From NCBI GenBank assembly GCA_002405805.1, contig DHMN01000028.1:4163-68162 (forward strand): a DNA stretch of 64,000 nucleotides, in the 5' to 3' direction. Below are positions 1 to 64,000 of this stretch, in pieces; positions within the stretch are counted from its first letter, which is position 1; the number at the start of each line of letters is the position of its first letter. The notes below the pieces were generated by a model. It was not told the DNA's origin and ran no database searches. It saw only the letters and a program-made list of their open reading frames with translations. The stretch is from Cyanobacteria bacterium UBA4641. Its GTDB lineage: Bacteria; Cyanobacteriota; Vampirovibrionia; Gastranaerophilales; Gastranaerophilaceae. Position numbers and translations under genes: made by a program.

Positions 1-1272
1 TTCGGCTTGTATGAAGATTTGACCGTTCTTGAAAATTTGAAACTTTATGCTGATTTAAAAAATCAACCTTATGACTTTGAAAAGTTACTGGAATTTACAA
101 GCCTAACACGTTTTCAAGACAGATTGACCGGAGCATTATCAGGTGGAATGAAACAAAAATTAGGTCTAGCTTGTACTTTGCTTGGCAATCCTGAATTTCT
201 TATTCTTGATGAACCGTCTGTCGGCGTTGACCCAATTTCTCGAAAAGATTTGATGAAAATGGTTAAAAATATGATTAGTCCTGAAACAACTGTTTTGTGG
301 TCAACTGCATACCTTGATGAGGCGCATAGCTTTGATACGGCAGTTGTACTTGATAAGGGCAAAGTTATTTATAACGGCAAACCTCACGACTTGGCACCAA
401 CTCCGCAAGAATTTGAGGAAAAAGTGATTGACCTTATGGGCGGATACAAAAAAGAAACATCCATGATTGCAGAAAACTACACTCCGCTTGATGTTGAGAT
501 GGATTGCACCGTTGTTGCTGACAATTTAGAAAAACGATACGGAAATTTTTACGCCGTAAAAAATAATTCTTTTTGTATTAAAAAAGGGGAGATTTTCGGA
601 CTTTTAGGTCCAAACGGCGCAGGAAAATCCACATCTTTCAAAATGATGTGCGGACTAAGTAAGCCAACAGGCGGAACTGCGAAAATTATGGGGATTGATA
701 TTCTGAAAAATCCTGAAAAAGCTCGTTCCAACCTTGGATATATGGCACAAAAATTTTCGCTTTATTGCAGCCTTACCGTAAGGCAAAATTTGGAATTTTT
801 TGCCGCAGCTTACGGAATAAAATTTTTGGAACGCAAAAAACGAGTTGAAGAAATCATTGATGTCTTTAATTTTAGAGAGGTAGAAAATCAAAAAGCACAA
901 GATTTGCCACTTGGTTTCAAACAGCGGTTATCAATGGCTTGCGCCCTAATTCATAATCCGCCGATTTTGTTTTTAGATGAGCCAACATCAGGGGTTGACG
1001 TTGTTACTCGTCGAGATTTTTGGAATCATATTACATCTCTTGCCAAAAAAGGGGTGACAATTTTAGTTACAACACACTTTATGGATGAGGCTGAATATTG
1101 TGACAGAATTAGTCTTTTTTATAAAGGCGAAACTATTGCAGTCGGAACACCAAATGAGTTGAAACAGAAAGCTCAAGAGCTTACAGCTCAAACATCTCCC
1201 ACTAGGGGCGAAGGGGAACTGCCGACAATGGAAGAAACATTTATCACACTAATTAAGGAGTCTGAAAAATGA
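1..1272 (+). CDS. ABC transporter ATP-binding protein with two fused NBDs (YbhF-like); 5' end cut by window edge
   Basis: Frame is open from nt 1 (FGLYEDL precedes the tracked ATG at 7). NBD1 signature/Walker B 'LSGGMKQKL..FLILDEPSVGVD'. NBD2 Walker A 'GPNGAGKST', degenerate signature 'LGFKQRL', Walker B 'ILFLDEPTSGVD'. 4-nt overlap with the next gene. Confidence 0.9.
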   Translation, partial: FGLYEDLTVLENLKLYADLKNQPYDFEKLLEFTSLTRFQDRLTGALSGGMKQKLGLACTLLGNPEFLILDEPSVGVDPISRKDLMKMVKNMISPETTVLWSTAYLDEAHSFDTAVVLDKGKVIYNGKPHDLAPTPQEFEEKVIDLMGGYKKETSMIAENYTPLDVEMDCTVVADNLEKRYGNFYAVKNNSFCIKKGEIFGLLGPNGAGKSTSFKMMCGLSKPTGGTAKIMGIDILKNPEKARSNLGYMAQKFSLYCSLTVRQNLEFFAAAYGIKFLERKKRVEEIIDVFNFREVENQKAQDLPLGFKQRLSMACALIHNPPILFLDEPTSGVDVVTRRDFWNHITSLAKKGVTILVTTHFMDEAEYCDRISLFYKGETIAVGTPNELKQKAQELTAQTSPTRGEGELPTMEETFITLIKESEK

Positions 1273-2378
1273 AGATATTGTTTGCCTTAATTAAAAAAGA
1301 ATTTTTGCAAATAATCCGCGACCCATCAAGTATAATTATCGCATTTATTTTGCCGTTGATTTCGATTTTGATTTATATGTACGGAATCAATATGGACACA
1401 TCGACTGTTACAATGGGAATTAAAAATGACGACGCAAATCCTGAAATCGCAACACTAGTCAAATCCTTCGGACACAGCAAATATATTCATTCTGAAATTT
1501 TTGATAATGAAAATGATTTAACAAATGCGATAATTAAATCAAAATTAAAAGGTGGAATTATTATTCCTAACGATTTTTCTACACATCTTTCAAAAGGTGA
1601 AAACGCCGAAGTGTTAGTAATTACAGATGGCACAGAAGTAAACACCGCAAATTATGTTCAAAGTTATTCAATGGCAATTCTAAACCAATGGCTTGCGACA
1701 AGTCGCTTTGCACCAAAAGTCAAAAGACAAATAATATCACCAGAGTTAAGAGTTTGGTACAACCAAGATTTAAACAGCCACTATTTTATCCTCCCAGGGT
1801 CAATTGCAATAACGATGACACTTATCGGAATTTTATTGACAGCATTAGTTGTCGCAAGAGAATGGGAACGCGGCACAATGGAAGCGATTTTGAGTACACG
1901 CGTTAGAAAAATTGACATTGTACTTGGCAAATATATTCCTTATTTTATTTTAGGAATGACATCTTTAGCTTTCAATGTATTCTTGTGTACTGCGTTTTTT
2001 CAGGTACCGTTTAGAGGGAATTATCTTGTTTTGTTCGGTGTAAGCGGATTGTTTTTGTTTACACTTTTAGGAATCGGACTTTTGATTTCTTCAAAACTTA
2101 AAAACCAATTTTTAGCAAGCCAAGTTTCTCTTGGAATTGGATTTTTGCCTGCATTACTCTTGTCAGGCTTGATGTTTCCGATTAATTCAATGCCGAAATT
2201 TTTCCAAATTTTGACAATGATTTTGCCACCAAGATATTTTATAACTTTTATCGAAAGTGAATTTATGGCAGGTACGGTTTGGAAAGTCGTAACAATTAAT
2301 TCAATATTTTTGGCTTGCCTTGGATTACTTTTATTTGTGATTGTGTACAAAAATACGGATATGAGGTTAGATAGCTAG
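1269..2378 (+). CDS. ABC-2 type transporter permease (YbhS/YbhR-like)
   Basis: N-terminal 'LIKKEFLQIIRDPSS' typical of ABC-2 permeases, a large periplasmic loop, then about 5 C-terminal TM helices. ATGA overlap with the upstream ATPase gene. Confidence 0.85.
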   Translation: MKILFALIKKEFLQIIRDPSSIIIAFILPLISILIYMYGINMDTSTVTMGIKNDDANPEIATLVKSFGHSKYIHSEIFDNENDLTNAIIKSKLKGGIIIPNDFSTHLSKGENAEVLVITDGTEVNTANYVQSYSMAILNQWLATSRFAPKVKRQIISPELRVWYNQDLNSHYFILPGSIAITMTLIGILLTALVVAREWERGTMEAILSTRVRKIDIVLGKYIPYFILGMTSLAFNVFLCTAFFQVPFRGNYLVLFGVSGLFLFTLLGIGLLISSKLKNQFLASQVSLGIGFLPALLLSGLMFPINSMPKFFQILTMILPPRYFITFIESEFMAGTVWKVVTINSIFLACLGLLLFVIVYKNTDMRLDS

Positions 2379-3488
2379 ATGTTAGATAGTTTACGCAGAA
2401 TTTTTGCACTTATAAAAAAAGAATTTATTACAATTTGGATGGATAAAAAAAGCAGAGGAATGATTATTGTTCTGCCACTTCTACAGCTTTTTGTTTTTGC
2501 AAATGCAATTACTATGGAAGTTAAAAATATTGATGTTTCTTTGATTGATAGAGATAATTCTGTAGAGTCAAGAGAACTTGTTTCGCGATTTAAAAATTCT
2601 CCAAGGTTTAGAAAATTTTATTATGCAAAAGATGAAAGTGAACTAAAATCCCAAATTGATAATCAACAAACCCAAATCGGAATATATATAAATAATGATT
2701 TTTCAAATTCAATCAAAGCACAAAAACCTGTCAATGTCTTGGTTATAGTTGATGGTCGTCAAACAAATTCTGCAACAATTGCAGGCAATTATGCATCACA
2801 AATTATAAACGGATATAATGAAGAAATTTCAAAAACCAAGGGGGCAACTATAACCCCTGTTGTAAGGAATTGGTACAATCCGAATCTTGAATATAGATGG
2901 TATCTTTTGACGGTTATTGTCGCAATGTTAGCACTTGTAATTACACTGTTGTTGACGGCTTTATCTATTGCAAGAGAGCGTGAAATGGGCACATTTGACC
3001 AACTTGTAGTCAGCCCTTTATCATCATTTGAAATTTTGGCAGGAAAAACCATTCCACCACTTGTAATTGCAATGGGATTGACTTGCTTTATGGTGTTGAT
3101 GGTTGTTTTGTGTTTTAAAATTAAATTTATGGGCTCTGTACCAATATTTTTGTTTGCGGTTTTTGTTTCGCTATTGTCTATTGTCGGAGTAGGACTATTT
3201 ATATCTTCAATTTGCAAAACTCAACAACAAGCAATTTTGGGTGTAATAACCTTCCAAATGCCTGCCGTGTTGCTTTCAGGATTTATTTCACCAATTGAAG
3301 ACATGCCTGTCGCATTGCAATATTTGACATACCTAAACCCAGTGAGATTTTTCATGCTGCTTTCACGAAATATTTTCTTGAAAGGAATGGGGGTGACCGA
3401 CGTTATGCTAAACCTGATTCCGCTAATTTGCATAGCAATCATCACACTATCCCTCGCCAGCTGGACATTTAAAAGAAAGTTGGATTAA
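2379..3488 (+). CDS. ABC-2 type transporter permease, paralog of the preceding gene
   Basis: Same length (369 aa) and architecture ('LIKKEFITIWMDKKS', C-terminal TM bundle). Starts immediately after the stop of the previous gene. Confidence 0.85.
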   Translation: MLDSLRRIFALIKKEFITIWMDKKSRGMIIVLPLLQLFVFANAITMEVKNIDVSLIDRDNSVESRELVSRFKNSPRFRKFYYAKDESELKSQIDNQQTQIGIYINNDFSNSIKAQKPVNVLVIVDGRQTNSATIAGNYASQIINGYNEEISKTKGATITPVVRNWYNPNLEYRWYLLTVIVAMLALVITLLLTALSIAREREMGTFDQLVVSPLSSFEILAGKTIPPLVIAMGLTCFMVLMVVLCFKIKFMGSVPIFLFAVFVSLLSIVGVGLFISSICKTQQQAILGVITFQMPAVLLSGFISPIEDMPVALQYLTYLNPVRFFMLLSRNIFLKGMGVTDVMLNLIPLICIAIITLSLASWTFKRKLD

Positions 3489-3505
3489 TTTTTGTTTATT
3501 ACTGA

Positions 3506-3537
3506 AGGCGCCTATGGCTAAAGCCATAGGCGCTTTC
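3506..3537 (+). terminator. Rho-independent terminator after the ABC operon
   Basis: Perfect 11-bp stem gcgcctatggc / gccataggcgc with loop taaa, followed by ttt. Confidence 0.7.
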
Positions 3538-3623
3538 AGAGGGGATGGGATTCGAACCCACGGTGAGGTTTCCCTCACACAACCTTTCCAAGATTGCACC
3601 TTAAACCGCTCGGACACCCCTCT
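3537..3623 (-). tRNA. tRNA-Ser (anticodon GGA)
   Basis: The reverse complement folds as a cloverleaf: acceptor AGAGGGG/CCCCTCT, anticodon stem CAATC/GGTTG with loop TTGGAAA, long variable arm GTGAGG-GAAA-CCTCAC, T-loop GGTTCGAATCC. CCA is not encoded. Confidence 0.9.
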
Positions 3624-3640
3624 ATATTAAATTTGTTATG

Positions 3641-3853
3641 CTAATTATCCTTTAAATGTTGAGTTTCGTCAAGTTCCAAAACCTCTTGTTGATAATACTC
3701 TTCTGTCTTTTCCAATTGATAAATCTTAGCATCAGCAAGTTTTTCCAAAACCTTGGCATAATCTGCACATTTTTTGCCTTTTACACCCTCAGTTTCCATT
3801 TGTATTGTTCCGTCAGGAAATAGTCTTATCTTCATTTTGCCCATATTTATCAA
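3641..3853 (-). CDS. DUF2997 family small protein
   Basis: 'KIRLFPDGTIQMETEGVKGKKCADYAKVLEKL...EKTEEYY' matches my memory of the DUF2997 consensus (i..dG.v.ie.eGvkG..C.d.t..le..lG....e.teEyy). Lies 6 nt downstream of the DUF1257-like gene. Confidence 0.75.
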   Translation of the reverse strand: MINMGKMKIRLFPDGTIQMETEGVKGKKCADYAKVLEKLADAKIYQLEKTEEYYQQEVLELDETQHLKDN

Positions 3854-3859
3854 CCATCC

Positions 3860-5122
3860 TTAAATATCAATTGTCAAAACTATTGAATTATCATCCATTA
3901 CGGTTTCAGATTCAAGTCGCATATTTTCACTGTCCAAACGTTCTTTTATTTTGTTATAAGTCATTTCTTGAATATTTAGCCCATACTCATCATTCAAGTC
4001 ATTAATCACACTTTCACATTCACTTTTGTTGGAGACTTGCGTAATATCAAGAGTGTAGCCGTTTGAACCGTCTTTTTTGTAATAAACCATTTCCATACCG
4101 AACAATTTACAAGAAACTTCATCTCCGTTTTCTGAAATTTCTTCTGCACCGTGCTCATACAAAGTATTCAACAAAGTACCCTTGTCGGTATAATTGGTTG
4201 TATAAGTATAAACCGTTGTAGAAATATCGTTAATTAGGCGCAAATCTCGACCTGCTGCGATATTCAATTTTCTAAAAATAATTTCAGCTTCCTTTGTAAT
4301 AGCACTATTATTGCTACCTGAAAATTCTGCCGTATAAAATCCATTTTTCAAAACCCAATTAAGGGTTGCATCGCTATTTTTTAAAGGAGTTTGGCAATCA
4401 GCCTCATAGAATAAATAATTTGACTTTCTAAGCAATGTCCTGAGTTCTTCCGGCTTGATATTTGTTTGAATTTTCAAATTCGTCAATCCGTAAGTAACAT
4501 TTACCCCTTCTGTCTTGCCACTCACCCCAATGTTCATAATTGTGACTTTTTGCTCAACTTCAAGTGTATAAGCTGCATCATATTCAGACTTAAAATATCT
4601 TACACTTTGACCGTTCAAATTTGCGACAACACCGTTATCTGCAGTTGTAAAAATTTGAGTTGCCCCTTCTTGTTTTAAAGCTGAATAAATTTCGCTAGGC
4701 TTTGTATAACTCGTATCATATTGATAATAAAAATACTCTTGCGAATCAATCAAGCGCACATTTCGTCCTATAATTGAATCTAAAGTTGCAAATAAACTTT
4801 CACCTTCATTTTGCAAACCTTCTGCACCGATGTTTCCTACCAAAGTAGCATAAACATATTTGCCACGAGTTTTCCATTGAACCCTCAGTCCTGAATCGAA
4901 ATAATACGTATCAGCGCTGACTTGAGTACAATTTACTTGTTCCATCGCAGGTTTCAACTCTTGAAACTCAATATTTGTTAATACTTTTATCAACTTTAAA
5001 TTTTTTGTTGCAACAGATTTATTTATCGCAGTATCATCTGCCGCACGTCTTAGAGTTTCATTTTTAGCTTTTTCCGGAGCTATCAAAAAAGCCATCGGAT
5101 AAGCCATCAGTGTAATTGACAT
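3860..5122 (-). CDS. Hypothetical protein with two ~170-aa internal repeats, DUF1257 (Ycf35)-like by context and pattern
   Basis: Internal duplication seen by eye: 'FATLDSIIGRNVRLIDS..YYQYDTSYTKPSEIYSALKQEGATQI..NGQSVRYFKSEYDAAYTLEVEQ' versus 'FRKLNIAAGRDLRLIND..YTYTTNYTDKGTLLNTLYEHGAEEI..FGMEMVYYKKDGSNGYTLDITQ'. The 'L..L...Ga..i......y.k..dg.Y.l' pattern resembles DUF1257. Sits between the AAA+ and DUF2997 genes. Confidence 0.45.
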   Translation of the reverse strand: MSITLMAYPMAFLIAPEKAKNETLRRAADDTAINKSVATKNLKLIKVLTNIEFQELKPAMEQVNCTQVSADTYYFDSGLRVQWKTRGKYVYATLVGNIGAEGLQNEGESLFATLDSIIGRNVRLIDSQEYFYYQYDTSYTKPSEIYSALKQEGATQIFTTADNGVVANLNGQSVRYFKSEYDAAYTLEVEQKVTIMNIGVSGKTEGVNVTYGLTNLKIQTNIKPEELRTLLRKSNYLFYEADCQTPLKNSDATLNWVLKNGFYTAEFSGSNNSAITKEAEIIFRKLNIAAGRDLRLINDISTTVYTYTTNYTDKGTLLNTLYEHGAEEISENGDEVSCKLFGMEMVYYKKDGSNGYTLDITQVSNKSECESVINDLNDEYGLNIQEMTYNKIKERLDSENMRLESETVMDDNSIVLTIDI

Positions 5123-5142
5123 TCTATTAACAAATCCTTTCT

Positions 5143-6765
5143 TTAGACATCCAAAGCTCTGCCACCGCGAGAGTTATTTATATCGCTGTTTTCATCTGTA
5201 CCAGTGCCATATTCTGCCATATCATCTTTTTTAGTAGCGGCAACAGCTCTGATATTTGCCCATTGTCGAAGTGACAAAATCTGTTCTTTTTGAGTGACTG
5301 AAAGCGGTACGACATTTTTTATTGTATTTTCTAAGTCTGAAAATTCCAACGGACGTTTATTGAAAAACGCCTCATATAAAGCTGTAATAACAACTTGTTC
5401 AATTTCTGCACCTACAAAACCTTCAGTCAAATCCGCAAGTTTTTCGTACAATTCGTCGTTTACGGTCAATTTGCTTGCAACTTCTTTGTCTTTCAATCTT
5501 TTTGCCAAGTGAAGTTTAAAAATTTCCTTACGTTCACGATGTGTCGGTAAATCAACAAAGAAAATTTCATCAAAACGGCCTTTACGCAGTAATTCTGCAG
5601 GAAGTCCACTGATATTGTTCGCCGTAGCGATTACAAAAACCGGTGCGGTCTTTTCTTGCATCCAAGTCAAAAATGTACCAAAAATTCTTGAAGATGTTCC
5701 GCTATCTCCGTTTGAATTGATACCACTCAAACTCTTTTCGATTTCATCAACCCAAAGAATGGATGGAGCAACGGCTTCAGCGGTTTTGATAGCTTTTCGC
5801 ATATTTTCTTCAGAACTTCCGACAATTCCTGAAAAGATTTTACCAAAATCTAATTTCAAAAGCGGTAATTGCCAAGCTGCACTCATTGCTTTTGCTGTCA
5901 AACTCTTACCACAACCGGGAACGCCTGTAATCAAAACACCTTTTGGTGCAGGAAGACAGTATTTTTTCGCAGCCTCTGACCAAGAATTATTCCTTTTGTT
6001 TAACCAGTTTTTAAGATTTTCAAGTCCGCCGACATCAGAAACTTTAATATCGGTATTAATAAATTCCAAAATGCCTGTTTTTTTTATAACCTGCATTTTT
6101 TCACTCAAAATCACTGCCAAATCTTTACCATCAATTCGTCCATCGTTTACCATAGCAAGAGCAAACGCGTTTTCTGCCTCTTGTAAAGTCAGCCCTAATG
6201 CAGCCTTGCATAGTTTTTCTTTTCCTTCATCATCCAAATCAGATGTATCAATTTGATTATTTTGAGAAATCATCTTATCTAATTTTGCCTTGATTTCATC
6301 CAGCGTTGGCAAAGGCATATCTAAAATCGTAATTTCTTTTTGCATAGATTCAGGGATAAGCAGTTCTGACGCAATAAAAATCACATTTTTTCTGAATTTA
6401 CTTGTTTTTAATTCAGGAATAAGGTCTCTCAATTTACGCACAACATTATAATCAACCTGTCTGCCTTTCACTCCAAAATAGACGTGAAAATCACACATTA
6501 CAAAAACGGCATTTTTATTACATTCTTTGATAAAATCAAGTGCTTTATCAGGACTGTTTGTCCCTTCAATCTTTTGACCGTTTAAAATAAAACCGTTTGT
6601 CTGAGTCCAAGTGTAAACATCACGAGTAACTCTTATCAACTTTTCTGATTGCGCAATTCTTTTGATTAAAGCCAACGCGCGTTCTTCTTCCCACGTAGTG
6701 ATATACAAATATGGGAAACGTGCCCTAAATAACCTTGACAATTGCATTATAACTTTATTATCCAT
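5143..6765 (-). CDS. AAA+ ATPase, Ycf46-like
   Basis: Walker A 'GVPGCGKSLTAKA', Walker B 'ILWVDEIEK', sensor-1 'VIATANN', Arg-finger region 'LLRKGRFDE'. The N-terminal 'FRARFPYLYITTWEEERA' resembles the start of cyanobacterial/plastid Ycf46 proteins (from memory). Confidence 0.8.
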   Translation of the reverse strand: MDNKVIMQLSRLFRARFPYLYITTWEEERALALIKRIAQSEKLIRVTRDVYTWTQTNGFILNGQKIEGTNSPDKALDFIKECNKNAVFVMCDFHVYFGVKGRQVDYNVVRKLRDLIPELKTSKFRKNVIFIASELLIPESMQKEITILDMPLPTLDEIKAKLDKMISQNNQIDTSDLDDEGKEKLCKAALGLTLQEAENAFALAMVNDGRIDGKDLAVILSEKMQVIKKTGILEFINTDIKVSDVGGLENLKNWLNKRNNSWSEAAKKYCLPAPKGVLITGVPGCGKSLTAKAMSAAWQLPLLKLDFGKIFSGIVGSSEENMRKAIKTAEAVAPSILWVDEIEKSLSGINSNGDSGTSSRIFGTFLTWMQEKTAPVFVIATANNISGLPAELLRKGRFDEIFFVDLPTHRERKEIFKLHLAKRLKDKEVASKLTVNDELYEKLADLTEGFVGAEIEQVVITALYEAFFNKRPLEFSDLENTIKNVVPLSVTQKEQILSLRQWANIRAVAATKKDDMAEYGTGTDENSDINNSRGGRALDV

Positions 6766-6785
6766 TAAAAAACCTCTTCTTGAAA

Positions 6786-7397
6786 CTATTTTACTCTATA
6801 TTTCTCAACTTGTAAACACAAATTTTCACTTATTTTGTTAAAATCCCCCATACCATTGAGTTCTAACCGTCCATCTTTTGATATTCGCGCCTCAATTTTG
6901 TTTTTATATTTTTGAAAAATCTCAGGGGTATAAAAATCTGTCAAAAAATGGTATCGCTGATTTGATGAGCCTACCCAAGGACGAGAAAGGTCAAATTTAT
7001 CTTGTTCAAAGCCTCCATCAATCAACAAATCAATATTTGAAAGTAACGAATCCACAAAGACATCATTTTTGTCTTTTAATTCTTCCAACAAATACCCTGT
7101 AAAACAAACAACTGAAAGCCCTTCACGTTTTATAAGTTTGGCTAATTTTGACAAACTTTTTGCCTGCTCAAACGGTTCTCCGCCCAGAAATGTAACCCCT
7201 TCAATATTATCTATTTGCGCAAAAATTTGTTTAAACAACGACTCTACAGAATATTTTTCACCGACACCAAAAGCCCAAGTATCTTTTGCCCAACAGCCTT
7301 TACAATGTTTTTTACATCCCTGAACCCAAATGCAAAACCTGTTTTCAGGACCTTCAACAGCAGTATTTGGAATTATTTTATAAACATCCAACAACAT
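6786..7397 (-). CDS. Radical SAM 4Fe-4S single-cluster protein, NrdG/activase-like
   Basis: 'VEGPENRFCIWVQGCKKHCKGCWAKDTW' carries the CxxxCxxC cluster motif. 'VTFLGGEPFEQ' and the C-terminal 'GSSNQR' are as in anaerobic RNR/glycyl-radical activases. Confidence 0.7.
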   Translation of the reverse strand: MLLDVYKIIPNTAVEGPENRFCIWVQGCKKHCKGCWAKDTWAFGVGEKYSVESLFKQIFAQIDNIEGVTFLGGEPFEQAKSLSKLAKLIKREGLSVVCFTGYLLEELKDKNDVFVDSLLSNIDLLIDGGFEQDKFDLSRPWVGSSNQRYHFLTDFYTPEIFQKYKNKIEARISKDGRLELNGMGDFNKISENLCLQVEKYRVK

Positions 7398-8332
7398 TAA
7401 AAATCAACAATCCTACCTTCTGAATAATCCTCTTCTTCATTTGGTTTTTGAGCCTCACCAAAAACTACCATAGGTTTGATTTTTTCAACAAAGTGTTCTT
7501 TCACATTCGCTACTTTTATAAAATCATCAAAACTTTTGAACAAACCGTTTGCATCACGATATTCAATAATTTTCTTAGCCATAACAATGTTTACCCCAGG
7601 AAGTATAGCAAGTTCACTGGCCGTAACGTTATTTACATCAATTTTCTTTGATGAATTTGCCATAATAGCATCTAATTCGTGAAACTCAGGAGCTTGTTCT
7701 TCGCGTTCAGTAACAGGTTTTTGCTCTTGTATGTTACTCATATCAACAAACGCAGCACCTGTGGCATTTGGATTCTCTGTACCTTTTGAATATGGGTCAG
7801 CCTGAATATTATCCATATCTACAAACTTCGGCCCTGAATTTGAGGTATCAATATTAACACTCTTTTTAACAGGAGTCGGAATTTTTGATTCAAGAGTGAT
7901 AATATCAATCTTTGTATCATAACTGTAAAAAGATGCCAAAGAATCTAATGTTATAAAACTGTCAAAAACTCGGCATACTCTGTTCCATGCTTTATTTATG
8001 TTTATATTACCTTTTTTTAGGGTGAACATACGTTTTGCGCGCCTTTTGTCAGGCTCATTATCCATAACAATAATTTTTTCATCAGGAGCATACATAACAG
8101 TACAGTGGTCATTTTTGATAGTATTTTGATTAACTACAAAAGTTTTTGGGACAATCTTTATACTGAATTTAAACACCTGATTTTGATAAATTGTAAAAAG
8201 AATGGCAATAGGTACCATTGCAACTAAAAATACTGCAAGCGCAAAATTGGCAATTGAACTGAAACCGATAACGCACATTGCAACATAAAAAACAAATAGT
8301 GTTAATATTCCTTGAATAATACGATATTTCAT
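7397..8332 (-). CDS. Membrane-anchored protein with a C-terminal ComEA-like helix-hairpin-helix DNA-binding domain
   Basis: Two N-terminal TM helices. C-terminus 'VNNVTASELAILPGVNIVMAKKIIEYRDANGLFKSFDDFIKVANVKEHFVEKIK' matches the ComEA HhH pattern. Internal short repeat 'FVDMDNIQ'/'FVDMSNIQ'. Its stop overlaps the next start (TAATG). Confidence 0.65.
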   Translation of the reverse strand: MKYRIIQGILTLFVFYVAMCVIGFSSIANFALAVFLVAMVPIAILFTIYQNQVFKFSIKIVPKTFVVNQNTIKNDHCTVMYAPDEKIIVMDNEPDKRRAKRMFTLKKGNININKAWNRVCRVFDSFITLDSLASFYSYDTKIDIITLESKIPTPVKKSVNIDTSNSGPKFVDMDNIQADPYSKGTENPNATGAAFVDMSNIQEQKPVTEREEQAPEFHELDAIMANSSKKIDVNNVTASELAILPGVNIVMAKKIIEYRDANGLFKSFDDFIKVANVKEHFVEKIKPMVVFGEAQKPNEEEDYSEGRIVDF

Positions 8333-8403
8333 ACACTAATACAATACCACACTCAAAAAATTTCAAATGATATATATAGATGATTTTATGATAAAATCTA
8401 GCT

Positions 8404-9684
8404 ATGAAACTAAAGGTAAATAACTCAAACAACACACTAAAAGGTACCATTGAAATCCCTGCCGACAAATCGATTTCTCATCGCGCAATTATTTTTTCTT
8501 CTCTTGCAAAAGGAAAATCTATTATAAAAAATTTTTCTGACGGACAAGACCCCCACTCAACATTGAAAGTTTTTAAAAATATAGGGATTGAAATATCTGA
8601 ACACGAAGGAATTATTACAGTTAATTCAACAGGAAAATTGTCAGCACCAACTCAAAATTTGGATTGCGGAAATTCCGGAACTACAATGAGACTGGTTTCA
8701 GGAGTACTTGCAGGGCAGAATTTCAATTCAACTTTAATCGGTGATATGAGCCTATCAAAAAGACCGATGAAACGCGTTATTGAACCTTTATCACTTATGG
8801 GAGCAAAAATCAACTCTTGCGACTTTAAAGCTCCTCTAAAAATTTCAGGAAGAGATTTGCACGCGATTTCCTACAGCTCTAGAATCGCCTCTGCGCAAGT
8901 TAAATCTTGTATTCTTCTTGCAGGATTAAACGTAGAAAACGGTGTCACTACAGTAACCGAACCTTTTGTATCTCGAAATCATACAGAAATTATGTTAAAA
9001 GCGATGGGCGCAAAAATTTCAACAAACAAAACAACCGTTTCTATCGAGAAATCAGAACTTTCGCCTATCGAAATAGAAATTCCCGGAGATATTTCATCTG
9101 CAGCATACTTTATTGTCGCGGCTTTAATTACTCCAAATTCTGATATAATCCTCAAAAACGTAGGGCTAAACGACACGCGCACAGGGATTATTGACGTTGT
9201 TAAACAAATGGGTGCAGACATTGAAATTTTAGAAGAAAGAACCATTTGCGGCGAAAAAGTCGGAGATTTGCGAGTGAGATACTCTGAAAACTTAAAAGCT
9301 TGCAATATTTCAGGTGAAATAATTCCTCGATTGATTGATGAAATCCCTGTTATTGCCGTATTAGCAACACAAGCAGAAGGGCAAACTAAGATTTCTGACG
9401 CTCAAGACTTGCGCAACAAAGAATCTGACAGGATTTCAGCACTTGTTAATGAATTAAAAAAACTTGGTGCAAAAATAGACGAAACACCTGATGGAATGAT
9501 TATAGAAGGCAAATCTTCACTTTTTGGTGATTGCGAAGTCGAAACATACCACGACCACAGACTTGCAATGAGCTTATATGTGGCAGGTTTGGTTTGTCAA
9601 AAAGAAATTTTTATAAACGGATTTGAGTGGGTGGATATTTCTTTTCCGACTTTCCTAAGTTTATTTGAAGGTTTAAAGAAATAG
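8404..9684 (+). CDS. aroA: 3-phosphoshikimate 1-carboxyvinyltransferase (EPSP synthase)
   Basis: 'LKGTIEIPADKSISHRAIIFSSLAKG', 'GNSGTTMRLVSGVLAG', 'RPMKRVIEPL', 'KESDRISA..ELKKLGA', 'DHRLAMS' are all classic AroA motifs. Confidence 0.95.
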   Translation: MKLKVNNSNNTLKGTIEIPADKSISHRAIIFSSLAKGKSIIKNFSDGQDPHSTLKVFKNIGIEISEHEGIITVNSTGKLSAPTQNLDCGNSGTTMRLVSGVLAGQNFNSTLIGDMSLSKRPMKRVIEPLSLMGAKINSCDFKAPLKISGRDLHAISYSSRIASAQVKSCILLAGLNVENGVTTVTEPFVSRNHTEIMLKAMGAKISTNKTTVSIEKSELSPIEIEIPGDISSAAYFIVAALITPNSDIILKNVGLNDTRTGIIDVVKQMGADIEILEERTICGEKVGDLRVRYSENLKACNISGEIIPRLIDEIPVIAVLATQAEGQTKISDAQDLRNKESDRISALVNELKKLGAKIDETPDGMIIEGKSSLFGDCEVETYHDHRLAMSLYVAGLVCQKEIFINGFEWVDISFPTFLSLFEGLKK

Positions 9685-9711
9685 CCACTATCTTTATGAT
9701 ACAATCGACCT

Positions 9712-10350
9712 ATGAACACATTATTTGAGTTTGACAAATCAAACAGCACGCTTATTGGAACAGACGAAGCCGGCAGAGGCCCTGCAGCAGGCGGAGTTTT
9801 TGCAGCTTGTGTATATTTTCCTGAAGTTAGCGAAAATTTAATCAAAGATTTGGCAAAACTCAATGACTCGAAAAAGCTTTCTGCAAAAGCCAGAGAATCC
9901 ATATATGATGTAATATTGAATAATTCCGTTCATTCAATTATTGATATTGAAGTAGATGAAATTGAAAAAATAAATATATTGAATGCCTCACTAAAAGGTA
10001 TGAAACTTGCGTGCGAAGAAGTTATCCAAAAAGCGCAGTTAGAAAAATTTATCACACTTGTTGACGGGAATAAATTAATAAAAAATTACACATATCCGCA
10101 AAAATTTATAATAAAAGGGGATGGGAAATCTGCATCTATTGCAGCAGCAAGCATTTTGGCAAAAGTGGCAAGAGACAGATATATGGCAAAACTTGCCGAA
10201 GAATTTCCACAATACGGTTGGAACAGAAATGCAGGATATTTGACTGCCGAACACCTAAAAGCCATTGATACCTATGGGTTATCTAAATATCACAGACCTT
10301 CATTTTTGCGAAAACATTTTGAAAAACAAAAGCAATTAACCCTATTTTAG
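9712..10350 (+). CDS. rnhB: Ribonuclease HII
   Basis: 'GTDEAGRGPAAGGVFAA', 'LNDSKKLS', 'VDGN' and 'ASIAAASILAKV.RD' are RNase HII catalytic motifs. Confidence 0.93.
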   Translation: MNTLFEFDKSNSTLIGTDEAGRGPAAGGVFAACVYFPEVSENLIKDLAKLNDSKKLSAKARESIYDVILNNSVHSIIDIEVDEIEKINILNASLKGMKLACEEVIQKAQLEKFITLVDGNKLIKNYTYPQKFIIKGDGKSASIAAASILAKVARDRYMAKLAEEFPQYGWNRNAGYLTAEHLKAIDTYGLSKYHRPSFLRKHFEKQKQLTLF

Positions 10351-10474
10351 CTTTGTAGCTTCGTTTTTGATTAGAATATTAAAATTTGTAAACAAACCTT
10401 TCAAATTCCTAAAGTTTGTCGAAACTCTTGCCGATAACATATCTGTAATCAGAAGTCTAATGGAGTAGAAAACA

Positions 10475-10630
10475 ATGATAAAGAAGATAACAACACCATC
10501 ATCAAACAGATGCGACAGTGTTGAACTAATATTAAGAGGAGCAAAGAAACGCCGCGTATTGGCGTATGGTAATGCGAATATGATTAATTCTGACGCAGGT
10601 ATCAAGGCAAACCTATCCGCTGTAAAATAG
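10475..10630 (+). CDS. Possible small ORF (51 aa), unknown function
   Basis: ATG preceded by ggag at 9-nt spacing and followed by the hairpin terminator at 10680-10705. No recognisable motif. Competes with the tracked 87-aa minus-strand ORF 10342..10605. Confidence 0.25.
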   Translation: MIKKITTPSSNRCDSVELILRGAKKRRVLAYGNANMINSDAGIKANLSAVK

Positions 10631-10679
10631 CAAGAGACAAGATTTAAAACGCTAAAGAAAAGAGAGTTAATTTATAAAA

Positions 10680-10705
10680 GCCGAAGCTAATGCTCCGGCA
10701 TTTTT
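10680..10705. terminator. Hairpin terminator, possibly bidirectional
   Basis: gccgaagc-taat-gctccggc (one mismatch), flanked by an A-run and a T-run. Lies 3' of both the Fic gene (minus) and the small plus-strand ORF. Confidence 0.5.
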
Positions 10706-10729
10706 ATTGATTTATCAAAATATTTAACA

Positions 10730-11500
10730 CTAAAATCTACTGATGATTTTTAAATATTCTTTTTGTGATTCTAAAAGCATCTCCGAAATAAAGTTTATAA
10801 AATCTGCGTTATTGCCTTTATTCGTTTTTTGTATTGTTGAAATGTAATCAGTCCTCACAACAGGCGGAATTACGACAATATTATATCCACTTTGCAATAA
10901 TGCTAAATTCATTAATAATCTTGCAACTCTGCCATTACCGTCTGGGAATGGATGAATGTTTACAAAAATTATATGCACCATTGCTGCATATTCAACAGGA
11001 TGCAATTTTTCTTTTAATTTTGGCAGTTGCAAAATGAACTCATGCATTTTTTCATCAAGTTCTTCCGGCTTTGGTAACTCTACATCCGAGCCGGTTATTA
11101 TGACTTGAGATGTTCTATATTTACCAGCCTTTTCGCTGTCTATTTTTTCATAAAATAATTTATGTAATAGCTTAATATCATCTTCTGTAAATGTTTTGTT
11201 TTTTGACAGTTCAATTATCTCATCAAAAGCTTTTGCATGTCCTACTGTTTCATAGTGGTCTTTTAGAGGTTTCCCGCCAATTGTAATACCATCTTCCAGC
11301 ACAACTTTTGTTTCTACTAGGCTAAGAGTGTTGCCTTCAAGTGCATTTGAGGCATAAGTCAAACCTATTTTGTAATACTCTTTTACTTGTGCCAATGCCT
11401 CATTTGACAAAGGCCTTAAAGCATTAATCCTTGCCTTGTATTCATCATTTTGAGCAAAACAGTTTCGATACATTTCTACCTCTTGAGTTAATTGTAGCAT
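10730..11500 (-). CDS. Fic family protein (class II, with N-terminal inhibitory motif)
   Basis: Fic core 'HPFPDGNGRVARLLMNLALLQSGY' (HxFx[DE]GNGRxxR). Upstream 'SNALEGN' matches the [ST]xxxE[GN] auto-inhibitory helix motif. Confidence 0.9.
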   Translation of the reverse strand: MLQLTQEVEMYRNCFAQNDEYKARINALRPLSNEALAQVKEYYKIGLTYASNALEGNTLSLVETKVVLEDGITIGGKPLKDHYETVGHAKAFDEIIELSKNKTFTEDDIKLLHKLFYEKIDSEKAGKYRTSQVIITGSDVELPKPEELDEKMHEFILQLPKLKEKLHPVEYAAMVHIIFVNIHPFPDGNGRVARLLMNLALLQSGYNIVVIPPVVRTDYISTIQKTNKGNNADFINFISEMLLESQKEYLKIISRF

Positions 11501-11509
11501 AAAAAGTGA

Positions 11510-12211
11510 CTATCTTAGATTTTTCAAATGTTGTAACTTTGTATATTCATCAACATTTGTAAATTTCAAAAGTGCATCATAAGTTTCATCCATTAAGTCT
11601 TTAGGTATTGAATAATTATTGGTTTCAGATAGTTTAGATATTATTTTTTCTTGTAAATTGCTATAATATGTAACAATAACATTACTCCGAGTTGTTACAT
11701 TTTTGAGTGTGCAATCATCTGAAAATGCAATTATTGAATAAATCGGAATTGTATCATCTATATATTTTCTTACCGCCCTAATATGTGTAGCATTTTGCAT
11801 TATTGGATTGTAAAACTGTTCTTTATGACTTTCACCATATCCTGTAGGTAAAGTTTGTGTCCATTTTTTATTATTTTCATTCCCAAATATCCAACCACTG
11901 TAATTTTTACTTTCTAAAACAAATAACCCTTTCTGATGAAACATAATTAAATCTATTTCAGAGGTTTTCCCACTTTCTCGTGGAACATATAAGTTAAATA
12001 AAAATTTACACCCAATTGTTTCAAAAAATTTTAAATTTTGATATAATTTGTATTCTCCATTCATTCCTTTATTAAATAATACAGACCAGTACGAATTATT
12101 CGTAATCTTGTAATAGTTACTATTTTTATATATTAACCCTTTTAAAACAAAACTAATTACAGGAATTGCCAGAAATAACAATATTAAACAAATTATAGTT
12201 ATATCATCCAT
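11510..12211 (-). CDS. NERD domain-containing protein with N-terminal TM anchor
   Basis: TM 'ITIICLILLFLAIPVISFVL'. NERD-like core 'EIDLIMFHQKGLFVLESKNYSGWIFGNENNKKW' (D..i......i.viE.Kn..G.i.g). Confidence 0.75.
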   Translation of the reverse strand: MDDITIICLILLFLAIPVISFVLKGLIYKNSNYYKITNNSYWSVLFNKGMNGEYKLYQNLKFFETIGCKFLFNLYVPRESGKTSEIDLIMFHQKGLFVLESKNYSGWIFGNENNKKWTQTLPTGYGESHKEQFYNPIMQNATHIRAVRKYIDDTIPIYSIIAFSDDCTLKNVTTRSNVIVTYYSNLQEKIISKLSETNNYSIPKDLMDETYDALLKFTNVDEYTKLQHLKNLR

Positions 12212-12314
12212 GATTAAATATTATCACGAAAATATTAGGTTATGGTGCTATCAAATATCACATACGCAACTAACTCAGCAAAGATACCAAAGCGGCTCAG
12301 CCATATAGACACAT

Positions 12315-12345
12315 AAAAAACCGCTCTGCAATCTTGCAGAAACGG
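12315..12345 (-). terminator. Terminator downstream of tRNA-Arg
   Basis: On the minus strand: ccgtttctgcaag-at-tgcagagcgg hairpin followed by tttttt. Confidence 0.5.
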
Positions 12346-12361
12346 ACTTATTTGAAAAAAT

Positions 12362-12434
12362 ACGCCCGGCGCGATTCGAACGCGCGACCCTCTGCTTAGA
12401 AGGCAGATGCTCTATCCAGCTGAGCTACGGACGC
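12362..12434 (-). tRNA. tRNA-Arg (anticodon TCT)
   Basis: Reverse complement GCGTCCGTAGCTCAGCTGGATAGAGCATCTGCCTTCTAAGCAGAGGGTCGCGCGTTCGAATCGCGCCGGGCGTA. Anticodon stem TCTGC/GCAGA, loop CTTCTAA. The acceptor stem has G1:U72 and U4:G69 wobble pairs. Confidence 0.88.
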
Positions 12435-12645
12435 ATAAGCTTTATTTAATTGTCAAACCCTGAAATACAAGGCTTACCTTTTTATGATATCACGAAAACT
12501 TTTTTCTGCAAGTATATTTATTTTAAAATTTTCAAATTTGCATAAAATTTTTTTTAAATTATTCAAAACAGGAAATATCATTAAAGTTTTTTATTTTTTC
12601 CTTGGTTTAATAGATTTAGAAACATTAAACAAGAGGATAGGTAGT

Positions 12646-12828
12646 ATGAATTTAACAGATAGAGAAACAGAAATATTAAAACAGATAAAACTAGGGTATT
12701 CCAACAAAGAAATTGCAGAAAATTTAGGAATCAGCAGACATACCGTAAAAGCTCACGTCGGCTCTATTTTATTTAAACTTGGAGTAAAAAACAGACTGCT
12801 TGCCGCAATGTATCAAGAACAACTATAA
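12646..12828 (+). CDS. Small LuxR/GerE-type HTH protein (60 aa)
   Basis: 'LTDRETEILKQIKLGYSNKEIAENLGISRHTVKAHVGSILFKLGVKNR' is a complete GerE HTH. I prefer the internal ATG at 12646 (SD aagagga 8-9 nt upstream) over the tracked start at 12484, whose N-terminal extension is low-complexity. Confidence 0.75.
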   Translation: MNLTDRETEILKQIKLGYSNKEIAENLGISRHTVKAHVGSILFKLGVKNRLLAAMYQEQL

Positions 12829-13008
12829 TTTCGCAACTTCTTTGACCATGTTTTTAACAAATGCCAATTTTTGCGGATTTGATTTGATGATAGAAATATA
12901 TTTTTCTATCTCAACGAGCATGTCTGATTGAGTGTTATACTCTTCAAACATAAAAAGTTCGTATGTATTCACACCTAAAACGCTTGAAATTCTTTCTATT
13001 GTGATATA
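12823..13008 (-). pseudogene. 5'-truncated XRE-family HTH gene fragment
   Basis: The minus strand reads 'NYITIERISSVLGVNTYELFMFEEYNTQSDMLVEIEKYISIIKSNPQKLAFVKNMVKEVAKL*'. This is the third helix plus C-terminus of an XRE regulator. It is preceded by two stops and has no start, and it abuts the permease gene start. Confidence 0.4.
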
Positions 13009-13016
13009 ATTCTACT

Positions 13017-13841
13017 ATGAAAAATTGGCGCAAAATTCTTGGTTATGTTTGTTTGATTTTCATTGCAATAACAATGTTATATCCGTTTTTTGCAATGTTG
13101 AATTTGTCACTTGTTCCAAACAACGAAATATTTAACCAAGGTGGGAAACTCATATATTCGCCAATTTCGCTAAAAAATTATGTCAGCGTTTTTGAAAAAA
13201 TACCACTTTGGACATATTTTGCAAACAGTTTATTCGTTGCAGTTGTAACAACTCTTGGGCAAGTTATTTTTTCTGCAATGGCAGGCTACGCATTTGCTCG
13301 ATTAAACTTCAAATTCCGTGACGGATTGTTTTTAATCGTTTTGATAACAATGCTTGTTCCGCCACAAGTAAACATCATCCCACTATTTTTCATGATGCGC
13401 CAATTCCACTGGATAAACACATACCAAGCACTAATCCTTCCGGGGTTATTTGGCGGATTTGGAATCTTTTTAATGAGGCAATATTTTTTAGGATTGCCAA
13501 AAGATTTGGAAGAATCTGCAAAAATAGATGGTTGCAACATTTTGACCACATTTTTCAAAATTGCACTCCCCCTTGCAATGCCTGCAATTGCAACACTTGC
13601 GATTTTTACATTTGTATCAACCTGGAACAGTTTTATGTGGCCACTGATTGTTACAAACACTGAATCAATGAGGACACTACCAGTCGGACTTGCGATTTTT
13701 AAAGGTAGCTTCAGAGAAATCACGCTATGGGGCGACTTATTAGCTTGTTCTGTTATTTGCACAATTCCTGTAGTTGGAGTGTTTTTGCTTGGAAAGAAAT
13801 ATTTTATAAACGACATTTTGCAAGGCGGTGTAAAAGAATAG
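13017..13841 (+). CDS. Carbohydrate ABC transporter permease (MalG/UgpE-like), solitary
   Basis: 6-TM binding-protein-dependent permease with the EAA loop 'LEESAKIDGCNILTTFFKIALPLAMPA'. No partner permease, ATPase or binding-protein gene is adjacent. No SD; a tataat box lies about 7 nt upstream of the ATG. Confidence 0.8.
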   Translation: MKNWRKILGYVCLIFIAITMLYPFFAMLNLSLVPNNEIFNQGGKLIYSPISLKNYVSVFEKIPLWTYFANSLFVAVVTTLGQVIFSAMAGYAFARLNFKFRDGLFLIVLITMLVPPQVNIIPLFFMMRQFHWINTYQALILPGLFGGFGIFLMRQYFLGLPKDLEESAKIDGCNILTTFFKIALPLAMPAIATLAIFTFVSTWNSFMWPLIVTNTESMRTLPVGLAIFKGSFREITLWGDLLACSVICTIPVVGVFLLGKKYFINDILQGGVKE

Positions 13842-13910
13842 AACATTTTTGTTTGATTGTTCACTTTTGGCTATTGTCGGATTGTTGACCTAAGTGCTTT
13901 ATTATAGCAT

Positions 13911-14145
13911 TGTCATGCTGAACTGACTAGAATATGAGTTGAGATGAAATCGAAACGTAATATTCTGTTCCTCCTCGGTGTTTCAGCATCTCAAATTGAA
14001 CAAATTAGTCTTATATATAATTTGCAAGGCTTGAGACCCTGAAACGAGTTCAGGGTGACATTATAAGCATTGATAGATTCTGAATAGCAAGAAAAATTTA
14101 TGCTCATTTTTCGCATAATATTTCTAAGCTTTCAGAATGACATAG
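13911..14145. repeat. Composite intergenic palindromic repeat cluster (GTCAnnCTGAA hairpin family)
   Basis: tgtcatgctgaac[56-nt insert]gtttcagcatctc; spacer ..aattagtcttat..; gagaccctgaaacgagttcagggtgaca; gattctgaa[tagcaagaaaa..tttctaagc]tttcagaatgacatag. Related copies at 25229, 32077, 33487, 43201, 49425 and 56023. Confidence 0.8.
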
Positions 14146-14166
14146 ACTACACAACATCTTTACCCT

Positions 14167-15159
14167 CTACCCAAACAAAATAGCCAAGCAGGTCAAGAGC
14201 ATGAACACTGTAGAAATATTTCGCGCAAAGAAAAACCTCAAATAAAACGGAGCATTAGTGGTATCTTTGACCTTGTTCCAGTTTTCAAGCGGCTTGTGCC
14301 AAAAGCGAACTTGAGGAACACTTGTTGGGTCTGTGTTGTATTTATTTAACATTGAATATAAATCAACAACGAGCGGAATTGTTAAATAATTGAGCAAAAA
14401 CAACCAATTATGCGTTCTAAAAATAAAATACCCAAGCACGACATAACTAAATCCGTAAAACACCAACAACAATTTAAGCGCTCTATCTTTTGAACCCATT
14501 TTTATACAAAGTGTCGTTTTATTTGCATTTAAGTCGCCATCATAATCCATAAGCATGTGAGCGTACAAAATCGCATTTACAAACATCACACAAACTAAAG
14601 ACAAGATAAAAACATCCAGCGAAAATTGCCTTGTCATCACATAATAAACACCCTCAAACATCAATGGTCCGTAAGCAATAATTATCTCGACTTCCCCAAG
14701 TCCGCGACAAGACAAATGCGGATAACCAAGTGCGATAACAAGCGCGATAACCGCCAGTAATAATACAACAGGACCTGAAATAAAAAACAAAACACCTCCA
14801 CAAAATGCAGCTATAGCTAAAAATATGATAATTGTATTTCGCAAATCTTTAATGGTAGCTTTGCCTGACCTTAGATATTCACACTTGCAGTCCCTGCCTG
14901 CCGTGATGAATTTATCATCCTTTTGTAAAACTTTGTAATCTATATAATCATCAATCAGATTTGTTGCAAGGTGAACAAAGCTAATTCCGACAAGTGCAAT
15001 TAAACCGTTTAATATTGCCCCACCTTGTTTTAGAGAATAGACAAAAATCACAAGCCAACTCAAAAAAGTTATCGGTGCAGAATATAACCTTGCGGCTTTT
15101 AGCCAAAAAATTGTCTTATCAATGAAATTTTTCAAAAATTTAATCATCTTATTTTTCAA
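14167..15159 (-). CDS. UbiA-family prenyltransferase (MenA-like)
   Basis: Polytopic membrane protein with 'NLIDDYIDYKV' (NxxxDxxxD) and a second Asp-rich 'DYDGD' motif. Confidence 0.7.
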   Translation of the reverse strand: MKNKMIKFLKNFIDKTIFWLKAARLYSAPITFLSWLVIFVYSLKQGGAILNGLIALVGISFVHLATNLIDDYIDYKVLQKDDKFITAGRDCKCEYLRSGKATIKDLRNTIIIFLAIAAFCGGVLFFISGPVVLLLAVIALVIALGYPHLSCRGLGEVEIIIAYGPLMFEGVYYVMTRQFSLDVFILSLVCVMFVNAILYAHMLMDYDGDLNANKTTLCIKMGSKDRALKLLLVFYGFSYVVLGYFIFRTHNWLFLLNYLTIPLVVDLYSMLNKYNTDPTSVPQVRFWHKPLENWNKVKDTTNAPFYLRFFFARNISTVFMLLTCLAILFG

Positions 15160-15373
15160 AAATATTTTTTAAAGCAATAACTGATTCGTAACTTGCGCCT
15201 GCCTCAAGAATTTCTTCCGCACTAAGCCCAAACATCGTAATCAAATCTCGAGCACTGTTGTTGTCGCGCTCATTTAGGTATTGAGCAACTTTAATAACCG
15301 CATCCCCTCTTGTCATTTTGGTGATTTGGTCATTTATTCCTTTCCTAAAAATTCTTGCCTTAGATTTTCCCAT
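15149..15373 (-). CDS. Hypothetical small protein (74 aa)
   Basis: ORF in an operon position between the ROK kinase and UbiA genes (11-nt overlap with the latter). No motif recognised. Confidence 0.4.
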   Translation of the reverse strand: MGKSKARIFRKGINDQITKMTRGDAVIKVAQYLNERDNNSARDLITMFGLSAEEILEAGASYESVIALKNIFEK

Positions 15374-15377
15374 CAGA

Positions 15378-16250
15378 CTACACCTTGCCTAACGCCAACA
15401 ACGCAGCACCAATCATGCCTGAATAGTTGCCTGCTGTAGCTTTTACAACTTTTGTCGGTGTTGTTACAATTTCTTTATTAACATTTTTTTCAACTTCATC
15501 AGTATCAACAAATTGAGCCATAGAACCTGACAAAACAAAGCAATCAGGGTCAAAGATGTTTGCAAGTCCGATAATTCCGTTTGTAATATCTTCCTGCCAA
15601 CGGTTCAGAACGGCTTTCATCTTTTCATCGCCTGCATTTACGCCATCTATTACATCATAAGTTGTTACATCTTTATTATTTAACATTTCTTCTGCAGTTT
15701 TTTTCAAGCCATGACCTGACGCGTAAGCCTCAAAGCAATCCCAAGAACCGCAAGTACAATGACGTCTTTTATCAGAATACATTTTGAAATGCATTTCACC
15801 TGCTGCACCGTTTTTCCCTTTAAACAATTTGTCATTTAGGATAATTCCGCCACCGACACCTGTTCCAAGCGTCAACATAATTGAATCAGGGCAACCTTTT
15901 GATGCTCCGATTTCATGTTCTGCCCAAGCTGCACAATTGGCATCATTTTCCACAAATACAGGCTTTTTTGATAAGGACAAAAAGTCCATTGTCGGATATT
16001 CTTTAGCTATATTTCCTGTTGAGCCTAAAATTCCTGTGTTTTGGTTATTCACAGCACCACAAGTTGAAAATGCAACGATATCAACATCATTTTCGTGTTT
16101 TTTGATTATTGATTTGAAAGTTTCTTGAATTTCATCAAAAGTGCTCGGTGTTGAATGTTTTTCGATTTCAGTTAAGAAATTTCCGTTTTCATCAATAATG
16201 GCACTGTAGATTTTTGTACCGCCAACATCTATAGCTAAAGCTTTTTTCAT
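15378..16250 (-). CDS. ROK family sugar kinase (NanK-like by context)
   Basis: 'LAIDVGGTKIYSAI', 'LGTGVGGGII' and the ROK zinc motif 'CTCGSWDCFEAYASG'. Co-directional with nanE. Confidence 0.8.
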   Translation of the reverse strand: MKKALAIDVGGTKIYSAIIDENGNFLTEIEKHSTPSTFDEIQETFKSIIKKHENDVDIVAFSTCGAVNNQNTGILGSTGNIAKEYPTMDFLSLSKKPVFVENDANCAAWAEHEIGASKGCPDSIMLTLGTGVGGGIILNDKLFKGKNGAAGEMHFKMYSDKRRHCTCGSWDCFEAYASGHGLKKTAEEMLNNKDVTTYDVIDGVNAGDEKMKAVLNRWQEDITNGIIGLANIFDPDCFVLSGSMAQFVDTDEVEKNVNKEIVTTPTKVVKATAGNYSGMIGAALLALGKV

Positions 16251-16474
16251 TATTTATTAACTCCTTTTTCAAAACTGTCTCGGATTCCATCCATTGCTTG
16301 CCTGCAAAATTTGTACATTGAGCGAACTTCGCGTACTGTATACTCTCTGCCGATTAGTTCAACTTTTCGGTCGTAATCAGGCAACTTCTTTTGTTTTTCA
16401 GCTTGTTCCATTACTGCCAGCAAATTCTTTGCTCTATCTAATGGAGACAAAAATTTTATTAATGGTATTTTCAT
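16250..16474 (-). CDS. Hypothetical small protein (74 aa)
   Basis: ORF wedged between nanE and the ROK kinase. Its stop overlaps the kinase start. No motif recognised. Confidence 0.4.
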   Translation of the reverse strand: MKIPLIKFLSPLDRAKNLLAVMEQAEKQKKLPDYDRKVELIGREYTVREVRSMYKFCRQAMDGIRDSFEKGVNK

Positions 16475-16477
16475 TAG

Positions 16478-17176
16478 TTATTTATTCCTAAACACAAATC
16501 TTTTGGTAATCAATTGAGGTCTTGTGATAGCTGAACCTATAACGACACAGTGAGCACCAAGTTCAAATGCCCTATTAACTTGCTCCGGTTCCCAAATTCT
16601 ACCTTCCAAAACTACAGGCATTTTTGTTGTTTTAACAAGCTGTTTCAATAGTTCAAAATCAGGCTCTTTAGCTGGAGAATTTGCAGATTCCAAAGTATAA
16701 CCAGCAAGTGTTGTAGATAAAATATCCGCGCCTGCCTCTTTTGCCTTGATACCTTCCTCGAGTGTGGAAATATCCGCCATTGCGACACGATTATTTATGT
16801 GAACATACTTAAATAAATCTGCAAGTTTTTCACCGTTTGGACGCGGACGTTGTGTTGCATCCGTCGCAATGATATCCGCACCTGCTTGTACAAGTTCAAT
16901 CACATCTTTTACAGTCGGCGTAATATAAACTATTTCCTTGTAATTCTTTGGAATCACATTTGGCTTAGTTAAACCTATTACCGGTAAAGTGAAAAGTTTT
17001 TTTGCGATTTTGACGTCTCTAGCACCTGCCACACGCAAAGCACCTGCCCCCCCTGTAACAACAGATTTCATCATAGCTGTCATACAACTTTCGGCATACA
17101 ACGGTTCTGATGGCATAGCCTGAACAGAAACGACAACAATTCCCTTAATTCTATCAATAACATTACTCATACCCAA
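16478..17176 (-). CDS. nanE: N-acetylmannosamine-6-phosphate 2-epimerase
   Basis: 'GADIIATDATQRPRP', 'STTLAGYT' and 'VIGSAITRP' align with E. coli NanE 'GADIIAIDGTDRPRP', 'GTTLSGYT' and 'VGSAITR' (from memory). Length 232 aa. Confidence 0.88.
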   Translation of the reverse strand: MGMSNVIDRIKGIVVVSVQAMPSEPLYAESCMTAMMKSVVTGGAGALRVAGARDVKIAKKLFTLPVIGLTKPNVIPKNYKEIVYITPTVKDVIELVQAGADIIATDATQRPRPNGEKLADLFKYVHINNRVAMADISTLEEGIKAKEAGADILSTTLAGYTLESANSPAKEPDFELLKQLVKTTKMPVVLEGRIWEPEQVNRAFELGAHCVVIGSAITRPQLITKRFVFRNK

Positions 17177-17374
17177 ATTATATATTAAACAAAAATAAAT
17201 TTCTGTATGGATATCAAAATTTTATTTTTACGCAAGAGCTTTAGTTATTTTATAAAAGTTACCCTTGGAAATAATCATTGATATCTAACCCCATATTATG
17301 CTATAATTGTTCTATCATTGGCACTACAATATAAGAAATTGCCGACATACACGTATTTAGCGAGGAAAATATTA

Positions 17375-18706
17375 ATGAATAAAACTTTAGTGAAATATCC
17401 GTTTTTAACAAAAGAGGTAGAAATTTACGAAAGAGACAATGGACACAAGATTGTTTTGGCACATAAAGAAGGCGATATGGTCAATGTATCATCTTGGGTT
17501 AAAACAGGTTCAATAAATGAAGACGATGATAATAACGGTATTTCACACTTCCTTGAACATTTGATGTTCAAAGGTACAAACACCTACAAAGTTGGTGAAT
17601 TTGACAGAATGTTAGAATCAAAAGGCGCAATCGTCAATGCTGCAACTTGGAAAGATTATACTTTTTTCTATGTAACTTTACCAAAAGGTATTGATAACAA
17701 GGATTTTGATTTGGCTATTGATTTGCATGCCGATATGATGATGAATCCGATTTTTCCTGCAGAAGAACTCGGTGCTCCGTTTGATATCAACGACCACACA
17801 GTAACAGACAAACGCGAACGTCACGTCGTTATTGAAGAAATAAGAATGAGAAAAGACCAACCTTGGACAAAAGTTTACAATATTTGCAACAAAAATATGT
17901 ACACAAATCACCCATATAAACGTGATGTAATTGGTACTCCTGAAATTATTTCAAGATTAACAAGGGAAGATATTGACAACTATTATAGAAAATTCTACAC
18001 ACCGAAAAACGTCACAACTATTATCGTTGGTGATTTTGACCACGAACAGGTTTTGAAAACTCTTTGCGAAAAATTCGATTTCCCTAACCGTACACAAGGC
18101 GAAAATCGTGTCAATGCAATTGATTTGCCAGTATCTGAAACTAAATATGTAGAGACAAAAGCAAACGTAAATACATCTTACTTGATGTTTGGTTGGCTCG
18201 GACCTTTGGCAAGAGAATTAAAAGCATCTATTTGCCTTGATTTAATCAGCATAATTTTTGGTGATGGTTCTAGTTCTCGTTTGCAACAAAATTTAGTAGA
18301 AAAATTGCCTGACAAAATCTTCAATATGATTGACTCTGAGCATTATCAATTCAAAGATGGCAACAATTTCTTCATTCAGGCAAATTTCAGACCTGATGCG
18401 AAAGAAAAAGCAATTGAACTTGTTAAAGAAGAATTAGCAAAACTTTTGACAGAAAGAATCACAGAAGAAGAACTTGCGAAAGCTAAAAAACGTACAAAAT
18501 CGCGCTTTGCTTTTGCTGCAGAAACTGTATCTGAAATCGGCGAAACAATCGGTTATTATATGACAGTTTGCGATGATTTGAAGTTGATTGAAGACTATTT
18601 GAGCGATTTAGACAGTATTACTGTTGAGGATTTGGAAGAAACCATCCGCAAGTATTTGTCAATTGACAATGCTGTTATTTCTGTTCTGGTTCCTGAAGAG
18701 GCATAG
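17375..18706 (+). CDS. M16 family (insulinase/pitrilysin-like) zinc peptidase
   Basis: Inverted zinc motif 'HFLEHLMFKGT' (HxxEH) and downstream 'EE' region 'RHVVIEEIRM'. Start moved to the ATG at 17375 with SD gaggaaa; the tracked start at 17318 is TTG. Confidence 0.88.
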   Translation: MNKTLVKYPFLTKEVEIYERDNGHKIVLAHKEGDMVNVSSWVKTGSINEDDDNNGISHFLEHLMFKGTNTYKVGEFDRMLESKGAIVNAATWKDYTFFYVTLPKGIDNKDFDLAIDLHADMMMNPIFPAEELGAPFDINDHTVTDKRERHVVIEEIRMRKDQPWTKVYNICNKNMYTNHPYKRDVIGTPEIISRLTREDIDNYYRKFYTPKNVTTIIVGDFDHEQVLKTLCEKFDFPNRTQGENRVNAIDLPVSETKYVETKANVNTSYLMFGWLGPLARELKASICLDLISIIFGDGSSSRLQQNLVEKLPDKIFNMIDSEHYQFKDGNNFFIQANFRPDAKEKAIELVKEELAKLLTERITEEELAKAKKRTKSRFAFAAETVSEIGETIGYYMTVCDDLKLIEDYLSDLDSITVEDLEETIRKYLSIDNAVISVLVPEEA

Positions 18707-18709
18707 TTT

Positions 18710-19303
18710 ATGGCAACGGAATTTGATGAAAAACTGGAAGAAGTTAGACAAAAATGTTTGCACTGTGACAAATGTTCATTGTGCAAAACTCGGACAAATT
18801 CGGTATTTTCAGCAGGTGTTCCAAATTCTAAATTGATGTTCATCGGCGAAGCTCCAGGGTATTATGAAGATATGAAAGGAGAGCCTTTTGTCGGAAAAGC
18901 CGGACAACTTTTAGATAAAATCTTGGGTTGTGTCGGATTTTCAAGAAAGGAAAATATTTATATCTGCAACACCCTAAAATGCCGTCCACCTGAAAATAGA
19001 GACCCCCTACCGGAAGAAAAAGCTGCTTGTTGGGAGTATTTAAACGCGCAAGTTGAGACACTAAAACCGCGTATAATTTTGCTTTGCGGAAGAGTTGCGG
19101 TGCAATCTTTTATTGATACAAAACTTGGGATTACAAAACTTCGCGGAAAATGGTTTGAAGGTCCTAATTTTAGCAAAATGATGCCGATTTTTCACCCTTC
19201 GTATTTGTTGAGAAATGACAGTCGCGAAAAAGGTTCACCAAAATGGCTTATGTGGCAGGACATCAAAGAAGTTCGCAGAGTCTATGAACAAATGCAGGGG
19301 TAA
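18710..19303 (+). CDS. Uracil-DNA glycosylase, family 4 (Fe-S type)
   Basis: 'CLHCDKCSLC' cluster cysteines, 'GEAPGYYEDMKGEPFVGKAGQLLDKIL' (GEAPG..E...G.PFvG.AG.lL), 'HPSYLLR'. Confidence 0.9.
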   Translation: MATEFDEKLEEVRQKCLHCDKCSLCKTRTNSVFSAGVPNSKLMFIGEAPGYYEDMKGEPFVGKAGQLLDKILGCVGFSRKENIYICNTLKCRPPENRDPLPEEKAACWEYLNAQVETLKPRIILLCGRVAVQSFIDTKLGITKLRGKWFEGPNFSKMMPIFHPSYLLRNDSREKGSPKWLMWQDIKEVRRVYEQMQG

Positions 19304-19602
19304 TGGCGCGGAATAAGACTGCCATTCTGGCAGGAAATTTTGTCGGCTTGGCATAAATGAAGTGCCGACCTACTAAAACACATAGGTCTTTGTCATTTTA
19401 AGCATGCCATGCTTATTGAAAAATCCAATAAAATATTAATTATTAAGTTTTATTAAGATGAATTATCATGTAAAACGCACACTATACAAGGGTTTTAAAA
19501 ATTAGTATATATTTTATAGATAAAAAATAGCACTTTTTATATACTCAAATTTTTTATATATATGTAAGCAATGAGCGACTAGATTAGCAAAAAGGAGAAT
19601 AT

Positions 19603-19791
19603 ATGGCGAGAGTATTAATTTCAATGCCCGAAGAATTTTTGAACAGAATTGACCAAGTTGCAGATGGTGAAAATCGTTCCAGAAGTGAATTGATTCGTGA
19701 GGCATTAAGAACCTACATTTACAAACAAAAAATCAAAGAATCCACAGGCGCGTTGCAAAATGCTAATCTGTTGGAATCATTGTTGAGTTAA
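19603..19791 (+). CDS. Ribbon-helix-helix (CopG/MetJ-type) protein, solitary
   Basis: 'RVLISMPEEFLNRIDQVADGENRSRSELIREALRTYI' is a typical RHH fold pattern. Strong SD aaaggag. No adjacent toxin-like ORF. Confidence 0.6.
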   Translation: MARVLISMPEEFLNRIDQVADGENRSRSELIREALRTYIYKQKIKESTGALQNANLLESLLS

Positions 19792-19868
19792 TCAGCGGTA
19801 AGGAAAAAGGCGAAAAGATTTGGGATAAACATTGGCAGCCCTCTTTTGAGAGTTGCCTTTTGTTGTTA

Positions 19869-20618
19869 TTATTTCCAAGGGTAACTTTTATCAATGCGCC
19901 AACCTGCGCGTTTGATTTTTTCAGCACAACAGTCTCCATCACCAGATTTTGAACAGTTATTATTTATTTGCTCGTCCGTAAATGAAGAACATGCAGGCAC
20001 TACAACTCCGCCTTTTTCTCCGTCGATTTTTCTCTCTAAAAGGAATATGTCTCTACCAACAGTATTAGGTTTCGCAGTACCATTAATATCTACATAAATA
20101 GCACTTGAAGTAAAATATCCATTCTTAGTATCTCCGGTATATGTAACAATCATATATATAAAACCATCCATAGATGTGAACACCACGCGTGAAGCTCTAG
20201 TTTCAACAAGCAAGTTTAATTTACGACCATTAATATATTGCCATGGGCTTGAATTATCGTATCCGCATCCTGTGACATTACATAGAGATAAAACTTTTAT
20301 ATATGGAGCCCAGAATTTGTCAAAATAATTTTGTGCACCAAGTGCACGCGCTTCTTCTGCCGAAACTTCGCCGACATCATCGTACGCCAAGCGGTAAGCT
20401 TGATTCATCACAGAAATTGCCTTTTGTAGTTTGACTACCGTTTGTTTTTTCTGATGGGTTGCTATTAAATTAGGTATCGTAATCGCCGCAATTACACTTA
20501 TTATGCCTAGGGTGATTAACGTTTCTGCTAAAGTAAACCCAAGGTGCACCGAACTTAAAAAGCGCTGAGCACCATGAGTAAAAATACATTTTAAATTAGA
20601 CCATTTTTTGTTATACAT
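19869..20618 (-). CDS. Prepilin-type N-terminal cleavage/methylation domain protein (pilin-like paralog 1)
   Basis: 'G|FTLAETLITLGIISVIAAITIP' class-III signal, 'VDINGTAKPNTVGRDIF', C-terminal Cys pair 'CSKSGDGDCCAEKIKRAGWRIDKSYPW'. Start placed at the internal ATG (MYNKKW). Confidence 0.85.
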   Translation of the reverse strand: MYNKKWSNLKCIFTHGAQRFLSSVHLGFTLAETLITLGIISVIAAITIPNLIATHQKKQTVVKLQKAISVMNQAYRLAYDDVGEVSAEEARALGAQNYFDKFWAPYIKVLSLCNVTGCGYDNSSPWQYINGRKLNLLVETRASRVVFTSMDGFIYMIVTYTGDTKNGYFTSSAIYVDINGTAKPNTVGRDIFLLERKIDGEKGGVVVPACSSFTDEQINNNCSKSGDGDCCAEKIKRAGWRIDKSYPWK

Positions 20619-20742
20619 ATCAAACCTTTCTCTTATAGTTAGAATAAAATAAATTATAGTGTAAAACATAATAATTATAGTTAATTAGCTATAATATGTC
20701 AACATCCTTGAGTTTGGCAAAAAGAGAGATTAACATGAACGA

Positions 20743-20976
20743 ATGGACTATAAATTTGAAAATATTAAAATAATTGATTTTATAAAAACACTAACCGTTT
20801 GCAAAGGCACATCGCTAAGAAAACTTGTCGCAAAGCTCGCAACACAAAAAGGAGCAAGCGACTGTTACTCCAATTTTTATGCCAAATTAAAAAAAGAAAC
20901 TATCAAATTTTCCGAAATTGCGGATATCGCAGATACTCTCGGCTATGAAATAATTTTCAAAGACAAAAATCTTTAA
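20743..20976 (+). CDS. Small putative HTH protein (XRE-like, divergent from pilin paralog 1)
   Basis: 'GTSLRKLVAKLA...LKKETIKFSEIADIADTLGYEIIF' resembles an XRE HTH with an insertion. Divergent to the pilin-like gene across 124 bp that contain an imperfect palindrome tatagttaattagctata. Confidence 0.45.
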   Translation: MDYKFENIKIIDFIKTLTVCKGTSLRKLVAKLATQKGASDCYSNFYAKLKKETIKFSEIADIADTLGYEIIFKDKNL

Positions 20977-20979
20977 TTT

Positions 20980-22524
20980 TTATTCTTTAGGAGCTTTGCG
21001 AATTATTCTGCCACGTTCTTCTAATCTCTTTTGGTTATAGCCGTAAAACGCGTAAATCAATACACCAACCAACAACCATATCAAGAAATATCCTGATGAG
21101 GTTTTTAATGTTTTCAAAGAATATGCGATTAAGATTCCACAAATCAAGATTCCAAGTAGGGGGAACCAAGGGCAGAACGGAACTTTGAAAGGTCTGTGTC
21201 TATCAGGAGCAGTTTTTCTCAAAATCAAAACCGCCAAACAAATAATTACAAATGATGTGAATGTTCCAAAGTTACACAATGCAGCAGAAATGTTCAAATC
21301 CATGAACAAACCGCAAACAATTACCACGATACCTGAAATCCAAGTCATAACGTGCGGAGTTCTATATTTTTTGTGAATCAATCTCCAAGATTTTGGTAAG
21401 AATCTGTCACGGCTGATTGCATACAAAATTCTTGTTGTACCCAACTGATAAATCAACAATACTGAAGTCAATGCGCACAACGCACCTATTGAAATCAAGC
21501 CTGCAAACCAATTTTTGCCGACATAACTCATCGCATGGGCAATCGGTGCTTGAATATCGATTCTTTCAATAGGAACAATTCCTGTCAAAACAAGTGCAAC
21601 GCACACATACAAAATTGTACAAATAACAAGAGTTCCCAAAATTGCAACAGGCAAATCTCTTTGCGGATTTTCGGTTTCTTCCGCTGTTGTCGAAATTGCA
21701 TCAAATCCGATATAAGCAAAGAATATCAAAAACGCACCCATAATAACACCTGATGGGTCTTGTGGGAAAAACGGAGTCCAGTGTTCAGGTTTTACGTAAA
21801 ACGCACCAACCACGATGAATGACAAAATCATAAACATATTAACACCGACCATGATACTTGCAACACGAGTTGATTCTTTTACGCCACGAATCAGCAGCAA
21901 GGTTAAAGCCAAGACAATGGCAACAGCAGGAAGGTTCACTGCAAAAGGAATATGTCCAAACAAATACGGAACTTTGTCATGAATATCCCAGTTATTGTTA
22001 TTACATAAAGTAACCATTGTACGATAGTCATATCTTAGCCACAATGGAAAATGTACTATAAAATCAGGTAAATATTGTTTGAAACCTTTTAAAAATTGGA
22101 TAAAATACCCTGTCCACGCACTTGCTACAGTGATATTACCGATGGCGTATTCAAGCATCAAAATCCAACCAACCATCCATGCCATAAATTCACCCATTGT
22201 AGCGTAAGTATAAGTATATGCACTACCTGCAACAGGAATCATCGCTGCGATTTCGGAATAACAAAGTGCTGAGAAAACACACGCTACAGCAGCCAATACC
22301 ATTGAAATTACAATGGCTGGTCCTGCTCCTGCGCTTTCTGCGCTACCTGTGATTGCAGTACCGATAATTGTAAAAATACCTGTTCCGACAACTGCACCTA
22401 TACCAATGATTATAAGGTCAAAAACATTTAAAGTCTTTTTCAATTCTGAACGCTTACTGGTATTAATCAGGTCGTCCATACTTTTCTTTTTAAATATATT
22501 TCGGCTAATTTGTTTTAAATCCAT
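20980..22524 (-). CDS. APC-superfamily amino acid permease (cationic amino acid transporter-like)
   Basis: 12-14 TM protein with 'GAVVGTGIFTIIG', 'AGSAYTYTYATMGE' and 'FFAYIGFDAISTTAEE'. Start set at the internal ATG (MDLKQI) to avoid overlapping the upstream paralog. Confidence 0.85.
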   Translation of the reverse strand: MDLKQISRNIFKKKSMDDLINTSKRSELKKTLNVFDLIIIGIGAVVGTGIFTIIGTAITGSAESAGAGPAIVISMVLAAVACVFSALCYSEIAAMIPVAGSAYTYTYATMGEFMAWMVGWILMLEYAIGNITVASAWTGYFIQFLKGFKQYLPDFIVHFPLWLRYDYRTMVTLCNNNNWDIHDKVPYLFGHIPFAVNLPAVAIVLALTLLLIRGVKESTRVASIMVGVNMFMILSFIVVGAFYVKPEHWTPFFPQDPSGVIMGAFLIFFAYIGFDAISTTAEETENPQRDLPVAILGTLVICTILYVCVALVLTGIVPIERIDIQAPIAHAMSYVGKNWFAGLISIGALCALTSVLLIYQLGTTRILYAISRDRFLPKSWRLIHKKYRTPHVMTWISGIVVIVCGLFMDLNISAALCNFGTFTSFVIICLAVLILRKTAPDRHRPFKVPFCPWFPLLGILICGILIAYSLKTLKTSSGYFLIWLLVGVLIYAFYGYNQKRLEERGRIIRKAPKE

Positions 22525-22528
22525 AGTC

Positions 22529-24112
22529 CTAATTTTCACTCGTTCCATGTACTATTTCTTTGTGTATTCTGTTTTCGTTATTTCTGTTTTTGATAAATCC
22601 GTATAGCAAGTAAATAATTGCACCTACACCCAACCAAACAGGGAATAACAATGCAGAACTACCTGCTTGAGCAGATTTATAAATCATCAAACCTCCACAG
22701 CAAATTATACCCAAAGTAGGTGTAACAGGAGAAAACGGAACTTTGAACGGTCTTGGTCTTTTTGGGTCTGTATGACGCAAAATCAACACAGCAACACAAA
22801 CAATAATGAATGATGTAAATGTACCGTAGTTACAAAGTTCAGCAGCCACATCCAAATTCAATGTCAAAATACCGACTACAGCCAAAACTCCAACTGTCCA
22901 AGTCAACAATGCAGGCGTTTTGTATTTAGGGTCAAGTTTTTGGAATCGCTTTGAAATGAAGTGGTCACGGCTCATTGCAAACAAAATTCTTGTTGCAGCC
23001 ATTTCTAAAACCAACAACACAGATGTCAAACCTGCAAGTGAACCTACAGAAATCAATCCTGCTGCCCAGTTTTGTTTAGCCTGCATCATACAATATGCCA
23101 TTGGAGCTTTCAAAAAGTCTAGCGGAACCGAACCGCTTGTATTTTGCATGCCTGTTAAAACAAGCGCTACTAATACATAAACAATAGTTGTTATTACTAA
23201 AGAACCAATAATACCTATTGGCAAATCTTTTTGCGGATTTTTACATTCTTCGGCAGCTGTAGCCAAAGCATCAAATCCGATATAAGCAAAGAATATTAAA
23301 AATGCACCTGCAAAGATACCTTCTGCACCGTGTGGAGCAAACGGAGTCCAGTTTTCAGGTCTTACGAAAAATGCACCGGCTACAATAAACAAACCGATAA
23401 CCGCAAGTTTGATAAATACCATCAAACCTGCCATTTTTGCAGAATCTTTTGTACCTTTAACCAAGATTGCCGTAATTAACAATACAATCAAAATTGCAGG
23501 TAAATTTATACAAATAGGAACACCCAAAAGTGTTGGAACATGTATATCAGGGTTTTCTGCAACAAGTTTGCCTGCTGAAAATACATCATTAGTCAACCAA
23601 ACAGGAGGATGGGCAAGCCAAGCCGGCAACACCTTGTCAAAACCTGCCATAAATTGTACGAAGTGGTTTGACCAAGCACACGCAACAGCAATAAAACCGA
23701 TTGCATATTCTAGCATCAAAACCCAACCTACCATCCAAGCGGCAAATTCACCCAATGTTGCAAATGTATATGTATAAGCACCACCTGCAACAGGAATCAT
23801 TGTTGCAAACTCAGAATAGCATAATGCTGAAAAAATACAGGCAATCGCTGCAATAATCATTGATACAACAAGAGCAGGACCTGCTCCGACAGAAGAACCG
23901 TCTGCACTGCCTGCCGCTGCAATACCAACAACAGCAAAAATTCCGGAACCGATAATTGCACCTACGCCTAACACAATCAAATCAACAACGCCCAAAGTTT
24001 TTTCTAACCCTTGAGCTTTTGCTTCAGCAAGCATTTCATCAGGAGCTTTAATCCTTGTGATATTTCTCAAAAAACTTCTGGTAAATGTCGCTCTGTTAAA
24101 TTTTTCAGCCAT
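22529..24112 (-). CDS. APC-superfamily amino acid permease, tandem paralog
   Basis: Same motifs: 'GAIIGSGIFAVVG', 'AGGAYTYTFATLGE', 'FFAYIGFDALATAAEE'. Collinear with the downstream paralog. Confidence 0.85.
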   Translation of the reverse strand: MAEKFNRATFTRSFLRNITRIKAPDEMLAEAKAQGLEKTLGVVDLIVLGVGAIIGSGIFAVVGIAAAGSADGSSVGAGPALVVSMIIAAIACIFSALCYSEFATMIPVAGGAYTYTFATLGEFAAWMVGWVLMLEYAIGFIAVACAWSNHFVQFMAGFDKVLPAWLAHPPVWLTNDVFSAGKLVAENPDIHVPTLLGVPICINLPAILIVLLITAILVKGTKDSAKMAGLMVFIKLAVIGLFIVAGAFFVRPENWTPFAPHGAEGIFAGAFLIFFAYIGFDALATAAEECKNPQKDLPIGIIGSLVITTIVYVLVALVLTGMQNTSGSVPLDFLKAPMAYCMMQAKQNWAAGLISVGSLAGLTSVLLVLEMAATRILFAMSRDHFISKRFQKLDPKYKTPALLTWTVGVLAVVGILTLNLDVAAELCNYGTFTSFIIVCVAVLILRHTDPKRPRPFKVPFSPVTPTLGIICCGGLMIYKSAQAGSSALLFPVWLGVGAIIYLLYGFIKNRNNENRIHKEIVHGTSEN

Positions 24113-24174
24113 TTATTTTCCTTATAATTGCATAGCAAAATTGCTACTACTACTTCCACTATCAATGTGCAAAT

Positions 24175-25065
24175 TTACACAAGTGCTTTTTCTTTTTTGC
24201 AAAGAGGGAATCCCATTGCCTCACGTTGTTCAACATACAATCTTGCAACTGCAGATGCCATTGTTCTGACTCTGCCGATGAAGTTATTTCTTTCATCTTT
24301 ACTGATTACACCATGTGCGTCAAGCAAGTTGAATGTATGAGAACATTTCAAAACATAATCGTAAGCAGGTAAAACCAACTTAGATTTCAAGCAATTATCA
24401 ACCTCTTTTTGATACAAATCAAACATTGTAAACAATGAATCCGTATCAGAAACTTCAAAATTATATTTTGATTGTTCGATTTCATTTTGTAAATAAATAT
24501 CGCCGTATTTTAATGTATCATTCCACATAATATCGTATACAGATTCTTTGTTTTGAAGATACATTGCAATACGTTCCAAACCATAAGTCAACTCAAGTGC
24601 CACAGGTTTAATTTCGACACCGCCGACTTGTTGGAAGTAAGTAAACTGAGTAATTTCCATACCATCAAGCCATACTTCCCAACCAACACCTGCTGCACCT
24701 AATGTTGGAGATTCCCAGTTATCTTCTACAAATCTCACATCGTGCTGAGTTAAATCAATACCCATAGCCTCCAAACTTTGCAAATAAAGTTCTTGAGCAT
24801 TATCAGGTGATGGTTTCAAGATAACTTGAAACTGAAAATAATGACCTAATCTGTTAGGGTTTTCACCATAACGAGCATCGGTCGGTCTTCTGCAAGGTTC
24901 AATCATTGCAGTGTTCCAAGGTTCAGGTCCCAATGAACGCAAGAAAGTTGCAGGGTTCATTGTTGATGCACCTTTTTCAATGTCATAAGGTTGTTGAATT
25001 ATACAACCGTAATCTGACCAAAATTTTTGTAAATTAAAAACTAGTTCTTGAAAATTTAGCGCCAT
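24175..25065 (-). CDS. glyQ: Glycine--tRNA ligase alpha subunit
   Basis: '[17 protein letters not shown]', '[15 protein letters not shown]', '[18 protein letters not shown]', '[22 protein letters not shown]' are highly conserved GlyQ blocks. Confidence 0.95.
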
Positions 25066-25228
25066 AACATAAATCCAATATTGTACTATCTACACTCGTT
25101 TATTTATCGTATTACGGACATAGTATAATTTCAACTTATATGTAACATTTGTAACAAACATAATACTTGTCCTAAGTGTTTATTTAGAGATACTGAAACA
25201 GCCTTGGATTATTAAACAAATAGGTCTA

Positions 25229-25338
25229 TGTCACCCTGAACTTGATTCAAGGTCTTTTCCATATTAATAATTCAGCAAATATTCTTATTGATAAATATTG
25301 ATTATTAAAAAGATTCCGAACCAAGTTCGGAATGACAG
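25229..25338. repeat. ~110-bp MITE-like repeat unit (type 1)
   Basis: tgtcaccctgaacttgattcaaggtcttttccat - AT-rich spacer - gattattaaaaagattccgaaccaagttcggaatgaca. Near-collinear with 32077-32186 and 33487-33655. Terminal inverted repeats TGTCAnnCTGAA/TTCnGnnTGACA. Confidence 0.75.
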
Positions 25339-25367
25339 TTATTCTATTTTGTCCAGAACAGCCATTC

Positions 25368-26288
25368 CTAGCCTGCTGCAACGAACTGTGCCAACAATTC
25401 TGGGAATTTGTTAATCAAAGAATCTGCAAATTTTTCGGTATCAATCTGAGTCGTCACAATAGACAACAAATCTTGCGGAAGTTGAGTTATCATTTTTTGC
25501 AAATATTCAGGCTTAATCACCCTCATAGCCTTCACTGTATCTTCCTTGTCGCGTTCTCGATTTATGATATGTGTATAAGCATCTGTACTGAATTTTTCAA
25601 ACAATTTTGGCTCTTGATTTGTCATCAAGTATGTCAACTCACGCTTTTGAGCAGGTTGCAAATTTGTTATGGCATTTTTGTAATCTTGGTCACCAAATTG
25701 TCCGATTTGAAGAATCAACTCATTTGAATTTCCTTGAGCCTCTTCTCCTGTAATACTTTCAACAATTTGTTGCAAATACATTTCAGGAATAGACTTCAAG
25801 TTTTCCAAAATTCGTTCTTTATCCGTGTCAAAATCGGTCAATACGTTATCTAATTCTTTTTCCGGTATAAATTCAATTACTTGTTCTTGTGAAAACATCT
25901 CCATAACTGTCTTTACAAGTTCTTCCTTTGGAATATGTTTCATCAATTCAAGCAAACTGTCTTGGGTAAAATAATTCAACCCTTGCACCAAATCGTCTTG
26001 TTCAAGCATTGGAACAAGTTTTTCAAGTTGAGAAGATGTCATTGCCTGCATAATTGTCAATTTGTTTTCTGGGTCGGCAAGTTGAAAGAGTTCAGTCAAC
26101 ATGTTCACGTCAGTAAACATATCCGCAGCCAATTGAATAGCCTCCTGATTACCTGCTACAGCCTCAGCTTTGACAATTTCATCAACAGTCATGTTTTCAT
26201 AGGTCTGCATCCTGATTTCAGGAATGTTCAACCGTCTTTGGATATATGATAAATCTGCATTTATCGCAATTGACATAGAAAACCTCAA
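25368..26288 (-). CDS. Hypothetical acidic alpha-helical protein
   Basis: Long ORF with coherent composition and repeated 'L..L....Q...L..l' helical segments faintly reminiscent of MgtE-N/FliG-type helical repeats. No catalytic motif. Confidence 0.5.
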   Translation of the reverse strand: MRFSMSIAINADLSYIQRRLNIPEIRMQTYENMTVDEIVKAEAVAGNQEAIQLAADMFTDVNMLTELFQLADPENKLTIMQAMTSSQLEKLVPMLEQDDLVQGLNYFTQDSLLELMKHIPKEELVKTVMEMFSQEQVIEFIPEKELDNVLTDFDTDKERILENLKSIPEMYLQQIVESITGEEAQGNSNELILQIGQFGDQDYKNAITNLQPAQKRELTYLMTNQEPKLFEKFSTDAYTHIINRERDKEDTVKAMRVIKPEYLQKMITQLPQDLLSIVTTQIDTEKFADSLINKFPELLAQFVAAG

Positions 26289-26504
26289 ATTCTCTCTTTT
26301 ATATATTAACGTATATTTTTTATTGGAATTTCAGCACTTTTAAAAAGTTTTACAAAAAGTAATATATCCAGACTTTCATCTGATAGTGTAGATTTTACAC
26401 CTACTAAAATTGCGAATTTTTGTAAAATTTTCATCAAAATTGTAACAAAAATTTAGAAAAATATACTTTATATATATAAGGGAAAAATATAAGGAATCAG
26501 AAAA

Positions 26505-26768
26505 ATGAGTTTTGATGTAAACATAGGCAGAGCTCAACCGGTAATCAAAGCAGCAGCAAATATGAACAACGACGGAGGTTCTGGCGGCAACACAGGCTAT
26601 ATGATGCGCGGCAAAAAGAAAAAAGAAGAATTTTCAAAAAGTCTTTTTGGAGACGACACAGAAATTGATTCTTTTGAAATGATTTCAAAGTTGCCAAAAC
26701 AAGAAAAAGACCTTCCGCCAATGAAACCTTCTTGGCTTGAAAACTGGATGGACAAATTAATCAAATAA
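26505..26768 (+). CDS. Hypothetical small protein (87 aa)
   Basis: ATG preceded by aaggaa. Gly-rich then Lys-rich segment. Followed directly by a strong terminator. Confidence 0.5.
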   Translation: MSFDVNIGRAQPVIKAAANMNNDGGSGGNTGYMMRGKKKKEEFSKSLFGDDTEIDSFEMISKLPKQEKDLPPMKPSWLENWMDKLIK

Positions 26769-26771
26769 AAA

Positions 26772-26807
26772 GACCGAACACCTAAATTTTTGTGTCGGTC
26801 TTTTTTT
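26772..26807. terminator. Bidirectional rho-independent terminator
   Basis: gaccgaacac-ctaaattttt-gtgtcggtc flanked by aaaa and ttttttt. Sits between convergent genes. Confidence 0.7.
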
Positions 26808-26822
26808 ATTTTTTCTAAAATT

Positions 26823-27338
26823 TTAAGATAAACCTAAGGCTATTTTATTATTTGTAGAAATCATATTCATTGCGTTATACATACTAGATTGAGAGGCTTG
26901 TAGCGAATCATAACGGTCATCTAAATTTGTAAGTTGAGACAAATATGAAGATAGTTGAGATAAAACAGATGGATTACCCTCAGCATCTTCTAACATTTCT
27001 TCTAATTCATTACTGATTTGGTTCAAAATTTCACTAACATCATCGTCACTGGATACAGAAACTCCAACAGCTGACGCCAATGATTTTGCCTCTGATAAAA
27101 TTTCACTTTCTGATGAATTCTCTTGCCCATTGTTGCTTTGGTTTTGCGCTGCTTGCTGTTGTTGAGCTTGAGCAATTTTAGCTTGAGCCTCAGATTCTGT
27201 CATACCGGAAGTTTCAGATATCCCTAACGCCGCAAGTTTAGATTTTGTTTCATTACTTAATTTTGACTTTTTGGAGACACTTTCACTAGCTGCTGTACTT
27301 CCTGCATTTACTCCTGAGATTGTTGTTGTCATAAACAC
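26823..27338 (-). CDS. Hypothetical Ser/Gln/Glu-rich protein without signal peptide
   Basis: Low-complexity centre 'AQAKIAQAQQQQAAQNQSNNGQ'. C-terminal 'SSMYNAMNMISTNNKIALGLS'. Function unknown. Confidence 0.5.
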   Translation of the reverse strand: MFMTTTISGVNAGSTAASESVSKKSKLSNETKSKLAALGISETSGMTESEAQAKIAQAQQQQAAQNQSNNGQENSSESEILSEAKSLASAVGVSVSSDDDVSEILNQISNELEEMLEDAEGNPSVLSQLSSYLSQLTNLDDRYDSLQASQSSMYNAMNMISTNNKIALGLS

Positions 27339-27544
27339 GTCCTTTCATTTGTAAGTTTTTCTCTCTCTTAAAAACTTGATACTCACAAACTATCGGTTTT
27401 TATTTTTATGAACTTTAGAAAATTTGCTCAAATATGAAGAAAAATTTACATATAGAATTTTCTACTTATAGAAACGTTGACTTTTAGAATTTGGTTATTA
27501 AATTGAATAAATCACAAATTGTAAACACGAGAATTGAGGTATTT

Positions 27545-27997
27545 ATGGAGAAAACAGCTTACATCTACAGTACAGAATTTCAAATCAGTTCAACTGCAAA
27601 ACTGGTAACAAAACTTGCAGAAAAACGTTTTAATACAGAAATTAAAAACAATATTTCTTATGAAGAATATCAAATTTTAGACACTATAATGTGTTATCCG
27701 CATATAAATAGTACACTGCTTGCAAAAACGCTTTTTCAAGATGAAAATACGACAAAAAAGAATATCAACAAGCTTATAAAAAGAAATCTGATAAACGAAG
27801 TTAAAGAAAAGCATAATGAAATAAAAACTCATTTTTATGAAATCACACAAGATGGAGTGCGCATTTATAAAGATATCGCCTCTCAAAGTGATTCAATGAT
27901 TGTAACCTTGTTAAAATTTATATCTGAAAAAGAATTGATTTCATTTTTAAGAACATTGAAAAAAATCAGAAATATTTTAATATCACTTGAATACTAA
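27545..27997 (+). CDS. MarR-family transcriptional regulator
   Basis: Winged-helix pattern 'EEYQILDTIMCYPHINSTLLAKTLFQDENTTKKNINKLIKRNLI'. Start at the ATG with SD gagg; the tracked start at 27491 is TTG. Confidence 0.6.
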   Translation: MEKTAYIYSTEFQISSTAKLVTKLAEKRFNTEIKNNISYEEYQILDTIMCYPHINSTLLAKTLFQDENTTKKNINKLIKRNLINEVKEKHNEIKTHFYEITQDGVRIYKDIASQSDSMIVTLLKFISEKELISFLRTLKKIRNILISLEY

Positions 27998-28082
27998 AAA
28001 CTCCTTACTCATACATGCACACTAAAAAAGCCTGCAAGAAGAGAACTTGCAGACTTTTTCTTTTAACAAATAAAATTTCTTT

Positions 28083-28577
28083 CTAATATGTATTCAAAAA
28101 CATAATCATTTTTTTCAAATCTTTATCCAAAACTGCCCATGTTTCATCTGTTACAGTGATTTTCTTTACTTCAAACTCATCAGCGCTTGGCAATTTTGAA
28201 TTTTTACTTGCTACACTTGCCATTTCATCCGCAAAAACTTTTGCCTTTTTTGCATAGTTATAATTTGAATTGCCGGCACTTTGACCTTTTTGAATCAAAT
28301 TTACGGCAGCCTTATAGTAAGAATCTCCGCCATTATTATATGTTTTAACATCATCTGCAACCAGCAAATAATGAGCCAACATACGGCATTTTTCAGAACT
28401 CAAAGATTTTTTGAAATCTCTTTCATCTTGCAATTGTTTTGCATTGATTGCTGTAATCAAATTAACTTGTTCATTAACTGTTTTGGCAGTATTTTTGCGA
28501 ATATTATCAAAATCAATAGCCAGAACACTGTTAGCAGTCAATACAACCAAACCTAGAACCAACAATAATTTTTTCAT
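28083..28577 (-). CDS. Secreted hypothetical protein
   Basis: Signal peptide 'MKKLLLVLGLVVLTANSVLA'. Otherwise no motif. Confidence 0.55.
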   Translation of the reverse strand: MKKLLLVLGLVVLTANSVLAIDFDNIRKNTAKTVNEQVNLITAINAKQLQDERDFKKSLSSEKCRMLAHYLLVADDVKTYNNGGDSYYKAAVNLIQKGQSAGNSNYNYAKKAKVFADEMASVASKNSKLPSADEFEVKKITVTDETWAVLDKDLKKMIMFLNTY

Positions 28578-28635
28578 AATAACCTCCTATGCTATTTCAA
28601 AAATTATAACAGGAAAATCAAATCTTACCACATTT

Positions 28636-29382
28636 TTAATCAACAAACAACTGGTATAAAATAACTGAAACAGAAGTCGCCAAATTCAATGACTCAACAG
28701 TTTTTGCCATCTCGATTTTTACGGAGTCATTTGAAAAATCAATCAATTCATCTGACAAACCATCTGCCTCACTCCCAAACATCACAAGCGTCGGAAGTTT
28801 TGCCTTGTATGTTTTTAACAAATTATTACTGCGCGGTAAAGTTGCAACTCGTTCAAAATCAGAAAAGTTATCTTTTAACTCATCTAAACTTTTGAAGTGA
28901 AAAATCGGCAATTTCCACAAATTACCTACAGATGCTCTTACACACTTTGGATTGTAAATATCAACACTATCACCGTACAAAATAATTGCATCCGCTCCAA
29001 ACGCCAAAGACGAACGAATAATTGTCCCTAAATTACCTAAATCTTTGATACTTTCAAGCAAAACTACCTTTTTAGATGACTTCAAGAGCTTTTTGTCATA
29101 CTCTTTTTGAGCACCCACAGCAACAGCTTCCGGCGCAGAATCAGTTGTAGAAAGCTTTTTTAAGACAGCATCCGTCGTTTCAATTACATCACCGACAAAA
29201 GAATACTCACTCAAATATTTTTTATCAACAAAAACTCTATCCAACTGAATGCCACAATCAAAAGCCTCACGAATAGTCTTGTAGCCTTCTAACAAAAATT
29301 TTCCGCTTTGATTTCTGTATTTTTTTTGTTGAAGTTTTGCGGTTTCTTTGACCAAATCGTTATTTACACTAGTTATTTCCAT
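28636..29382 (-). CDS. TrmH/SpoU-family RNA 2'-O-methyltransferase
   Basis: 'VVLLESIKDLGNLGTIIRSSLAFGADAIIL', 'LVMFGSEADGLSDELI' and 'ESLNLATSVSVILYQLF' are the three SpoU motifs. Confidence 0.85.
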   Translation of the reverse strand: MEITSVNNDLVKETAKLQQKKYRNQSGKFLLEGYKTIREAFDCGIQLDRVFVDKKYLSEYSFVGDVIETTDAVLKKLSTTDSAPEAVAVGAQKEYDKKLLKSSKKVVLLESIKDLGNLGTIIRSSLAFGADAIILYGDSVDIYNPKCVRASVGNLWKLPIFHFKSLDELKDNFSDFERVATLPRSNNLLKTYKAKLPTLVMFGSEADGLSDELIDFSNDSVKIEMAKTVESLNLATSVSVILYQLFVD

Positions 29383-30956
29383 TATTTAACCTCAAATTCA
29401 GCTAACCAAAGCATTTCTTGTTCATTTAGCATATCAAAATCGATGAGTTTTTTCTCATAATTCATGTGCACAAAAGAATGGATATCGTTATCCTTGAAAT
29501 AGCAAGAATTTTCAAGCCTTACACCGAAATATCCTTCTCTATATAACCCCGGCTCGATTGAAAAACACATACCGTCTTTTATTTCGACTTTTGCTAACTC
29601 TCCGATACTCAAATTTGGCGGATATTCGTGAACATTTATGCCAATACCGTGTCCTAAACCGTGATTAAAAACGAACCCTTCAACATCTTGACTATCGAAA
29701 AATTCATGTGCACTTTTTGCCACATCATAACCTATCAAAGGTCTTTTCAAATGAGTTTTTGCATAATTAAACGAACACAAAAATGCCTTTAACACTGTTG
29801 TATAAATCTTTTTATGAAGTTTTGTCGGCTCACCTTTTACAAAAACTCTTGTAATATCAGTTGCCAAACCACCTTCAAAATACCCACCGCAATCTATCAA
29901 AACAAGACTTCCATCTTTTACAATTTCGTCTTTTGAAGATTTTGAATAATGAGCCAAGGCAGAATTTTTATCCTTCGCAACTATTGAATTAAAACTCAAG
30001 CCAATTGCGCCTTGGGTCTTGAATTGTTCTTCCAAATATTTTGCAATATCGTATTCCGAAAGGTTATCGTTATTATAAATATAGTCTCTTGTCGCCGAAA
30101 CCGCCCTATCCGTACGGTTAAAAGCATCAATCAAATGATTAAGTTCTGAGTCATTTTTTTGAGCTTTCATTATGGAAATCAGATTTTCTTCAATTTCACA
30201 AGCTTTGTCTTGTAAAATTGAAAAATCGAATGCATTTATTGTATTTTTATCAACAAAAACTTTTTTATCAATATCTTTTAAAATTTGCTCAAGTTTTGAC
30301 AAATTACTTTGAGTAAATAATTCAAATTTATCTTTAAAAATTAAAGCTTTTGCTCTGATTTTTGCTGAAAATTTTTGAGAAAAATTTCGCATATTAAAAA
30401 GGTATGAAACCTCGTCCAAATCAGTCACATAAAGCACTTCGTTTTCTGATAATTTTGATGAAATTTTTGTTATTTTTTTTTCTGCTGATAAACCTGTATA
30501 TTTGACATCAATTTTTACATTTTTATCTTCATAATTTGGAATATTTTCACTATCCAATGGGTCAATTTTCAGCAATTTTATCTGTCTTTTTTGACTCAAT
30601 ATTTCATATTTTTTCTGCGAATTTTTCTTGGCAAAAATTCCTAAAATTTCATTTTCAGGAATCAAATTTATCAATTCATCAAGATATTTTTGTCCTGTTT
30701 GAAGTTTTACCACGGTAACTTTTTCATGGTCGACTTCGTTATCTGCCTGAATATGGTATCTGCCATCTACAAACAAATAAATCTTGTCAGGAGTAACCAA
30801 AGCCTCACCTGTAGAACCTGAAAAACCTGTCAATTTGTAGCGAGAATTTTCTTCTAAAGTATTATACTCAACCAAAAATTCGTTCGTTGAATTGACCAAC
30901 AGGTAATTAAGCCCATTTTCGACCATGAAATTTCTTATTACCGCGATTGAATCCAT
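29382..30956 (-). CDS. Xaa-Pro aminopeptidase (M24B, long form with creatinase-like N-domains)
   Basis: Metal ligands in 'LIDCGGYFEGGLATDITR', 'HGLGHGIGINVHEYP', 'FSIEPGLY' and 'VRLEN'. Confidence 0.85.
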   Translation of the reverse strand: MDSIAVIRNFMVENGLNYLLVNSTNEFLVEYNTLEENSRYKLTGFSGSTGEALVTPDKIYLFVDGRYHIQADNEVDHEKVTVVKLQTGQKYLDELINLIPENEILGIFAKKNSQKKYEILSQKRQIKLLKIDPLDSENIPNYEDKNVKIDVKYTGLSAEKKITKISSKLSENEVLYVTDLDEVSYLFNMRNFSQKFSAKIRAKALIFKDKFELFTQSNLSKLEQILKDIDKKVFVDKNTINAFDFSILQDKACEIEENLISIMKAQKNDSELNHLIDAFNRTDRAVSATRDYIYNNDNLSEYDIAKYLEEQFKTQGAIGLSFNSIVAKDKNSALAHYSKSSKDEIVKDGSLVLIDCGGYFEGGLATDITRVFVKGEPTKLHKKIYTTVLKAFLCSFNYAKTHLKRPLIGYDVAKSAHEFFDSQDVEGFVFNHGLGHGIGINVHEYPPNLSIGELAKVEIKDGMCFSIEPGLYREGYFGVRLENSCYFKDNDIHSFVHMNYEKKLIDFDMLNEQEMLWLAEFEVK

Positions 30957-30957
30957 A

Positions 30958-31239
30958 TTAGTGTTTTCCTGTAACTTCGATTAAGTGCCATCCGAATTGA
31001 GTTTCAACAGGTTGAGATAACTCACCTACTTCAAGTGCGAATGCTGCATCTTCAAAAGGTTTAACCATCATACCTTTACCAAAGAAACCCAAATCACCAC
31101 CATTTTGACCTGATGGACAAAGGGATTTTTCTTGAGCAACTTCAGCAAAAGATTTGCCGTTTTTAATTTCATTGTATAAGTCTTTAGCCTCTTGTTCTGT
31201 TTTTACAAGAATGTGACTGGCTCTAACTTCTGTTGTCAT
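30958..31239 (-). CDS. Parvulin-type peptidyl-prolyl cis-trans isomerase (PpiC-like)
   Basis: 'VRASHILVKTEQEAKDL...SLCPSGQNGGDLGFFGKGMMVKPFEDAAF...TQFGWHLIEV'. Start set at the ATG with SD aggag. Confidence 0.85.
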   Translation of the reverse strand: MTTEVRASHILVKTEQEAKDLYNEIKNGKSFAEVAQEKSLCPSGQNGGDLGFFGKGMMVKPFEDAAFALEVGELSQPVETQFGWHLIEVTGKH

Positions 31240-31562
31240 AAATTTAACTCCTATCTTATCTACAGGAGAGATTATAAAATAAAAAGGTTTGTGTTGCAAT
31301 ATTTGTGCAATACAAACCGGAAGTTATAAAACATGAAAAATTTTCTGAAATAAAGCGTAAGTTCAAATTGTTTTAAACCAAACCGCTAAAAGAAAAAATC
31401 TTGTCGCAACCCCGAAAAAGTGCTTGGACAACCTGAACTTACATTAATATAATACGCTGTCATGACATATTTTTGCACCATTCGTAAGGATAAATTTAAC
31501 TATAACCAAAGGAGTATTTTTCACTAATACTAAAGAATTAGACGCAAGAAAATAAAAACATC

Positions 31563-31591
31563 TTGATTTTCAAAAGACTTTATAGTAGAAT
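31563..31591 (+). promoter_or_regulatory. Sigma-70-like promoter upstream of tRNA-Gly
   Basis: ttgatt (-35), 17-nt spacer, tagaat (-10). About 25 nt upstream of the tRNA 5' end. Confidence 0.4.
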
Positions 31592-31615
31592 TGATTTGTA
31601 AAACTAAATAGATTT

Positions 31616-31691
31616 GCGGAAGTAGCTCAGTTGGTAGAGCGTCTGCCTTCCAAGCAGGCTGTCGCGAGTTCGAGTCTCGTCTTCCGCTCCA
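31616..31691 (+). tRNA. tRNA-Gly (anticodon TCC), CCA encoded
   Basis: GCGGAAGTAGCTCAGTTGGTAGAGCGTCTGCCTTCCAAGCAGGCTGTCGCGAGTTCGAGTCTCGTCTTCCGCTCCA. Acceptor GCGGAAG/CTTCCGC, anticodon loop CTTCCAA. Confidence 0.92.
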
Positions 31692-31729
31692 TAGAGGGTC
31701 AATTCATTGGCTCTCTATTTTTTGTAAGC
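31673..31729 (+). repeat. Direct repeat copy 1 (tRNA-Gly 3' end plus downstream hairpin)
   Basis: agtctcgtcttccgctccatagagggtcaattcattggctctctattttttgtaagc. Repeated at 31846-31901 with one substitution and one 1-nt indel, by eye. Confidence 0.85.
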
Positions 31730-31845
31730 GAAAGACATCCTCGCTCTCGGAATTGTTGCTCATGTCTTTCGCAACAATCTGAGTTCTACCCACTAGGGGT
31801 ACGCATCACCGTACAGCTCGTGTAACTCGCTTACGCTGATGCTGA

Positions 31846-31901
31846 AGTCTCGTCTTCCGCTCCATAGAGGGTCAATTTATTGGCTCTCTATTTTTGTAAG
31901 C
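31846..31901 (+). repeat. Direct repeat copy 2 (orphan tRNA-Gly 3' fragment, att-like)
   Basis: agtctcgtcttccgctccatagagggtcaatttattggctctctatttttgtaagc. A third, shorter T-arm-like fragment gcgagttcgactctcgt lies at about 31930-31946. Confidence 0.85.
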
Positions 31902-32076
31902 AGAAGAGGCTGACGATAACTCGTTTTTGCGAGTTCGACTCTCGTTGCTATGATTCTTGGCGAAACTATGTTGAGCCTTAGAGGCATAGTACCTACTTGG
32001 CTTCCACTCCTTTACCTGAAATGTCAGCGTGGTAAAGACACCTACAAAAACAAAACACTAAGGGCGAGGAAAAAGG

Positions 32077-32286
32077 TGTCACCCTGAACTCGTTTCAGGG
32101 TCTTTTCCATTTAAGGATTCAACAATGCTTACTTTGACTAATAATGATTATTGAAAAGATTCTGAAATAAATTCAGAATGACATAGACTGATGTGTTTTA
32201 TTTGAGACTCTGAAACAAGTTAGCGTTCTTTTTGCTTAACTACGTTCACACGGAGCACTTGCCAGAATCCACACTTCAGCATGACA
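32077..32286. repeat. Palindromic repeat cluster (type-1 unit plus a split hairpin)
   Basis: 32077-32186 tgtcaccctgaactcgtttcagggtcttttccat..gattattgaaaagattctgaaataaattcagaatgacatag. 32204-32286 gagactctgaaacaagt[~53 nt]cttcagcatgaca. Confidence 0.75.
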
Positions 32287-32311
32287 ATTAAGTTTTTACA
32301 AAAACATATCA

Positions 32312-33010
32312 TTACCATGGATAATCTTTTTCTATTTTCCATCCTGCGCGGCGGATTTTCTCTGCACAATAAAAACCATTTCCACTTTTATTACAATTTT
32401 TATCAATAACATCATTGCTATAAGTGTATCCAAGCGGTTGGATTCCGCCACCATCTTTAGCAACCCTTGTTAAGTAAAACACATCTCGACCAAAGATGTT
32501 TGGACCTTCTGCACCGTTTATATCCACAACGACAGAACCATCCTGCACGGTTTCTCCAGCGACAGAAGTTCCCATTGCAACAAATATGACATATAAAAAG
32601 CCATCAGAAGTGTAAAAAGTAGTCCTTCTTTCAGGAACTACGACACCCATATTCACAGCTGTTTTATTTGAATAAAACCAAGGATTACCAACTTTATATC
32701 CACATTGTTTGTAATTTGTACAAATAATCGCAGTCTTAATATAAGATGCCCAATACTGTTTAAAATATTCCTCAGAACCCATCTTGAAAGATTCGCTTTC
32801 AGATGGCTCGCCTACATCGTCATAAGAAAGCTTGTACGCTTGATTCAAGACAGAGATTGCTTTTTGTAGTTTTGTTACGGTTACATGTTTTTGGTAATTC
32901 GTAATCAAAACCGGTATTGTCATCGCTGCAACTATACCAATTATTCCTAGAGTGATTAAAACTTCTGCCAATGTAAAAGCATATTTTCTAACACAATATT
33001 TGTTTTTCAT
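32312..33010 (-). CDS. Prepilin-type N-terminal domain protein (pilin-like paralog 2)
   Basis: 'KYA|FTLAEVLITLGIIGIVAAMTIP', 'VDINGAEGPNIFGRDVF', 'CNKSGNGFYCAEKIRRAGWKIEKDYPW'. Closely similar to paralog 1. SD aaggag. Confidence 0.88.
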   Translation of the reverse strand: MKNKYCVRKYAFTLAEVLITLGIIGIVAAMTIPVLITNYQKHVTVTKLQKAISVLNQAYKLSYDDVGEPSESESFKMGSEEYFKQYWASYIKTAIICTNYKQCGYKVGNPWFYSNKTAVNMGVVVPERRTTFYTSDGFLYVIFVAMGTSVAGETVQDGSVVVDINGAEGPNIFGRDVFYLTRVAKDGGGIQPLGYTYSNDVIDKNCNKSGNGFYCAEKIRRAGWKIEKDYPW

Positions 33011-33044
33011 ACAAACTCCTTAATTTTGACTTTTATTTCTAATT

Positions 33045-33064
33045 TACTGATTTATAAATCAGTA
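33045..33064. promoter_or_regulatory. Perfect 20-bp palindrome, candidate operator
   Basis: tactgatttataaatcagta equals its own reverse complement. Lies in the 107-bp divergent region between pilin paralog 2 and its XRE neighbour. Confidence 0.45.
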
Positions 33065-33117
33065 TACATGGAGTATAAGTCATAATATAAAATTGTCAAG
33101 TAATATAAACTAACAAT

Positions 33118-33351
33118 ATGGATAGAGCTAAAGTTATTAAAGTATTTGCGGAAAATGTAAGAGCAGAAAGAGCCAGAAGGAATTATTCTCAAGAAAAATT
33201 GGCAGAAATGGCTGACATCACACCAGAATATCTCGCAAGAATTGAAAAGGAAAAATATAGTCCATCACTTATTGTTATCGCAAATTTGGCAATAGCGTTG
33301 GGAGTCTCTGTCGATAAATTGATACCTTTGGATGAATTGCGCAAGGGGTAG
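33118..33351 (+). CDS. XRE-family HTH transcriptional regulator
   Basis: 'RAERARRNYSQEKLAEMADITPEYLARIEKEKYSPSLIVIANLAIALGVSVDKLI'. Confidence 0.85.
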   Translation: MDRAKVIKVFAENVRAERARRNYSQEKLAEMADITPEYLARIEKEKYSPSLIVIANLAIALGVSVDKLIPLDELRKG

Positions 33352-33360
33352 ATTTTGAGT

Positions 33361-33702
33361 GCAAACGGAGTAACGGAGTATTCCACAACAAGACTTGCAG
33401 GGGATTACGACGTCGCGCTGTGAAGTCTATTATTTTATTTGTACAATATAGCTCCTCGTAATGACATGATGTTTTAAAAACTTAACTGTCATTCTGAACT
33501 TGATTCAGAATCTTTTCCATATTAATAATTTGGCAAATATAATTATTGATAAATCCTAATTATTTTTGCCAATCAACATTGATAGATTCTGAATAGCAAG
33601 AAAATTATGTGCTCGTAAACTCTCACAAATTTTCTAAGCTTTCAGAATGACATAGACCTATGTGTTTGGAGACCCTGAAACGAGTTCAGGGTCTCCAAAC
33701 AC
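33361..33702. repeat. Composite palindromic repeat cluster ending in an 18-bp-stem hairpin
   Basis: tccacaacaa..gggattacgacgtc module; 33487-33655 type-1 unit with the long-loop hairpin gattctgaa[tagcaagaaaa..ttttctaagc]tttcagaatgacatag; 33662-33702 gtgtttggagaccctgaa-acgag-ttcagggtctccaaacac (perfect). Confidence 0.8.
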
Positions 33703-33704
33703 AA

Positions 33705-34898
33705 TTAATCCTCACTAGGGATTGTTGGGTGATCGTTGAATTTGTATCCGCTATTCCAAAGCTTTTTAAACTCAGTATAAGATTTTTCTTGTACTGCCTT
33801 TTGATAAGCCTTTTTAACCTCTTCAGGATTTAATGAAAATGCCCCCAACTCCTCATTATTAAACGTGCTATATATCTTGATTTTATTTAGCAAATCAACA
33901 GAATTTACGTAATCTTCCATATTTATAGAAGATTTATTATTTTTTATCAAAACATAGCCCATTGCATTTTTTAAGATTGAAATTTTTATTGTAGTTCCAA
34001 CAGCTTGCCAATCTTCAGGGTCTAAATAAAATTTATATTCATCCTTGTTTAGTTCAATTTTATCAAAAGCCGCCTCAATAGAATTTATCTGATAATTATT
34101 GAATTTTGTCTCGATTTTTTTATTAAAATCAGGATGAGATTTTGAATACAATGCAATAGAATGAGACATTATAGCACTTATTCCAATCATCATTGCAACA
34201 AAAACAATAGGTACAACTATAAATAAAATTACAGATTGTTTAAATTGTGTTTTGTGGAATTTTTCTACATTTTCGTACTTGTCAGAATTTTTCTCATACG
34301 CCCACTCATTTCCGCGAAATCCGCAAAGCAACATAAACGGAAACCAACCGGCAGTGAATAATAACGGCAACATCCAAAGAGTGATAAAGGATTTATTCAA
34401 CAATCCCCAAATCCAAGTGCCCCAAAATGCGCCCCAGTTGAATTTAACGATTTCACTTTTTGGTTTTTCGCCGGAAATTCTACCTTGCCAAAACAACAGT
34501 GACACCATTACAAATAATGTCAGCCAACTGCCCCAAAAAGTTGTCCCAATTGGAGTGTAGACAATAAACATTATTACAGTTAATACAGCAGAAATCACAG
34601 AAATTTTATTGTCGTCCTCTTCGCCAAGAATATCGCGAATCCTGCGAACTACATTTGGAAACAACAACACCGAAGTAACAATCCCTAAAGCCACCATCAT
34701 CAAAGATATCCAAATCGGACGAGGAGAGCCGGAAAAAGCCTGCATAATTTCAGGTTTGAAAAACATCAAATAAATAACAGGAGTAATCAAAACGCTTTCA
34801 ATAAGTTCAATTATCAAAAGATTTACGAAAAAATCTCGTCTGTTTAAAATTCCTTTCATTGAAAAGAAATTTTTATTTTCCTCAAAATAACCACTCAT
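33705..34898 (-). CDS. Polytopic membrane protein with DUF805-like N-terminus and a C-terminal soluble domain
   Basis: 'MKGILNRRDFFVNLLIIELI' resembles the DUF805 start (G.i.Rr.fw). About 8 TM helices, then a ~150-aa hydrophilic tail. Confidence 0.5.
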   Translation of the reverse strand: MSGYFEENKNFFSMKGILNRRDFFVNLLIIELIESVLITPVIYLMFFKPEIMQAFSGSPRPIWISLMMVALGIVTSVLLFPNVVRRIRDILGEEDDNKISVISAVLTVIMFIVYTPIGTTFWGSWLTLFVMVSLLFWQGRISGEKPKSEIVKFNWGAFWGTWIWGLLNKSFITLWMLPLLFTAGWFPFMLLCGFRGNEWAYEKNSDKYENVEKFHKTQFKQSVILFIVVPIVFVAMMIGISAIMSHSIALYSKSHPDFNKKIETKFNNYQINSIEAAFDKIELNKDEYKFYLDPEDWQAVGTTIKISILKNAMGYVLIKNNKSSINMEDYVNSVDLLNKIKIYSTFNNEELGAFSLNPEEVKKAYQKAVQEKSYTEFKKLWNSGYKFNDHPTIPSED

Positions 34899-34923
34899 AA
34901 TATTTACTCCTATTTTTATTTAT

Positions 34924-36105
34924 TTAATTTATAACATCTTCACTATCATTAGTCAAAAATTCAGCAGGGATAGTTTTTTCTACAATTTTCTTCCCTGATT
35001 TTGAACTTTTTGAATTAATTCCGTATTGGTGAAGTTTTTCTGCCTCTTTAAAAATACTGCCGTTGTGTTTTGAATTAAACCTGCCAACCTCGGTTTTTAT
35101 GGATGAGCATGCCTTTTCTAAAGTTTGTTGAATATTCAAAAGACCTTGTGCATGTAATGCAATATTGTTGTACAAATTTTCTCCAACGGCGATAATATTT
35201 TCAATATTTTGAGACTGAACTTTTGTTCTCCACAATTGATTAACCAAACGCAAGGCTACAAGTAATGACGAATTACCTACGATAATGATATTTCTGCTGT
35301 TTGCAAGTTCTACAACCGAGCGAAAATCAACATCCGTATAAATCAGATTTATACAGGATTCAATCGGAATATACATCAAAATGAAATTTGGTTGAGATAG
35401 TTCTGAAATTTCTTCATAATTTTTCTTAGCCAAATTAACGATACAATTTGTTAAGTCTGAAATAAAAGCTTTTTTGAGATTTTCATCGTTGTCAGATTGG
35501 CGATATTCAATATAGTTTTTCAAAATCACTTTTGAATCAATCACCAAATGCTTATCCTCAGGCAAATTTATTACAAAATCAGGCTTATTTCCACCTGAAA
35601 CAAACTGTTTTGTGTAATGAATATTTTCTTGCAAATCGGCAAACTTCAAAATTTGTTCAAGCCAATCTTCTCCAAACTCACCTCTTGAATTTTGATTTGT
35701 CGTAAGTGCTTTGGCATACTTTTCAGCGGTTGATATTGCATTTTTAATCTCCAAAGTTTCATCGCGATGAGATTGTTGGTAGGTATCAATACTTTGTTTA
35801 AATTCTTTTAAAAGTTTATTTATCGGCGCAATTTCCTCAGCTTTAAACAAATCAATTTTTGAATTTAAGTTTTTTGAATGTTCGGTAACAAGAGATTCCT
35901 GCTGATTGCGCAATGACTCTTGCGCGATTTTAGAAAATTCAGCAGACAAAGAGTTTAGCAAATCATCTTGCAAACCTTTCTGACCCTTTAATTTGGAATT
36001 TTCTTCAAGCAAATTTTGCATTTTGTGTTGATAATAGTTACTTGAGACAATCCAAACCAAAAGTGCCGTTACAATTATCGAAAAACTCAAAATAATCCAA
36101 TTCAA
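34924..36105 (-). CDS. rmuC: DNA recombination protein RmuC
   Basis: N-terminal TM plus coiled coil. Nuclease-like core 'GNKPDFVINLPEDKHLVIDSKV' and 'FILMYIPIES', as in RmuC. Confidence 0.8.
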   Translation of the reverse strand: MNWIILSFSIIVTALLVWIVSSNYYQHKMQNLLEENSKLKGQKGLQDDLLNSLSAEFSKIAQESLRNQQESLVTEHSKNLNSKIDLFKAEEIAPINKLLKEFKQSIDTYQQSHRDETLEIKNAISTAEKYAKALTTNQNSRGEFGEDWLEQILKFADLQENIHYTKQFVSGGNKPDFVINLPEDKHLVIDSKVILKNYIEYRQSDNDENLKKAFISDLTNCIVNLAKKNYEEISELSQPNFILMYIPIESCINLIYTDVDFRSVVELANSRNIIIVGNSSLLVALRLVNQLWRTKVQSQNIENIIAVGENLYNNIALHAQGLLNIQQTLEKACSSIKTEVGRFNSKHNGSIFKEAEKLHQYGINSKSSKSGKKIVEKTIPAEFLTNDSEDVIN

Positions 36106-36189
36106 AGCTACACCATCCTTTTAAAACTAACCAAATAATAATAGCATATTTTTCTAAAGATTTTTAGTCTTTGTTAGGATATGTAAAGG

Positions 36190-36402
36190 TTAAATATCCA
36201 AAAGCTCAGATAAAGTCATCCCTAAACCATCAGCAATTTTGGCTAAGATTTCCAAACTCGGATTTCTTTTCAAATTTTCAATTCGACCAACATAAGTTCT
36301 GTCAATATTACAAAGAAGAGCCAATCCCTCTTGAGACAAGCCACGCTCTTGCCTTATAGCCTTTAATTTCTGTGAAAATTTGTATAAAACTTCGCTTGAC
36401 AT
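36190..36402 (-). CDS. XRE-family HTH transcriptional regulator
   Basis: 'KLKAIRQERGLSQEGLALLCNIDRTYVGRIENLKRNPSLEILAKIADGLGMTLSELL'. Confidence 0.85.
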   Translation of the reverse strand: MSSEVLYKFSQKLKAIRQERGLSQEGLALLCNIDRTYVGRIENLKRNPSLEILAKIADGLGMTLSELLDI

Positions 36403-36466
36403 TTGTATAAATGTATGCCACACTATGCCAATAATCGACAGCCGATTGGCACAGGTGAGAGGTTAT

Positions 36467-36691
36467 ATGTTTTTATCTACTACCAAAATACAGCTAAAAT
36501 TATTCAAGGAAGAAATAATTAATTTGTCAGGCAAATGTACATCTATTATTGAATTTGTTTCTACTCCTATTTTATGCAAAGACTTTAACGTTCAGAAAAA
36601 TGAAAAAGCCGAATTTGAAAACATAATCTCTAAACTAAACACCGTATCAAATAAATTGGATGAAATAAAAAGCATTTTAAAGGATTTTTAG
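36467..36691 (+). CDS. Hypothetical small protein (about 74 aa), divergent from the XRE gene
   Basis: Internal ATG with SD gagagg preferred over the tracked start at 36380, which overlaps the XRE gene. Predicted helical. Followed by hairpin taacct..aggtta plus a T-run. Confidence 0.4.
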   Translation: MFLSTTKIQLKLFKEEIINLSGKCTSIIEFVSTPILCKDFNVQKNEKAEFENIISKLNTVSNKLDEIKSILKDF

Positions 36692-36781
36692 TATTTGTAA
36701 CCTACTTGCACAGGTTATATTTTTTAACTAAAATATTAGTAACTTATAGTATTTATTAATAAATAAAAGGGATGAGTAATT

Positions 36782-38155
36782 ATGGCTGTAGAAAGACAAC
36801 ATGTAAAAGAACAAGACAAAGTAGCCAGACGTTCAAATTTTGAACCTGTAGAAAGCAACTTGACACCTGAACAAGTAAAACTTGAGGCATCAAGATGCTT
36901 GCACTGCAAAAATCCGCGCTGCGTTCAAGGATGTCCTGTAAACATTCAAATTCCTGAATTTATTCAGGCTCTAAAAGAAGATAACTTAGATAAAGCAGGA
37001 CAAATAATCCGCCAAACAAGTATGTTACCTTCGGTTTGCGGCAGGGTTTGCCCACAAGAAAGACAATGTGAAGGCAATTGTATACTTGGAATTAAAGGGG
37101 AAGCGGTTGCTATCGGAGCACTTGAGCGATATGTCGGCGATAACACAAAAGCCGATATGCCGGAAATTAAACCTTCTGGTAAAAAAGTTGCCGTTATCGG
37201 TTCAGGTTGCGCAGGTATTACCGCAGCAGCCGACCTTAGAAAAGCAGGTCACGAAGTTGTTGTTTTTGAAGCCTTACATAAACTTGGCGGAGTATTGAGA
37301 TATGGAATCCCTCCGTTCAGACTTCCAAGAACAATTCTTGATAGAGAAATTACAAACTTAAAAGCTATGGGCGTTGAGTTTCATACAAATGTTATTGTCG
37401 GAAAATCTATCACTATCCAACAATTGAAAGATGATGGATTTGATGCAATATTTATCTGCTCAGGCGCAGGTTTACCGAAAATGATGCACATAAAAGGTGA
37501 AAACCTTAACGGTGTATTTTCTGCAAACGAATTTCTTACTCGTGTAAACCTTATGGGTGCAGGCAGAGATAAAGATTCAATAACACCGCTTAGAGTCGGT
37601 AAAAAAGTTGCCGTAATCGGTGGTGGTAACGTTGCGATGGATGCAGCAAGAACAGCCGTACGTGTCGGATTTGAAGAAGTTTCTATTTTATATAGAAGAA
37701 CAGAAAAAGAACTTCCTGCAAGACTTGAAGAAATCAGACACGCTAAAGAAGAAGGTGTTATTTTCAAATTTTTGCACGCACCAGTTGAAATCTTGAACAA
37801 AGACGGTTACGTTGCAGGCATGAAATTTGAAATTATGGAACTTGGAGAACCTGATGCATCAGGCAGAAGAAGACCTGTCGGAACAGGTGAATATGTAACA
37901 GAAGATGTTGATACAGTAATTGTTGCACTAGGTACAGGTCCAAATCCGATTATCCAAAAATCAGCAGAACATGAAGGTATTGAAATTATCACTGACCCAA
38001 AAGGATATATTTCAGTAAATCCTGATACCAGAGCAACAAATATTCCGTGTGTATACGCAGGGGGTGACGTTGCGCCTGTTGGAGCATCTAATGCAATTAA
38101 CGCAATGGGTGCAGGCAAAAAAGCTGCAAAAGCAATTAATGAATTACTAAAATAA
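36782..38155 (+). CDS. GltD/SudA-family NAD(P)H-dependent FAD oxidoreductase (glutamate synthase small-chain-like)
   Basis: N-terminal Fe-S cysteines 'CLHCKNPRCVQGCPV' and 'CGRVCPQERQCEGNC'. Two Rossmann motifs 'VAVIGSGCAGITAA' and 'VAVIGGGNVAMDAA'. C-terminal 'YAGGDV'. Confidence 0.85.
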   Translation: MAVERQHVKEQDKVARRSNFEPVESNLTPEQVKLEASRCLHCKNPRCVQGCPVNIQIPEFIQALKEDNLDKAGQIIRQTSMLPSVCGRVCPQERQCEGNCILGIKGEAVAIGALERYVGDNTKADMPEIKPSGKKVAVIGSGCAGITAAADLRKAGHEVVVFEALHKLGGVLRYGIPPFRLPRTILDREITNLKAMGVEFHTNVIVGKSITIQQLKDDGFDAIFICSGAGLPKMMHIKGENLNGVFSANEFLTRVNLMGAGRDKDSITPLRVGKKVAVIGGGNVAMDAARTAVRVGFEEVSILYRRTEKELPARLEEIRHAKEEGVIFKFLHAPVEILNKDGYVAGMKFEIMELGEPDASGRRRPVGTGEYVTEDVDTVIVALGTGPNPIIQKSAEHEGIEIITDPKGYISVNPDTRATNIPCVYAGGDVAPVGASNAINAMGAGKKAAKAINELLK

Positions 38156-38212
38156 TTATTATAAAAAGGAAATACTCTAATTTGGGTATTTCCTTTTATT
38201 GAAAGAGGGAGT

Positions 38213-38656
38213 ATGAATCAAGAAAACGAAATACAAGCAGGTAGAAATATATTTAAACTTGATGGACCAATTGGCAGAAAAAGGTTTATCCAAACTTTGG
38301 TAGTTTTGCTTATAGTTAATATTGCAGTTTGGGTTCTTGTTGCATTGATAACCTTACCATTTGGAATAAATATTTACACATTCCCAATTTGCGCGATTAT
38401 AGTTGGGCTTTTCATTATCATCGCAATATATATTTCTTTAATAAATTATATGAAAAGATTTTTCGATATAATGGGGCGCAAAGATAGAGCGATTCTTTAT
38501 GCTTTGTTGCTACAAATAGGAACACTTGCAATATCTTTCATTCCGCAAATAAAATATTTAGGATTAGCTATAGGACTTATGGCACTTATCTTTTGTCTAT
38601 TCAAAAAAGGTCAACTTGTACAACCGCGCAACAACACAGATGAACAACAAGCTTAA
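38213..38656 (+). CDS. DUF805-like small membrane protein
   Basis: 'GPIGRKRFIQTLVVLLIVNIAVWVL' followed by 3-4 TM helices. Confidence 0.5.
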   Translation: MNQENEIQAGRNIFKLDGPIGRKRFIQTLVVLLIVNIAVWVLVALITLPFGINIYTFPICAIIVGLFIIIAIYISLINYMKRFFDIMGRKDRAILYALLLQIGTLAISFIPQIKYLGLAIGLMALIFCLFKKGQLVQPRNNTDEQQA

Positions 38657-39494
38657 AATAATTTTATTATCATTTTTAATATTTTCAACAATCGCCATGC
38701 CAGCTGTGGCGATTGACCTTGATATGTCTGTAGATGAAGAAATCAAGAAAAAATATGACACATCAAAAATCCAATATGATATGCCAAGCTTGCCCAAAGT
38801 TAATTCAACAACAGGCTCAAACAATTCATCTTACTCATCTACAGCAACCACTGTTCCAAAGACCTCTCCAACATATATAACAACAGTTCCGAGTGTAACT
38901 GCAGTTGATAAATCTTCTGCGATAAAAATTCCTGCGTGGACAACTTTCAAAGCAAAATCCAATCAACAAATCACGGATAGAATGGCTAAAGGTACAAAAA
39001 TATCATTTACGACAACGGAAAACGTGTACAAAAAATACATTACTATCCCATCTGGGACTAAGCTTTACGGAACAATTACAAATTCTCACGCCCCACAAAA
39101 TACAGGTAATGGCGGACTTGTCGAAATAAAAATCACAAATATGACCTACAAGGGCAAAACTTATGCTCTTGATGGAAAAATCACCAAAGCAAACTCAAAG
39201 AAAATCTTTTTTAACAACATAAAAGGGAAACGCCAATATATCGCAGGCATGGGTAAACAAATTGATAAAGGGGAAGCTTTTTACCACAAGACTCGCAAAA
39301 CGACATCAAAAATGTCCAATAACCCAATACTTGTAATACTTTCACCTATTCCGACAATTGTTGGTATGGCAGGGTATTCAGTGTGCACGGTTTTATCCCC
39401 AATCACCGCAATAACAACAAAAGGCGGACATTTAACAATTCCAACAGGCAGCAGTTTTGAAATAAAACTTTTAGAACCGGCTTACGTTTATTAG
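38640..39494 (+). CDS. Secreted protein with a beta-rich 'IPxGT' module and a hydrophobic segment (module paralog A)
   Basis: Signal peptide 'KLKIILLSFLIFSTIAMPAVA', Ser/Thr-rich linker, 'ITIPSGTKLYGTITNSHAPQNTGNGGLVEIKITNMTYKGKTYALDGKI', hydrophobic 'ILVILSPIPTIVGMAGYSV', terminal 'LTIPTGSSFEIKL'. Overlaps the upstream gene by 17 nt. Confidence 0.6.
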   Translation: MNNKLKIILLSFLIFSTIAMPAVAIDLDMSVDEEIKKKYDTSKIQYDMPSLPKVNSTTGSNNSSYSSTATTVPKTSPTYITTVPSVTAVDKSSAIKIPAWTTFKAKSNQQITDRMAKGTKISFTTTENVYKKYITIPSGTKLYGTITNSHAPQNTGNGGLVEIKITNMTYKGKTYALDGKITKANSKKIFFNNIKGKRQYIAGMGKQIDKGEAFYHKTRKTTSKMSNNPILVILSPIPTIVGMAGYSVCTVLSPITAITTKGGHLTIPTGSSFEIKLLEPAYVY

Positions 39495-39528
39495 GCAAAA
39501 AATAATATTTACATGTTTTACTCTGAAT

Positions 39529-40521
39529 ATGCAAATATATTCAATACCTCAAAACAACTATTCTCAATACAAAACTCAGCCAAAACACGTAAATTTCAGA
39601 GGAATGACCTCAGAATTTGGCAAAGAACTTAAAACAGTAATTCAGCGTGGACAAGCTACAGACTCAGAACAAGCAACCCTTGTCGAACAATTGCGTCAAA
39701 TATTATCAAACCTGACACCTGACAAACAGTTAGGCGAAGGTGCTCACGGAATTGTTTACAAAATCGATGATGATTTTTGCTTAAAAGTTCCTCGCGGAAA
39801 TATGCCGATTGTAGACAAATTGCTAGAACTGCCATCTAACCTTTTTAAAGCTCTTAAAAATTATTATGGAAGTGCTGTTGCAAAATTCAACGACGTAACA
39901 ATCATGAAAAATGTTTCATCAGGTGGAGAACATATTCCTGTCGGTATTCCTGAAAAAATTGCAGTCAAAAACATTCACGCAGATAATATGACATACTATG
40001 AAATGTTCGCCCTTCCTCGAATTGCCGATATGCCACAGAAAAGTTTTGACGAAGTTGCAAAAGATTGTGCCGAATTAAATAAACTTGGAGATGGTAAATA
40101 TACATATAAATTTGATTACAAAAATCCAAATAACTTTGTAATAGTCGGAGATTCAATCAGAACAACAGATGATATTGAAAAAAGATTCGGCAACCGTCCA
40201 AATTCAATTGCAGATTTGCTGAACGTATTTATCAACACGACTTTTCTAAACTGTCGCGCAAATTATAGCCCAAGTGGCGAACCTTTACGCAGAAACTTGA
40301 TGGAAAAAATTATCCTTGCAGGTATGAAAAACGACTTACCGCTAACATCAGGTCTTGGGTCTGATGAAATTTTATGGTACACAATTGCAGATGATTTGTG
40401 TAAATTAAAAACTCCAACAAATGAAATTATGAAAAAACTAACAGAGTTAAAAACTGTTCCTGATGCGGAAAAACGAATAGAATTAACAAAAGAATACCTT
40501 GGAAAAATAATGAAAGACTAA
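39529..40521 (+). CDS. Protein kinase-like protein (atypical)
   Basis: Gly-loop plus Lys 'LGEGAHGIVYKIDDDFCLKVPRG'. Possible catalytic-loop analogue 'FDYKNPNNFVIVG'. No clear DFG or APE. Confidence 0.5.
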   Translation: MQIYSIPQNNYSQYKTQPKHVNFRGMTSEFGKELKTVIQRGQATDSEQATLVEQLRQILSNLTPDKQLGEGAHGIVYKIDDDFCLKVPRGNMPIVDKLLELPSNLFKALKNYYGSAVAKFNDVTIMKNVSSGGEHIPVGIPEKIAVKNIHADNMTYYEMFALPRIADMPQKSFDEVAKDCAELNKLGDGKYTYKFDYKNPNNFVIVGDSIRTTDDIEKRFGNRPNSIADLLNVFINTTFLNCRANYSPSGEPLRRNLMEKIILAGMKNDLPLTSGLGSDEILWYTIADDLCKLKTPTNEIMKKLTELKTVPDAEKRIELTKEYLGKIMKD

Positions 40522-40835
40522 ATTTTTAAGACTCTGGCAAATCTCAAAAGCCTTTGTTTGTCTTGAATATTCAAAGAATCGAATATTTCAACAATTTCAC
40601 TGCGCATATTTTCATCTGTTTCGATATGCTTGTAGTCAAAAAAGTCTTCAATGCTTATCCCCAGTTTTGCTGCAATTTTATCTAAATTAGAAAGTAATGG
40701 AAAATTTTTACCTGATTCAATTTTGCTGATAGATTGAGGTTCAATACCTGCAATTTCAGCCATTTTATCCTGTGTATAGCCAAACTTTTTTCTTATTTCT
40801 TTAAATCTTTTTCCAAAAACTTCTTTTGTATTCAT
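40518..40835 (-). CDS. XRE-family HTH transcriptional regulator
   Basis: 'FKEIRKKFGYTQDKMAEIAGIEPQSISKIESGKNFPLLSNLDKIAAKLGISIEDFF'. Start at ATG 40835; the tracked start is TTG at 40850. Confidence 0.85.
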   Translation of the reverse strand: MNTKEVFGKRFKEIRKKFGYTQDKMAEIAGIEPQSISKIESGKNFPLLSNLDKIAAKLGISIEDFFDYKHIETDENMRSEIVEIFDSLNIQDKQRLLRFARVLKI

Positions 40836-40966
40836 ATTTCCCCTCAACAAAATGTATCAATTATTTGTTAATAAATTAATACATTTATAGGTTAGTTTAT
40901 TGAAATTTTGAACGTTTGAATATAATATATAAATGTTATACTTTATTTTTTGGAGCTTTTGAACTT

Positions 40967-41785
40967 ATGAATAAAAATTTTTGTGCGACAAATGTAGATA
41001 CGCCACCAACAAAGGCGAAATTTGGTTTTACATTAGCAGAAAGTGCTACGCACGTAACTTTGCCACCAACATTGACTAAACTTGGATTTACACTTGCGGA
41101 GGTATTAATCACTCTTGGTGTGATTGGTGTAGTTGCTGCAATGACAATTCCGACATTGATGAGCGCTTATAATAGACATGTCGTAGAAACAAGATTATAT
41201 AAAATCCATTCAACTTTTATGCAAGGAATCAGAATGGCACAAGCTAATTCTGATTCAAATTTCACTGTGCAAAACCCTACAACCGGCAAAGAAGATGTAA
41301 ACGGATTTTCGTGGGAGAATAGCAAGCTTGTTTTTGATGAATATTTTGCACCAGTTTTCAAAATCTCTCACACATACCCTAAAAACACATTATTCAATGT
41401 ATATTCAACAGATGGGCAAGCAAGAGTTAATGGAGCAGGTGATACCAACACATATCAAATTGCACTCCTAGATGGAACAGTTCTGGGGTTCACTAAAGTT
41501 GGTGGTCAAAATACCAGATTTTATTTAGATATTACGATAAATCCGACAAAGAAAAAGTTACTTAGCGGACGCGATACGTTTTTTATTCAATATTCAGATG
41601 ATGGAGAAGGAAATTTTCAAATTTACAACCCTTATACTAAGTTGTATAGCGATGAAAAACTCAAAGAATACTGTACCTCACATGAATCAAGACCTGCATC
41701 ATCAATTTATCCATCAGCGTTTTGTACAGCTTTAATTGTAAAAAACAATTTCAAAATTCCATCTGACTATCCTATCAAATTCTAA
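40967..41785 (+). CDS. Prepilin-type N-terminal domain protein (pilin-like paralog 3) with a duplicated leader motif
   Basis: 'PPTKAKFGFTLAES..LPPTLTKLGFTLAEVLITLGVIGVVAAMTIP'. 'LSGRDTFFIQY'. C-terminal 'CTS...FCTALIVKNNFKIPSDYPIKF'. Start at the ATG with ggag; the tracked start is TTG at 40916. Confidence 0.8.
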   Translation: MNKNFCATNVDTPPTKAKFGFTLAESATHVTLPPTLTKLGFTLAEVLITLGVIGVVAAMTIPTLMSAYNRHVVETRLYKIHSTFMQGIRMAQANSDSNFTVQNPTTGKEDVNGFSWENSKLVFDEYFAPVFKISHTYPKNTLFNVYSTDGQARVNGAGDTNTYQIALLDGTVLGFTKVGGQNTRFYLDITINPTKKKLLSGRDTFFIQYSDDGEGNFQIYNPYTKLYSDEKLKEYCTSHESRPASSIYPSAFCTALIVKNNFKIPSDYPIKF

Positions 41786-41807
41786 ATTGTTATAGTATAA
41801 TCATTTT

Positions 41808-43154
41808 ATGAATATTAATCAGGAATTTGAAACAATAGCTGCAATATCAACACCACTAGGAACAGGTGGTGTTGGGGTCATCAGGATTTCAGGTGACAAA
41901 AGTTTTGATATTGCACAAAAAATAACTAACAAAGATAATTTCCCTGTTGGCAGAATTTGTCACGGCTGGGTTGTAGATGGAGACACAAAAGTTGACGAAG
42001 TTGTTATTCTTCCGTTCAAAAATCCTAACAGCTACACAGGAGAAGATGTCATAGAAATCCAATGCCACGGTGGAGTCAATGTCGTGCGCAACATACTTGA
42101 TATCGTATTGAAAAACGGTGCAAGAATGGCTGAACGCGGAGAATTTACCAAACGCGCATTTCTAAACAAAAAACTTGACTTATCGCAAGCAGAAGCCGTT
42201 GATGATTTGATTCACGCTAAAACTTCAAATTTTGCAATCCAATCTGCGAAAAATTTGTCAGGCGTTTTGGCTACAAAAATCAACGAAATAAAAGGTGAAA
42301 TTTTTGAAACAGCATCAAGAATTGTTGCAGGAATTGATTTTCCTGAAGATGTCACAGAACCTGAATATTCTTATCTTATTGACAGATTTACACATTCAAT
42401 TTCTGAAATCGACAAAATTTTAGCTTGCGCCAAATCATCTGATATTTTGCGCCAAGGTGTAAAAGTTGCAATTGTCGGCAGACCAAATGTCGGCAAATCT
42501 TCATTATTCAATGCACTATTGAACCTTGATAGGGCAATTGTAACAGATATCGCAGGTACAACAAGAGACATTATCAAAGAAAATCTTGACCTTGGAGTTG
42601 CGGTCACATTGATTGACACAGCAGGAATCAGGGAAGATGAAAATATAGATAAGGTTGAAGAAATCGGAATAGAGTATTCAAAACAATCCGCTCAAGAAGC
42701 CGATTTGAACCTGTTTTTGTATGATTCATCTGTCGGGATGACCGATGAGGATTATGAAATTTACAACATCGTAAAAAACAAAACTCACATCGTTGTTGCA
42801 AACAAAATCGACTTGATAAATGATGAATTTTGCGAAATTTTGCCAAATACCGCGAAACTTTCAACGGTTTCTAAAGACGGTTTGGAAGATTTAAAAGACA
42901 AAATGAAGGATATTATTTGCAATTTTTCTCTTGATGAGACAGAATTTATCACAAATAAACGCCAACAACATTGTCTGACAAGAAGCAAAGAAAGCCTTGA
43001 ACGAGCATTGATAGCAGCACGCGCAAACGAGTTGCAGGATATGATTTATATTGACTTAAAGGCAGCATTACTTGCTCTTGATGAAATCACCGGCGAAGTC
43101 ATAACAGATGATATATTAAACAACATCTTTGACCACTTTTGCATTGGCAAGTAA
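41808..43154 (+). CDS. mnmE: tRNA modification GTPase MnmE (TrmE)
   Basis: 'IAAISTPLGTGGVGVIRISG', G1 'GRPNVGKSS', G3 'DTAGIR', G4 'NKID', C-terminal 'FCIGK'. Confidence 0.95.
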   Translation: MNINQEFETIAAISTPLGTGGVGVIRISGDKSFDIAQKITNKDNFPVGRICHGWVVDGDTKVDEVVILPFKNPNSYTGEDVIEIQCHGGVNVVRNILDIVLKNGARMAERGEFTKRAFLNKKLDLSQAEAVDDLIHAKTSNFAIQSAKNLSGVLATKINEIKGEIFETASRIVAGIDFPEDVTEPEYSYLIDRFTHSISEIDKILACAKSSDILRQGVKVAIVGRPNVGKSSLFNALLNLDRAIVTDIAGTTRDIIKENLDLGVAVTLIDTAGIREDENIDKVEEIGIEYSKQSAQEADLNLFLYDSSVGMTDEDYEIYNIVKNKTHIVVANKIDLINDEFCEILPNTAKLSTVSKDGLEDLKDKMKDIICNFSLDETEFITNKRQQHCLTRSKESLERALIAARANELQDMIYIDLKAALLALDEITGEVITDDILNNIFDHFCIGK

Positions 43155-43200
43155 ACTATCGTCTTGGCAAACAATATCCATTGCAAATCGGACAGGGTCA

Positions 43201-43445
43201 TGTCATTCTGAACTTGTTTCAGAATCTCTAATAAAACATATTAGTCTTATGCAAAATTTGTACTATTAGAGACCCTGAAACTCCACAGTCGCATTAAACG
43301 TGACTCCACTTCGTTTCGCACTCTGCTCCTGCTGTTCAGGGTGACATTGACATGGTGTTCGGCTAAAATTCTTAATAGAATAAAAACTAAGCCAAACAAG
43401 TTGACTAGATTTTTAATCCTTTCAGAATGACATAGTTAAACATCG
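43201..43445. repeat. Composite palindromic repeat cluster (type-2 unit, split hairpin, terminal half-site)
   Basis: tgtcattctgaacttgtttcagaatctctaataaaacatattagtcttatgcaaaatttgtactattagagaccctgaaa[53-nt insert]gttcagggtgaca ... cctttcagaatgacatag. Confidence 0.8.
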
Positions 43446-43447
43446 TC

Positions 43448-44008
43448 TTACCTTGAAGATGAATTGTTGTAGTTTTTGTATCTATAACTCAAAATACTAT
43501 AACTTGAAACATCGGATGATGAATCGTCACTATAGAATACAGAGGTTTGAGTAGCTTTTTTGTAGTTTTCTTCATCTAACTTTTCTTGCTTGTTACAAGA
43601 ATAAGAAAATGCGGAAATCTCTGCACTTGTAACACGTCCGTCGTGATTTGTATCCATCTCATCAAAGTTTTCCAAAATTTTATTAACCATATCGGTTGAA
43701 TAAGCACCTGATGCTGCAAGTTGGGTCAACTCAGAACGAGAAACGCCTGATTGAGAAATCGTATTTGTCAAATTGCTCATCTCTTTTGCACTGATTACAC
43801 CATCACCATCTTTATCCAAAGTTGAAAAATTGTTCTGTAAATAAGCTGCAAAAGATTGATTCAATGTCAAATAATTTGAAGTATCGTTTCTTGCTGCCGT
43901 AATATTTTTATATGTAACTCCATCTTGCGGATAAAGTGAGGCAAGATAAGAATATGTATTTGTCAAATTTGATGAAATATTTGAAATAATTGATGCACCT
44001 GATGCCAT
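43448..44008 (-). CDS. EF-hand calcium-binding protein (two canonical loops), no signal peptide
   Basis: 'DKDGDGVISAKE' and 'DTNHDGRVTSAE' fit the 12-residue EF-hand loop D-x-[DN]-x-D-G-x-[IV]-x-x-x-E. Confidence 0.7.
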   Translation of the reverse strand: MASGASIISNISSNLTNTYSYLASLYPQDGVTYKNITAARNDTSNYLTLNQSFAAYLQNNFSTLDKDGDGVISAKEMSNLTNTISQSGVSRSELTQLAASGAYSTDMVNKILENFDEMDTNHDGRVTSAEISAFSYSCNKQEKLDEENYKKATQTSVFYSDDSSSDVSSYSILSYRYKNYNNSSSR

Positions 44009-44114
44009 AATATAAATCCTTTTTTAGTCTTTCTACCTACCCTTATAATAATGATGTTTCTAAAAAAGTCAACCCAAATTTTATTCTATGATAAAATATT
44101 TACGAGGATAAATT

Positions 44115-44699
44115 ATGTTAAAAAACAAAGAAGAAATAATAAACACACTAACTAACGGCGGTGTAATTGCCTACGTAACAGACACAGTTTGGGGATTAGG
44201 CTGTTTGCCTGACAATGAAAAAGCTGTTAAAAAGATTTATGAAATCAAAAAAAGAGAAGCTCAAAAACCCTTAATTTTGATGTCTAACGAAATTTACAAC
44301 CTGCTTGATTACGTAAAACCTATCCCAAAAGTTGGTCAACAACTTATCAAAAAGTATTTTCCGGGGGCATTGACTATCGTAACCGACAAAAGCGACAAAA
44401 CTCCTGACTATATCACATCAAATATGCCAACCGTCGGAATAAGGATTCCTAATAATGAAGTATTTAAAGAGATTTGCGAAATCATCCCAAATCACGTACT
44501 AGCAACAACCAGCGCGAACTTGTCTCATCAACCTTCTGCAAAGACTTATGAACAAGCGGTTGAAAATATGACAGGACTAGCAGACTTGATTATAGAAGAT
44601 TACGGATGTCACGCGCAGGGCTTAGAATCAACTGTAGTCGGCGTTATGAATAACGAATTGAGAATCTTTCGTCAAGGCGCAATTACAATTGATTTGTAA
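44115..44699 (+). CDS. tsaC: L-threonylcarbamoyladenylate synthase (YrdC/TsaC-type)
   Basis: YrdC-domain pattern 'GGVIAYVTDTVWGLGC', 'KKREAQKPLILM', 'GALTIV', 'VGIRIPN', 'TSANLS', 'STVV'. Length 194 aa. Confidence 0.8.
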   Translation: MLKNKEEIINTLTNGGVIAYVTDTVWGLGCLPDNEKAVKKIYEIKKREAQKPLILMSNEIYNLLDYVKPIPKVGQQLIKKYFPGALTIVTDKSDKTPDYITSNMPTVGIRIPNNEVFKEICEIIPNHVLATTSANLSHQPSAKTYEQAVENMTGLADLIIEDYGCHAQGLESTVVGVMNNELRIFRQGAITIDL

Positions 44700-44754
44700 T
44701 GATTTGAAATTTTATCAGGTTTTTACTAAAATTTAGTAAACAAGAGGATTTTTT

Positions 44755-46320
44755 ATGGAACTAATTTTATACATTATTTATTTATACTTGATTATTTATA
44801 CAATTTACCTGTTCATTTTGGCTATGCGTAACCTAAAGGACAGACCTTTTTCTATTGAAAGAAAATATTCAAAGTTTGATGATGTAAAAAGAAATTTTGC
44901 GGTTATTATTTATAGCCACAACCATAAAGAATGTCTTGAACAATTGGTTGAACAAATCAAAATGCAGGATTATCCGTTAGCTGATTTCAAAGTATATGCA
45001 ATTCTTGATGACTGCAATGACGGTTCTGACAAGTTATTTGAAAATGACAATTTCGTACATGTTTTAAATATTCAAGATGTTGGAACTTTGGGCAAAAATC
45101 AATCAATTTCTATGCTTTTAGAAGAATTGAAAAAAGACGACTCAATTGATGCTTATGTATTTATTGACGGAATCCGAAAAATTGATGCAGACTTTTTAAC
45201 CCTTGCAAATGCAGCTCTAAATAAGGCTGATGCCGTAACAGGCGAACTTAATATTAGCAGAGACAATTTGGATATCGTTGACCAAATCAAAGCAGTTCAT
45301 AAAAAATATCTTGCAAATTTTTTCAAACAATCAAGAACATTATTAGGATTAGCTACACAAGTAGATTCCGGATTATTTATTATAAAAAAATCTGTTCTTG
45401 ATGAGACCGAAGGAATTAATTTTAAAGATATCAACAGCGAACTTGAATTTAGCTTGTTGTTATCTCAAACAGGTCACAAATGCGTTTATAATCCGAATAT
45501 TCAATCTTACATCTTGGGTCAAGATTGCACATTCAAAAAGCCGAGATTAACAAAAAGATTCAATTTATTAAAAAATAATTTCAAAAACATCAAATCAATT
45601 AATTTTCCATTCATTGAACATGTTTGTTCTTTATTGAATCCTAATTGCTGGATGTTAATTGCAGCTTATGCCATTTTGATTGCATATTCTTACCATTGTC
45701 AATTTATTGTAAAATGCAACATGGTTATTTTCTCTGCAATCGTACTTATGGCAGTGTTTGGAATAAGCTTAATTAATGCAAAATTGAATATGAAAGAAAT
45801 CAGCCTTTTGATGTTGTACCCAATTTATTCAATTTGCCATATTATCAAAAACTTTCCACCGGTGAGAGTTTTATTGAAAAAACTTGGGGCAAACACAGAC
45901 AAAGAAGTTGATAAACTTGCAATTGATGTTATGGTTCAAACAAAACACGGTGACAGAGGCTGTAAATTAGAATTCATTTCAACTGAAAGTGGATTGTCAA
46001 AAATCCGATTTATTTATAAAAATAAAAAATACACAACATCAGCTCATCTTAGAATGATTGATGCTTTACAACAATTGAAATCAAAGATGGAAGATTACGG
46101 CTTGACTCTAAAAATTTGCAGCTGCTGTAAAAACTTCACCTCTCGCGTTGACGGTTCAACAAATATGCTAAAAGGAGAATGTCACAATGAATTTCCTAGC
46201 CCATTGTTAAACGAACCTCGTCCGACATTGATTTGGAACTCTTGTTCTAGTTTTGAACCTGCTCCAATCAACAATTTCATTGAAGAAATGGCACAAGAAG
46301 TCGAACGCCAACAAGATTAA
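44755..46320 (+). CDS. Membrane-bound family-2 glycosyltransferase-like protein with an extra C-terminal Cys-containing domain
   Basis: N-terminal TM, GT-A start 'FAVIIYSHNHKECLEQLVEQIKMQDYP', 'ILDDCNDGSD', 'FIDGIRKID', about 3 TM helices at residues 300-370, then a ~150-aa domain with 'CSCCKNF...GECHNEF...WNSCSSF'. Confidence 0.6.
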   Translation: MELILYIIYLYLIIYTIYLFILAMRNLKDRPFSIERKYSKFDDVKRNFAVIIYSHNHKECLEQLVEQIKMQDYPLADFKVYAILDDCNDGSDKLFENDNFVHVLNIQDVGTLGKNQSISMLLEELKKDDSIDAYVFIDGIRKIDADFLTLANAALNKADAVTGELNISRDNLDIVDQIKAVHKKYLANFFKQSRTLLGLATQVDSGLFIIKKSVLDETEGINFKDINSELEFSLLLSQTGHKCVYNPNIQSYILGQDCTFKKPRLTKRFNLLKNNFKNIKSINFPFIEHVCSLLNPNCWMLIAAYAILIAYSYHCQFIVKCNMVIFSAIVLMAVFGISLINAKLNMKEISLLMLYPIYSICHIIKNFPPVRVLLKKLGANTDKEVDKLAIDVMVQTKHGDRGCKLEFISTESGLSKIRFIYKNKKYTTSAHLRMIDALQQLKSKMEDYGLTLKICSCCKNFTSRVDGSTNMLKGECHNEFPSPLLNEPRPTLIWNSCSSFEPAPINNFIEEMAQEVERQQD

Positions 46321-46357
46321 TTTGAAATACCTCAAAATCGGAGTGTATAATAAAACT

Positions 46358-47518
46358 ATGAAGAAAATCCTGAGCTTTATAATTATGTTTACAATGATAT
46401 TTTCTAATGCGCTAATGGTTACTGCCGATGAGCCTTTAAAAGGTACGGTTTCAGAAACCGGACAATACAAAAATGACCAAAGTGACATTTTTACAGGCAA
46501 AGTCGAAACCCTTAACCGCAAAGAAATAATAAACATGACCGTTTCACAGGTTTTGGATTCGTCCATTTCCATTGAAGGGGATGAGTTTTTCGCCGAAGTT
46601 ACGGATGATGTTTATAGCAACAAAGGCATAATCATTCCAAAAGGAACACTTGCACACGGAAAACTTACAAACACAACAGCTCCGGGAAGAATGGGTAAAG
46701 AGGCTACGATGGATTTGTCTTTTGACTATTTAGTCACTCCTGATGGGCGCGAAATTCCGATAGAAGGAACAATGACAACAAAACTTCACCCAGTAACTCA
46801 AGGTGCTAAAATTGTTGCTCAAGATGTTGGCTATACTGTTGCAGGTGGTGCTGTAGGTGGTCTGATGGCACTAAATTGGCTTGGACTGGGGGCTGCAATT
46901 GCATCTCAAGGATATACATTAGCAGGCGGTGCGGCAGTAGGCGGTGTTGCAGGTTTGAGCGTTGCACTAATCAGAAAAGGCAACCACGTACTAATTGCTC
47001 CCGGAGATGAAATTAAGGTTAAAATAAACACTTCTGTTGATTTACCTGTATATAAAGAAGATGCACTTAAACAAGAAGAAGTTTTGTATAAAGGTTTAGA
47101 CATAAATATAAATAACATAAAACACGAAAAAGACCCATTTGGGGAGGTTAATACAATTACTTTGACCGTTTTGATATCAAATATGTCGGACAAAACACTT
47201 TCCGGCTTTGATATGGCATTGGTAAACGATTACAACGCAAAATTCAGCCCATCAATTTTTGGAAACACAAAATTGATGTTTCGCCAAATAAAACCTGGCG
47301 ACAAGCTGGTTGAAAATGTTTCATTTGCCGTTGATAATATCAACAGAAAATATTGGTTGACTTTTTATGACAGAAAAACCAATCAGGTAATAACAAAAAT
47401 TTCTGTCGATAATGCTTACAGAAATTTACCGGAAAAAGTTAAAAAGAAAAACGAAAAAATACGAACAAAAAAACGTAATTACAAAAAAGACGAAGACTTT
47501 ATGGATATGGATTTTTAG
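46358..47518 (+). CDS. Secreted protein with a TrbI/VirB10-like beta module, a glycine zipper and a C-terminal domain (module paralog B)
   Basis: Signal 'MKKILSFIIMFTMIFSNALMVTA'. 'VLDSSISIEGDEFFAEVTDDVYSNKGIIIPKGTLAHGKLTNTTAPGRMGKEATMDLSFDYLVTPDGREIPIEG' resembles the TrbI/VirB10 barrel pattern. 'GYTVAGGAVGGLMALNWLGLGAAIASQGYTLAGGAAVGGVAG'. 'LIAPGDEIKVKI'. Lys-rich tail. Confidence 0.6.
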   Translation: MKKILSFIIMFTMIFSNALMVTADEPLKGTVSETGQYKNDQSDIFTGKVETLNRKEIINMTVSQVLDSSISIEGDEFFAEVTDDVYSNKGIIIPKGTLAHGKLTNTTAPGRMGKEATMDLSFDYLVTPDGREIPIEGTMTTKLHPVTQGAKIVAQDVGYTVAGGAVGGLMALNWLGLGAAIASQGYTLAGGAAVGGVAGLSVALIRKGNHVLIAPGDEIKVKINTSVDLPVYKEDALKQEEVLYKGLDININNIKHEKDPFGEVNTITLTVLISNMSDKTLSGFDMALVNDYNAKFSPSIFGNTKLMFRQIKPGDKLVENVSFAVDNINRKYWLTFYDRKTNQVITKISVDNAYRNLPEKVKKKNEKIRTKKRNYKKDEDFMDMDF

Positions 47519-47628
47519 TCCCTTATTTGCCCCATTATACTTGTAGTTTTGTAAATTTTTAAAGAGGGGACTTGTAAAAAATCTATTTTATATTACAATT
47601 ATAGTAAATAGTACAGTAGGAGGAAAAC

Positions 47629-47973
47629 ATGGTCTGCGGATCTCTCGAAATCGAAATTTTAAACACTTTTTGGAACTTAACAGCTATTGATGAAGATGTT
47701 GATATCTCAATTCAAGACGTAGTAGATGAGTTGTCTAAAAACGGCACCGAAAGAGCTTATACAACGATTAAAACTGTAATGGACAGACTTGTTACAAAAA
47801 GTATTCTTGTAAGATATAAGGTTGGTAAAAAATTCTTCTATAAAGCAACTATGGACAAACGCGAAATGGCATTAGATATGATGCATGAGTTTGCTGATAA
47901 TTTCTTTAACGGTAATTATGCCGATATGGTTCGCTTTGTTGAACATGAAACAGTTGAACTGTTAGTTAAGTAA
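47629..47973 (+). CDS. BlaI/MecI/CopY-family transcriptional repressor
   Basis: 'EIEILNTFWNL..ISIQDVVDELSKNGTERAYTTIKTVMDRLVTKSILVRYKVGKKFFYKA' is the penicillinase-repressor winged helix. Confidence 0.7.
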   Translation: MVCGSLEIEILNTFWNLTAIDEDVDISIQDVVDELSKNGTERAYTTIKTVMDRLVTKSILVRYKVGKKFFYKATMDKREMALDMMHEFADNFFNGNYADMVRFVEHETVELLVK

Positions 47974-47978
47974 TAAAA

Positions 47979-48365
47979 ATGAGCGGAAATATTTCTGATA
48001 GAAAAACTGTCGCAGATTTGTTGCGACGAGTTCGGCTTGGTTATTGCAGTGTGAAAGATGCGTTGATGTTGTACCCAAAAGATACGACAGATGAGAGTCT
48101 TATTGCGGCTTATCATGCGCTTATTCACTACGAGGCAGACGAAGATATCAGAAGACGCGACAGTTTATATAAAGAAGAACAGGATGACTACATAGAATTT
48201 TTGTCATATATTTTAGACAGGGGAGAAGACCTGCCTGAAAATATTATTGCAAACTATAAAAAATACTATGATTCAGCGCCGATTCTTCACAAAAATACCC
48301 CATCAGGATTTTTCAAAGGTTTTTGGAAAACATTAAATACAGGATTTAGAAGGAGAAAGGAATGA
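47979..48365 (+). CDS. Hypothetical cytoplasmic protein (128 aa)
   Basis: Occupies the position where a BlaR1/M56 sensor is normally found, but it has no TM helix and no HExxH. ATGA overlap with the next gene. Confidence 0.5.
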   Translation: MSGNISDRKTVADLLRRVRLGYCSVKDALMLYPKDTTDESLIAAYHALIHYEADEDIRRRDSLYKEEQDDYIEFLSYILDRGEDLPENIIANYKKYYDSAPILHKNTPSGFFKGFWKTLNTGFRRRKE

Positions 48366-49405
48366 AAAAGTTATTAGTATCACTGGCAATTTTAGTTGCT
48401 ATGATTGGCGGACTTTCATCAGCACAAGCTCAAGAAATTAAGTCTATTGAAGTTTTGCCTACAATGAATACACAAAGCACAGCTCAAAACAGAATTTGGG
48501 TTGGAACTTTTCAACTTGTTTGGAACGAACTTACTGATAAAATTGTAAAAGCACCTGTAAAATTCTTTGATTTTGATTCACAAATGGCAACTGATTTGAA
48601 CCAAAAGCAGTTCAAAAAATCAAACATAAATGCAAAATCATATTATGTAAAATCTGGAATAGTTTCACCTGCTTTAAAAGCTGAAATCGAAAAAAATATC
48701 AAAGCAAAATTCAACGAAACAAGCGAGATTTTAAAAATGTTTGATTTTGCATACAATCCGGACAAAATTTTTGTTTACGCAATGCTAAAGAAAGATTTCA
48801 AATTCACAAATGCGTTTGACAAACTATCAACAAGCAACTTCGGCAACAGTCGCGAAATGGTTAATTACTTTGGTATAAACGATAACAGCAACAAAAAATT
48901 ATACAAAAACGTAAACGTATTATTCTATAACGGTTATGACGATTTTGCCGTAAAACTTTATACAAAAGGCAAAGACGAAGTATTGCTTTATAGAACAAAT
49001 GCCGATGAAACTTTTGACAAATACTATGCTGAAATGAACGAAAAAACCACAAAATATAGCGGTGACAGAAACTTTGTTAAAAACGATACTTTGACTGTTC
49101 CTGATATCAAATTGTATCAAGAAACAAGTTTTGATGAACTTGAAGGACACCAAATTATCGGCACAAATATGCAAATCGACAAAACTATCGAAACTGTCGA
49201 CTTTAGAATGAATAACGAAGGCGTTAAGCTAAAAAGTGAAGCAGCTATTATGGTAAGATGCACATCTCTTGCACCTCGCGATGGTAGAGATTTCACATTC
49301 AATAACAACTTTGTACTGTTCTTAGTTGAAAAAGGTCAAAAAACACCTTACTATGCAATGAAAGTAAGTGATGTCGCAACCCTAAACAAAACAGGCAGAG
49401 AATAA
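48362..49405 (+). CDS. Secreted serpin-like protein
   Basis: Signal 'MKKLLVSLAILVAMIGGLSSAQA'. The C-terminus 'VDFRMNNEGVKLKSEAAIMVRCTSLAPRDGRDFTFNNNFVLFLVEK' resembles the serpin hinge/RCL/'F.aD.PFlF.i' region. 'IFVYAMLKKDFKFTNAFDKLST' resembles 'N.iyFkg.W..pF....T'. Confidence 0.45.
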   Translation: MKKLLVSLAILVAMIGGLSSAQAQEIKSIEVLPTMNTQSTAQNRIWVGTFQLVWNELTDKIVKAPVKFFDFDSQMATDLNQKQFKKSNINAKSYYVKSGIVSPALKAEIEKNIKAKFNETSEILKMFDFAYNPDKIFVYAMLKKDFKFTNAFDKLSTSNFGNSREMVNYFGINDNSNKKLYKNVNVLFYNGYDDFAVKLYTKGKDEVLLYRTNADETFDKYYAEMNEKTTKYSGDRNFVKNDTLTVPDIKLYQETSFDELEGHQIIGTNMQIDKTIETVDFRMNNEGVKLKSEAAIMVRCTSLAPRDGRDFTFNNNFVLFLVEKGQKTPYYAMKVSDVATLNKTGRE

Positions 49406-49424
49406 TATAAATAGATTTTATAAT

Positions 49425-49740
49425 GAAAGCTTAGAAAATTTGCGGTCGAAAAATCTCACGCAAATTTTCTTGCTATTTAAGGGGATTAAAATAAACAGGT
49501 CAGTATGTCCGCCCCTAGTGGGCGGACCGAAATCTCTGATTTCGAGGTGGGGGATTATGACATATTTGTTGTGGATTACCACGTCATTCCGTCAAGACTT
49601 GTGATAAAATTCAACTACGCCTCGCATTAAACGTGTCTCCGAGCCTGACAACATATCCTGCAGATAGCCAATCAAATTGGCAGGCTGCTCCGCACTCTGC
49701 TCGGCTTGGTTTTCCTCGTAATAACGTAAAAAGCTTGCCC
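49425..49740. repeat. Mosaic of repeat modules in a gene-free region
   Basis: Reverse-oriented copy of the tagcaagaaaa..tttctaagc module (gaaagcttagaaaatt..aattttcttgcta). Hairpin gtccgccc-ctagt-gggcggac. gggattatgac..ggattaccacgtcattcc. The tcgcattaaacgtgtctcc..cgcactctgctc module is shared with 43281-43333. Confidence 0.65.
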
Positions 49741-49886
49741 TCTTGCCTTTCGTTGAATTGTAACAAATTCTTAACATACACATCAAAAAAATTAAAGTTT
49801 CACATAAAAAGTGTCGATATATAAAATGTAATTAAACAAAACTAATTTTCCTCCTTTTTCCCCTACTACTAACTAACCTACTAAAT

Positions 49887-49910
49887 GGAACCCTAATCGG
49901 TTCCTTTTTT
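49887..49910 (+). terminator. Orphan plus-strand terminator
   Basis: ggaacc-ctaatc-ggttcc followed by tttttt. No convincing plus-strand CDS upstream. Confidence 0.5.
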
Positions 49911-49925
49911 ATTGACTAAAAAAGT

Positions 49926-49950
49926 GGGCGAAGGCTAAATGCCTTCGTCC
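49926..49950 (-). terminator. Terminator of the cupin gene
   Basis: Minus strand: ggacgaaggc-attta-gccttcgccc followed by acttttttag. Confidence 0.6.
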
Positions 49951-49975
49951 TTTCGTTATGACCAAACGAACTATA

Positions 49976-50281
49976 CTAAATTTTCACCAACAAAAACTTT
50001 GAATCCTTTTTGGCAAATACTTTATGCTCAGTATCTTTTTTAAACATAATCATCTCACCTTTATCAAGGGTAAATTTTTCGGCATCAAAATGCAATTCAA
50101 TTTCACCATCAAGAACATACACAGCGGCATCTTCAACAGATGTATGAGTGTCGATAATTTCATTTTTCTTTATTGCAACGATATTCAAACTGCTGGTGTT
50201 ATGCTCCATCAGAGTTTTTCTTTTGAATGGTTCATTATCCAAATGAACAAGTTCTTTTGCTTTTAAAACATTGTAAAACAT
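49976..50281 (-). CDS. Cupin-domain protein
   Basis: About 100 aa with a beta-barrel pattern 'IIDTHTSVEDAAVYVLDGEIELHFDAEKFTLDKGEMIMFKKDTEHKV'. Confidence 0.6.
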   Translation of the reverse strand: MFYNVLKAKELVHLDNEPFKRKTLMEHNTSSLNIVAIKKNEIIDTHTSVEDAAVYVLDGEIELHFDAEKFTLDKGEMIMFKKDTEHKVFAKKDSKFLLVKI

Positions 50282-50354
50282 TAAAATTCCTCCTGTTTTG
50301 TTTCAAATTCATTAAAACAACTACAGAAGGAATTTTCATTCGACATTGTGGGGA

Positions 50355-50831
50355 TTAATTAATTTTCAAACTTTTCAACCATTGGCTAACATCGGCATCG
50401 GTTGCAGAATCTTCGTAACTGGTAAATCCTGTTTCAACTGAGGCTGATGGCGCAAGTTTTTGCATATCCGAATAAGTTTCAGATGCTCCGCCACCACCAT
50501 GAGTGCAGAACGGCGCAATTGTTTTTCCGCCAAAATCGTTATTTGCGATGAAAGATTTCACAGCAGGAGCCATTGTATACCACCAAACCGGAGTTCCGAT
50601 AAATATTGTATCGTATGATGAAACATCACCGTTTTCAACCAATTCCGGCAATATGTTTTTCATTTTTTCTTCTTTTGCTTCATTTACAACTTCATTGTAT
50701 GAATTTGGATATTCTTTAACTGTTTTAATTTCAAAAATATCACAATCTAATTGTTTTTGAATTTTTTCGGCTACAGCCTTTGTGTTTCCTGAGAATGAAT
50801 AAAATGCTACTAAAATTTTTTTATTTGACAT
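50355..50831 (-). CDS. Flavodoxin-like protein
   Basis: 'KILVAFYSFSGNTKAVAEKI', 'IFIGTPVWWYTMAP', 'FCTHGGGG'. Start at the ATG with SD aaggag. Confidence 0.8.
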   Translation of the reverse strand: MSNKKILVAFYSFSGNTKAVAEKIQKQLDCDIFEIKTVKEYPNSYNEVVNEAKEEKMKNILPELVENGDVSSYDTIFIGTPVWWYTMAPAVKSFIANNDFGGKTIAPFCTHGGGGASETYSDMQKLAPSASVETGFTSYEDSATDADVSQWLKSLKIN

Positions 50832-50978
50832 AAATTCTCCTTTCATCATAGTATTATTTTAAATCCTGATAGTTACTCTCAGTCAAGTGTTGATTTTTAA
50901 TTGTTAAAATTATTAAATATTGGCAAAAATTTTTATTCACGGTTTTATTTATGATAAAATAACTGTGCAAAAAGGATA

Positions 50979-51776
50979 ATGAATATGCGAATACCCCCAA
51001 TAAGACATAATCCAGCGGTAACTACCGCCGTTTCGATTGTAAAAAATGGCAAACACGCCGTAAAACATGTTGTGAAACAAGCCGTTAAACAAGCTATGGC
51101 GCAAACTTCAAAATACGCAATGCCATTGCCTAAAAAAGAAACTAACAAAGCTGTAACAGTTTTATTAGCGGCAACAACACTGGTTCCGCAAATCAGTACA
51201 AGATTAGCCAAAATGGCAAGTGAACACGCAGAACCGATTGTGAATAGCGGTGATACATTTATTCGCAGAGCACCAACTAAAAAAGTTAAAGCAGCCGCAA
51301 AAAAAATTGTTCGCCCAAGTATTCCAAAATCAGCACGGACAGCAAAACTTATGGGTACAATAGAAAATTATGATGATAGCTTAACATCATCTTTTAACGA
51401 ATTGCTACTGGATAACGAAAAGAAGAAAAATCCGCTAAATGGCAAAGCTAAAGTATTTTTGAAAAAAGCAAAAGAATACAATGTTAATCCTGCGGTTTTG
51501 ATGGCAATTGCAATGCACGAATCTGCAAGAGGAGCATCCGAGGCTGCAAAAGTGAAACGTAATGTTGGCGGTGTAATGGGCGCTAAGGGTTTAAAGAAAT
51601 TTAAAAGCGTAGATAGTTGTATTGAAGAAATGGCGCAAATTATCTCTAAACATCACCAAGAATCTAATATTAATACCGTTGAAGAGTTGGCAAATGCCGG
51701 CAAATACTGTACAAAATCCGAAGCCAAAGAGTGGACAACCGGAGTAATGTATTACATACAAAATCTTTTGAGCTAA
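50979..51776 (+). CDS. Glucosaminidase/FlgJ-like peptidoglycan hydrolase domain protein
   Basis: 'AKEYNVNPAVLMAIAMHESARGASEAAKVKRNVGGVMG' resembles the mannosyl-glycoprotein endo-beta-N-acetylglucosaminidase block (..a.lESgwG.S.la...nN.fG). The N-terminus is basic and Ala/Lys-rich. The start is uncertain. Confidence 0.5.
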   Translation: MNMRIPPIRHNPAVTTAVSIVKNGKHAVKHVVKQAVKQAMAQTSKYAMPLPKKETNKAVTVLLAATTLVPQISTRLAKMASEHAEPIVNSGDTFIRRAPTKKVKAAAKKIVRPSIPKSARTAKLMGTIENYDDSLTSSFNELLLDNEKKKNPLNGKAKVFLKKAKEYNVNPAVLMAIAMHESARGASEAAKVKRNVGGVMGAKGLKKFKSVDSCIEEMAQIISKHHQESNINTVEELANAGKYCTKSEAKEWTTGVMYYIQNLLS

Positions 51777-51851
51777 TCAAAATAAAACCCGACACCTGCA
51801 ATCAATGCAAGTGTCGAGCTTTTGGGTGATGAAGATTAAACTAAGTTCCGG

Positions 51852-53879
51852 TTATTCGTTACAACCGAATGCAATAGTAACGTGTTCCCTAGGATTTACT
51901 GCAGATATTTTATATCCGCGAGGGTCAACAAGGTAAGCAAATTCATCACCTGTAGTTTGGAACAAGCCCATAGTACCAGATAGAGCAGTTCTTGTTACGT
52001 CAATCGGTGCCTTAACGGTTTCAAACAAACCATCGCCCAAACTTCTTGCAGCAGCTCCGAATTGACCTTGGAAAGCGTGACCGAGCATATAACCTGCATC
52101 GTTAGATACGTTTTCTACAGCGTTACCAACGTTTGTGATGATACCGCCTGCAGTTCTACCGACAACACCAACCAAAGAACCTGCCCAAGTGAATGGCATT
52201 TCAACTACTCTTGCTACAGGGTTTACATTTTTAGATTTATTTACCTGAGCTTGCAAGATTTGTTTAGGTAATTTAGTTTTGCAATCACCGTTTTTGATTT
52301 CTGTGAAAGCAAGTTTCAATGCTCCTTTTTCACAGCCTGAAGGTCTGATTACTTCAACAACCTGACCTGTAACGGTTGAACCGCAAGGATAAGTTACGCC
52401 GTTGATAGTAATATCTTCAAGAGTGTTTGCTCTAAAGTATTGACCTACGTGAGAAGATTTTGCTGTCAATTGGTCAATCATTGAAAGTTTCAATGTTGGG
52501 ATTTTTACGATTTCTTCGTGTTCAATCAACGCATTTTTCTCTATCGGACAAGCAGGACAAATATTGTTTGCTGTTTTCGGATTTGTGTCATAACCAAGAG
52601 CTACACGAACAGTTTGCATCATTGATGCGATATCAGCACGAGATGCATCTTTGTTTGGCATAATCATGTTTGGTGTAGGTGAATCTTTCAATGCACCGTT
52701 TTGCAAAGATTTTGCTACAGGAATTCTTGCCCATTCAGGAACTTTGTTTCCGTCAGCATATTTGCTCAAGATTTCATTCGCTTTACATTTATCGATGTCA
52801 CAGTTCATACCTTTTGCAATTGATGTCAACGCTTCTACACGTGAAACATTTGCTTTTGGTTTGAATGTTTTGTTTGGATAACCTTTCAAAAGATTTTCGT
52901 CAACGGCTTTTGCAATTGCAACATTTGCCCAGTTGTTACGCGGAACATCTTTGAACATTGTTTGTCTATCCATATCACAATTCATGTTGAAACCTTTAAC
53001 AAGCATTGTTGCAAATTCAGCACGAGAGATGTTTCTGTTTGGCTTGAATAATCCATCAGGATAACCTACAACAACATCATTTGTTGCCAATTTGTCGATA
53101 TCACAAGCTGCCCAATGACTGTTAGGAACATCAGGGAACATACAACCGCCTAATGGAGCTGCTGCACCTGTGATATTTTGAATTTGTTGCGGAATTTCAT
53201 AAGGAATTAATGTCTTTTTAACCGCATTAATTGAATTTGCAGATTGAATGTCTATTGGACAAGCATTGCCATCCATTTTACGTTCGTTTCTGTCTATTGT
53301 TATACCATTATATTTGTTAGGCTCTTCGTTCAAGCATGGCATTTGAGCAGCCGCACCTGTAACTTGTCCGTCAGTTGCAACTGTTGCACCGCTGATGTTT
53401 GAAGACATTCTGCTTGCAGGACAGCCTTTCAATTGTTTTTCTGTTGAAAAGATTGAGTTTGCAGGTTCTCCGACATAGTTGTTTGTACCGTATACAGCTT
53501 GCGGATAGCCATAAACTTGTTTCATTTCAGCTTTGTCAGGTTTTCCTGTTTGCGGACACAATGCAGTTGATGGAACAGCTGGTTTGTCACAGCTTATTTC
53601 ATCAGGGCATCCGCAATCTTTCTTCTTGGCTGGACATGGGTCTTTTTTCTTGCAAGGTGCTTCTTGCTTTTTGCATCCACACTCAGGCAAAGCTTTTTTA
53701 CACTTTGTACAAGTTTGTGGTTGAGCTTGTTCCACAGGACATGCAGGACCTGTAACTACCGGTAATTGTTCGGCAGGTGCAGGTGTTTTGCATGGGCAAG
53801 CTGCCATTACTGGAGTCAAGGAACACGTTGCTATTCCAAGCGTAATAGCAGCTGCCAGAGTTAGTTTTTTAATTGACAT
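51852..53879 (-). CDS. SLH-domain envelope protein with an N-terminal Cys/Pro/Lys-rich region and a C-terminal beta plus glycine-rich module (module paralog C)
   Basis: Signal 'MSIKKLTLAAAITLGIATCSLTPVMA' (SD aaggagg). Three SLH repeats ('FPDVPNSHWAACDIDKLATNDVVVGYPDGLFKPNRNISRAEFATMLV', 'FKDVPRNNWANVAIAKAVDENLLKGYPNKTFKPKANVSRVEAL', 'YADGNKVPEWARIPVAKSLQNGAL'). C-terminal 'CGSTVTGQVVEVIRPSGCEKGALKLAFTEI' plus 'WAGSLVGVVGRTAGGIITNVGNAV'. Confidence 0.85.
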   Translation of the reverse strand: MSIKKLTLAAAITLGIATCSLTPVMAACPCKTPAPAEQLPVVTGPACPVEQAQPQTCTKCKKALPECGCKKQEAPCKKKDPCPAKKKDCGCPDEISCDKPAVPSTALCPQTGKPDKAEMKQVYGYPQAVYGTNNYVGEPANSIFSTEKQLKGCPASRMSSNISGATVATDGQVTGAAAQMPCLNEEPNKYNGITIDRNERKMDGNACPIDIQSANSINAVKKTLIPYEIPQQIQNITGAAAPLGGCMFPDVPNSHWAACDIDKLATNDVVVGYPDGLFKPNRNISRAEFATMLVKGFNMNCDMDRQTMFKDVPRNNWANVAIAKAVDENLLKGYPNKTFKPKANVSRVEALTSIAKGMNCDIDKCKANEILSKYADGNKVPEWARIPVAKSLQNGALKDSPTPNMIMPNKDASRADIASMMQTVRVALGYDTNPKTANNICPACPIEKNALIEHEEIVKIPTLKLSMIDQLTAKSSHVGQYFRANTLEDITINGVTYPCGSTVTGQVVEVIRPSGCEKGALKLAFTEIKNGDCKTKLPKQILQAQVNKSKNVNPVARVVEMPFTWAGSLVGVVGRTAGGIITNVGNAVENVSNDAGYMLGHAFQGQFGAAARSLGDGLFETVKAPIDVTRTALSGTMGLFQTTGDEFAYLVDPRGYKISAVNPREHVTIAFGCNE

Positions 53880-54136
53880 TTTTACCTCCTTGTTTGTGTG
53901 AGTTTTGTTTAAAATAAACAAAAGTTTTATTTAAAAAACAAACTTATACCAGATTATGTACTTTTCAGGAGGTTTAAAACATTAGCGAAAGTAACTATTC
54001 GACAGGCTAATATTTGAACTACTAATATTGTAACAATTTATTGCAAACACTTGCAATATAAGCAAAATTTTTGTATTCTATTTGTTTATATATATGTGTG
54101 TGAAGTTTCAAGCAGTTTACTGCGTGAAGGAGTGTT

Positions 54137-54283
54137 ATGTACAGCAAAGAATTTATGAAATTTTTGTTTGAATATCAAAAAGATGATTTTAAACCTAAAG
54201 AACCTGAATGTCGTGAAATTAGGTTTAAGAGTAACCGTGGTGGGAAATTAGCAGAAGTTTTCGTTACTGAAAAATGTGAATAA
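54137..54283 (+). CDS. Possible small ORF (48 aa)
   Basis: MYSKEFMKFLFEYQKDDFKPKEPECREIRFKSNRGGKLAEVFVTEKCE. ATG preceded by gaaggag. Below the ORF-track size cutoff. Confidence 0.35.
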   Translation: MYSKEFMKFLFEYQKDDFKPKEPECREIRFKSNRGGKLAEVFVTEKCE

Positions 54284-54318
54284 TTTACAGACTTTAAACC
54301 CCATTTTTAGTCGAAATT

Positions 54319-54537
54319 TTATAATGTAAAATTTAGCAAATCTATAATAGTGGTATCAAGAGCCTCGGAAATCCTAACCAAGGTTGAATATTTGGGGTCG
54401 ATTGTGCCACATTCTATACGACTGATAGTTCGCGTTGTCAGTCCGGTTTTTAGCGACAAATCAAGCTGAGAGAGATTTTGTTTATTTCTCAGGTATTTTA
54501 TTTTGTAACCAAGTTTTAGAAAATCTTCATTATTCAT
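54319..54537 (-). CDS. XRE-family HTH transcriptional regulator
   Basis: 'IKYLRNKQNLSQLDLSLKTGLTTRTISRIECGTIDPKYSTLVRISEALDTTIIDLL'. Confidence 0.85.
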   Translation of the reverse strand: MNNEDFLKLGYKIKYLRNKQNLSQLDLSLKTGLTTRTISRIECGTIDPKYSTLVRISEALDTTIIDLLNFTL

Positions 54538-54554
54538 TTTCTAATGATATATTA

Positions 54555-54583
54555 TTGACAAACTTAAAGCGATATATTATACT
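54555..54583 (+). promoter_or_regulatory. Sigma-70-like promoter for pilin-like paralog 4, flanked by a 10-bp direct repeat
   Basis: ttgaca, 17 nt, tatact. gatatattat occurs at 54546-54555 and 54571-54580, overlapping the -35 flank and the -10. Confidence 0.5.
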
Positions 54584-54625
54584 TCTATTATTAGACATAA
54601 AGTATATAAATAAGTAGAGAAGATA

Positions 54626-55429
54626 ATGAGAATAATCAAATTTGTTGGTAAAAATTTACGTTGCGCATCTGTAAAAAATAAATCTCGCTTTGATTTTTCA
54701 CCAGTCTTCACAAGATTTGGTTTTACGTTGGCTGAGGTTTTAATCACTCTTGGAATAATCGGCATAGTTGCCGCAATGACAATTCCTGTATTGATTTCCA
54801 GCCATCAAAAACGAGAGATTGAAGCTAAATTAAAAGAGGATTTTTCTATTTTTAGCCAAGTTAATAAAATGATGATTTATAATGATGTTTCATTTGACTT
54901 TTCTGCAGCAGATGGTAGTTCGCAAGTTTTGAGAAATTGGCTCAATCTCAATATTTTCCCATATATGAAAGTTGCAAGAATTTGCAATGAACCTGAAAAA
55001 GGTTGCTTTAGTTCTGTTAATATGGCAATCAGACAGCTTAATGGCAGTTCTTTTGATGATTGTCCAAAAGGTGGCGGAGGCTGTGGCGGCGGTTGGGTTT
55101 CATTTGTTATGAACAATGGAACAAAAGTTGCGGTTGATGTTGGAAATAACAGCCAATTGAGAACTATTTATGGAGTAGATTCAGATGCTGAAACTTGTTT
55201 AAAAATGTATGTTGACGTAAACGGAGACAAAAAGCCAAACAAATTCGGAATTGACATATTTTTGATGACCTTTACGGAAGATGGTTTTGTTCCTGCAGGA
55301 TATTCAAAAACCGCAGATGAACTCAAAAGCAATTGTTCCCCAAAGCAAACAGGTTGGTGGTGTATGGCTAGAGTAAAAAATTCGAACTGGGAAATTCCTG
55401 ATGATGTTTGGGCAGTAAGGAACAAATAA
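54626..55429 (+). CDS. Prepilin-type N-terminal domain protein (pilin-like paralog 4)
   Basis: Long leader, then 'RFG|FTLAEVLITLGIIGIVAAMTIP'. 'VDVNGDKKPNKFGIDIF'. Gly/Cys patch 'CPKGGGGCGGGW'. C-terminal 'CSPKQTGWWCMARVKNSNWEIPDDVW'. Confidence 0.85.
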   Translation: MRIIKFVGKNLRCASVKNKSRFDFSPVFTRFGFTLAEVLITLGIIGIVAAMTIPVLISSHQKREIEAKLKEDFSIFSQVNKMMIYNDVSFDFSAADGSSQVLRNWLNLNIFPYMKVARICNEPEKGCFSSVNMAIRQLNGSSFDDCPKGGGGCGGGWVSFVMNNGTKVAVDVGNNSQLRTIYGVDSDAETCLKMYVDVNGDKKPNKFGIDIFLMTFTEDGFVPAGYSKTADELKSNCSPKQTGWWCMARVKNSNWEIPDDVWAVRNK

Positions 55430-55434
55430 TGACC

Positions 55435-55920
55435 TTATATTCTGTCTTTTGTCAAGGTGTCAAGCGCGAGTTTCAGTGCTTGATTTGCAAATTGTTCTTT
55501 CATTTCCTTGCGTGGCAATTTCGGAGAAAGTTTAACTTCCTTGATTGTGGTGATTCCTTTATATCTGATTGAAATATAGACTAAACCAACAGGTTTTTCT
55601 TTTGTTCCGCCGGTAGGTCCTGCAATACCTGTTGTACATAACGCGATATCACAGCCTGTTGAGCTTTCCAAACCTTCTGCCATCGCTTGAGCACACTGTT
55701 CGCTAACTGCGCCAAAATTATCTAAAATATCCCAACTAACACCTAAAATCTTATGTTTAGCCTCATTTGCATAAGTTACAAAATTCAATTTGACATACTC
55801 AGAGCTGCCTGAAACATCTGTCAATTTTGAGCTTAGCAAGCCACCTGTACAAGACTCAGCCGTTGCGATTGTCAATTTGTTTTCGATTAAGTATTTTCCT
55901 AATTCTTCTTCTAAAGACAT
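55435..55920 (-). CDS. pncC: CinA C-terminal-domain protein (nicotinamide-nucleotide amidohydrolase PncC-like)
   Basis: 'LTIATAESCTGGLLSSKLTDVSGSS', 'GAVSEQCAQAMA', 'ALCTTGIAGPTGGT..KPVGLVYI'. Start at the ATG with SD aaggag. Confidence 0.8.
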   Translation of the reverse strand: MSLEEELGKYLIENKLTIATAESCTGGLLSSKLTDVSGSSEYVKLNFVTYANEAKHKILGVSWDILDNFGAVSEQCAQAMAEGLESSTGCDIALCTTGIAGPTGGTKEKPVGLVYISIRYKGITTIKEVKLSPKLPRKEMKEQFANQALKLALDTLTKDRI

Positions 55921-56022
55921 TTTTGGGCACTCCTTTTTAGTTGAATTTCCACCAAACAGAATATCACAAAAGTCTCTCCAAGGCATTAAACATAGGGGGG
56001 CTGACGCAACATATCAAGTCAT

Positions 56023-56117
56023 TGTCACCCTGAACTCGTTTCAGGGTCTCTAATTTTACAAACTTCACATAAGACTAATATGTTTTATTGAAGATGCTGA
56101 AACAAGTTCAGCATGAC
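56023..56117. repeat. ~95-bp MITE-like repeat unit (type 2)
   Basis: tgtcaccctgaactcgtttcagggtctctaattttacaaacttcacataagactaatatgttttattgaagatgctgaaacaagttcagcatgac. The spacer is the reverse complement of the spacer at 43228-43268 and is related to 13993-14032. Confidence 0.8.
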
Positions 56118-56159
56118 TAAAAATCTAAGAAATAGCCACTACAAGTAGCATTTCCCCTT

Positions 56160-57530
56160 TTAACTCGGAGAAATGCAAGCGGTAATTGCATCGATTAACC
56201 TTTTTACCGGTACAATGTTAATCTTGTCATTGGTAATATTTCTGTTTGCGTAAGGGATAATCGCCTTCTTAAACCCTGATGTAACAGCTTCATTCAGCCG
56301 TTTTTCTATATTGCTAACCGGATGAATTTCGCCAGACAAACCGATTTCCCCAATGATTACCGTTTGAGGGTCAACCACAACATCGCGAGCACAAGTGGCA
56401 ATTGCAATAGCTATCCCCAAATCCGCACTCGGCTCATCAATTTCAATTCCGCCCATAACATTCACATAAACATCTTGTTTTGAAAGGTTTAAACCAACCC
56501 TTTTTTCCAATACCGCCAAAATTTGTAATAATCGGCTGTTATCGACCCCATTTGTCACTCGGCGCGGAGTCGGATATGGAGTAGTGCCGACAAGTGCCTG
56601 AATTTCAACCAAAAGCGGACGAGTTCCTTCGTTTGTAACAATGATAGCACTCCCTGGGATTGCATCTTGAGAACGCTCATTTAAAAACAATTCGTTCGGA
56701 TTTTTCACTTCCACAAGCCCTTGAGTTTGCATTTCAAAAATTCCGACTTCAGAAGTATTACCAAAGCGGTTTTTCATAGAGCGCAACATTCTGTAAGACT
56801 TGTATTTGTCGCCCTCAAACGAAATAACAGTATCTACCATGTGTTCTAAAATCTTTGGACCTGCGATATTACCGTCTTTTGTCACGTGACCGATTACGAT
56901 TGTTGTAATTCCGCGATTTTTGGCAATTTGCATCAAAATATTACAACATTCTCGAATTTGTGACACACTACCAGCGGAACTTGAAATAGTTTGAGAATAA
57001 ATCGCCTGAATACTGTCTATCACAATCATATCTGGTTGAAGTTCATCAATTTGAGCGCGAATACTTTCCAAGTTTGTTTGCGGATAAATATATAAATTTT
57101 CGGCATTTATTCCTAATCTGTTGGCACGAAGTTTCAATTGACTTGCGGATTCTTCCGCTGAAACATACAGGATTTTTTGACCGTTTTTGCACAATTCACC
57201 GCTTGTTTGGAGCAAAATTGTAGATTTACCGATTCCGGGGTCACCTGCAATCAACACAAGCGAACCTTGAACAAGTCCGCCCCCAAGTATTCTGTCAAAT
57301 TCAGAAATATTTGTACTTATTCTAACCTCTTCTCCGATATGAATATCATTGATTAGAGAAGGTTTTGTATCATTTGCAATCCCTTGCGGTGAGATATTTT
57401 GAGGTTTTAAATTGCTTTGGATTTCTTCCGTAAAACTTCCCCACGAACCACATTCAGGACATTTACCCAAATACCCTGCTGATTCATAACCGCATTGTTG
57501 ACATATCCATTTTGATTTTACTTTAGCCAT
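56160..57530 (-). CDS. radA: DNA repair protein RadA (Sms)
   Basis: Zinc ribbon 'CQQCGYESAGYLGKCPECGSWGSF', Walker A 'GDPGIGKST', 'KNRFG' motif, Lon-like C-terminal domain. Confidence 0.95.
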   Translation of the reverse strand: MAKVKSKWICQQCGYESAGYLGKCPECGSWGSFTEEIQSNLKPQNISPQGIANDTKPSLINDIHIGEEVRISTNISEFDRILGGGLVQGSLVLIAGDPGIGKSTILLQTSGELCKNGQKILYVSAEESASQLKLRANRLGINAENLYIYPQTNLESIRAQIDELQPDMIVIDSIQAIYSQTISSSAGSVSQIRECCNILMQIAKNRGITTIVIGHVTKDGNIAGPKILEHMVDTVISFEGDKYKSYRMLRSMKNRFGNTSEVGIFEMQTQGLVEVKNPNELFLNERSQDAIPGSAIIVTNEGTRPLLVEIQALVGTTPYPTPRRVTNGVDNSRLLQILAVLEKRVGLNLSKQDVYVNVMGGIEIDEPSADLGIAIAIATCARDVVVDPQTVIIGEIGLSGEIHPVSNIEKRLNEAVTSGFKKAIIPYANRNITNDKINIVPVKRLIDAITACISPS

Positions 57531-57651
57531 AGTTTAATTATATCCTTAAATCCGCCGTTGTAAACTAATGTAACAAAAAGGCTCGTATTATTAAAGTAGC
57601 CCTAAAAATTGCCGTATTGACATGTAGGTGTAAAAGAAGAAAGTAAATGTT

Positions 57652-60600
57652 ATGTGCGCAGAAAATGTCAAATTGAATCTGAACAAAGGTAAACTCGGTC
57701 AAGCTGATTTGAACCAAATCAAGGGCGGACTAAAACGTGAGCAAATCAAAGATAAAGCTATGCTTGCAATTTTTGACGCGTTAGATGACGGTAACCATGT
57801 TCTTGATGAAAAAGAGATTTCAAAATTGAAAACTCAATTACAAGAAGCTGCGAAAAACAGTAATCTTTCTAAAAATGAAGCTGAAAAATTTTTGAAAAAC
57901 TTGTTTGGTGATAAAAAAGATAAAAATATCACTAACGAAGATTTGTTCAAATTTATCAATACTCTGACCGATAACAGCAAAAATATTAAAAACTCAACCG
58001 CTACAAAAGAAAACGGACAAGACGTAATCACAACCGAATACAAAGACGGTTCTGTTGAAAAAATTTACCCTGACACAAAGAAAAAAGTCATAATCAAAGA
58101 CAACAAAACTTCTACTTATACAGCAGATAACACTCTTCAAAAAGAAGAATATTTTGACAAAGACGGAAATTCTGTTACTACAACTTTCACTGACGGCAAG
58201 CCGCAGAAAAAGACCGTTAAAACTCAAACAGAAACTTTGCACTACGAAGTTTCTGATAAAGGTGAAAAACTTGTAAAACGTGAAAATAATCAAAACAAAG
58301 CCACAACCGATTATGAATATGATGAAAAAGAAGGTACTGTTAATGAAACAGAACAAAATGGCAATGTAACAACTAAAAGAGTAAGACGCAACGGCAATGT
58401 TGAAACTCAAACTGCAGTAGAAAAGTTGGAAGATTCCACAGTAGAAACAGTTACAGATGCTAACGGTAATATTACCAAAACAACAGTAAATTCTGATGGC
58501 AAACGCATCAAACAAGAAAAAACAATCGACGGCAAAACTTATGTAGCCGAATACGATGGCAACGGTAACACAAAAGTTGTTGTACAAAACGGTGAAAGTA
58601 TTGCGCATCTTGCAAAAATCTTTGATGTTAAACAAGGTGACATCATTGAAGTAAATGAACCTGACGGCAAAGTTCATCAAAAAGGTTCTACAAAATTTTT
58701 CCTTGTTGGTGATACAGTTTTGATTCCAAAAGAATTGGAAGCCGATGATAAAAACTTAACCAATCGCAAAAGCAGTGCCGATACAATTGGCGACTACAAA
58801 GAAGATATGGCAGAAATCCGCCGTAAACAACAAGAACGTGCAGCTAGAGCTAGAGAAAAAGCGCAGGAAGCAAAAGCTCATGAAGCTAAACAAAAGAAAA
58901 AAGCCTCAAAACCAAGAGCAATAAGTTTCACTTGCAAACAAAAGAATTTCACAGAAGTTGCCAAACAAAATTTGGCAAGCCAAGGAGTTAAAAATCCGAC
59001 TAAAAAGCAATTAGAAGACAGAATTGCACAATTAAAGAAATTAAATCCAAACTTAAAAGACGGTCAAATTCAAGGTAAAAGAATTACTGTTCCGTGTTCG
59101 GAAGAAACATACAACAGGTTTGTCGGCAGACAAAAAGAAGTAACCGAAATCAACAAAAATATGCGCAACAACAGAACCGCAAAAGGTATCGCAAATAATT
59201 TATATAAAATTTGTGATGACAATGCTGCTGCGATAGATAAACCTGTATTTTGGAACGAATTGAAAAAGGTTAATAAAAATAACGTTGTGGCTGTCCTAGA
59301 TAACTATGATAAAGTTTTAGAAAAACACACAGGCGATTCATCTTTACTTGATACAATTTGTTCAGAAGTCGGAGCATCAAACACAAACAGACAAAAAGCA
59401 CTTAACCATATTTATAATTCATTGGAACAAGCTGCAAAAGAAGCAGGTGTTTCTCAAGCTGATTTAAAAAGTGCAAGAAAGAAATTTTCAACAAGTATGC
59501 AGCACGAATTTGACAAAATCGGTCGTATTGATACAAAAGAAATGGATAAAGCCGTAGACTTTTTGCGTGGCGCAACCGCAGCAGCAAAAGTTACTAAAGG
59601 TCAGGGTTCAATTTCTACAAGAGCTGCCATGAAATCTTTCTTGAATGGTGAAGATGGTTTGGTTGCACTGGATAAAGATGTTCAAAAACAATACAAAGAT
59701 GCAAGAGATAAAGAAGGCTGGGTTGCTAAAACAGGTGACTGGGTTTGCGGATTATTCGGCTGTACAACTATTGCCGATATGGACAAAAAGCTTGGCAAAC
59801 ACGCAGGTGATGTGAAGAAACTTGTAGCTGCCGCAAATAAAAACGATGAAGCAACTTTTAAAAAATTATATAAACAAACTTTCGGAATTGATTTTAATCC
59901 AAAAATGATTCAAGCTCGCCAAACAGCAAGAATCAATTACGAATCTGCTGCTGCATTCAATGCATCATACAAAGCCTTTGCAGGTTTGGAGTCAAAGACA
60001 AAGAATCTGAATTACCAATCTTTGCGTAACGAATTGAAAAAATCTTTCAAATACTCAGATTCTGATATTGATACATTGATTAAATCTTACGCACAAAGCA
60101 AAGGTATGGACTCAGCATCCCAAGCTGATAAAAAGTATGTTTTGGATTCCTTTATCAAAGAATCTAAACAACAGTATTTAAAAGAATTTCAAAAATTGTC
60201 TAAAGGTAAAACTTTAGAGCAAATGGGCAAAGATGTTGATTTGTTGACAAAAAGCGCTTACGGTACAAATGATATCGTCAAAGACGTTATCCAATTCAAC
60301 GAAAACCAACAAATGACCGAAATGGTGACTTCCGCAGCTTTTGAAATTGCAGGTACTATTGCATTACAATTTGTTCCGGGGCTAGGACAAATGGCAGCCG
60401 CAAAACTTGCGGTAAGTGCGGCTAAATGGGGTGCTCGCGGTGTAAAAATTGCAACTTACGCAACTAAAGCTGCAAAAGCAATGAAAACCGTATCAACTGC
60501 AATGAATGCAACTAAGAAAGCTAAAATCGTAACTCAAATGGCTTCAGCAGGCGTTGCAACAGCAGCAGTTAATTTGTCAAATAAAAAAGACGTCAAAGAA

Positions 60601-63600
60601 ACAATGAGAAAAACTTTGATGAATATGTCATTTGCAGGCGTTGGTGCATCTTCAAGCATCTTGGCTCCAAAATTGATGCAAGCATTTGGTATAACAAATA
60701 AAGCTTTGGCAACAGAAGTTGCAGAAGAAATCATCAATTGCGCAGGTTCTTACGGCGTAACAAAACTTGCAGGAGACGATTACGGCAAAAACGATGCATT
60801 TATAGACTTTGCAAGCGGCTTGTTAATGTCAAGAATTTCTCACGTAAAAATGCACAAAGGTACAAAAGTTGAGACTCCAACCCCAAAACCTGAAGTACCG
60901 ACCAAACCAGAAATTCCAACATCAAAGCCTGAAGTCCCAACAACTCCTGAAAAACCAATCAAAACAGATAAACCAATTGTAGAACACCAAGGCGCAGTTA
61001 AACCTGACACCGAGACAAAACCGTCCGGCGAAGCAAATAACTCTAAGAAAGTTCCTGACGATTTTAAAAAGTCAAACGAAAAACTTATTGATGAAAAGGA
61101 TTTGAAAAACAAGAAAAAAACAGTTACCCCTGAAGAGGCTGACAAATTTAAAGAAGCTGCACCAAGCACCAAACCTCCTGTAGCTGATGAAAAACCTTCA
61201 CTCCAACATCCGCAAGAAAAGAAATTCAACGGAATAAACGGCGAAGAACTGAAATTTGAAGTTATCAGTGAAACCGATTTTCCAAAAGGTAAAAAGTCTT
61301 ATTTAACAAAAGATGATAAAAAGATTTTTGTAGATGCTGACGGCAAAATTATATCTGTAAAAGATTACAATGCAGGTACAATCAAAGCTTTCGATTACCA
61401 CAACGCAGGTGATGCTCCATCAGGTTACACTTTGGTAAACAAAAAACAACAAATTATCAGACAAGTAGAATCAAAAGTTGATACTAATGTAACTAAAAAC
61501 TACGAAACAGGCGTAGAAACTATCACATCAACCAAAGACGGCTCAGTAATTACAGAAAGATATATGTCACTTTCTGAATACCCTGCTAATGCCCCAATTC
61601 CTGATGCAGCTAAATTTTCAAAAAACCTGAAAGCTCAAATTGATGAATGTACAGATATCAACAAGTTGAACAAATTGAAAGATGAATACAACATGTACAA
61701 CTCTCAATACGGTACTGCTGACGGTTCATTGTTCCAAGCTTTGCAAGATAAAGCATCTGCATTGCAAGGAACAGCAAAACCGACTCCACACAAACCATTA
61801 TCAAATCTTGTAACAAGTTCAACATTAGATAATGCACTAGAAAATTTGAATATGAAAAAATATGGCAAAAAAGGTTTGCCGTTGAAATATTCTCATGATG
61901 AAATGTTGAAAGACTTGAAAGAATCTCTAATGGCTCTTCCTTATTCTGAACGTTCTGCTATTATGAATAAATTCAACATTCATACAATTGGAGATGAGTT
62001 GTCAGATATTCCAAAACTTTCTCAAATTCCAAGCACACCTAATGAAGAAAAGATTTTGAATATCTTAAATAAATATTCAAAACAAAATTCTTTGCAAATT
62101 GCTGACCCTGCATTGAAAGCTGAATTAGAAAACTTTATCAAAGATGTACCTGAATTTACATTTATGATTGGTAAAAAACAAAACGGCGTTCATGCATACA
62201 GCTTAGATTCTCACACTATTCAAAACTTACAAAAAGCTTTGAAATACGCAGCAGATGCCAATATTTCCGATGAACAAAAAGAAATTTTGAAAATGAGTAT
62301 TTTACTCCACGATATGGGTAAACAATACAAAGGCGCATCAGTATCAGACACAGGGCACGCTGCACTAAGCAAACAGTATGCGGAAAACATTTTGGACAGA
62401 TTCAACTATTCAACCGAAACAAAAAATAAAATCTTGAATTTGATTGAAAATCACCACTGGTTCAAAGATTTTAACAAAGGTAAGCTAAGTGCTGACCAAG
62501 TTGTAAAAATGTTTGGCGATGATTTGACTCTTGCTCAAATTATGGCTAAATCTGATTTGGAAAGCGTTAGCGATACATTCCACTTAGAAATCTTAGAACC
62601 AGGTAAAAAACTTTCTCAAGCAGAGTTTGAGACCAAATTCCAAGAAAAAATGGATAAGATTTCCAGCAAAATTACACCTGAAGTCTTGGGTGAAGAATTA
62701 CCAATCGGTCAAATGGACAAATACAAACCTTACTATTTGGACAAAAGCAAAATCGACAAATTGATTTTGGGCAAAGGTGTTGAACTTGATATGAACGACC
62801 CTAAACTAAAACAATTGATGAATGATTTAAAAGAGGGCGAAAGCTTTGCTATTGGCTGTACTGACCCACATGGAAATTATCCGGATGTAAAATATCAAAT
62901 CGGCAAATATGCTGATGGCGTTGGCTCTCACCACGTAATTATTACTAAAAAGCACGGTGAATTTGTAATTGAAGTTCACAAAGATGCTGCTGTTATGAAA
63001 GATATTCCGACAGCTCACAACTCAGACCCTGTAATTGCAAATAAAATCGAACAAATTAAGAAAAAAGCAACTAATATTACATCTGAAACATTTAATATCG
63101 ACGGTAAAAATGTTCCGTTTGAAATTTTACACGGAACAAAAAGCGGTTCAAACAAAGGTTACTATGTAATAAATAAACAAACCGGTGAATTATTCTATGC
63201 AAAATTTGGCGGAGCACAAGGCAAAACAGAACTTTTGGCTAACAAATTGTACGCTATGGCAGGCTTAGGCACTCCTGAAATGAGTTCTTTCAAAGCCACT
63301 GACGGCACTGTGGGAACTTTGAGCAAATACATGCCTGACTTGACAAGTGTAACTCACGCAACTACAAAGGCTAACGAAGGTTTTGGTATGGATGTATTGT
63401 TGGCAAACTGGGATGTTGTCGGTATGAGCAACGACAATATGCTAAAAACTGCTGACGGCAAAATCATCAGACTTGATGCAGGCGGTACATTTGATTATCG
63501 TGCACAAGGCAAAAACAAACCTTATACATCAATTCCGATGGAATTTGTAACATTGATGGATGCAAACATCAACTCAAAATCAGCACAAATTTTCAGCAAA

Positions 63601-64000
63601 ATGACTCGTGATGATTTGATTAACTCATTGAACAAAGTTGCAAATTTAAAAACAACAGAAATCACAAATCTTCTTGATAGTATGGGTTTGTCTCACTACA
63701 AAGAACCTTTGCTAAACAGAAAGAAATTCTTGAAATCTTTGCTTGAAGAAATCAAAGCAAATCCGCAAGGCAGTGAATCTACTCTTGAATACATGCACAA
63801 TATGATGAACAAATCATTAGACAAGGCTATTTCTTCTGCTAAATCAGCAGCTGACTTGCAAGATATCAAACAAGCTTTGACTTATGTAAACAATCCAAAA
63901 GCAAAACAACAATTACTTGATAATATTGCAATCAAAGAAAAAGATTTGGCTGCCTCAGCTCCTGCTCCAAAAATCTTGTCAGAAGTTCAGGTTCAAAATC
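57652..64000 (+). CDS. Giant multidomain protein (over 2100 aa, 3' end beyond the window): beta-hairpin repeats, LysM-like x2, hydrophobic/Ala-Gly-rich segment, Pro-rich linker, HD domain, PI3/4-kinase-like domain
   Basis: I translated it by hand and found no stop from ATG 57652 to nt 64000. Absent from the ORF track because it has no stop in the window. LysM-like 'VQNGESIAHLAKIFDVKQGDIIEVN..VGDTVLIP'. 'TPTPKPEVPTKPEIPTSKPEVPTTPEKP'. HD 'HAYSLDSH..LLHDMGK..GHAALS..IENHHW'. Kinase-like 'GTKSGSNKGYYVINKQTGELFYAKFGG..DVLLANWDVVGMSNDNML..IRLDAGGTFDY'. Confidence 0.85.
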   Translation, partial: MCAENVKLNLNKGKLGQADLNQIKGGLKREQIKDKAMLAIFDALDDGNHVLDEKEISKLKTQLQEAAKNSNLSKNEAEKFLKNLFGDKKDKNITNEDLFKFINTLTDNSKNIKNSTATKENGQDVITTEYKDGSVEKIYPDTKKKVIIKDNKTSTYTADNTLQKEEYFDKDGNSVTTTFTDGKPQKKTVKTQTETLHYEVSDKGEKLVKRENNQNKATTDYEYDEKEGTVNETEQNGNVTTKRVRRNGNVETQTAVEKLEDSTVETVTDANGNITKTTVNSDGKRIKQEKTIDGKTYVAEYDGNGNTKVVVQNGESIAHLAKIFDVKQGDIIEVNEPDGKVHQKGSTKFFLVGDTVLIPKELEADDKNLTNRKSSADTIGDYKEDMAEIRRKQQERAARAREKAQEAKAHEAKQKKKASKPRAISFTCKQKNFTEVAKQNLASQGVKNPTKKQLEDRIAQLKKLNPNLKDGQIQGKRITVPCSEETYNRFVGRQKEVTEINKNMRNNRTAKGIANNLYKICDDNAAAIDKPVFWNELKKVNKNNVVAVLDNYDKVLEKHTGDSSLLDTICSEVGASNTNRQKALNHIYNSLEQAAKEAGVSQADLKSARKKFSTSMQHEFDKIGRIDTKEMDKAVDFLRGATAAAKVTKGQGSISTRAAMKSFLNGEDGLVALDKDVQKQYKDARDKEGWVAKTGDWVCGLFGCTTIADMDKKLGKHAGDVKKLVAAANKNDEATFKKLYKQTFGIDFNPKMIQARQTARINYESAAAFNASYKAFAGLESKTKNLNYQSLRNELKKSFKYSDSDIDTLIKSYAQSKGMDSASQADKKYVLDSFIKESKQQYLKEFQKLSKGKTLEQMGKDVDLLTKSAYGTNDIVKDVIQFNENQQMTEMVTSAAFEIAGTIALQFVPGLGQMAAAKLAVSAAKWGARGVKIATYATKAAKAMKTVSTAMNATKKAKIVTQMASAGVATAAVNLSNKKDVKETMRKTLMNMSFAGVGASSSILAPKLMQAFGITNKALATEVAEEIINCAGSYGVTKLAGDDYGKNDAFIDFASGLLMSRISHVKMHKGTKVETPTPKPEVPTKPEIPTSKPEVPTTPEKPIKTDKPIVEHQGAVKPDTETKPSGEANNSKKVPDDFKKSNEKLIDEKDLKNKKKTVTPEEADKFKEAAPSTKPPVADEKPSLQHPQEKKFNGINGEELKFEVISETDFPKGKKSYLTKDDKKIFVDADGKIISVKDYNAGTIKAFDYHNAGDAPSGYTLVNKKQQIIRQVESKVDTNVTKNYETGVETITSTKDGSVITERYMSLSEYPANAPIPDAAKFSKNLKAQIDECTDINKLNKLKDEYNMYNSQYGTADGSLFQALQDKASALQGTAKPTPHKPLSNLVTSSTLDNALENLNMKKYGKKGLPLKYSHDEMLKDLKESLMALPYSERSAIMNKFNIHTIGDELSDIPKLSQIPSTPNEEKILNILNKYSKQNSLQIADPALKAELENFIKDVPEFTFMIGKKQNGVHAYSLDSHTIQNLQKALKYAADANISDEQKEILKMSILLHDMGKQYKGASVSDTGHAALSKQYAENILDRFNYSTETKNKILNLIENHHWFKDFNKGKLSADQVVKMFGDDLTLAQIMAKSDLESVSDTFHLEILEPGKKLSQAEFETKFQEKMDKISSKITPEVLGEELPIGQMDKYKPYYLDKSKIDKLILGKGVELDMNDPKLKQLMNDLKEGESFAIGCTDPHGNYPDVKYQIGKYADGVGSHHVIITKKHGEFVIEVHKDAAVMKDIPTAHNSDPVIANKIEQIKKKATNITSETFNIDGKNVPFEILHGTKSGSNKGYYVINKQTGELFYAKFGGAQGKTELLANKLYAMAGLGTPEMSSFKATDGTVGTLSKYMPDLTSVTHATTKANEGFGMDVLLANWDVVGMSNDNMLKTADGKIIRLDAGGTFDYRAQGKNKPYTSIPMEFVTLMDANINSKSAQIFSKMTRDDLINSLNKVANLKTTEITNLLDSMGLSHYKEPLLNRKKFLKSLLEEIKANPQGSESTLEYMHNMMNKSLDKAISSAKSAADLQDIKQALTYVNNPKAKQQLLDNIAIKEKDLAASAPAPKILSEVQVQN

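Follow-up and report, generated by a model that had tools for sequence, protein, structure and literature searches.

Do five tightly packed genes of unlike function make up one system and, if so, what might this system do? The genes lie on the minus strand at positions 3641-8332 of the window, by which we mean the whole 64,000-nucleotide stretch of DNA analysed here, and encode a membrane-anchored helix-hairpin-helix (HhH) protein, an activase-like radical SAM protein (rSAM), an AAA+ ATPase, a 420-aa protein (p420) and a small DUF2997 protein. The host of the window is a human-gut Gastranaerophilales (Melainabacteria) MAG.

The coordinates bear out the claim of a sequence-only reading that the five open reading frames form one tight minus-strand cluster: three gaps measure only 6, 20, and 20 nt, and at the fourth junction the rSAM start overlaps the HhH stop as TAATG (7395-7399). 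This overlap recurs at 63 of 78 HhH/rSAM junctions across all loci; the two genes are translationally coupled. No convincing intrinsic terminator was found in the intergenic regions of the five genes, and the arrangement is far beyond chance. A tRNA-Ser(GGA) gene (3536..3624, minus strand; ARAGORN) starts 16 nt past the DUF2997 stop on the same strand, holds the same downstream position at 27 of 29 p420-type loci, and may be co-transcribed with the module. A consensus scan gives a weak sigma-70-like promoter candidate (8367..8394, minus strand; 9/12 matches) in the 71 nt that separate the divergent HhH and aroA genes, and a promoter-like site (6788..6816, minus strand; 10/12 matches) in the 3' end of the rSAM gene directly upstream of the AAA+ gene, which is a possible internal promoter. 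The rSAM/AAA+ junction is interrupted by a 1.4-kb insertion in two relatives.

Of the 63 related loci flanked by 3 kb or more of sequence, 62 contain all five families: 38/38 of the p420 type and 24/25 of the pC type, named after the family to which p420 is related (see below). The gene order is identical and adjoins aroA in 49 Gastranaerophilales species genomes. A different order is found on a B. cereus megaplasmid and an Arthrobacter plasmid, and permuted orders in Vallitalea, on a Clostridia-MAG-related contig (L139 and L138, respectively), and on high-GC contigs. The rSAM also stands alongside true DUF1257 triads on plasmids of Paenibacillus, B. thuringiensis, and B. licheniformis, and adjoins the AAA+ gene in Treponema. 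The Gastranaerophilales loci L012 and L044 lack the rSAM, and the pC-type locus L108 lacks both rSAM and HhH. Because the same five genes are found together in distantly related bacteria as well as on plasmids, we regard them as one real conserved module that spreads horizontally. This census speaks against a chance juxtaposition in a single genome, since the rSAM and HhH genes accompany the AAA+/DUF2997 core across phyla. The proposal that the system is undescribed is also supported, as the small number of papers located on these families contain no description of the module. Within the Gastranaerophilales every locus found carries the module, always at the same syntenic position flanked by aroA and tRNA-Ser, and its GC content is ordinary; AAA+ identity across the 49 genome loci is 84-93%, with L052 (76%) as the one exception, vs. 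64-77% for aroA. Judged from these comparisons, the module is inherited vertically there at a fixed chromosomal site.

The ATPase (540 aa, 5143..6765, minus strand; PF00004 E 1e-29, AAA_lid_3) is a classical-clade protein in which a family-specific N-domain (approximately residues 1-235) is followed by a single AAA module and its lid domain, and a variable linker leads to the C-terminal tail. Its residues 8-502 align with Stanieria 'YCF46' (44% identity, E 5e-134), and this full-length homology upholds its earlier designation as Ycf46-type. Walker B residues D340/E341, sensor N383, and Arg fingers R394/R397 do not vary among 15 diverse homologues, and the protein can be classed as a Ycf46 homologue with intact ATPase motifs. 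It also matches phrog_8638 (E 8e-146), with near-full-length matches in 632 plasmid and 51 phage records. Canonical ycf46 genes have WD40/HEAT, GrpE, and Hsp70 genes as neighbors, and their place beside GrpE and Hsp70 supports a protein-remodelling role for the family.

The gene for p420 (3860..5122, minus strand) occupies the DUF1257 slot between those for AAA+ and DUF2997, and p420 had been taken for a DUF1257 protein. This identification is not supported, as p420 has no match in Pfam, NCBIfam, PADLOC, or PHROG, and a profile-profile alignment with DUF1257 is insignificant (E 0.04-0.05, probability about 1%). The protein is internally duplicated, residues 40-125 corresponding to 214-295 and 126-200 to 296-365 (E about 1e-9), and residues 305-420 match about 380 shorter proteins. 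Members of this unnamed family, here called pC, are usually 150-190 aa long; 76 of 94 carry an N-terminal TM-like segment, whereas p420 has no TM-grade segment at its N-terminus. In the IncC plasmid backbone, too, the middle protein is a member of the pC family. An AF2 model of p420 (pLDDT 65) contains beta-alpha-beta4-alpha units. On sequence grounds, p420 is a lineage-specific tandem expansion, (A-B)x2, of pC, a family separate from DUF1257. The small protein (70 aa as listed, 3641..3853, minus strand) does belong to DUF2997, as had been proposed (PF11211 43.1 bits, cutoff 24.1), and has the conserved signature G-x-K-G-x-x-C plus EYY. The TTG listed as its start (3853) is probably wrong; the more likely start is the ATG at 3844, which has an AAGGA box ahead of it and would widen the gap to 15 nt.

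The HhH protein (311 aa, 7397..8332, minus strand) opens with a two-helix hairpin; a variable stretch then leads to a C-terminal HHH_3 domain, behind which come an acidic linker and the terminal tail. The hairpin (residues 3-54, 8171..8326, minus strand; Kyte-Doolittle) comprises two TM helices; since MKYR precedes and K-rich sequence follows it, the positive-inside rule predicts an N-in/C-in topology with the HhH domain in the cytoplasm. This ComEA-type domain (residues 228-288, 7469..7651, minus strand; PF12836, E 6.9e-17, 61.7 bits, cutoff 27) is accompanied by no detected Pfam family other than HhH-type domains. The label 'ComEA-like' is therefore apt for the membrane anchor and the HHH_3 domain, but not beyond them, because the comE model TIGR01259 scores 49.4 bits vs. 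a cutoff of 152 and the predicted side of the HhH domain is cytoplasmic. Homologues lie upstream of the rSAM gene in nearly all loci, as 1 to 9 fast-evolving paralogues (33-60% identity), some tandem copies with GYF_2; HHH_3 domains occur in nearly all pC-type modules.

The radical SAM protein (203 aa, 6786..7397, minus strand; Fer4_12 E 8e-37, Radical_SAM) is NrdG-like, as first described, in that TIGR02491 (NrdG) is its best model, though at 119 bits it falls below the cutoff of 126.1. Eight homologues from other modules were scored as well (45-119), and all nine proteins are under this cutoff. The best solved relative is PFL-AE. The cluster motif CX3CX2C (C28-KKH-C32-KG-C35, read from the translation; 7293..7316, minus strand) is conserved in 77 distinct homologues, the activase signature is complete, with the GGEP motif for SAM binding and the xGPxxR loop both present, and a C-terminal extension of ~50 aa that is specific to the module is conserved. 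Neither a glycyl radical enzyme nor NrdD was found among the ten largest ORFs of the window, and none of the loci has a glycyl radical enzyme adjoining the rSAM, bar the PFL of L001. The PFL in L001 is unrelated and has its own activase. We conclude that the rSAM carries the fold signature of a glycyl-radical activase but is not an NrdG equivalog.

What joins these proteins physically may be written at their ends. The HhH protein terminates in RIVDF (7400..7414, minus strand) and the AAA+ protein in RGGRALDV (5146..5169, minus strand), both instances of the motif R-x-[LIVM]-[DE]-hydrophobic-COOH. Such an end is found on 99 of 103 distinct HhH and 106 of 111 distinct AAA+ proteins, vs. 4 of 944 background ORFs, all four of which lie inside modules. 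That the AAA+ protein and nearly all HhH paralogues have one extreme C-terminal motif is a new finding. The 'RGGR' of the AAA+ tail is specific to the pC/rSAM-linked branch. AAA+ relatives without an rSAM (IncC plasmids, Corndog-like phages, RHph_I4) retain R/L/D-like tails, so the rSAM is probably not the tail receptor. In HhH tails adjoining an rSAM, the residue before the invariant Arg is G in 45, E in 23, D in 4, and N in 1; as Gly is not conserved there, a glycyl radical at this position is unlikely. In the Paenibacillus module, the companions are TM proteins ending in RVIHF and RVIRL that lack an HhH domain.

From this we infer, with a probability of roughly 50%, that the conserved module is a membrane-associated AAA+ protein-remodelling machine with tail docking and a protein-directed rSAM partner. 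An AAA+ hexamer together with pC/p420 and DUF2997 would unfold or remodel proteins on the inner side of the membrane. The membrane HhH proteins would dock to this hexamer, or be passed to it as clients, by way of their tails, while the HhH domain would carry DNA to the AAA+ site at the membrane. The identical tail of the AAA+ protein itself could link rings or compete for the same site. The activase-like rSAM would have a protein partner as substrate rather than a small molecule, and its action would switch the machine on or off; candidate targets are the tails and the GG of the AAA+ tail, and the R-V/I-V/I-D-F tail resembles the RVxG-Y/F loop bound by activases. The sequence-only reading had suggested a nucleic-acid-directed or envelope-associated machine. 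The envelope part gains from the TM segment of the HhH protein and the TM-like segment of most pC proteins, but the nucleic-acid part is weakened, because the related Paenibacillus tail-bearing membrane proteins lack an HhH domain.

A conflict system, either anti-phage defence or a plasmid or phage device for counter-defence or maintenance, is an unlikely alternative. The two-TM HhH proteins would be tandem-diversifying, DNA-sensing membrane effectors controlled by the AAA+ protein, and the rSAM would make or trigger a toxic product. Such a role would suit the abundance of the AAA+ family on mobile elements, the modules on megaplasmids and conjugative plasmids, the copy number and fast evolution of the HhH paralogues, and the weak matches of the AAA+ protein to IetA and of the TM region to a 2TM-effector. 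However, no PADLOC or NCBIfam defence model scores above noise: the IetA match (74 bits) covers the AAA core only, the NCBIfam IteA model gives 59 vs. a cutoff of 510, and the 2TM match has an E of 0.006. The universal presence at a single site with ordinary GC in the Gastranaerophilales loci found, and an AAA+ protein that evolves more slowly than aroA, differ from what is seen in defence islands, and the pC-type module was met on only 1 viral contig.

We likewise doubt that the module serves to handle DNA at the membrane (tethering, segregation, uptake, or repair), with HhH and a TBP-like p420 as the DNA binders and the AAA+ protein as remodeller of the nucleoprotein complex. HHH_3 is nearly constant in pC-type modules, replication, partition, or conjugation genes are found close to relatives on mobile elements, and the p420 model, with its beta-alpha-beta4-alpha repeats, weakly matches TBP folds (Foldseek E 8e-4, probability about 1, 170 columns). 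Yet the TM-score of this match is only 0.36 for a model of pLDDT 65, and a better pC model gives nothing significant in the viral library. The Paenibacillus tail proteins without HhH make DNA binding an add-on and not the core, and the rSAM would be left without a role.

Still less probable is a redox- or oxygen-responsive proteostasis system, in which a stress-induced Ycf46-type chaperone would be governed by the rSAM, mainly in the role of an Fe-S sensor or a reductant-coupled switch. Besides the clustering of canonical ycf46 with GrpE and Hsp70, severe oxidative stress induces the ycf46 operon in Synechococcus (bioRxiv 10.1101/2025.07.21.665879), and the cyanobacterial DUF2997 and ycf35 genes form a cluster with the ferredoxin gene fed7 (PMC4284462), so that an Fe-S protein accompanies these DUFs in two unrelated forms. 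The complete activase signature (GGEP, xGPxxR) favors catalysis over sensing alone, the window has no chaperone genes, and the HhH proteins and the tail would go unexplained. A housekeeping NrdG and a competence ComEA placed by chance or mere synteny beside an unrelated AAA/DUF triad would agree with the near-cutoff NrdG score, with a clade that conserves gene order generally (aroA synteny), and with the 1.4-kb insertion, but is very improbable and largely refuted by the permuted co-occurrence in unrelated phyla and on plasmids, the sub-cutoff NrdG scores of all nine rSAMs, the lack of NrdD among the ten largest window ORFs, the sub-cutoff comE score, and the AAA+ tail motif on the HhH proteins.

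The preferred reading, a tail-docking remodelling machine, has precedents in the C-terminal LRVVK of SspB on ClpX and the HbYX tails on the 20S proteasome. As in these systems, the module tail is a short conserved extreme C-terminal peptide after a flexible linker and, by analogy, would be common to several partners of one ATPase; its sequence differs, the ATPase itself has the same tail, and the module has no protease gene. IetAS/SgiAT is a pair of AAA+ ATPase and subtilisin-like protease acting in defence or as toxin-antitoxin, and its AAA+ is of the SpoVK/Ycf46/Vps4 group (PMC10954446). The module likewise has a mobile-element AAA+ of this broad group with weak IetA matches, but lacks a protease partner, and the similarity is confined to the AAA core (74.6 bits). 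With ComEA, the HhH protein shares a C-terminal HHH_3 and an N-terminal membrane anchor; unlike ComEA, it is anchored by a two-helix hairpin, its HhH domain is predicted to be cytoplasmic, and it occurs as 1-9 tandem paralogues and bears the R-x-hydrophobic-D-hydrophobic tail. The rSAM resembles NrdG and PFL-AE in its Fer4_12 fold, CX3CX2C, GGEP, xGPxxR loop, and a small open barrel of a kind that suits protein substrates, but departs from these activases in its score below the NrdG equivalog cutoff, its extra ~50-aa extension, and the replacement of the Asn after the third Cys (CWAK, not C-x-N). The window AAA+ is homologous to Ycf46 over its full length, including the N-domain, with one classical AAA module and lid, and the family evolves very slowly; what sets the window protein apart is its RGGRxLD-hydrophobic tail, and canonical Ycf46 was not found with rSAM, HhH, pC, or DUF2997. 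Finally, the AAA+/DUF1257(Ycf35)/DUF2997 sets of phages and plasmids, such as those of Rhizobium phage RHph_I4, a Geminocystis plasmid, and Paenibacillus pPPM1a, agree with the module in their AAA+ family, in DUF2997, and in having a small beta-alpha-beta protein in the middle. The identity of this middle protein differs, being in the window of the pC family and DUF1257 by no test run. The DUF1257 sets of Paenibacillus, B. thuringiensis, and B. licheniformis share the NrdG-like rSAM with the module.

The five minus-strand open reading frames that the sequence-only reading had joined into one tightly packed module are confirmed, at 3641-3853 (a 70-aa DUF2997 protein), 3860-5122 (a 420-aa protein, p420), 5143-6765 (a 540-aa AAA+ ATPase), 6786-7397 (a 203-aa radical SAM protein, rSAM) and 7397-8332 (a 311-aa HhH membrane protein). 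Neighboring frames are separated by 6, 20 and 20 nt, and the last two overlap, the HhH stop and the rSAM start sharing TAATG at 7395-7399. For the smallest frame the likelier start is the ATG at 3844, which is preceded by an AAGGA box. No credible terminator was found between the five genes (3 terminator-like sites versus 2.8 +/- 1.7 after shuffling), and promoter-like sites in a consensus scan were near the shuffled expectation (26 versus 18.4 +/- 3.8); with both counts so close to their controls, the scans do not settle the operon structure. A promoter-like site lies at the rSAM/AAA+ junction (6788-6816).

The module has the same GC content as its flanks (0.33-0.39), and these are ordinary chromosome, with an ABC-2 transporter, a tRNA-Ser(GGA), a divergent aroA and RNase HII, followed by Fic, NERD, and LuxR-type genes. 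The window matches a human-gut Gastranaerophilales (Melainabacteria) MAG, MGYG-HGUT-04473, at 100%. The tRNA-Ser(GGA) gene (3536-3624, minus strand) begins 16 nt past the DUF2997 stop on the same strand and may be co-transcribed with the module. It occupies the same position in 27 of the 29 loci checked that encode p420 (within L001-L053, at about 11480-11650), and was absent from the checked loci that encode pC, the family of shorter p420 relatives. In one p420-type relative (L002), a Mu-like transposase/TniB element lies just past this tRNA gene. Elsewhere in the window, a Fic/DOC gene (256 aa) and a NERD nuclease-related gene (233 aa) stand side by side at 10730-12211 (minus strand), with a LuxR-type regulator after them; the stretch is low in GC (0.27 at 11501-12000) and could represent a small island of accessory or toxin-like genes. 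Two large overlapping-frame ORFs of 521 and 421 aa (44755-47518, plus strand) match no Pfam family at E <= 1e-5. A RadA/Sms-like protein (56160-57530, minus strand) combines a KaiC/RecA-type ATPase, a zinc ribbon, and a Lon_C domain, and a 689-aa SLH-domain protein (51852-53921, minus strand) is consistent with a diderm envelope with an S-layer.

The linkage of the five families is not due to chance, since they recur together beyond this genome, in unrelated contigs and plasmids and in permuted orders. The order aroA, HhH (1-3 copies), rSAM, AAA+, p420, DUF2997 is kept in 49 species genomes, and 80 loci came from scanning metagenomes with the pC profile. Where 3 kb or more of sequence precedes the AAA+ gene, all five families are present in 38/38 loci of the p420 type and 24/25 of the pC type. 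More than one clade is represented, including other Gastranaerophilales, Vallitalea guaymasensis, V. maricola, a Clostridia MAG, and Clostridium aciditolerans, and some module contigs have a GC content of 54-61%. Several loci (L133-L139) have their genes in a permuted order. A Bacillus cereus megaplasmid carries rSAM, pC, HhH, AAA+ (63% identical) and DUF2997, and an Arthrobacter conjugative plasmid AAA+, pC, DUF2997, an HhH-like gene and rSAM. Some database labels are at odds with gene content: three loci with the typical Gastranaerophilales arrangement (L022, L030, L043) come from MAGs labeled Methanomethylophilaceae archaeon, Clostridium sp. and Muribaculaceae, and the pC cluster of L078 includes records labeled Acinetobacter sp. 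These labels are likely binning or naming errors.

Parts of the module also occur separately. In more distant relatives, namely Paenibacillus pPPM1a and plasmids of B. thuringiensis and B. licheniformis, the rSAM occurs together with a true DUF1257. On the Treponema succinifaciens plasmid pTRESU01 (L056 1-14100), contractile-injection-system genes (VgrG/Pvc8, baseplate) surround an rSAM gene paired with an AAA+ gene, whose products share 37% and 47% identity with their window counterparts; pC, DUF2997, and HhH were not detected at this locus. Triads that lack rSAM are found in Rhizobium phage RHph_I4, in Corndog-like and SM1-like phages, on a Geminocystis plasmid, and in the IncC plasmid backbone. 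On the IncC plasmid p52905-KPC (L142 4947-7535), the AAA+ gene is followed by hyp109, a 130-aa pC-family protein and DUF2997, and type IV secretion genes come directly after this group; the same AAA+ gene is present on hundreds of Enterobacterales plasmids. Losses and interruptions are also seen closer to the window: two relatives lack rSAM, one pC-type locus lacks both rSAM and HhH, and in two others the module is interrupted precisely between rSAM and AAA+ by a 1.4-kb insertion that encodes a 172-aa protein without a family and an HTH_3 regulator (L002 7015-8072; L010 at the same place). A phage origin of the pC-type module was rejected, the sole IMG/VR match being one contig.

The AAA+ protein matches PF00004 at 103.8 bits and has the lid domain, which places it among the classical-clade AAA+ ATPases; its closest solved relatives are VAT and the p97 D2 domains. 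It contains a Walker A motif (GVPGCGKS), and D340 and E341 (Walker B), N383 (sensor 1) and R394/R397 (Arg fingers) are invariant across 15 diverse homologues. Its proposed Ycf46 type is borne out by 44% BLASTP identity (E 5e-134, residues 8-502 of 540) to 'hypothetical protein YCF46' of Stanieria, a full-length homology that includes the N-domain, for which a PDB profile search gave no match. The protein equals phage family phrog_8638 (E 8e-146). Across Gastranaerophilales it is 84-93% identical in all but one locus, versus 64-77% for aroA. Canonical Ycf46 has a different context, with WD40/HEAT, GrpE, and Hsp70 genes, as found in Stanieria, in a Chloroflexota genome and on another contig but not in the window. 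The canonical chromosomal proteins are 74-79% identical between cyanobacteria and Chloroflexota (L148 6001-12136; L149 6001-13521; L150 6001-13533); the WD40/HEAT-repeat genes 3' of them are succeeded by GrpE in Stanieria and the 1.3-Mb contig, and by Hsp70 in Chloroflexota and the 1.3-Mb contig. This conserved chaperone-linked cluster is separate from the five-gene module. The small protein is indeed DUF2997, as had been suggested (PF11211, 43.1 bits versus a cutoff of 24.1, E 3.9e-11, residues 9-54), and shares a conserved G-x-x-G-x-x-C with its DUF2997 counterparts from phages and from IncC and cyanobacterial plasmids. In cyanobacteria, a duf2997-ycf35-fed7 cluster has been described (PMC4284462).

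The middle protein is the part for which the earlier assignment, DUF1257, did not hold. p420 has no match in Pfam (PF06868 included, at E <= 0.1), NCBIfam, PADLOC or PHROG. Its identity to the homologues in 48 other Gastranaerophilales species genomes is 57-95%, falling to 44% in the most divergent genome (L052). An internal tandem duplication pairs residues 40-125 with 214-295 and residues 126-200 with 296-365 (E ~1e-9). A profile search of 1.84 billion representatives gave 391 relatives, most of them pC proteins of 150-190 aa that align only to p420 residues ~305-420; intermediate forms of 240-275 aa hold one A-B pair. The pC proteins start with a hydrophobic MSxTxxAxPxxLL segment (TM-like in 76/94), which is followed by one beta-alpha-beta4-alpha-beta2 domain. 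DUF1257 matches among the relatives are weak (5/60, best E 0.016), comparison of pC by hhalign with an alignment of 28 DUF1257 sequences gave E 0.049 and 0.036 at standard and greedy settings with a probability of ~1%, and jackhmmer started from an IncC pC-type protein or from DUF1257 proteins stayed within the respective family. Since Pfam on p420 and 70 relatives, hhalign, and jackhmmer from bridging sequences were all insignificant, the identity of p420 with DUF1257 was rejected. The likeness that remains is one of place and shape: p420 or pC stands between AAA+ and DUF2997 (111 and 116 junctions), true DUF1257 of Paenibacillus fills that slot alongside the same AAA+, DUF2997, and rSAM partners, and the predicted topology of pC is similar to that of DUF1257. 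This is a positional analogy and not evidence of homology. In Foldseek searches of the PDB with the p420 model (pLDDT 65), TBP chains dominate, though as weak matches (best E 8e-4, TM-score 0.36, rmsd ~8 A), and the predicted p420/pC topology, beta-alpha-beta4-alpha, agrees with the TBP-domain (helix-grip) fold. Against BFVD, the p420 model gave weak TBP-like matches only and the better pC model nothing below E 0.01.

By its motifs, the rSAM protein is a radical SAM enzyme of the glycyl-radical-activase type. It matches Fer4_12 (127 bits) and Radical_SAM (34.3 bits) in Pfam, keeps the CX3CX2C (C28/C32/C35) and GGEPFEQ (SAM-binding GGE) motifs that are conserved among its homologues, and has PFL-AE as best PDB match. 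The best NCBIfam model is NrdG (TIGR02491), which it reaches with 119 bits against a cutoff of 126.1; eight other module rSAMs score 45-119 bits, each below the same cutoff. A conserved additional C-terminal region of ~50 aa is present, and no NrdD or Gly_radical domain was found in the Pfam-annotated module loci or in the ten largest ORFs of the window.

The term 'ComEA-like', used by the sequence-only reading for the fifth protein, applies to its domain and not to the protein as a whole. HHH_3 (PF12836) is matched at 61.7 bits versus a cutoff of 27 (residues 228-288), and the score on the whole-protein comE model TIGR01259 is 49.4 versus a cutoff of 152.35. ComEA needs an extracytoplasmic DNA-binding domain, whereas the positive charges that flank the two-TM hydrophobic hairpin (residues 3-54) predict a cytoplasmic HhH domain here. 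Within the module it is the HhH genes that evolve fast and vary in copy number, with 1-9 paralogues, some with GYF_2 domains; at 63 of 78 junctions between HhH and rSAM, stop and start overlap. One metagenomic locus (L135 2254-14069) has nine tandem HHH_3 proteins around an rSAM-AAA-pC core, several with GYF_2 domains and most ending in GRMVDY or VRRIEF.

The HhH and AAA+ proteins share an extreme C-terminal tail, R-x-[LIVM]-[DE]-hydrophobic, which in the window reads EGRIVDF and RGGRALDV. Over all loci the motif ends 106/111 distinct AAA+ and 99/103 HhH-family sequences; it was not found at the C-terminus of rSAM, pC or DUF2997 proteins, and among the 944 remaining ORFs of 150 aa or longer it ends 4, all of them within modules. 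In Paenibacillus, two TM proteins without an HhH domain follow the rSAM gene and end in SRVIHF and KRVIRL. Similar tails are kept by AAA+ relatives without rSAM, and a GG doublet was seen in the AAA+ tail of the pC/rSAM-linked branch alone, a small sample that is not phylogenetically independent.

Taken together, these features suggest that a hexamer of the Ycf46-type ATPase, with pC and DUF2997, would act as a protein remodeler at the membrane, a reading consistent with the GrpE and Hsp70 genes that adjoin canonical Ycf46. The tail would be a docking or recognition peptide that draws the membrane HhH proteins, and DNA through them, to the ATPase; SspB-ClpX and HbYX are precedents for docking of this kind. 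The rSAM may act on a protein partner. The basis for this reading lies in the co-inheritance of the families, the complete catalytic residues of the ATPase, the shared tail, an activase-type rSAM without a nearby glycyl radical enzyme, and the predicted membrane anchoring of the HhH protein and most pC-family proteins.

A bolder version couples the last two elements: the rSAM would recognize the tails, R-V/I-V/I-D-F and RGGRxLD-F, modify them and so control the docking of membrane-tethered DNA-binding clients to the unfoldase, making it an AAA+ machine gated by radical chemistry. The module tails do resemble the RVxG-Y/F substrate loop of glycyl radical enzyme activases, but the Gly is not conserved in HhH tails; a glycyl radical on the HhH tail was rejected, as the residue before Arg is E, D or N in ~40% of rSAM-adjacent copies. 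Because of this variable Gly and the similar tails in relatives without rSAM, tail-directed radical modification is a minority possibility, and we consider radical gating improbable. Were it true, such gating would offer a first biochemical way into the Ycf46/Ycf35/DUF2997 families, whose conservation extends from plastids to phages. The AAA+ protein evolves very slowly and the chromosomal site is fixed, which favors a core cellular role in Gastranaerophilales and speaks against a defense island; the wider AAA+ family is clearly mobile. No component has a significant full-length match to the defense models of PADLOC-DB 2.0 or NCBIfam: PADLOC gave AAA-core matches to IetA and TRIP13, a generic rSAM match to pVip (E 2e-5) and a 2TM match (E 0.006), and nothing for p420 and the DUF2997 protein. 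With generic core matches only, identity with a known defense system was rejected.

In human-gut Melainabacteria, which are still uncultured, the module is conserved and apparently belongs to the core; B. cereus and Paenibacillus plasmids and cultured Vallitalea are tractable sources of it. The corresponding genes are N7988_RS29180-29200 on the plasmid of B. cereus SRCM116293 and PPM_RS27220-27245 on Paenibacillus pPPM1a. It yields testable hypotheses on the tail receptor, the protein substrate of the rSAM, and membrane recruitment. Full-text literature on the component families, covered non-exhaustively, contained incidental mentions only and no description of the module. Because of this, and because the tests for DUF1257, the NrdG equivalog, whole-protein ComEA, and defense systems all failed, we rate the module, with its partly known domains, as belonging to no characterized kind of system. 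Conservation of Ycf46, Ycf35 (DUF1257), and DUF2997 spans cyanobacteria, plastids of red algae, diatoms, and other algae, and many phages and plasmids including IncC; to the Ycf46-type AAA+/DUF2997 core, the module adds three partners, an activase-like rSAM, tail-bearing membrane proteins, and an unnamed family in the slot of DUF1257.

Follow-up and report, generated by a model that had tools for sequence, protein, structure and literature searches.

Intergenic (C/T)GTC-tagged hairpin repeats of a Gastranaerophilales-like gut bacterium: probable gene-less relatives of hairpins that flank Ssn-family nuclease genes

Between positions 13911 and 56117 of the window, that is the whole 64-kb stretch of DNA analysed here, short palindromic repeats recur outside of genes, which raises the question of what kind of element they are and which enzyme they are associated with. 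A preliminary description had listed eight loci and called the repeats always intergenic. The described repeats are indeed present at all eight, and all 8/8 loci are intergenic, the flanking genes being convergent in 5/8 cases, in tandem in 3/8 and divergent in 0/8. The neighbours of the loci at 13911, 25229, 43201 and 49415 are housekeeping genes, not cassettes.

The short hairpins of the window (n=10) have the form TGTC-A(C/T)NCTGAA-N5-TTCAGN(G/A)T-CT, in which the GTC before the palindrome and the C right after it are both invariant. The unit consists of a GTC tag left unpaired, a stem of 8 bp whose first pair is A-T, a loop of 5 nt and, right behind the stem, a C. About six long-loop variants are found beside them, and several window hairpins carry loop inserts of 46–59 nt. 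With up to 2 mismatches, GTCANNCTGAANNNNNTTCAGNNTCT is matched 11 times in the window versus 0.00 expected from 100 dinucleotide shuffles, and the core CTGAA-N(2-10)-TTCAG 9 times versus 0.97 expected. In the 10 units 98.6% of stem cells are paired, compensatory changes occur in 3/8 pairs and the covariation score was matched by 0/500 shuffles, so that the earlier claim of co-varying stem positions is borne out; DNA folds of the elements gave z values of -3.8 to -10.7. The unit itself had been given as GTCA...TGAC, which has to be corrected: a single hairpin is asymmetric (GTCA...TCT) and the TGAC belongs to its partner. Because of this asymmetry, the search pattern suggested at that time finds 0 matches in the window.

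Repeat and BLAST analysis confirmed that units are paired into two kinds of two-hairpin composite of ~95–110 bp, type 1 (25229-25336, 32077-32183, 33487-33652) and type 2 (13911-14060, 43201-43346 and, inverted, 56023-56117). The TGTCA/TGACA ends are seen on the ~100-bp dimers, and the junction motif is present as well, TGACATAGAC(C/T)(T/G)ATG being a type 1 right end fused to a half type 2 element. Modules of ~50 nt lie inside hairpin loops, and the same modules recur at other loci. The features are as follows.

13911..13991, plus strand: long-loop hairpin, TGTCATGCTGAAC, 57-nt module M57 (13924-13979), GTTTCAGCATCT; left arm of a type 2 dimer, perfect 8-bp outer stem
14034..14060, minus strand: short hairpin AGACCCTGAAACGAGTTCAGGGTGACA with CC/GG stem; right arm of the type 2 dimer 13911-14060
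14075..14142, minus strand: long-loop hairpin, AGATTCTGAA, 46 nt (LL1), TTCAGAATGACA; inner flank cattgat
19376..19420, plus strand: remnant with junction motif, TGTCA tag and an unrelated small palindrome; a 4-5-hairpin cluster here in sister strains
25170..25228, minus strand: degenerate half type 2 element, joined to the type 1 element via the junction motif
25229..25336, plus strand: type 1 dimer of TGTCACCCTGAACTTGATTCAAGGTCT, spacer and AGATTCCGAACCAAGTTCGGAATGACA; fold z -4.2
32077..32183, plus strand: type 1 dimer of CC hairpin, spacer and TT hairpin; fold z -5.7; weak full-length Rfam WsnRNA46 match
32184..32286, minus strand: half type 2 spacer and long-loop hairpin, AGACTCTGAAACAAGTT, ~50-nt module M50, TTCAGCATGACA
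33402..33466, minus strand: long-loop, GTCA-tagged unit whose stem differs, TGTCATTACGAGGAGC...GTCGTAATCC
33487..33652, plus strand: type 1 dimer; its right hairpin (33584-33652) holds the LL1 loop module
33653..33703, unstranded: junction and perfect 19-bp-stem palindrome TGTGTTTGGAGACCCTGAA/ACGAG/TTCAGGGTCTCCAAACACA (33661-33703); fold z -10.7
43201..43346, plus strand: type 2 dimer; left TT hairpin 43201-43227, right CC hairpin 43270-43346 with ~50-nt M49 loop module (43286-43335)
43366..43432, minus strand: degenerate long-loop hairpin (LL2 module) with the end TTCAGAATGACA
49415..49486, plus strand: long hairpin of LL1 type, degenerate and reversed in orientation
49622..49703, plus strand: M49-like module TCGCATTAAACGTG...CGCACTCTGCTC with a further ~50-nt internal insert
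56023..56117, plus strand: inverted type 2 dimer between radA and cinA; CC hairpin at 56023-56049 and TG hairpin at 56092-56117, with the spacer between them

Two of the copies described earlier stand only in part. The weak one at 19381-19414 is related, but what is left there (19376-19420) is the remnant of a hairpin cluster of ~470 bp, which sister strains have in intact form. Of the copy at 49425-49740, the degenerate long-loop unit 49415-49486 and the motif 49622-49703, which is shared with the 43286 loop insert, could be retained, but not the rest of 49415-49740.

The presence/absence comparison that had been proposed for relatives revealed that the elements are polymorphic among strains ~96–100% identical at the DNA level and are lacking at orthologous sites in sister species. 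Strict hairpins number 9 per 64 kb in the window; for L125-L128, which at ~96% DNA identity are the nearest strains, the figure is 4–6 per 21 kb, and for sister species 0–1 per 21 kb. In the window, the radA-cinA spacer measures ~240 bp with its type 2 element; L237 has 25 bp there and L233-235 have 9 bp. The mnmE spacer measures 293 bp in the window versus 2 bp in L230. Single hairpins vary too: that at 32077-32103 is empty in the window and its ortholog in L125, L127 and L128 holds the M57 module, which recurs in other hairpins of these three strains, and the palindrome 33661-33703 is 20 bp longer and imperfect in strain L003. Neither a target-site duplication at any copy nor a clean unit-sized empty site was found.

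The hairpin family is pan-bacterial and not private to the source genome. A pattern scan returned at least 120 stretches with such hairpins from more than 12 phyla; among the matches listed, 26-mers identical to those of the window occur in more than 12 phyla, and the NN/NN positions are complementary in 151/161 hairpins, whose main stem variants number just four and are those of the window. The spacers between hairpins are lineage-specific.

As to the partner enzyme, the hairpins belong to the CGTC class because their tag is (C/T)GTC, not GTAG. For this class, the 2013 survey reports no association with Y1 transposases and repeats never seen flanking Y1 genes (PMC3733652). Ssn proteins, on the other hand, are small single-domain GIY-YIG nucleases which in other bacteria bind ssDNA hairpins and cut a few nt upstream; cutting and binding are determined by a GTC before the palindrome and a C that follows it immediately (PMC11893778). 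Within the 64-kb window neither a GIY-YIG/ssn gene nor a RAYT/IS200 Y1 transposase was found, the latter as already remarked in the preliminary description. Near the at least 120 other hairpin loci no shared ORF cluster of Y1 transposases appeared, but one of GIY-YIG proteins did. The association was then tested in 80 metagenome loci encoding homologues of the hairpin-flanked small single-domain GIY-YIG ORFs; those GIY-YIG ORFs that were scored against PF01541 exceed its cut-off. A hairpin lies within 250 bp of the GIY-YIG gene in 43/80 loci and on both sides of it in 30/80, and hairpin density in these loci is 3.16 per kb near the gene versus 0.21 per kb farther off (15-fold). Elsewhere, the gene associated with such hairpins codes for a single-domain GIY-YIG nuclease of ~90–110 aa that belongs to the Ssn family (PMC11893778). 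Stem variants of the window are the commonest at these loci, where the leading stems are ATGCTGAA (16), ACCCTGAA (14), ATCCTGAA (11), ATTCCGAA (7) and ATTCTGAA (5); one tested locus, L150, carries the canonical Neisseria NTS, and the published degenerate SRM search string had 0 matches among the window hairpins. Tags-outward pairs flanking ssn are heterodimers in 22/24 cases and include ACCCTGAA+ATTCTGAA, ACCCTGAA+ATTCCGAA and ACCCTGAA+ATGCTGAA, which are the combinations seen in the window's own dimers. Gut Gastranaerophilales relatives have contigs with hairpin-ssn-hairpin units that contain GTCACCCTGAACTTGATTCAGGGTCT; just one ssn contig (L189/L215) comes from a shared sample, and it is of a different genus, with MnmE 69% identical to that of the window. 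The demonstrated role of Ssn in Neisseria is the restriction of transforming ssDNA, and to our knowledge nobody has shown Ssn to transpose anything.

We consider it likely that the window repeats are (C/T)GTC-tagged REP hairpins of the Ssn type which have expanded in this particular lineage, in the form of gene-less, non-autonomous dimers. Units pair as tags-outward heterodimers of type 1 and type 2, with a 45–60 nt spacer standing where the nuclease gene sits in hairpin-ssn-hairpin units; the dimers look non-autonomous (REPIN/NIME-like) because their orientation and hairpin pairings match those units, with the spacer in the gene's place. On this reading, elements build up downstream of genes and fuse into mosaics, hairpin loops gain or lose ~50-nt modules, and palindrome-perfecting template switches remodel the elements. 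The host, a Gastranaerophilales-like gut bacterium, presumably encodes a cognate Ssn, and Ssn or host repair may spread the units through ssDNA intermediates, with side roles as terminators or recombination substrates. The loop inserts are not accounted for by Ssn cutting upstream of the tag alone. If the repeats are of the Ssn type, Ssn homologues flanked by CTGAA-type hairpins would bind or cut ssDNA with TGTCACCCTGAACTCGTTTCAGGGTCT.

Classical REP/REPIN elements moved by a RAYT (IS200-like Y1 transposase) whose gene lies elsewhere in the genome would have the same architecture of tagged hairpins, inverted dimers, mosaics, intergenic position and strain-variable copy number, and the earlier term REP/BIME- or MITE-like was right as to kind. 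The expected RAYT/Y1 partner is however unsupported and this origin very improbable, given the (C/T)GTC instead of GTAG tag, the published observation that CGTC repeats were never seen beside Y1 genes (PMC3733652), a window without Y1 transposase, and ORF clusters of at least 120 hairpin loci that include GIY-YIG but not Y1. Ordinary MITEs, descended from an insertion sequence that has a DDE transposase and TGTCA terminal inverted repeats, are hardly credible in spite of the ~100-bp dimers with TGTCA...TGACA termini: target-site duplications are visible at no copy, the conserved part is a self-complementary 26-nt hairpin and not a linear TIR, spacers are lineage-specific, and a parent IS was not found in the window or related loci.

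An unlikely alternative is that of elements which act mainly as RNA, for instance as terminators working in both directions, as stabilisers of 3'-UTRs or as sRNA genes of the Wolbachia WsnRNA46 kind, and which are conserved for that function. The preference for convergent over divergent spacers (5/8 versus 0/8), two type 1 arms flagged as terminator-like (stem, then CTTTT) and the full-length but weak RF02625 match of type 1 (24.7 bits) would fit; yet terminator-like sites are not enriched overall (15 versus 11.0 +/- 3.5 expected), most units are without a T-run, the Rfam score is far under the gathering score of 65.3, and sister strains dispense with the elements at orthologous sites. Moreover, a purely structural terminator needs neither identical 26-mers across phyla nor an invariant unpaired tag. 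It is similarly unlikely that the repeats are immobile recombination or integration sites flanking exchangeable gene cassettes, used by a site-specific recombinase, an IS110/Piv-type enzyme or homologous recombination. The clusters 32077-32286 and 33402-33703 do bracket a cassette of HTH and prepilin-like (DUF6613/N_methyl) genes, strain L128 is without it and has the two clusters contiguous, and L237 is without both the cassette 54626-55429 and the radA-cinA insert. Most loci nevertheless adjoin housekeeping genes, no recombinase was found within the window, and the identical hairpins across phyla and their clustering around ssn genes are left unexplained. Cassette exchange could coexist with an Ssn-type expansion, as its consequence.

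Among known systems, the CGTC/TGTC-tagged REP superfamily (Di Nocera, De Gregorio & Rocco 2013, BMC Genomics 14:522; PMC3733652) takes in Neisseria dRS3 and Rickettsia RPE-4/RPE-6, with an 8–9 bp stem opening with A-T, a 4–5 nt loop, mostly inverted dimers and no transposase. The window repeats resemble this account in their unpaired (C/T)GTC tag, 8-bp A-T-first stem, 5-nt loop, short unpaired tail, mostly inverted heterodimers, tandem or convergent spacers and lack of a Y1 transposase. They differ from it in the AT-rich stem core (CTGAA/TTCAG), the tail CT(T/C) instead of CCA, the 46–59 nt loop modules of many units and the host, a Melainabacteria-like gut lineage outside the five phyla listed in 2013. 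The consensus of Rfam RF02625 (WsnRNA46, Wolbachia small RNA 46) is likewise a ~110-nt tags-outward dimer of GTCA-tagged hairpins, and type 1 aligns over the full model; membership was rejected because 24.7 bits is below the gathering score of 65.3. As in Neisseria NIMEs, whose RS units have dRS3 at their borders, a few types of spacer unit (50–150 bp) are delimited by hairpins, and arrays adjoin variable genes including those of surface proteins, but hairpin and spacer sequences are different and the window's cassette link concerns two or three loci only. Gamma-proteobacterial REP/BIME and REPIN-RAYT systems likewise consist of tagged hairpins, have the inverted dimer as their apparent unit of replication, form mosaic clusters and vary in copy number between strains; their tag is GTAG instead of GTC, their partner a Y1 HUH transposase instead of a GIY-YIG nuclease, and REPINs are mostly inherited vertically, whereas window-type hairpins are identical across phyla. 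From the NTS/SRM-Ssn system (SsnA; Chenal et al. 2025, Nat Commun 16:2388, PMC11893778) the window differs in leaving the literal SRM string unmatched, in being without ssn and in having gene-less dimers with conserved spacers. It shares with that system the GTC directly 5' and the C directly 3' of the palindrome, and in many metagenome contigs its stem variants flank ~90–110 aa single-domain GIY-YIG genes, in a hairpin-gene-hairpin layout that resembles an insertion sequence.

The repeat is real and well above chance level at the eight loci inspected, where the preliminary description had placed a repeat family: GTCANNCTGAANNNNNTTCAGNNTCT, with up to two mismatches, has 11 matches in the window versus 0.00 expected, and the core CTGAA-N(2-10)-TTCAG alone has nine versus 0.97. 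The unit is asymmetric and can be written as TGTC / A(C/T)NCTGAA / 5-nt loop / TTCAGN(G/A)T / CT. Among ten aligned units, G2, A5, the CTGAA/TTCAG core and T25-C26-T27 are invariant, and the tag positions T3 and C4 are retained in at least 90%. An unpaired tag, TGTC (AGTC once), stands 5' of the stem in nine of the ten, C26 follows directly after the stem in all of them, and the 3' tail is CT(T/C).

The covariation of the two variable stem positions that had been noticed at first reading holds, as 98.6% of the cells in the 8-bp helix are paired, with compensatory changes at pairs 2, 3 and 5, and the covariation score was approached by none of 500 shuffles and by no slid register. Pair 1 is A-U in all nine distinct units, while pair 2 is U-A in five and C-G in four. 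The loop measures 5 nt in the ten short units and 46-59 nt in about six further ones, and the elements, folded as single-stranded DNA, reach z values of -3.8 to -10.7 relative to shuffled controls. The reading of GTCA..TGAC as one hairpin had to be given up: the literal pattern GTCANNCTGAA..TTCAGNNTGAC has no match in the window, since each single hairpin terminates in TCT, and the 'TGAC' is part of a partner hairpin on the opposite strand.

Our analysis confirmed that the units pair into two element types, forming six dimers with their tags outward, all intergenic, three of type 1 (hairpin-TCTTTTCCAT...spacer...TTGAAAAGA-hairpin) and three of type 2 (hairpin-CTCTAAT..AACATATTAGTCTTATG..-hairpin). 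The junction motif described previously, TGACATAGAC(C/T)(T/G)ATGTGTTT, recurs at three composites and marks the fusion point of a type 1 right end with half a type 2 element.

Composites and long-loop units in the window (long-loop units have a perfect outer stem and a loop of 46-59 nt unless degenerate)
13911-14060: type 2 dimer
13911-13991: long-loop unit
14075-14142: long-loop unit
25170-25336: three-hairpin composite, reversed
25229-25336: type 1 dimer
32077-32183: type 1 dimer
32077-32286: three-hairpin composite
32205-32286: long-loop unit
33487-33652: type 1 dimer
33487-33703: three-hairpin composite
33584-33652: long-loop unit
43201-43346: type 2 dimer
43270-43346: long-loop unit
43366-43432: degenerate long-loop unit
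56023-56117: type 2 dimer, inverted sense

All eight loci are indeed intergenic, as had been claimed, and lie between convergent (five) or tandem (three) but never divergent genes. The neighbours are ordinary chromosomal genes (glyQ, mnmE, radA, cinA, an ABC permease and a UbiA-family gene). The window has a GC content of about 35% and a gene set consisting of housekeeping genes plus SLH, prepilin-like DUF6613/N_methyl genes with HTH pairs, NERD and Fic.

The elements had also been described as nested. The loop inserts are themselves repeated modules, always located between two half-stems. Module M57 (56 nt) occupies 13924-13979 inside a hairpin of the TG/CA stem variant, and a 98% identical copy sits inside a CC/GG hairpin of the close strains L125, L127 and L128, which is the orthologue of the empty 32077-32103 of the window; L127 has a third M57 locus. 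The modules M49 and LL2 also recur at non-orthologous loci, and 49622-49703 contains a longer M49-like form with a further internal insert. The module junctions show no clean cut-and-paste, and the modules might either insert into loops or be surrounded by recombining hairpin halves.

For comparison between strains and species, contigs with an identical GlyQ or a RadA 89-98% identical were used as a graded series, in which presence/absence at orthologous intergenic sites is evident. Assemblies carrying this locus include GCA_902495705.1, GCA_964325255.1, ERZ27237441 (k141_36895) and ERZ15610102 (NODE_119). In the window, the radA-cinA spacer holds a type 2 element (~240 bp). In L236 and L238 the outer flanks are unchanged and enclose another insert of hairpin origin. 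The spacer measures 25 bp in L237, whose RadA protein is that of L236, and 9 bp in L233-L235. The mnmE-EF-hand spacer spans 293 bp in the window versus 2 bp in L230. Upstream of glyQ, the spacer is 302, 325 or 436 bp long among strains with identical GlyQ, with an additional long-loop hairpin module in L126-L128, and the 'weak' locus at 19376 is a remnant where L125-L128 hold a cluster of about 470 bp with four to five hairpins. At 33665, the close strain L003 (99.2% identical over 3.8 kb) has 20 additional bases, while the window allele is a palindrome with a perfect 19-bp stem, the signature of quasi-palindrome correction by template switching.

In the window, nine strict hairpins lie in 64 kb, where shuffles predict 0.2. 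L125-L128 (~96% identical) have 4-6 per 21 kb, and relatives with a RadA protein 89-98% identical have 0-1 per 21 kb; the repeats have bloomed recently and specifically in this lineage. Natural filled and empty sites, among them whole clusters, single dimers, loop modules and a case of quasi-palindrome correction, are available from the window and its sister strains and offer material for working out the spread of CGTC-type REPs, which has been a question since 2013. In addition, the hairpins explain intergenic breaks, and hence assembly breaks, at such loci in gut Gastranaerophilales.

Several neighbouring regions vary as well. A 27-nt inverted repeat (96%; 17249-17275 and 19868-19894) flanks an M16 peptidase-UDG-RHH segment at 17276-19867, possibly extending to about 20547, whose orientation relative to glyQ in L125-L128 and L131 is opposite to that in the window, L129 and L130. 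The segment is polymorphic by inversion and may be a switching system of the pilin type; in L125-L128 and L131 two inverted DUF6613/prepilin-like paralogues lie at the segment ends. Three paralogous cassettes with an HTH_3 regulator and a DUF6613/N-methyl prepilin-like protein (19869-20669, 32312-33010 and 54626-55429) are adjoined by small HTH genes of about 77 aa. They are highly strain-variable in length (205-287 aa), indels and presence, a cassette being missing from L128 (31688-33683) and L237 (54331-55435), and hairpin clusters lie on either side of two of the three.

The 3' end of tRNA-Gly(TCC) and its terminator-like hairpin are duplicated 173 bp downstream with 98% identity (31616-31691, 31673-31722, 31846-31895), resembling an att scar from an element that has integrated or been excised; the matching region of L126 contains a phage-integrase gene. 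A strain-variable insertion of about 1.25 kb (26823-28072; ORFs 26823-27338 and 27491-27997), with edges free of hairpins, is found in the window, L129, L132 and L134 and is missing from L125-L128. Beside tRNA-Arg, Fic/DOC (10730-11500) adjoins a NERD nuclease-related gene (11510-12211), and the two may form a small defence or toxin island. Upstream of radA, L235 carries a DarT-Macro pair (8013-9954; DarTG toxin-antitoxin or defence) which is absent from L233 and L234. Finally, the stretch from about 58700 to 64000, which runs off the window end, has a strong AT skew and no listed ORFs; it corresponds to a 2402-aa protein orthologue of L236-L238 with a weak HD-domain match.

The family is not private to its source genome. 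An exact 17-base pattern scan of species-representative genomes gave at least 120 stretches, and the matches listed come from Bacteroidota, Spirochaetota, Gastranaerophilales, Elusimicrobiota, several CPR groups, Alpha- and Gammaproteobacteria, Nitrospirota, Campylobacterota and others, including one Nanoarchaeota MAG. Among the matches listed, the two free stem positions are complementary in 151 of 161 hairpins (chance being 1 in 16), only four stem variants (TG/CA, TC/GA, CC/GG and TT/AA) and a few loops (CTTGT, TTTAT, CTTGA and CTCGT) predominate, three of these four variants occur in the window, and several 26-mers match window copies exactly; the source genome of the window is not among the matches listed. 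Identical 26-mers are thereby shared from Bacteroidota to CPR bacteria and Melainabacteria. Flanks and spacers differ across the taxa listed, so that what is conserved is the tagged hairpin. Hairpins of like grammar often lie alongside, such as GTCATTCCCGCGAAGGCGGGAATCC in a Rickettsia endosymbiont.

To find a shared neighbour gene, all ORFs of the 120 hairpin loci among the matches listed were clustered. The preliminary description had seen no RAYT/IS200-type transposase, and our domain survey likewise found no Y1 gene in the 64-kb window, nor a GIY-YIG gene. A Y1 transposase as the partner was not supported, since the shared ORF clusters of the hairpin loci among the matches listed contain neither this nor any other transposase. 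What they do contain, in five loci, is a cluster of GIY-YIG ORFs of 90-109 aa, and a CTGAA-type hairpin adjoins the gene in four of these five, on both sides in L098 and L100. The other large shared clusters among the matches listed are common families which do not appear element-specific; three of them we take, from their sequence, to be TPR, ABC transporter and GMP synthase.

An alignment of the hairpin-flanked GIY-YIG proteins was used to retrieve 80 metagenome loci, and all eight ORFs checked against PF01541 scored above its cut-off. A GTC-tagged hairpin with an 8-bp stem lies within 250 bp of the gene in 43 of the 80 loci, on both sides in 30, and hairpin density is 3.16 per kb near the ssn-like gene versus 0.21 per kb farther away, a 15-fold difference. 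The top stems are ATGCTGAA (16), ACCCTGAA (14), ATCCTGAA (11), ATTCCGAA (7) and ATTCTGAA (5), four of which are window variants. One locus, L150, has the canonical NTS sequence, which ties this protein set to the published Ssn family of small single-domain GIY-YIG nucleases. SsnA of Neisseria, a 94-aa single-domain GIY-YIG protein, binds its NTS hairpin motif exclusively as ssDNA and makes its cut a few nucleotides upstream of it; the related 'SRM' hairpins lie near 71% of ssn homologues, NTS-ssnA-NTS resembles an insertion sequence, and in meningococci the Ssn system restricts transforming DNA (Chenal et al. 2025, PMC11893778).

Around the ssn-like genes, the tags-outward orientation is preferred (33 versus 20 upstream, 38 versus 20 downstream), and 22 of 24 flanking pairs are heterodimers, including the pairings of the window types 1 and 2. 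The gut contigs L220 and L222 show the arrangement GTCACCCTGAACTTGATTCAGGGTCT, about 24 nt, ssn, AGACCCTGAATCAAGTTCAGGGTGAC, with the ORF end inside the right hairpin. A strict test counts such Ssn ORFs entering the downstream hairpin (L220 2453-2831, L222 and others) at 5 of 80 loci, and the repeat there encodes the C-terminal residues (e.g. ..IDPESSSG*) and the TGA stop. A general nesting of these units in an outer inverted repeat was rejected, being clear in L220 only (15 nt). The inner flank TCT-ATCAATGYTGA, present beside several window hairpins, recurs beside the ssn-flanking hairpins of L189; L220 and L222 have a more diverged form of it there. Because they share orientation, pairings and flanks with hairpin-ssn-hairpin units, the window dimers look derived from them and, judged from sequence, look like such units with a spacer of 45-60 nt replacing the gene.

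The ssn contig L189/L215 comes from the sample of the window organism, with a tetranucleotide correlation (0.983) at the level of within-window values. Its assignment to the organism of the window was rejected, as a contig with a PGK identical to that of L189/L215 carries a MnmE only 69% identical to the window MnmE, and L189/L215 therefore belongs to a different genus. The PGK of that contig shares about 97% identity with PGKs named Candidatus Stercorousia faecigallinarum and 'Fusobacterium sp. CAG:439'. In composition, the best match from outside the lineage is a Gastranaerophilales MAG. The host is accordingly most probably an uncultured gut member of the Gastranaerophilales (Melainabacteria).

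The best supported reading is that the elements are Ssn-class tagged ssDNA hairpins, here present as non-autonomous dimers. The units would spread and reshuffle via single-stranded intermediates, which might arise where hairpins extrude at forks or in the course of DNA uptake, and the nuclease step would, by analogy with the Neisseria biochemistry, be performed by Ssn, for which TGTCACCCTGAACTCGTTTCAGGGTCT, a hairpin of the CTGAA type, would be a candidate ssDNA substrate. A more far-reaching suggestion, which we consider rather unlikely, is that hairpin-ssn-hairpin units are GIY-YIG-driven single-strand transposons, a new bacterial transposase class with the type 1 and 2 dimers of the window as its MITEs, that the ~50-nt modules (M57, M49, LL1/LL2) are second-tier parasites specific to the single-stranded loops of extruded hairpins, and that the arrays drive the exchange of prepilin-like surface-protein cassettes in gut Melainabacteria.

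The initial REP/BIME- or MITE-like reading stood as to the REP/BIME-like kind, but not as to the expected partner enzyme (Y1/RAYT). A RAYT-REPIN system fails its defining tests, as the window tag is GTC(A), unlike the GTAG of RAYT REPs, and no Y1 gene exists in the window or in the shared ORF clusters among the matches listed. The same holds for a DDE-type MITE: no direct repeats (target-site duplication) flank any window copy, and no parent IS occurs in the window or among the hairpin loci listed. Terminator or 3'-UTR effects of type 1 arms are plausible as by-products of Ssn-class hairpins; as an explanation they leave the invariant tag and the cross-phylum identity unaccounted for, and the enrichment of terminators in the window is not significant. 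Cassette exchange at hairpin clusters, as with the Neisseria NIMEs, accords with the two window clusters which bracket a prepilin-like cassette missing in L128, and may result from the hairpins instead of being their cause.

With regard to known classes, an Rfam search of the window gave no family at its own threshold except tRNA; miRNA matches were spurious, and RF02625 (WsnRNA46) scored a weak 24.7 bits versus a gathering threshold of 65.3. The RF02625 consensus, seen via window 32058-32201, is a tags-outward dimer of GTCA-tagged hairpins, suggesting that it probably describes a REP/SRM dimer instead of a dedicated Wolbachia sRNA gene. Literature queries with sequence strings matched primers only.

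The closest likeness is to the 'CGTC-tagged' REP superfamily defined by Di Nocera et al. 2013 (PMC3733652), which was known from five phyla at that time, includes Neisseria dRS3 and Rickettsia RPE-4/6, and has no dedicated transposase. Its members have an unpaired CGTC, often TGTC, tag, stems of 8-9 bp starting with A-T, loops of 4-5 nt and a 3-nt tail, and form chiefly head-to-head dimers, often heterodimers, between tandem or convergent genes (PMC3733652). The window units share the unpaired TGTC tag, the 8-bp stem opening with an A-T pair and the inverted, interspersed, extragenic dimers; the loop agrees in short units (5 nt) but not in the roughly six with 46-59 nt, and agreement with the CCA tail is limited to the first C. 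The likeness extends to SRM/NTS, where cutting is governed by three bases 5' of the palindrome and binding by a C directly 3' (PMC11893778), the positions at which the window units have GTC (9/10) and C (10/10). The published SRM string HGTCWYN(0-2)YYVSBRHN(0-5)WNVSBRGN(0-2)RNCYNB has no match in the window because the AT-rich CTGAA stem violates its V/S positions, and the string overlooks a major AT-rich subfamily. An unannotated, very widespread hairpin is hereby placed in the Ssn/SRM framework of 2025: the units are an AT-rich CTGAA subfamily of the CGTC/SRM hairpins, missed by the published search string, which stands out by its unusually clear strain-level polymorphism and its loop-nested modules.

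What the first reader, a model, noticed from the sequence alone, without database searches (positions are those of the whole stretch)
57652..64000. Giant (over 2100 aa, incomplete) multidomain ORF missed by the ORF track
I translated the frame by hand from ATG 57652 and found no stop up to the window end. All tracked minus-strand ORFs inside it (57834-58043, 57994-58680, 59402-59587, 60534-60737, 60840-61229, 62220-62405, 62827-63018) are antisense shadows. The segments, in order, are: an N-terminal helical region; short beta-hairpin repeats ('TTEYKDGSVEKIY', 'EEYFDKDGNSVTTTF', 'TDYEYDEKEGTV', 'AEYDGNGNTKV', which are YD/MORN-like); two LysM-like segments (~58576-58731 and ~58921-59097); a long helical region; a hydrophobic Ala/Gly-rich stretch (~60320-60840, possibly membrane-inserting); a Pro-rich linker (60862-60960); an HD phosphohydrolase-like domain (~62190-62600); and a PI3/4-kinase-like domain (~63090-63560). 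No signal peptide is obvious. The architecture resembles large secreted effectors or toxins rather than any housekeeping protein.
Basis: partly seen in the sequence, partly recalled or inferred. Interest (0 to 1): 0.72.

Follow-up and report, generated by a model that had tools for sequence, protein, structure and literature searches.

The report
Giant swappable-warhead toxin gene
The window ends inside a real gene of about 2,400 codons from an uncultured human-gut relative of cyanobacteria; the gene joins a conserved front half to exchangeable enzyme "warheads" that travel with matching protective genes, which is how bacterial polymorphic toxins are built, but the front half matches no known delivery domain.

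Summary
Bases 57652-64000 (+) form an unbroken 2,116-codon frame under strong purifying selection (dN/dS 0.08). It is the 5' 88% of a 2,413-aa gene of a Gastranaerophilales (Melainabacteria) gut bacterium.

- EF-hand-like N-terminus.
- A sheet of beta-hairpin repeats about 200 aa long.
- One LysM domain. The second is LysM-like in predicted topology only.
- A 400-aa helical domain.
- A hydrophobic Ala/Gly region.
- A Pro-rich linker.
- An HD domain.
- A protein-kinase-like fold, closest to CtkA and HipA. It is not a demonstrable PI3/4-kinase.

Beyond the window, the ortholog adds an R-S-ExE ADP-ribosyltransferase (ART), two small paralogous genes and a convergent ADP-ribosylglycohydrolase (ARH).

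At the same chromosomal locus, related strains keep the first ~1,105 aa at about 90% identity. Exactly after the Pro-rich linker they replace everything downstream with a calpain-like protease plus a different 112-aa gene. A second, nested swap replaces only the ART and the two small genes.

This is a polymorphic toxin-immunity locus. The constant module is found in 741 clusters, almost all from Gastranaerophilales genomes, and has no signal peptide and no known trafficking domain. The export route and the target are unknown. I rate it a new variant of a known kind.

The parts
57652..64000 (+). 5' 2,116 codons (about 88%) of a 2,413-codon polymorphic toxin gene. The frame is open to the window end.
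   Evidence: dN/dS 0.077.
57652..57981 (+). N-terminal EF-hand-like helical domain (aa 1-110), with no signal peptide.
   Evidence: AF2 helices at aa 35-108. EF-hand_7 scores only 14.7 bits here, but EF-hand families are significant in 8 of 20 relatives. Hydropathy maximum 0.1 in the first 60 aa.
57982..58569 (+). Sheet of about 20 antiparallel strands built from beta-hairpin repeats (aa 111-306).
   Evidence: AF2 pLDDT about 90. Foldseek matches OspA 2fkj at E=3.8e-5, with weaker Rhs and teneurin matches, and MORN-repeat proteins in BFVD.
58570..58731 (+). LysM domain 1 (aa 307-360). It follows the family's most conserved motif, YDGNGNT..VQNGES.
   Evidence: Pfam LysM 21.5 bits against a cut-off of 20.9 on the isolated segment. 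LysM is significant in 12 of 20 and 10 of 26 relatives. Conserved columns.
58915..59097 (+). Beta-alpha-alpha-beta unit (aa 422-482), LysM-like in predicted topology only.
   Evidence: AF2 secondary structure. No Pfam hit. hhalign against LysM 1 gives 1.6% probability.
59101..60312 (+). All-helical domain (aa 484-887), the first part of the conserved 'module B'. No known relative.
   Evidence: AF2 pLDDT about 80-90. No Pfam, PHROG or PDB sequence match, and no convincing Foldseek match among the 50 hits listed in each of PDB and BFVD. The module B profile finds 741 cluster representatives.
60313..60861 (+). Hydrophobic Ala/Gly-rich helical region (aa 888-1070), including the hairpin ...IALQFVPGLGQMAAAKLAV.... 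It is the most constrained part of the gene.
   Evidence: Hydropathy peaks at aa 890-923 and 957-975. dN/dS 0.029. AF2 pLDDT below 50. Conserved across module B relatives.
60862..60963 (+). Pro-rich (K/T-P-E-x-P) linker (aa 1071-1104). The outer recombination breakpoint lies at its 3' end, at about base 60964.
   Evidence: Sequence. DNA homology to the calpain allele L003 stops at 60964. dN/dS 0.28. Linker length varies between alleles.
60964..61818 (+). First part of the exchangeable C-terminal region (aa 1105-1389): a charged stretch, a second set of beta-hairpin repeats, then helices. No family assigned.
61819..62751 (+). HD-domain module (aa 1390-1700). Pfam core aa 1519-1606. Invariant H1514, H1553-D1554, G1568-H1569, N1600-H1601, W1603-F1604 and D1635.
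   Evidence: Pfam HD 28.8-32.7 bits, above the cut-off of 22. Weak matches to Cas3/Cas10 HD nuclease profiles. Motif conservation, including distant P0067, P0078 and P0079. Positions.
62929..63999 (+). Protein-kinase-like domain (aa 1760-2116). Invariant GSNxG 1832-36, K1851, E1860, D1914, NWD 1919-21, D1928 and DxGG 1942-45.
   Evidence: Alignment A1. AF2 pLDDT 82.6, pTM 0.80. All listed Foldseek PDB hits are kinase-fold proteins; the best TM-scores are CtkA 3akl (0.43), HipA 4pu4 and Vps34 2x6h. No Pfam or PDB sequence hit.
63990..64000 (+). Approximate position of the inner (nested) recombination breakpoint, at the kinase/ART boundary. Beyond it, orthologs carry the ART domain, two small paralogous genes and a convergent ADP-ribosylglycohydrolase.
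   Evidence: Window-L006 homology ends at 63993. L005-L006 homology stops at L005 15553 and resumes at 16962. ART Pfam 66.6 bits. ARH 252 bits.

Best explanation
The ORF is the toxin gene of a polymorphic toxin-immunity locus in a gut Gastranaerophilales bacterium.

Shown:
- A constant N-terminal ~1,105 aa: EF-hand-like domain, beta-hairpin sheet, LysM, a 400-aa helical domain, a highly constrained hydrophobic helical region, and a Pro-rich linker.
- This constant part is joined to an exchangeable C-terminal 'warhead'. In this strain the warhead has three apparently intact enzyme domains: an HD domain with weak resemblance to Cas3/Cas10 nuclease HD domains, a CtkA/HipA-like kinase-fold domain, and (just past the window end, in the ortholog) an R-S-ExE ADP-ribosyltransferase (ART).
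- The warhead travels with its own downstream genes: two small paralogous ORFs and an ADP-ribosylglycohydrolase (ARH).
- Recombination at the end of the Pro-rich linker replaces the whole warhead and its partner genes with a calpain-like protease and a 112-aa gene.
- A nested recombination at the kinase/ART boundary replaces only the ART and the two small genes, and keeps the ARH.

Inferred:
- The protein leaves the cell by a route that does not use Sec.
- LysM and the beta-sheet hold it on peptidoglycan or a cell surface.
- The hydrophobic helical region inserts into a membrane and helps carry the warhead, held away from it by the Pro-rich spacer, into a neighbouring cell.
- There the three enzymes damage nucleic acid, phosphorylate targets and ADP-ribosylate targets.
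- The producer and its kin are protected because the ARH removes the ADP-ribose and the small co-varying proteins neutralise their cognate domain.
- The target is more likely another bacterium than a eukaryotic cell.
For: Gene integrity and ortholog:
- Intact and under purifying selection.
- The full-length ortholog P0001 is 97% identical and 2,413 aa.

Whole-warhead swap at one locus:
- L003 and L004 share the flanks: RadA upstream; DciA, DHH and BrkB downstream.
- They hold an allele about 90% identical over aa 1-~1,105, then a calpain-like C-terminus (Pfam Peptidase_C2) and a 112-aa ORF, with no ARH.
- DNA homology stops at window base 60964 and resumes at DciA.

Nested swap:
- Between L005 and L006 the HD and kinase domains are 93% identical, but the ART is 37%, and the small ORFs are 57% and 47%.
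- The ARH stays at 98%. The breakpoints are at L005 15553 and 16962.

Co-variation across species-level genomes:
- 6 of 6 loci with HD, kinase and ART have the ARH (78-100% identity) and the small-ORF pair.
- At least 11 calpain-type loci have an s112 homolog.

Catalytic residues:
- Invariant R, S and ExE in the ART.
- Invariant HD motifs.
- Conserved kinase-like K, E, D..N and DxGG, on a kinase fold.

Family breadth:
- Relatives carry ADPRT, AvrB, calpain, lipase, FHA with RamC_N, DnaJ, ASXH or HD domains behind the same N-terminal module.
- The module B profile finds 741 clusters.

Literature:
- These features match the published definition of polymorphic toxins and the strict association of Imm-ARG with R-S-E ARTs (PMC3482391).
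- Tre1/Tri1 is a worked example (PMC8120803).
Against: - No signal peptide and no recognised trafficking domain (PAAR, VgrG, LXG, TPS, RHS, MuF and the like) was found by Pfam, NCBIfam or PHROGs. No secretion system is encoded within about 20 kb. Export is therefore unproven.
- The ARH is convergent, not co-directional as classical immunity genes are.
- The small ORFs match no known immunity family and could be chaperones or adaptors.
- The detected warhead repertoire contains no nuclease, deaminase or cell-wall hydrolase family typical of interbacterial toxins. It looks more like repertoires of eukaryote-directed effectors.
- The ART, the small ORFs and the ARH lie outside this window. They are inferred from a 96-97% identical genome.
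- No toxicity or immunity experiment exists.
Confidence: 0.65

Rival explanations
1. It is a eukaryote-directed multi-effector toxin, comparable in logic to MARTX or large clostridial toxins. The protein would be delivered into host epithelial cells or gut protists and fungi. The ARH and the small ORFs would serve only to protect the producer from its own enzymes, or as chaperones, and not as immunity in bacterial warfare.
For: - The warhead repertoire across the family is effector-like: AvrB_AvrC, calpain-type protease, ASXH, DnaJ, FHA with a RamC_N kinase-like domain, C3/VIP2-type ADPRT and lipase.
- The best structural match of the kinase-like domain is H. pylori CtkA. That CtkA is secreted is my own knowledge.
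- EF-hands suggest folding or activation by calcium.
- The sister lineage Vampirovibrio preys on a eukaryotic alga (PMC4451040).
- No classical interbacterial toxin domain was detected.
Against: - Partner genes co-vary tightly with each warhead, including a nested swap of the ART with its two small genes. This is typical of toxin-immunity pairs.
- PMC3482391 notes that one eukaryote-directed toxin class (Tox-HDC) typically lacks immunity genes.
- Imm-ARG is described as strictly associated with polymorphic R-S-E ART toxins.
- HD nucleases, HipA-type kinases and Tre1-type ARTs all have bacterial targets (own knowledge).
- LysM binds peptidoglycan.
Confidence: 0.22
2. It is an intracellular conflict or defence system: the giant protein stays in the cell. 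It would act as a sensor-effector for abortive infection or as a toxin-antitoxin module, with the HD, kinase and ART domains as suicide effectors and the ARH as antitoxin.
For: - No signal peptide.
- HD, kinase-like and ART domains, and ART-ARH pairs, also occur in anti-phage and TA systems (PMC11618068 and PMC11833690, listed).
- The HD domain matches Cas3 and Cas10 HD profiles in PADLOC at E=3e-6 to 7e-4.
Against: - Apart from the generic HD match, no PADLOC model matches any part of the protein or its partner genes.
- LysM, EF-hand, a single-layer beta-sheet and a Pro-rich spacer are extracytoplasmic or surface features.
- Swapping C-terminal cassettes on a constant N-terminal stalk is the polymorphic-toxin pattern.
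- The locus lies among housekeeping genes, not in a defence island.
Confidence: 0.07
3. It is a non-toxic giant cell-envelope protein, such as an adhesin or a wall-associated multi-enzyme scaffold. Its variable C-termini would reflect niche adaptation, and the ARH would be a DraG-like regulator.
For: - LysM, a repeat sheet and a Pro-rich spacer resemble wall-anchored surface proteins.
- SLH-domain and glucosaminidase genes lie nearby.
Against: - The C-terminal domains belong to toxin or effector enzyme classes and keep intact catalytic motifs.
- Partner genes specific to each cassette co-vary with them.
- No adhesin family matches.
Confidence: 0.05

Closest known systems
Polymorphic toxin systems (Zhang, de Souza, Anantharaman, Iyer & Aravind 2012, PMC3482391), such as CdiA-CT/CdiI, Rhs, LXG and MafB
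   Same: - A constant N-terminal body with a variable C-terminal toxin.
- A single recombination event replaces the toxin tip together with its downstream partner gene.
- Peptidoglycan-binding domains such as LysM are used as accessory adhesion modules.
- An R-S-E ART is paired with an ADP-ribosylglycohydrolase (Imm-ARG).
   Different: - The constant body has no recognised trafficking domain: no signal peptide, TPS, PAAR, VgrG, LXG, WXG, RHS core or MuF.
- Its core is a helical-plus-hydrophobic module found here almost only in Gastranaerophilales.
- The warhead is a three-enzyme array of about 1,300 aa rather than a single domain of 100-300 aa.
- Swaps are nested, either the whole array or the ART alone.
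- No nuclease, deaminase or cell-wall hydrolase family typical of interbacterial toxins was detected in the relatives sampled (the HD domain has only a weak Cas3/Cas10-type resemblance).
Tre1-Tri1 of Serratia proteamaculans (a secreted ART effector with a DraG-like bifunctional immunity protein)
   Same: An R-S-E ADP-ribosyltransferase toxin encoded next to a DraG-family ADP-ribosylhydrolase. The hydrolase is far more conserved than the toxin (78-98% against 37-49% identity), as expected for an enzyme that gives broad protection.
   Different: - In Tri1, one protein both occludes the active site and hydrolyses the modification. Here the hydrolase is a separate, convergent gene that survives ART swaps.
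- Two small paralogous ORFs co-vary with the ART and may provide the specific, binding-type protection. This is inferred.
- No T6SS context.
- The ART is the last of three enzyme domains on a 2,413-aa protein.
MARTX toxins and large clostridial toxins (multi-effector, self-translocating toxins)
   Same: - Very large single polypeptides.
- Several enzymatic effector domains in tandem, exchanged between strains.
- An internal hydrophobic helical region that could act in translocation.
- No classical N-terminal signal peptide (true of MARTX).
   Different: - No RTX-type repeats, no cysteine protease or autoprocessing domain, and no glucosyltransferase or CROP modules were detected.
- The effectors sit at the C-terminus rather than between repeat blocks.
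- Cognate downstream protective genes are present.
HipA and H. pylori CtkA atypical Ser/Thr kinases (protein-kinase-like superfamily)
   Same: They are the best structural matches of the aa 1793-2103 model (Foldseek probability 1.0). A glycine-rich loop, a Lys, a Glu, a D..N catalytic stretch and a DxG metal-binding motif are conserved.
   Different: - TM-scores are only 0.33-0.43.
- There is no sequence-level match to Pfam or PDB.
- The catalytic motif is NWDxxG...D(N), with DAGG in place of DFG.
- The domain recurs as an independent cassette in other family members (P0045, P0046, P0054, P0087).

Membership tests
Polymorphic toxin system (PMC3482391) | A multidomain protein with a constant N-terminal region and a C-terminal domain or domains of a toxin enzyme class. 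| tested here: met
   N-terminal aa 1-1105 are shared at about 90% identity with the calpain alleles and at 25-60% with many relatives. The C-terminal HD, kinase-like and ART domains keep intact motifs.
Polymorphic toxin system (PMC3482391) | The C-terminal toxin region is replaced between strains or species while the N-terminal body and the locus are kept. | tested here: met
   Same flanking genes. Homology stops at window base 60964 and resumes at DciA. Nested ART swap. A second locus type holds toxin genes of 1,489-2,623 aa.
Polymorphic toxin system (PMC3482391) | A cognate downstream gene or genes co-vary with the toxin domain (toxin-immunity cassette). | tested here: met
   The ARH and the s63/s102 pair occur with all 6 HD-kinase-ART loci. 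An s112 homolog occurs with at least 11 calpain loci. Only co-variation is shown; protective function is untested.
Polymorphic toxin system (PMC3482391) | A recognised N-terminal trafficking domain or signal (T2SS, T5SS, T6SS, T7SS, PVC, MuF and so on). | tested here: not met
   No signal peptide. No trafficking family in Pfam, NCBIfam or PHROGs. No secretion genes nearby.
Polymorphic toxin system (PMC3482391) | Demonstrated toxicity and cognate immunity. | not testable with these tools
   Needs expression and competition experiments.
R-S-E ADP-ribosyltransferase with Imm-ARG/Tri1-type hydrolase | The R, S-x-S and ExE catalytic motif in the ART. | tested here: met
   Pfam ADPrib_exo_Tox 66.6 bits. 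Invariant R.EG, F.S and E.E..QKDS in 13 orthologs at 37-92% identity. The domain lies beyond the window, in the 97% ortholog.
R-S-E ADP-ribosyltransferase with Imm-ARG/Tri1-type hydrolase | An adjacent DraG-family ADP-ribosylglycohydrolase. | tested here: met
   PF03747 at 252 bits covering 286 of 287 profile positions, 0.5 kb downstream and convergent. Present at 6 of 6 species-level ART loci.
   No Pfam hit at E<=10. No PDB sequence hit. The motifs are NWDxxG..DN and DAGG. Vps34 ranks only 45th in Foldseek.
Protein-kinase-like superfamily | A bilobal kinase fold with a Gly-rich loop, a Lys-Glu pair, a catalytic Asp/Asn and a metal-binding Asp. | tested here: met
   AF2 pLDDT 82.6. All listed Foldseek hits are kinase-fold proteins, with CtkA and HipA at probability 1.0. 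Invariant residues. TM-scores are low (0.43 or less), so placement within the superfamily is uncertain.
HD-domain superfamily | The H...HD...D metal-binding motif and a profile match above the Pfam cut-off. | tested here: met
   PF01966 28.8-32.7 bits against a cut-off of 22. Invariant H, HD, GH, NH.WF and D. The Cas3-HD equivalog is below its cut-off (23.9 against 43.45).
LysM | A profile match with the beta-alpha-alpha-beta fold. | tested here: inconclusive
   First copy: 21.5 bits against 20.9 on the isolated segment but 15.2 on the whole protein; relatives are significant; the fold agrees. Second copy: topology only, with hhalign at 1.6%.
Rhs/YD-repeat toxins | A long YD-repeat shell, an RHS core and aspartyl autoprotease motifs. 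| tested here: not met
   No RHS_repeat or RHS-core Pfam hit. The beta-region is only about 200 aa and best matches the single-layer sheet of OspA; Rhs hits are weak (TM 0.06).
MARTX / large clostridial toxins | RTX-type repeats or a TcdA/B delivery domain, plus a cysteine protease autoprocessing domain. | tested here: not met
   None detected by Pfam or NCBIfam.

The most novel reading that the evidence does not exclude
The constant front half is a previously undescribed, self-contained export and translocation device. Its core is the ~590-aa helical-plus-hydrophobic 'module B', which occurs in 741 protein clusters at 50% identity. None of the 28 N-termini inspected carries a signal peptide. 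Module B would define a new trafficking class of polymorphic toxins in a diderm gut lineage related to cyanobacteria.

Two further possibilities follow. Export might run through the flagellar-type export genes (flhB, fliI) that most Gastranaerophilales keep without having flagella (preprint 10.64898/2026.04.24.720558). The effector-like warheads (AvrB, calpain, ASXH, DnaJ, FHA-kinase, C3-type ART) might be aimed at eukaryotic cells of the gut, whether host or protists, rather than at bacteria.

A narrower variant concerns the fixed HD, kinase and ART triad. The three domains might cooperate on one substrate, for example with ADP-ribosylation followed by phosphodiester processing as in Legionella SidE, instead of acting as three independent toxins.
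Probability: 0.2. Interest if true: 0.85.

Novelty: new variant of a known kind. Interest (0 to 1): 0.62.

Why it matters
Gastranaerophilales are uncultured, non-photosynthetic relatives of cyanobacteria. They are common in human guts, especially in non-industrialised populations, and in other animal guts. Almost nothing is known about how they interact with other cells.

This locus shows that they carry a large and diversifying arsenal of giant toxins. The constant module alone occurs in 741 clusters at 50% identity. These toxins exchange enzyme warheads and matching protective genes at fixed chromosomal sites.

What this gives:
- The first concrete handle on antagonism or host interaction in this lineage.
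- A delivery module with no known relative and no known secretion route.
- A natural example in which the two protective functions that Tri1 combines in one protein appear to be split. A conserved hydrolase survives toxin swaps, while small proteins are exchanged with the toxin.
- Several candidate new toxin-immunity pairs to test, including a calpain-like protease with a 112-aa partner and a CtkA/HipA-like kinase cassette.

Tried and rejected
- **Known trafficking or toxin-delivery domains in the N-terminal 1,105 aa.** Pfam on the whole protein and on nine pieces at E<=10, NCBIfam, PHROGs and PADLOC gave only LysM, weak EF-hand hits and chance-level hits such as TMP_N at E=0.034 and TraG_N at E=0.031. 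I rejected a phage tape-measure or tail origin.
- **Fold search of the N-terminal model.** Searches against PDB and BFVD were dominated by the beta-sheet region (OspA, MORN). Among the 50 hits listed from each library, nothing convincing matched the helical domain. The hydrophobic region was not modelled (pLDDT below 50).
- **PDB sequence and profile searches.** The kinase-like domain, the HD module, the ART and module B gave no significant hits.
- **A secretion system near the gene.** Within about 20 kb there are only housekeeping genes, two type-IV-pilin-like ORFs and a sub-threshold TrbI-like hit. Clustering the neighbours across 81 loci found no recurrent secretion gene. The recurring neighbours reflect shared synteny or an abundant pilin-like paralog family.
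- **Second LysM as a true LysM.** Profile-profile comparison failed.
- **Taxonomy of distant module B proteins.** The cluster look-up returned no names.
- **Literature.** Searches for any description of toxins, effectors or giant proteins in Melainabacteria, Gastranaerophilales or Vampirovibrionia found nothing relevant.
- **First genome scan.** The scan with the full-length alignment failed because no stretch was conserved enough. I repeated it with the LysM-region alignment.
- **Pseudogene or chimera.** Rejected on dN/dS, many intact orthologs and collinearity with independent assemblies.

Full report

Translating window 57652-64000 on the + strand gives 2,116 codons without a stop, in DNA of 35-37% GC. 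The ORF track did not list it because the ORF lister omits frames that run off an end (tool description). Nothing about the gene itself explains the omission.

A protein search found P0001, a 2,413-aa protein that is 97% identical over all 2,116 residues and begins with the same MCAENV... start. It also found about 30 full-length orthologs at 51-91% identity.

Against an ortholog with 89% nucleotide identity (L006), dN/dS is 0.077 overall. The lowest value, 0.029, is in the hydrophobic region. The highest, 0.28, is in the Pro-rich linker. The frame is therefore a functional gene, not a pseudogene or an assembly chimera.

The largest antisense ORF (57994-58680) has 1-6 stops in orthologs, and several of the short ones are also interrupted.

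**2. Anatomy inside the window**

I modelled aa 1-1105 with AlphaFold2 on a 49-sequence alignment (mean pLDDT 72). The model shows the following.

- **aa 35-108:** a helical domain. It is only weakly EF-hand-like here (14.7 bits). EF-hand families are significant in 8 of 20 relatives.
- **aa 112-310:** an antiparallel sheet of about 20 strands built from hairpin repeats, with pLDDT near 90. Foldseek matches it to the single-layer sheet of OspA (E=3.8e-5), weakly to Rhs and teneurin shells, and to MORN-repeat proteins in the viral library.
- **aa 307-358:** a LysM domain. Pfam scores it 21.5 bits against a cut-off of 20.9 when scanned alone. LysM is significant in 12 of 20 and 10 of 26 relatives. 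It follows the family's most conserved motif, YDGNGNT..VQNGES.
- **aa 375-418:** one long helix.
- **aa 422-482:** a second beta-alpha-alpha-beta unit. It has LysM topology, but there is no Pfam hit and profile-profile comparison with the first copy gives 1.6% probability.
- **aa 484-887:** an all-helical domain with pLDDT 80-90. It has no sequence match in Pfam, PHROGs or PDB, and no convincing match among the listed Foldseek hits.
- **aa 888-1105:** not modelled (pLDDT below 50). This stretch holds the Ala/Gly-rich hydrophobic helices, with hydropathy peaks at aa 890-923 and 957-975, and the Pro-rich linker at aa 1071-1104.

There is no N-terminal signal peptide.

After the linker:

- **aa 1105-1389:** a region with no family assignment that contains further hairpin repeats.
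- **aa 1390-1700:** the HD module. Pfam places the HD core at aa 1519-1606 with 28.8-32.7 bits, above the cut-off of 22. The metal-binding residues H, HD, GH, NH.WF and D are invariant even in distant relatives. Cas3/Cas10-type HD nuclease profiles match weakly.
- **aa ~1793-2103:** It has no Pfam or PDB sequence match. A 13-sequence alignment shows invariant GSNxG, K1851, E1860, D1914, NWD 1919-21, D1928 and DxGG 1942-45. The AF2 model is confident (pLDDT 82.6, pTM 0.80). All listed Foldseek PDB hits are kinase-fold proteins. The best TM-scores are H. pylori CtkA (0.43), HipA and, lower in the list, the PI3-kinase Vps34.

My conclusion on this last domain is that it is an atypical member of the protein-kinase-like superfamily. 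PI3/4-kinase membership is not supported.

**3. What lies beyond the window**

The full-length ortholog continues for about 300 residues. Scanned alone, this stretch matches ADPrib_exo_Tox at 66.6 bits. Thirteen orthologs at 37-92% identity keep an invariant R.EG, F.S and E.E..QKDS, which is the R-S-ExE signature.

On the 171-kb contig of that genome (GCA_902495705.1, MGYG-HGUT-04473), the gene is followed by a 63-aa ORF and a 102-aa ORF. A convergent 358-aa ADP-ribosylglycohydrolase comes next (PF03747, 252 bits). The two small ORFs are paralogs that share a 42-residue C-terminal domain.

Upstream lies RadA on the opposite strand. Downstream lie DciA, a DHH phosphoesterase and BrkB, all housekeeping genes.

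**4. The decisive evidence: cassette exchange at a fixed locus**

Fifteen protein clusters (P0030-P0044) are 88-93% identical to the query, but only over its first ~1,100-1,190 residues. They are 1,514-1,618 aa long.

One of them, P0033, lies in Hadza gut assemblies between the same RadA and DciA, DHH and BrkB genes. Its C-terminus is a calpain-type cysteine protease (Peptidase_C2). It is followed by a single 112-aa ORF, and there is no ARH.

At the DNA level, the window and that allele align continuously at 88% from base 50895 to base 60964, which is the last codons of the Pro-rich linker. Homology then stops. Between the two complete loci it resumes exactly at DciA.

So a 5.6-kb cassette is allelic to a 1.9-kb cassette:

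- The 5.6-kb cassette holds the HD, kinase and ART domains, the two small genes and the ARH.
- The 1.9-kb cassette holds the calpain domain and the 112-aa gene.

A second, nested exchange is visible between two species-level genomes (L005 and L006). Homology at 89% runs up to the kinase/ART boundary (L005 15553, about the position of the window end) and resumes at the 3' end of the ARH gene (16962). In between, the ART is only 37% identical and the small ORFs 57% and 47%. The HD and kinase domains are 93% identical and the ARH 98%.

Across the GTDB representative genomes:

- All six loci with HD, kinase and ART carry the ARH (78-100%) and the small-ORF pair.
- At least eleven loci with a calpain-type domain carry a homolog of the 112-aa gene.

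**5. The family**

A profile of aa 484-1075 ('module B') was searched against 1.84 billion cluster representatives. It finds 741 proteins at E<=1e-3 and 253 at E<=1e-30. Many lack the EF-hand, sheet and LysM part. None of 28 inspected N-termini has a signal peptide.

Behind module B, relatives carry ADPRT, AvrB_AvrC, calpain, lipase_3 or alpha/beta-hydrolase, FHA with a RamC_N kinase-like domain, DnaJ, ASXH, Peptidase_C39-like or HD domains.

The kinase-like and HD modules also recur on their own in other architectures.

A scan of one genome per species found 107 relatives. Almost all are in MAGs labelled Gastranaerophilales or Melainabacteria from human, ruminant, rabbit and chicken guts. The few other labels (Muribaculaceae, Fusobacterium, 'Brachyspira sp. 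CAG:484') look like mislabelling or bin contamination.

A second type of conserved locus, with a putative cation-diffusion-facilitator transporter gene and an AlkD-like gene downstream (named from sequence inspection only), holds family members of 1,489-2,623 aa.

**6. Interpretation**

These are the defining properties of polymorphic toxin systems as set out by Zhang et al. 2012. There is a constant N-terminal body. The C-terminal toxin is replaced by recombination. The replacement brings its own downstream partner gene (PMC3482391).

That paper also reports that an ADP-ribosylglycohydrolase immunity protein (Imm-ARG) associates strictly with R-S-E ART toxins. Tre1/Tri1 is the experimentally studied case. 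There, one protein both occludes the toxin's active site and reverses the modification (PMC8120803).

Here the two roles appear to be split. The hydrolase is conserved and survives ART swaps. The two small paralogs are exchanged together with the ART. This split is my inference from co-variation only.

**How the protein would work (inferred, not shown)**

- It is exported without Sec.
- LysM and the sheet attach it to peptidoglycan or a cell surface.
- The highly constrained hydrophobic helices insert into a membrane and help move the warhead, with the Pro-rich segment acting as a spacer.
- Three enzymes then act in the target. Each class has a bacterial-target precedent: HD nucleases, HipA-type kinases and Tre1-type ARTs. 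This last point rests partly on my own knowledge.

**7. What does not fit, and the rival explanations**

- No known trafficking domain or nearby secretion system was found.
- The ARH is convergent rather than co-directional.
- The small ORFs match no immunity family.
- The detected warhead repertoire contains none of the nuclease, deaminase or cell-wall hydrolase families usual in interbacterial toxins. It looks more like effector sets aimed at eukaryotes.

I therefore keep a eukaryote-directed reading at about 0.2. An intracellular defence or TA reading is at about 0.07, because PADLOC matches only the generic HD domain. A non-toxic envelope protein is at about 0.05.

A 2026 preprint notes that most Gastranaerophilales retain flhB, fliI and flgG without complete flagella, and postulates that these genes serve secretion (10.64898/2026.04.24.720558). 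That makes them a candidate export route. I did not test it.

**8. Novelty and verdict**

I found no description of this family or of any toxin system in Melainabacteria. The only name any source gives a relative is 'hypothetical protein'.

The kind of system is known: a polymorphic toxin with immunity genes, including Imm-ARG. The new elements are:

- the constant module and its unknown export route;
- the three-enzyme warhead with nested exchange;
- the apparent split of hydrolase-type and binding-type protection;
- the lineage.

I rate it a new variant of a known kind, with interest 0.62.

Noticed in passing
window 43451-44008 (-): A stand-alone 186-aa protein with a clear EF-hand pair (Pfam EF-hand_7 2.7e-11, EF-hand_5 1.4e-10). 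The same calcium-binding theme appears at the N-terminus of the giant toxin family.
   Followed up: no
window 54554-55434 (ORF 54626-55429, +): An 881-bp segment that is absent from the 96-97%-identical genome L001 but present in L003. It carries a 267-aa type-IV-pilin-like ORF (N_methyl 21.5 bits). Homologs of this ORF lie within about 1-10 kb of giant toxin genes in 14 of 81 loci. Whether that is a functional link or just an abundant paralog family is unknown.
   Followed up: partly
window 44755-47518 (+): A 521-aa ORF with no family overlaps the start of a 421-aa ORF that has a sub-threshold TrbI/VirB10-like match (25.4 bits against a cut-off of 35). This is the only hint of a secretion-type component in the neighbourhood.
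   Followed up: partly
window 38616-41785 (+): Three consecutive ORFs of 289-330 aa with no Pfam family. The third has a weak prepilin N-methylation motif (18.8 bits).
   Followed up: no
L023, L041, L042, L047, L048, L051, L052 (giant gene end plus 3-55 bp): A second conserved chromosomal locus type, with a convergent putative cation-diffusion-facilitator transporter gene and an AlkD-like gene downstream (both named from sequence inspection only, not from a family search). It holds family members of very different lengths (1,489-2,623 aa), which suggests the same cassette exchange at another site.
   Followed up: partly
P0001 (L001 16328-17239): A whole-protein hmmscan of the 2,413-aa ortholog does not report the ADP-ribosyltransferase domain at E<=0.001. 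The isolated 304 aa score 66.6 bits. Domain content of very long proteins is therefore under-reported by whole-protein scans, including the precomputed Pfam lists.
   Followed up: yes
L083 18608-19678 (-): An ADP-ribosylglycohydrolase homolog (68% identity) lies downstream of a family member in which tblastn finds no ART, HD or kinase domain. This could be a divergent ART or an orphan immunity gene.
   Followed up: no
L020, L022, L023, L026, L047, L054, L059, L084: Contigs carrying family members are labelled Muribaculaceae, Heliobacteriaceae, Brachyspira sp. CAG:484, Clostridium sp., Acutalibacteraceae, Bacteroidaceae or Fusobacterium sp. These are most likely mislabelled or contaminated bins of Gastranaerophilales, not true occurrences in those taxa.
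   Followed up: no
P0034 against P0031 (linker after aa ~1070): The Pro-rich linker varies greatly in length between otherwise near-identical calpain alleles: about 30 aa against about 130 aa of KP(E/D)xP repeats. This fits a repeat-driven recombination or slippage hot spot at the boundary between the constant and variable parts.
   Followed up: partly
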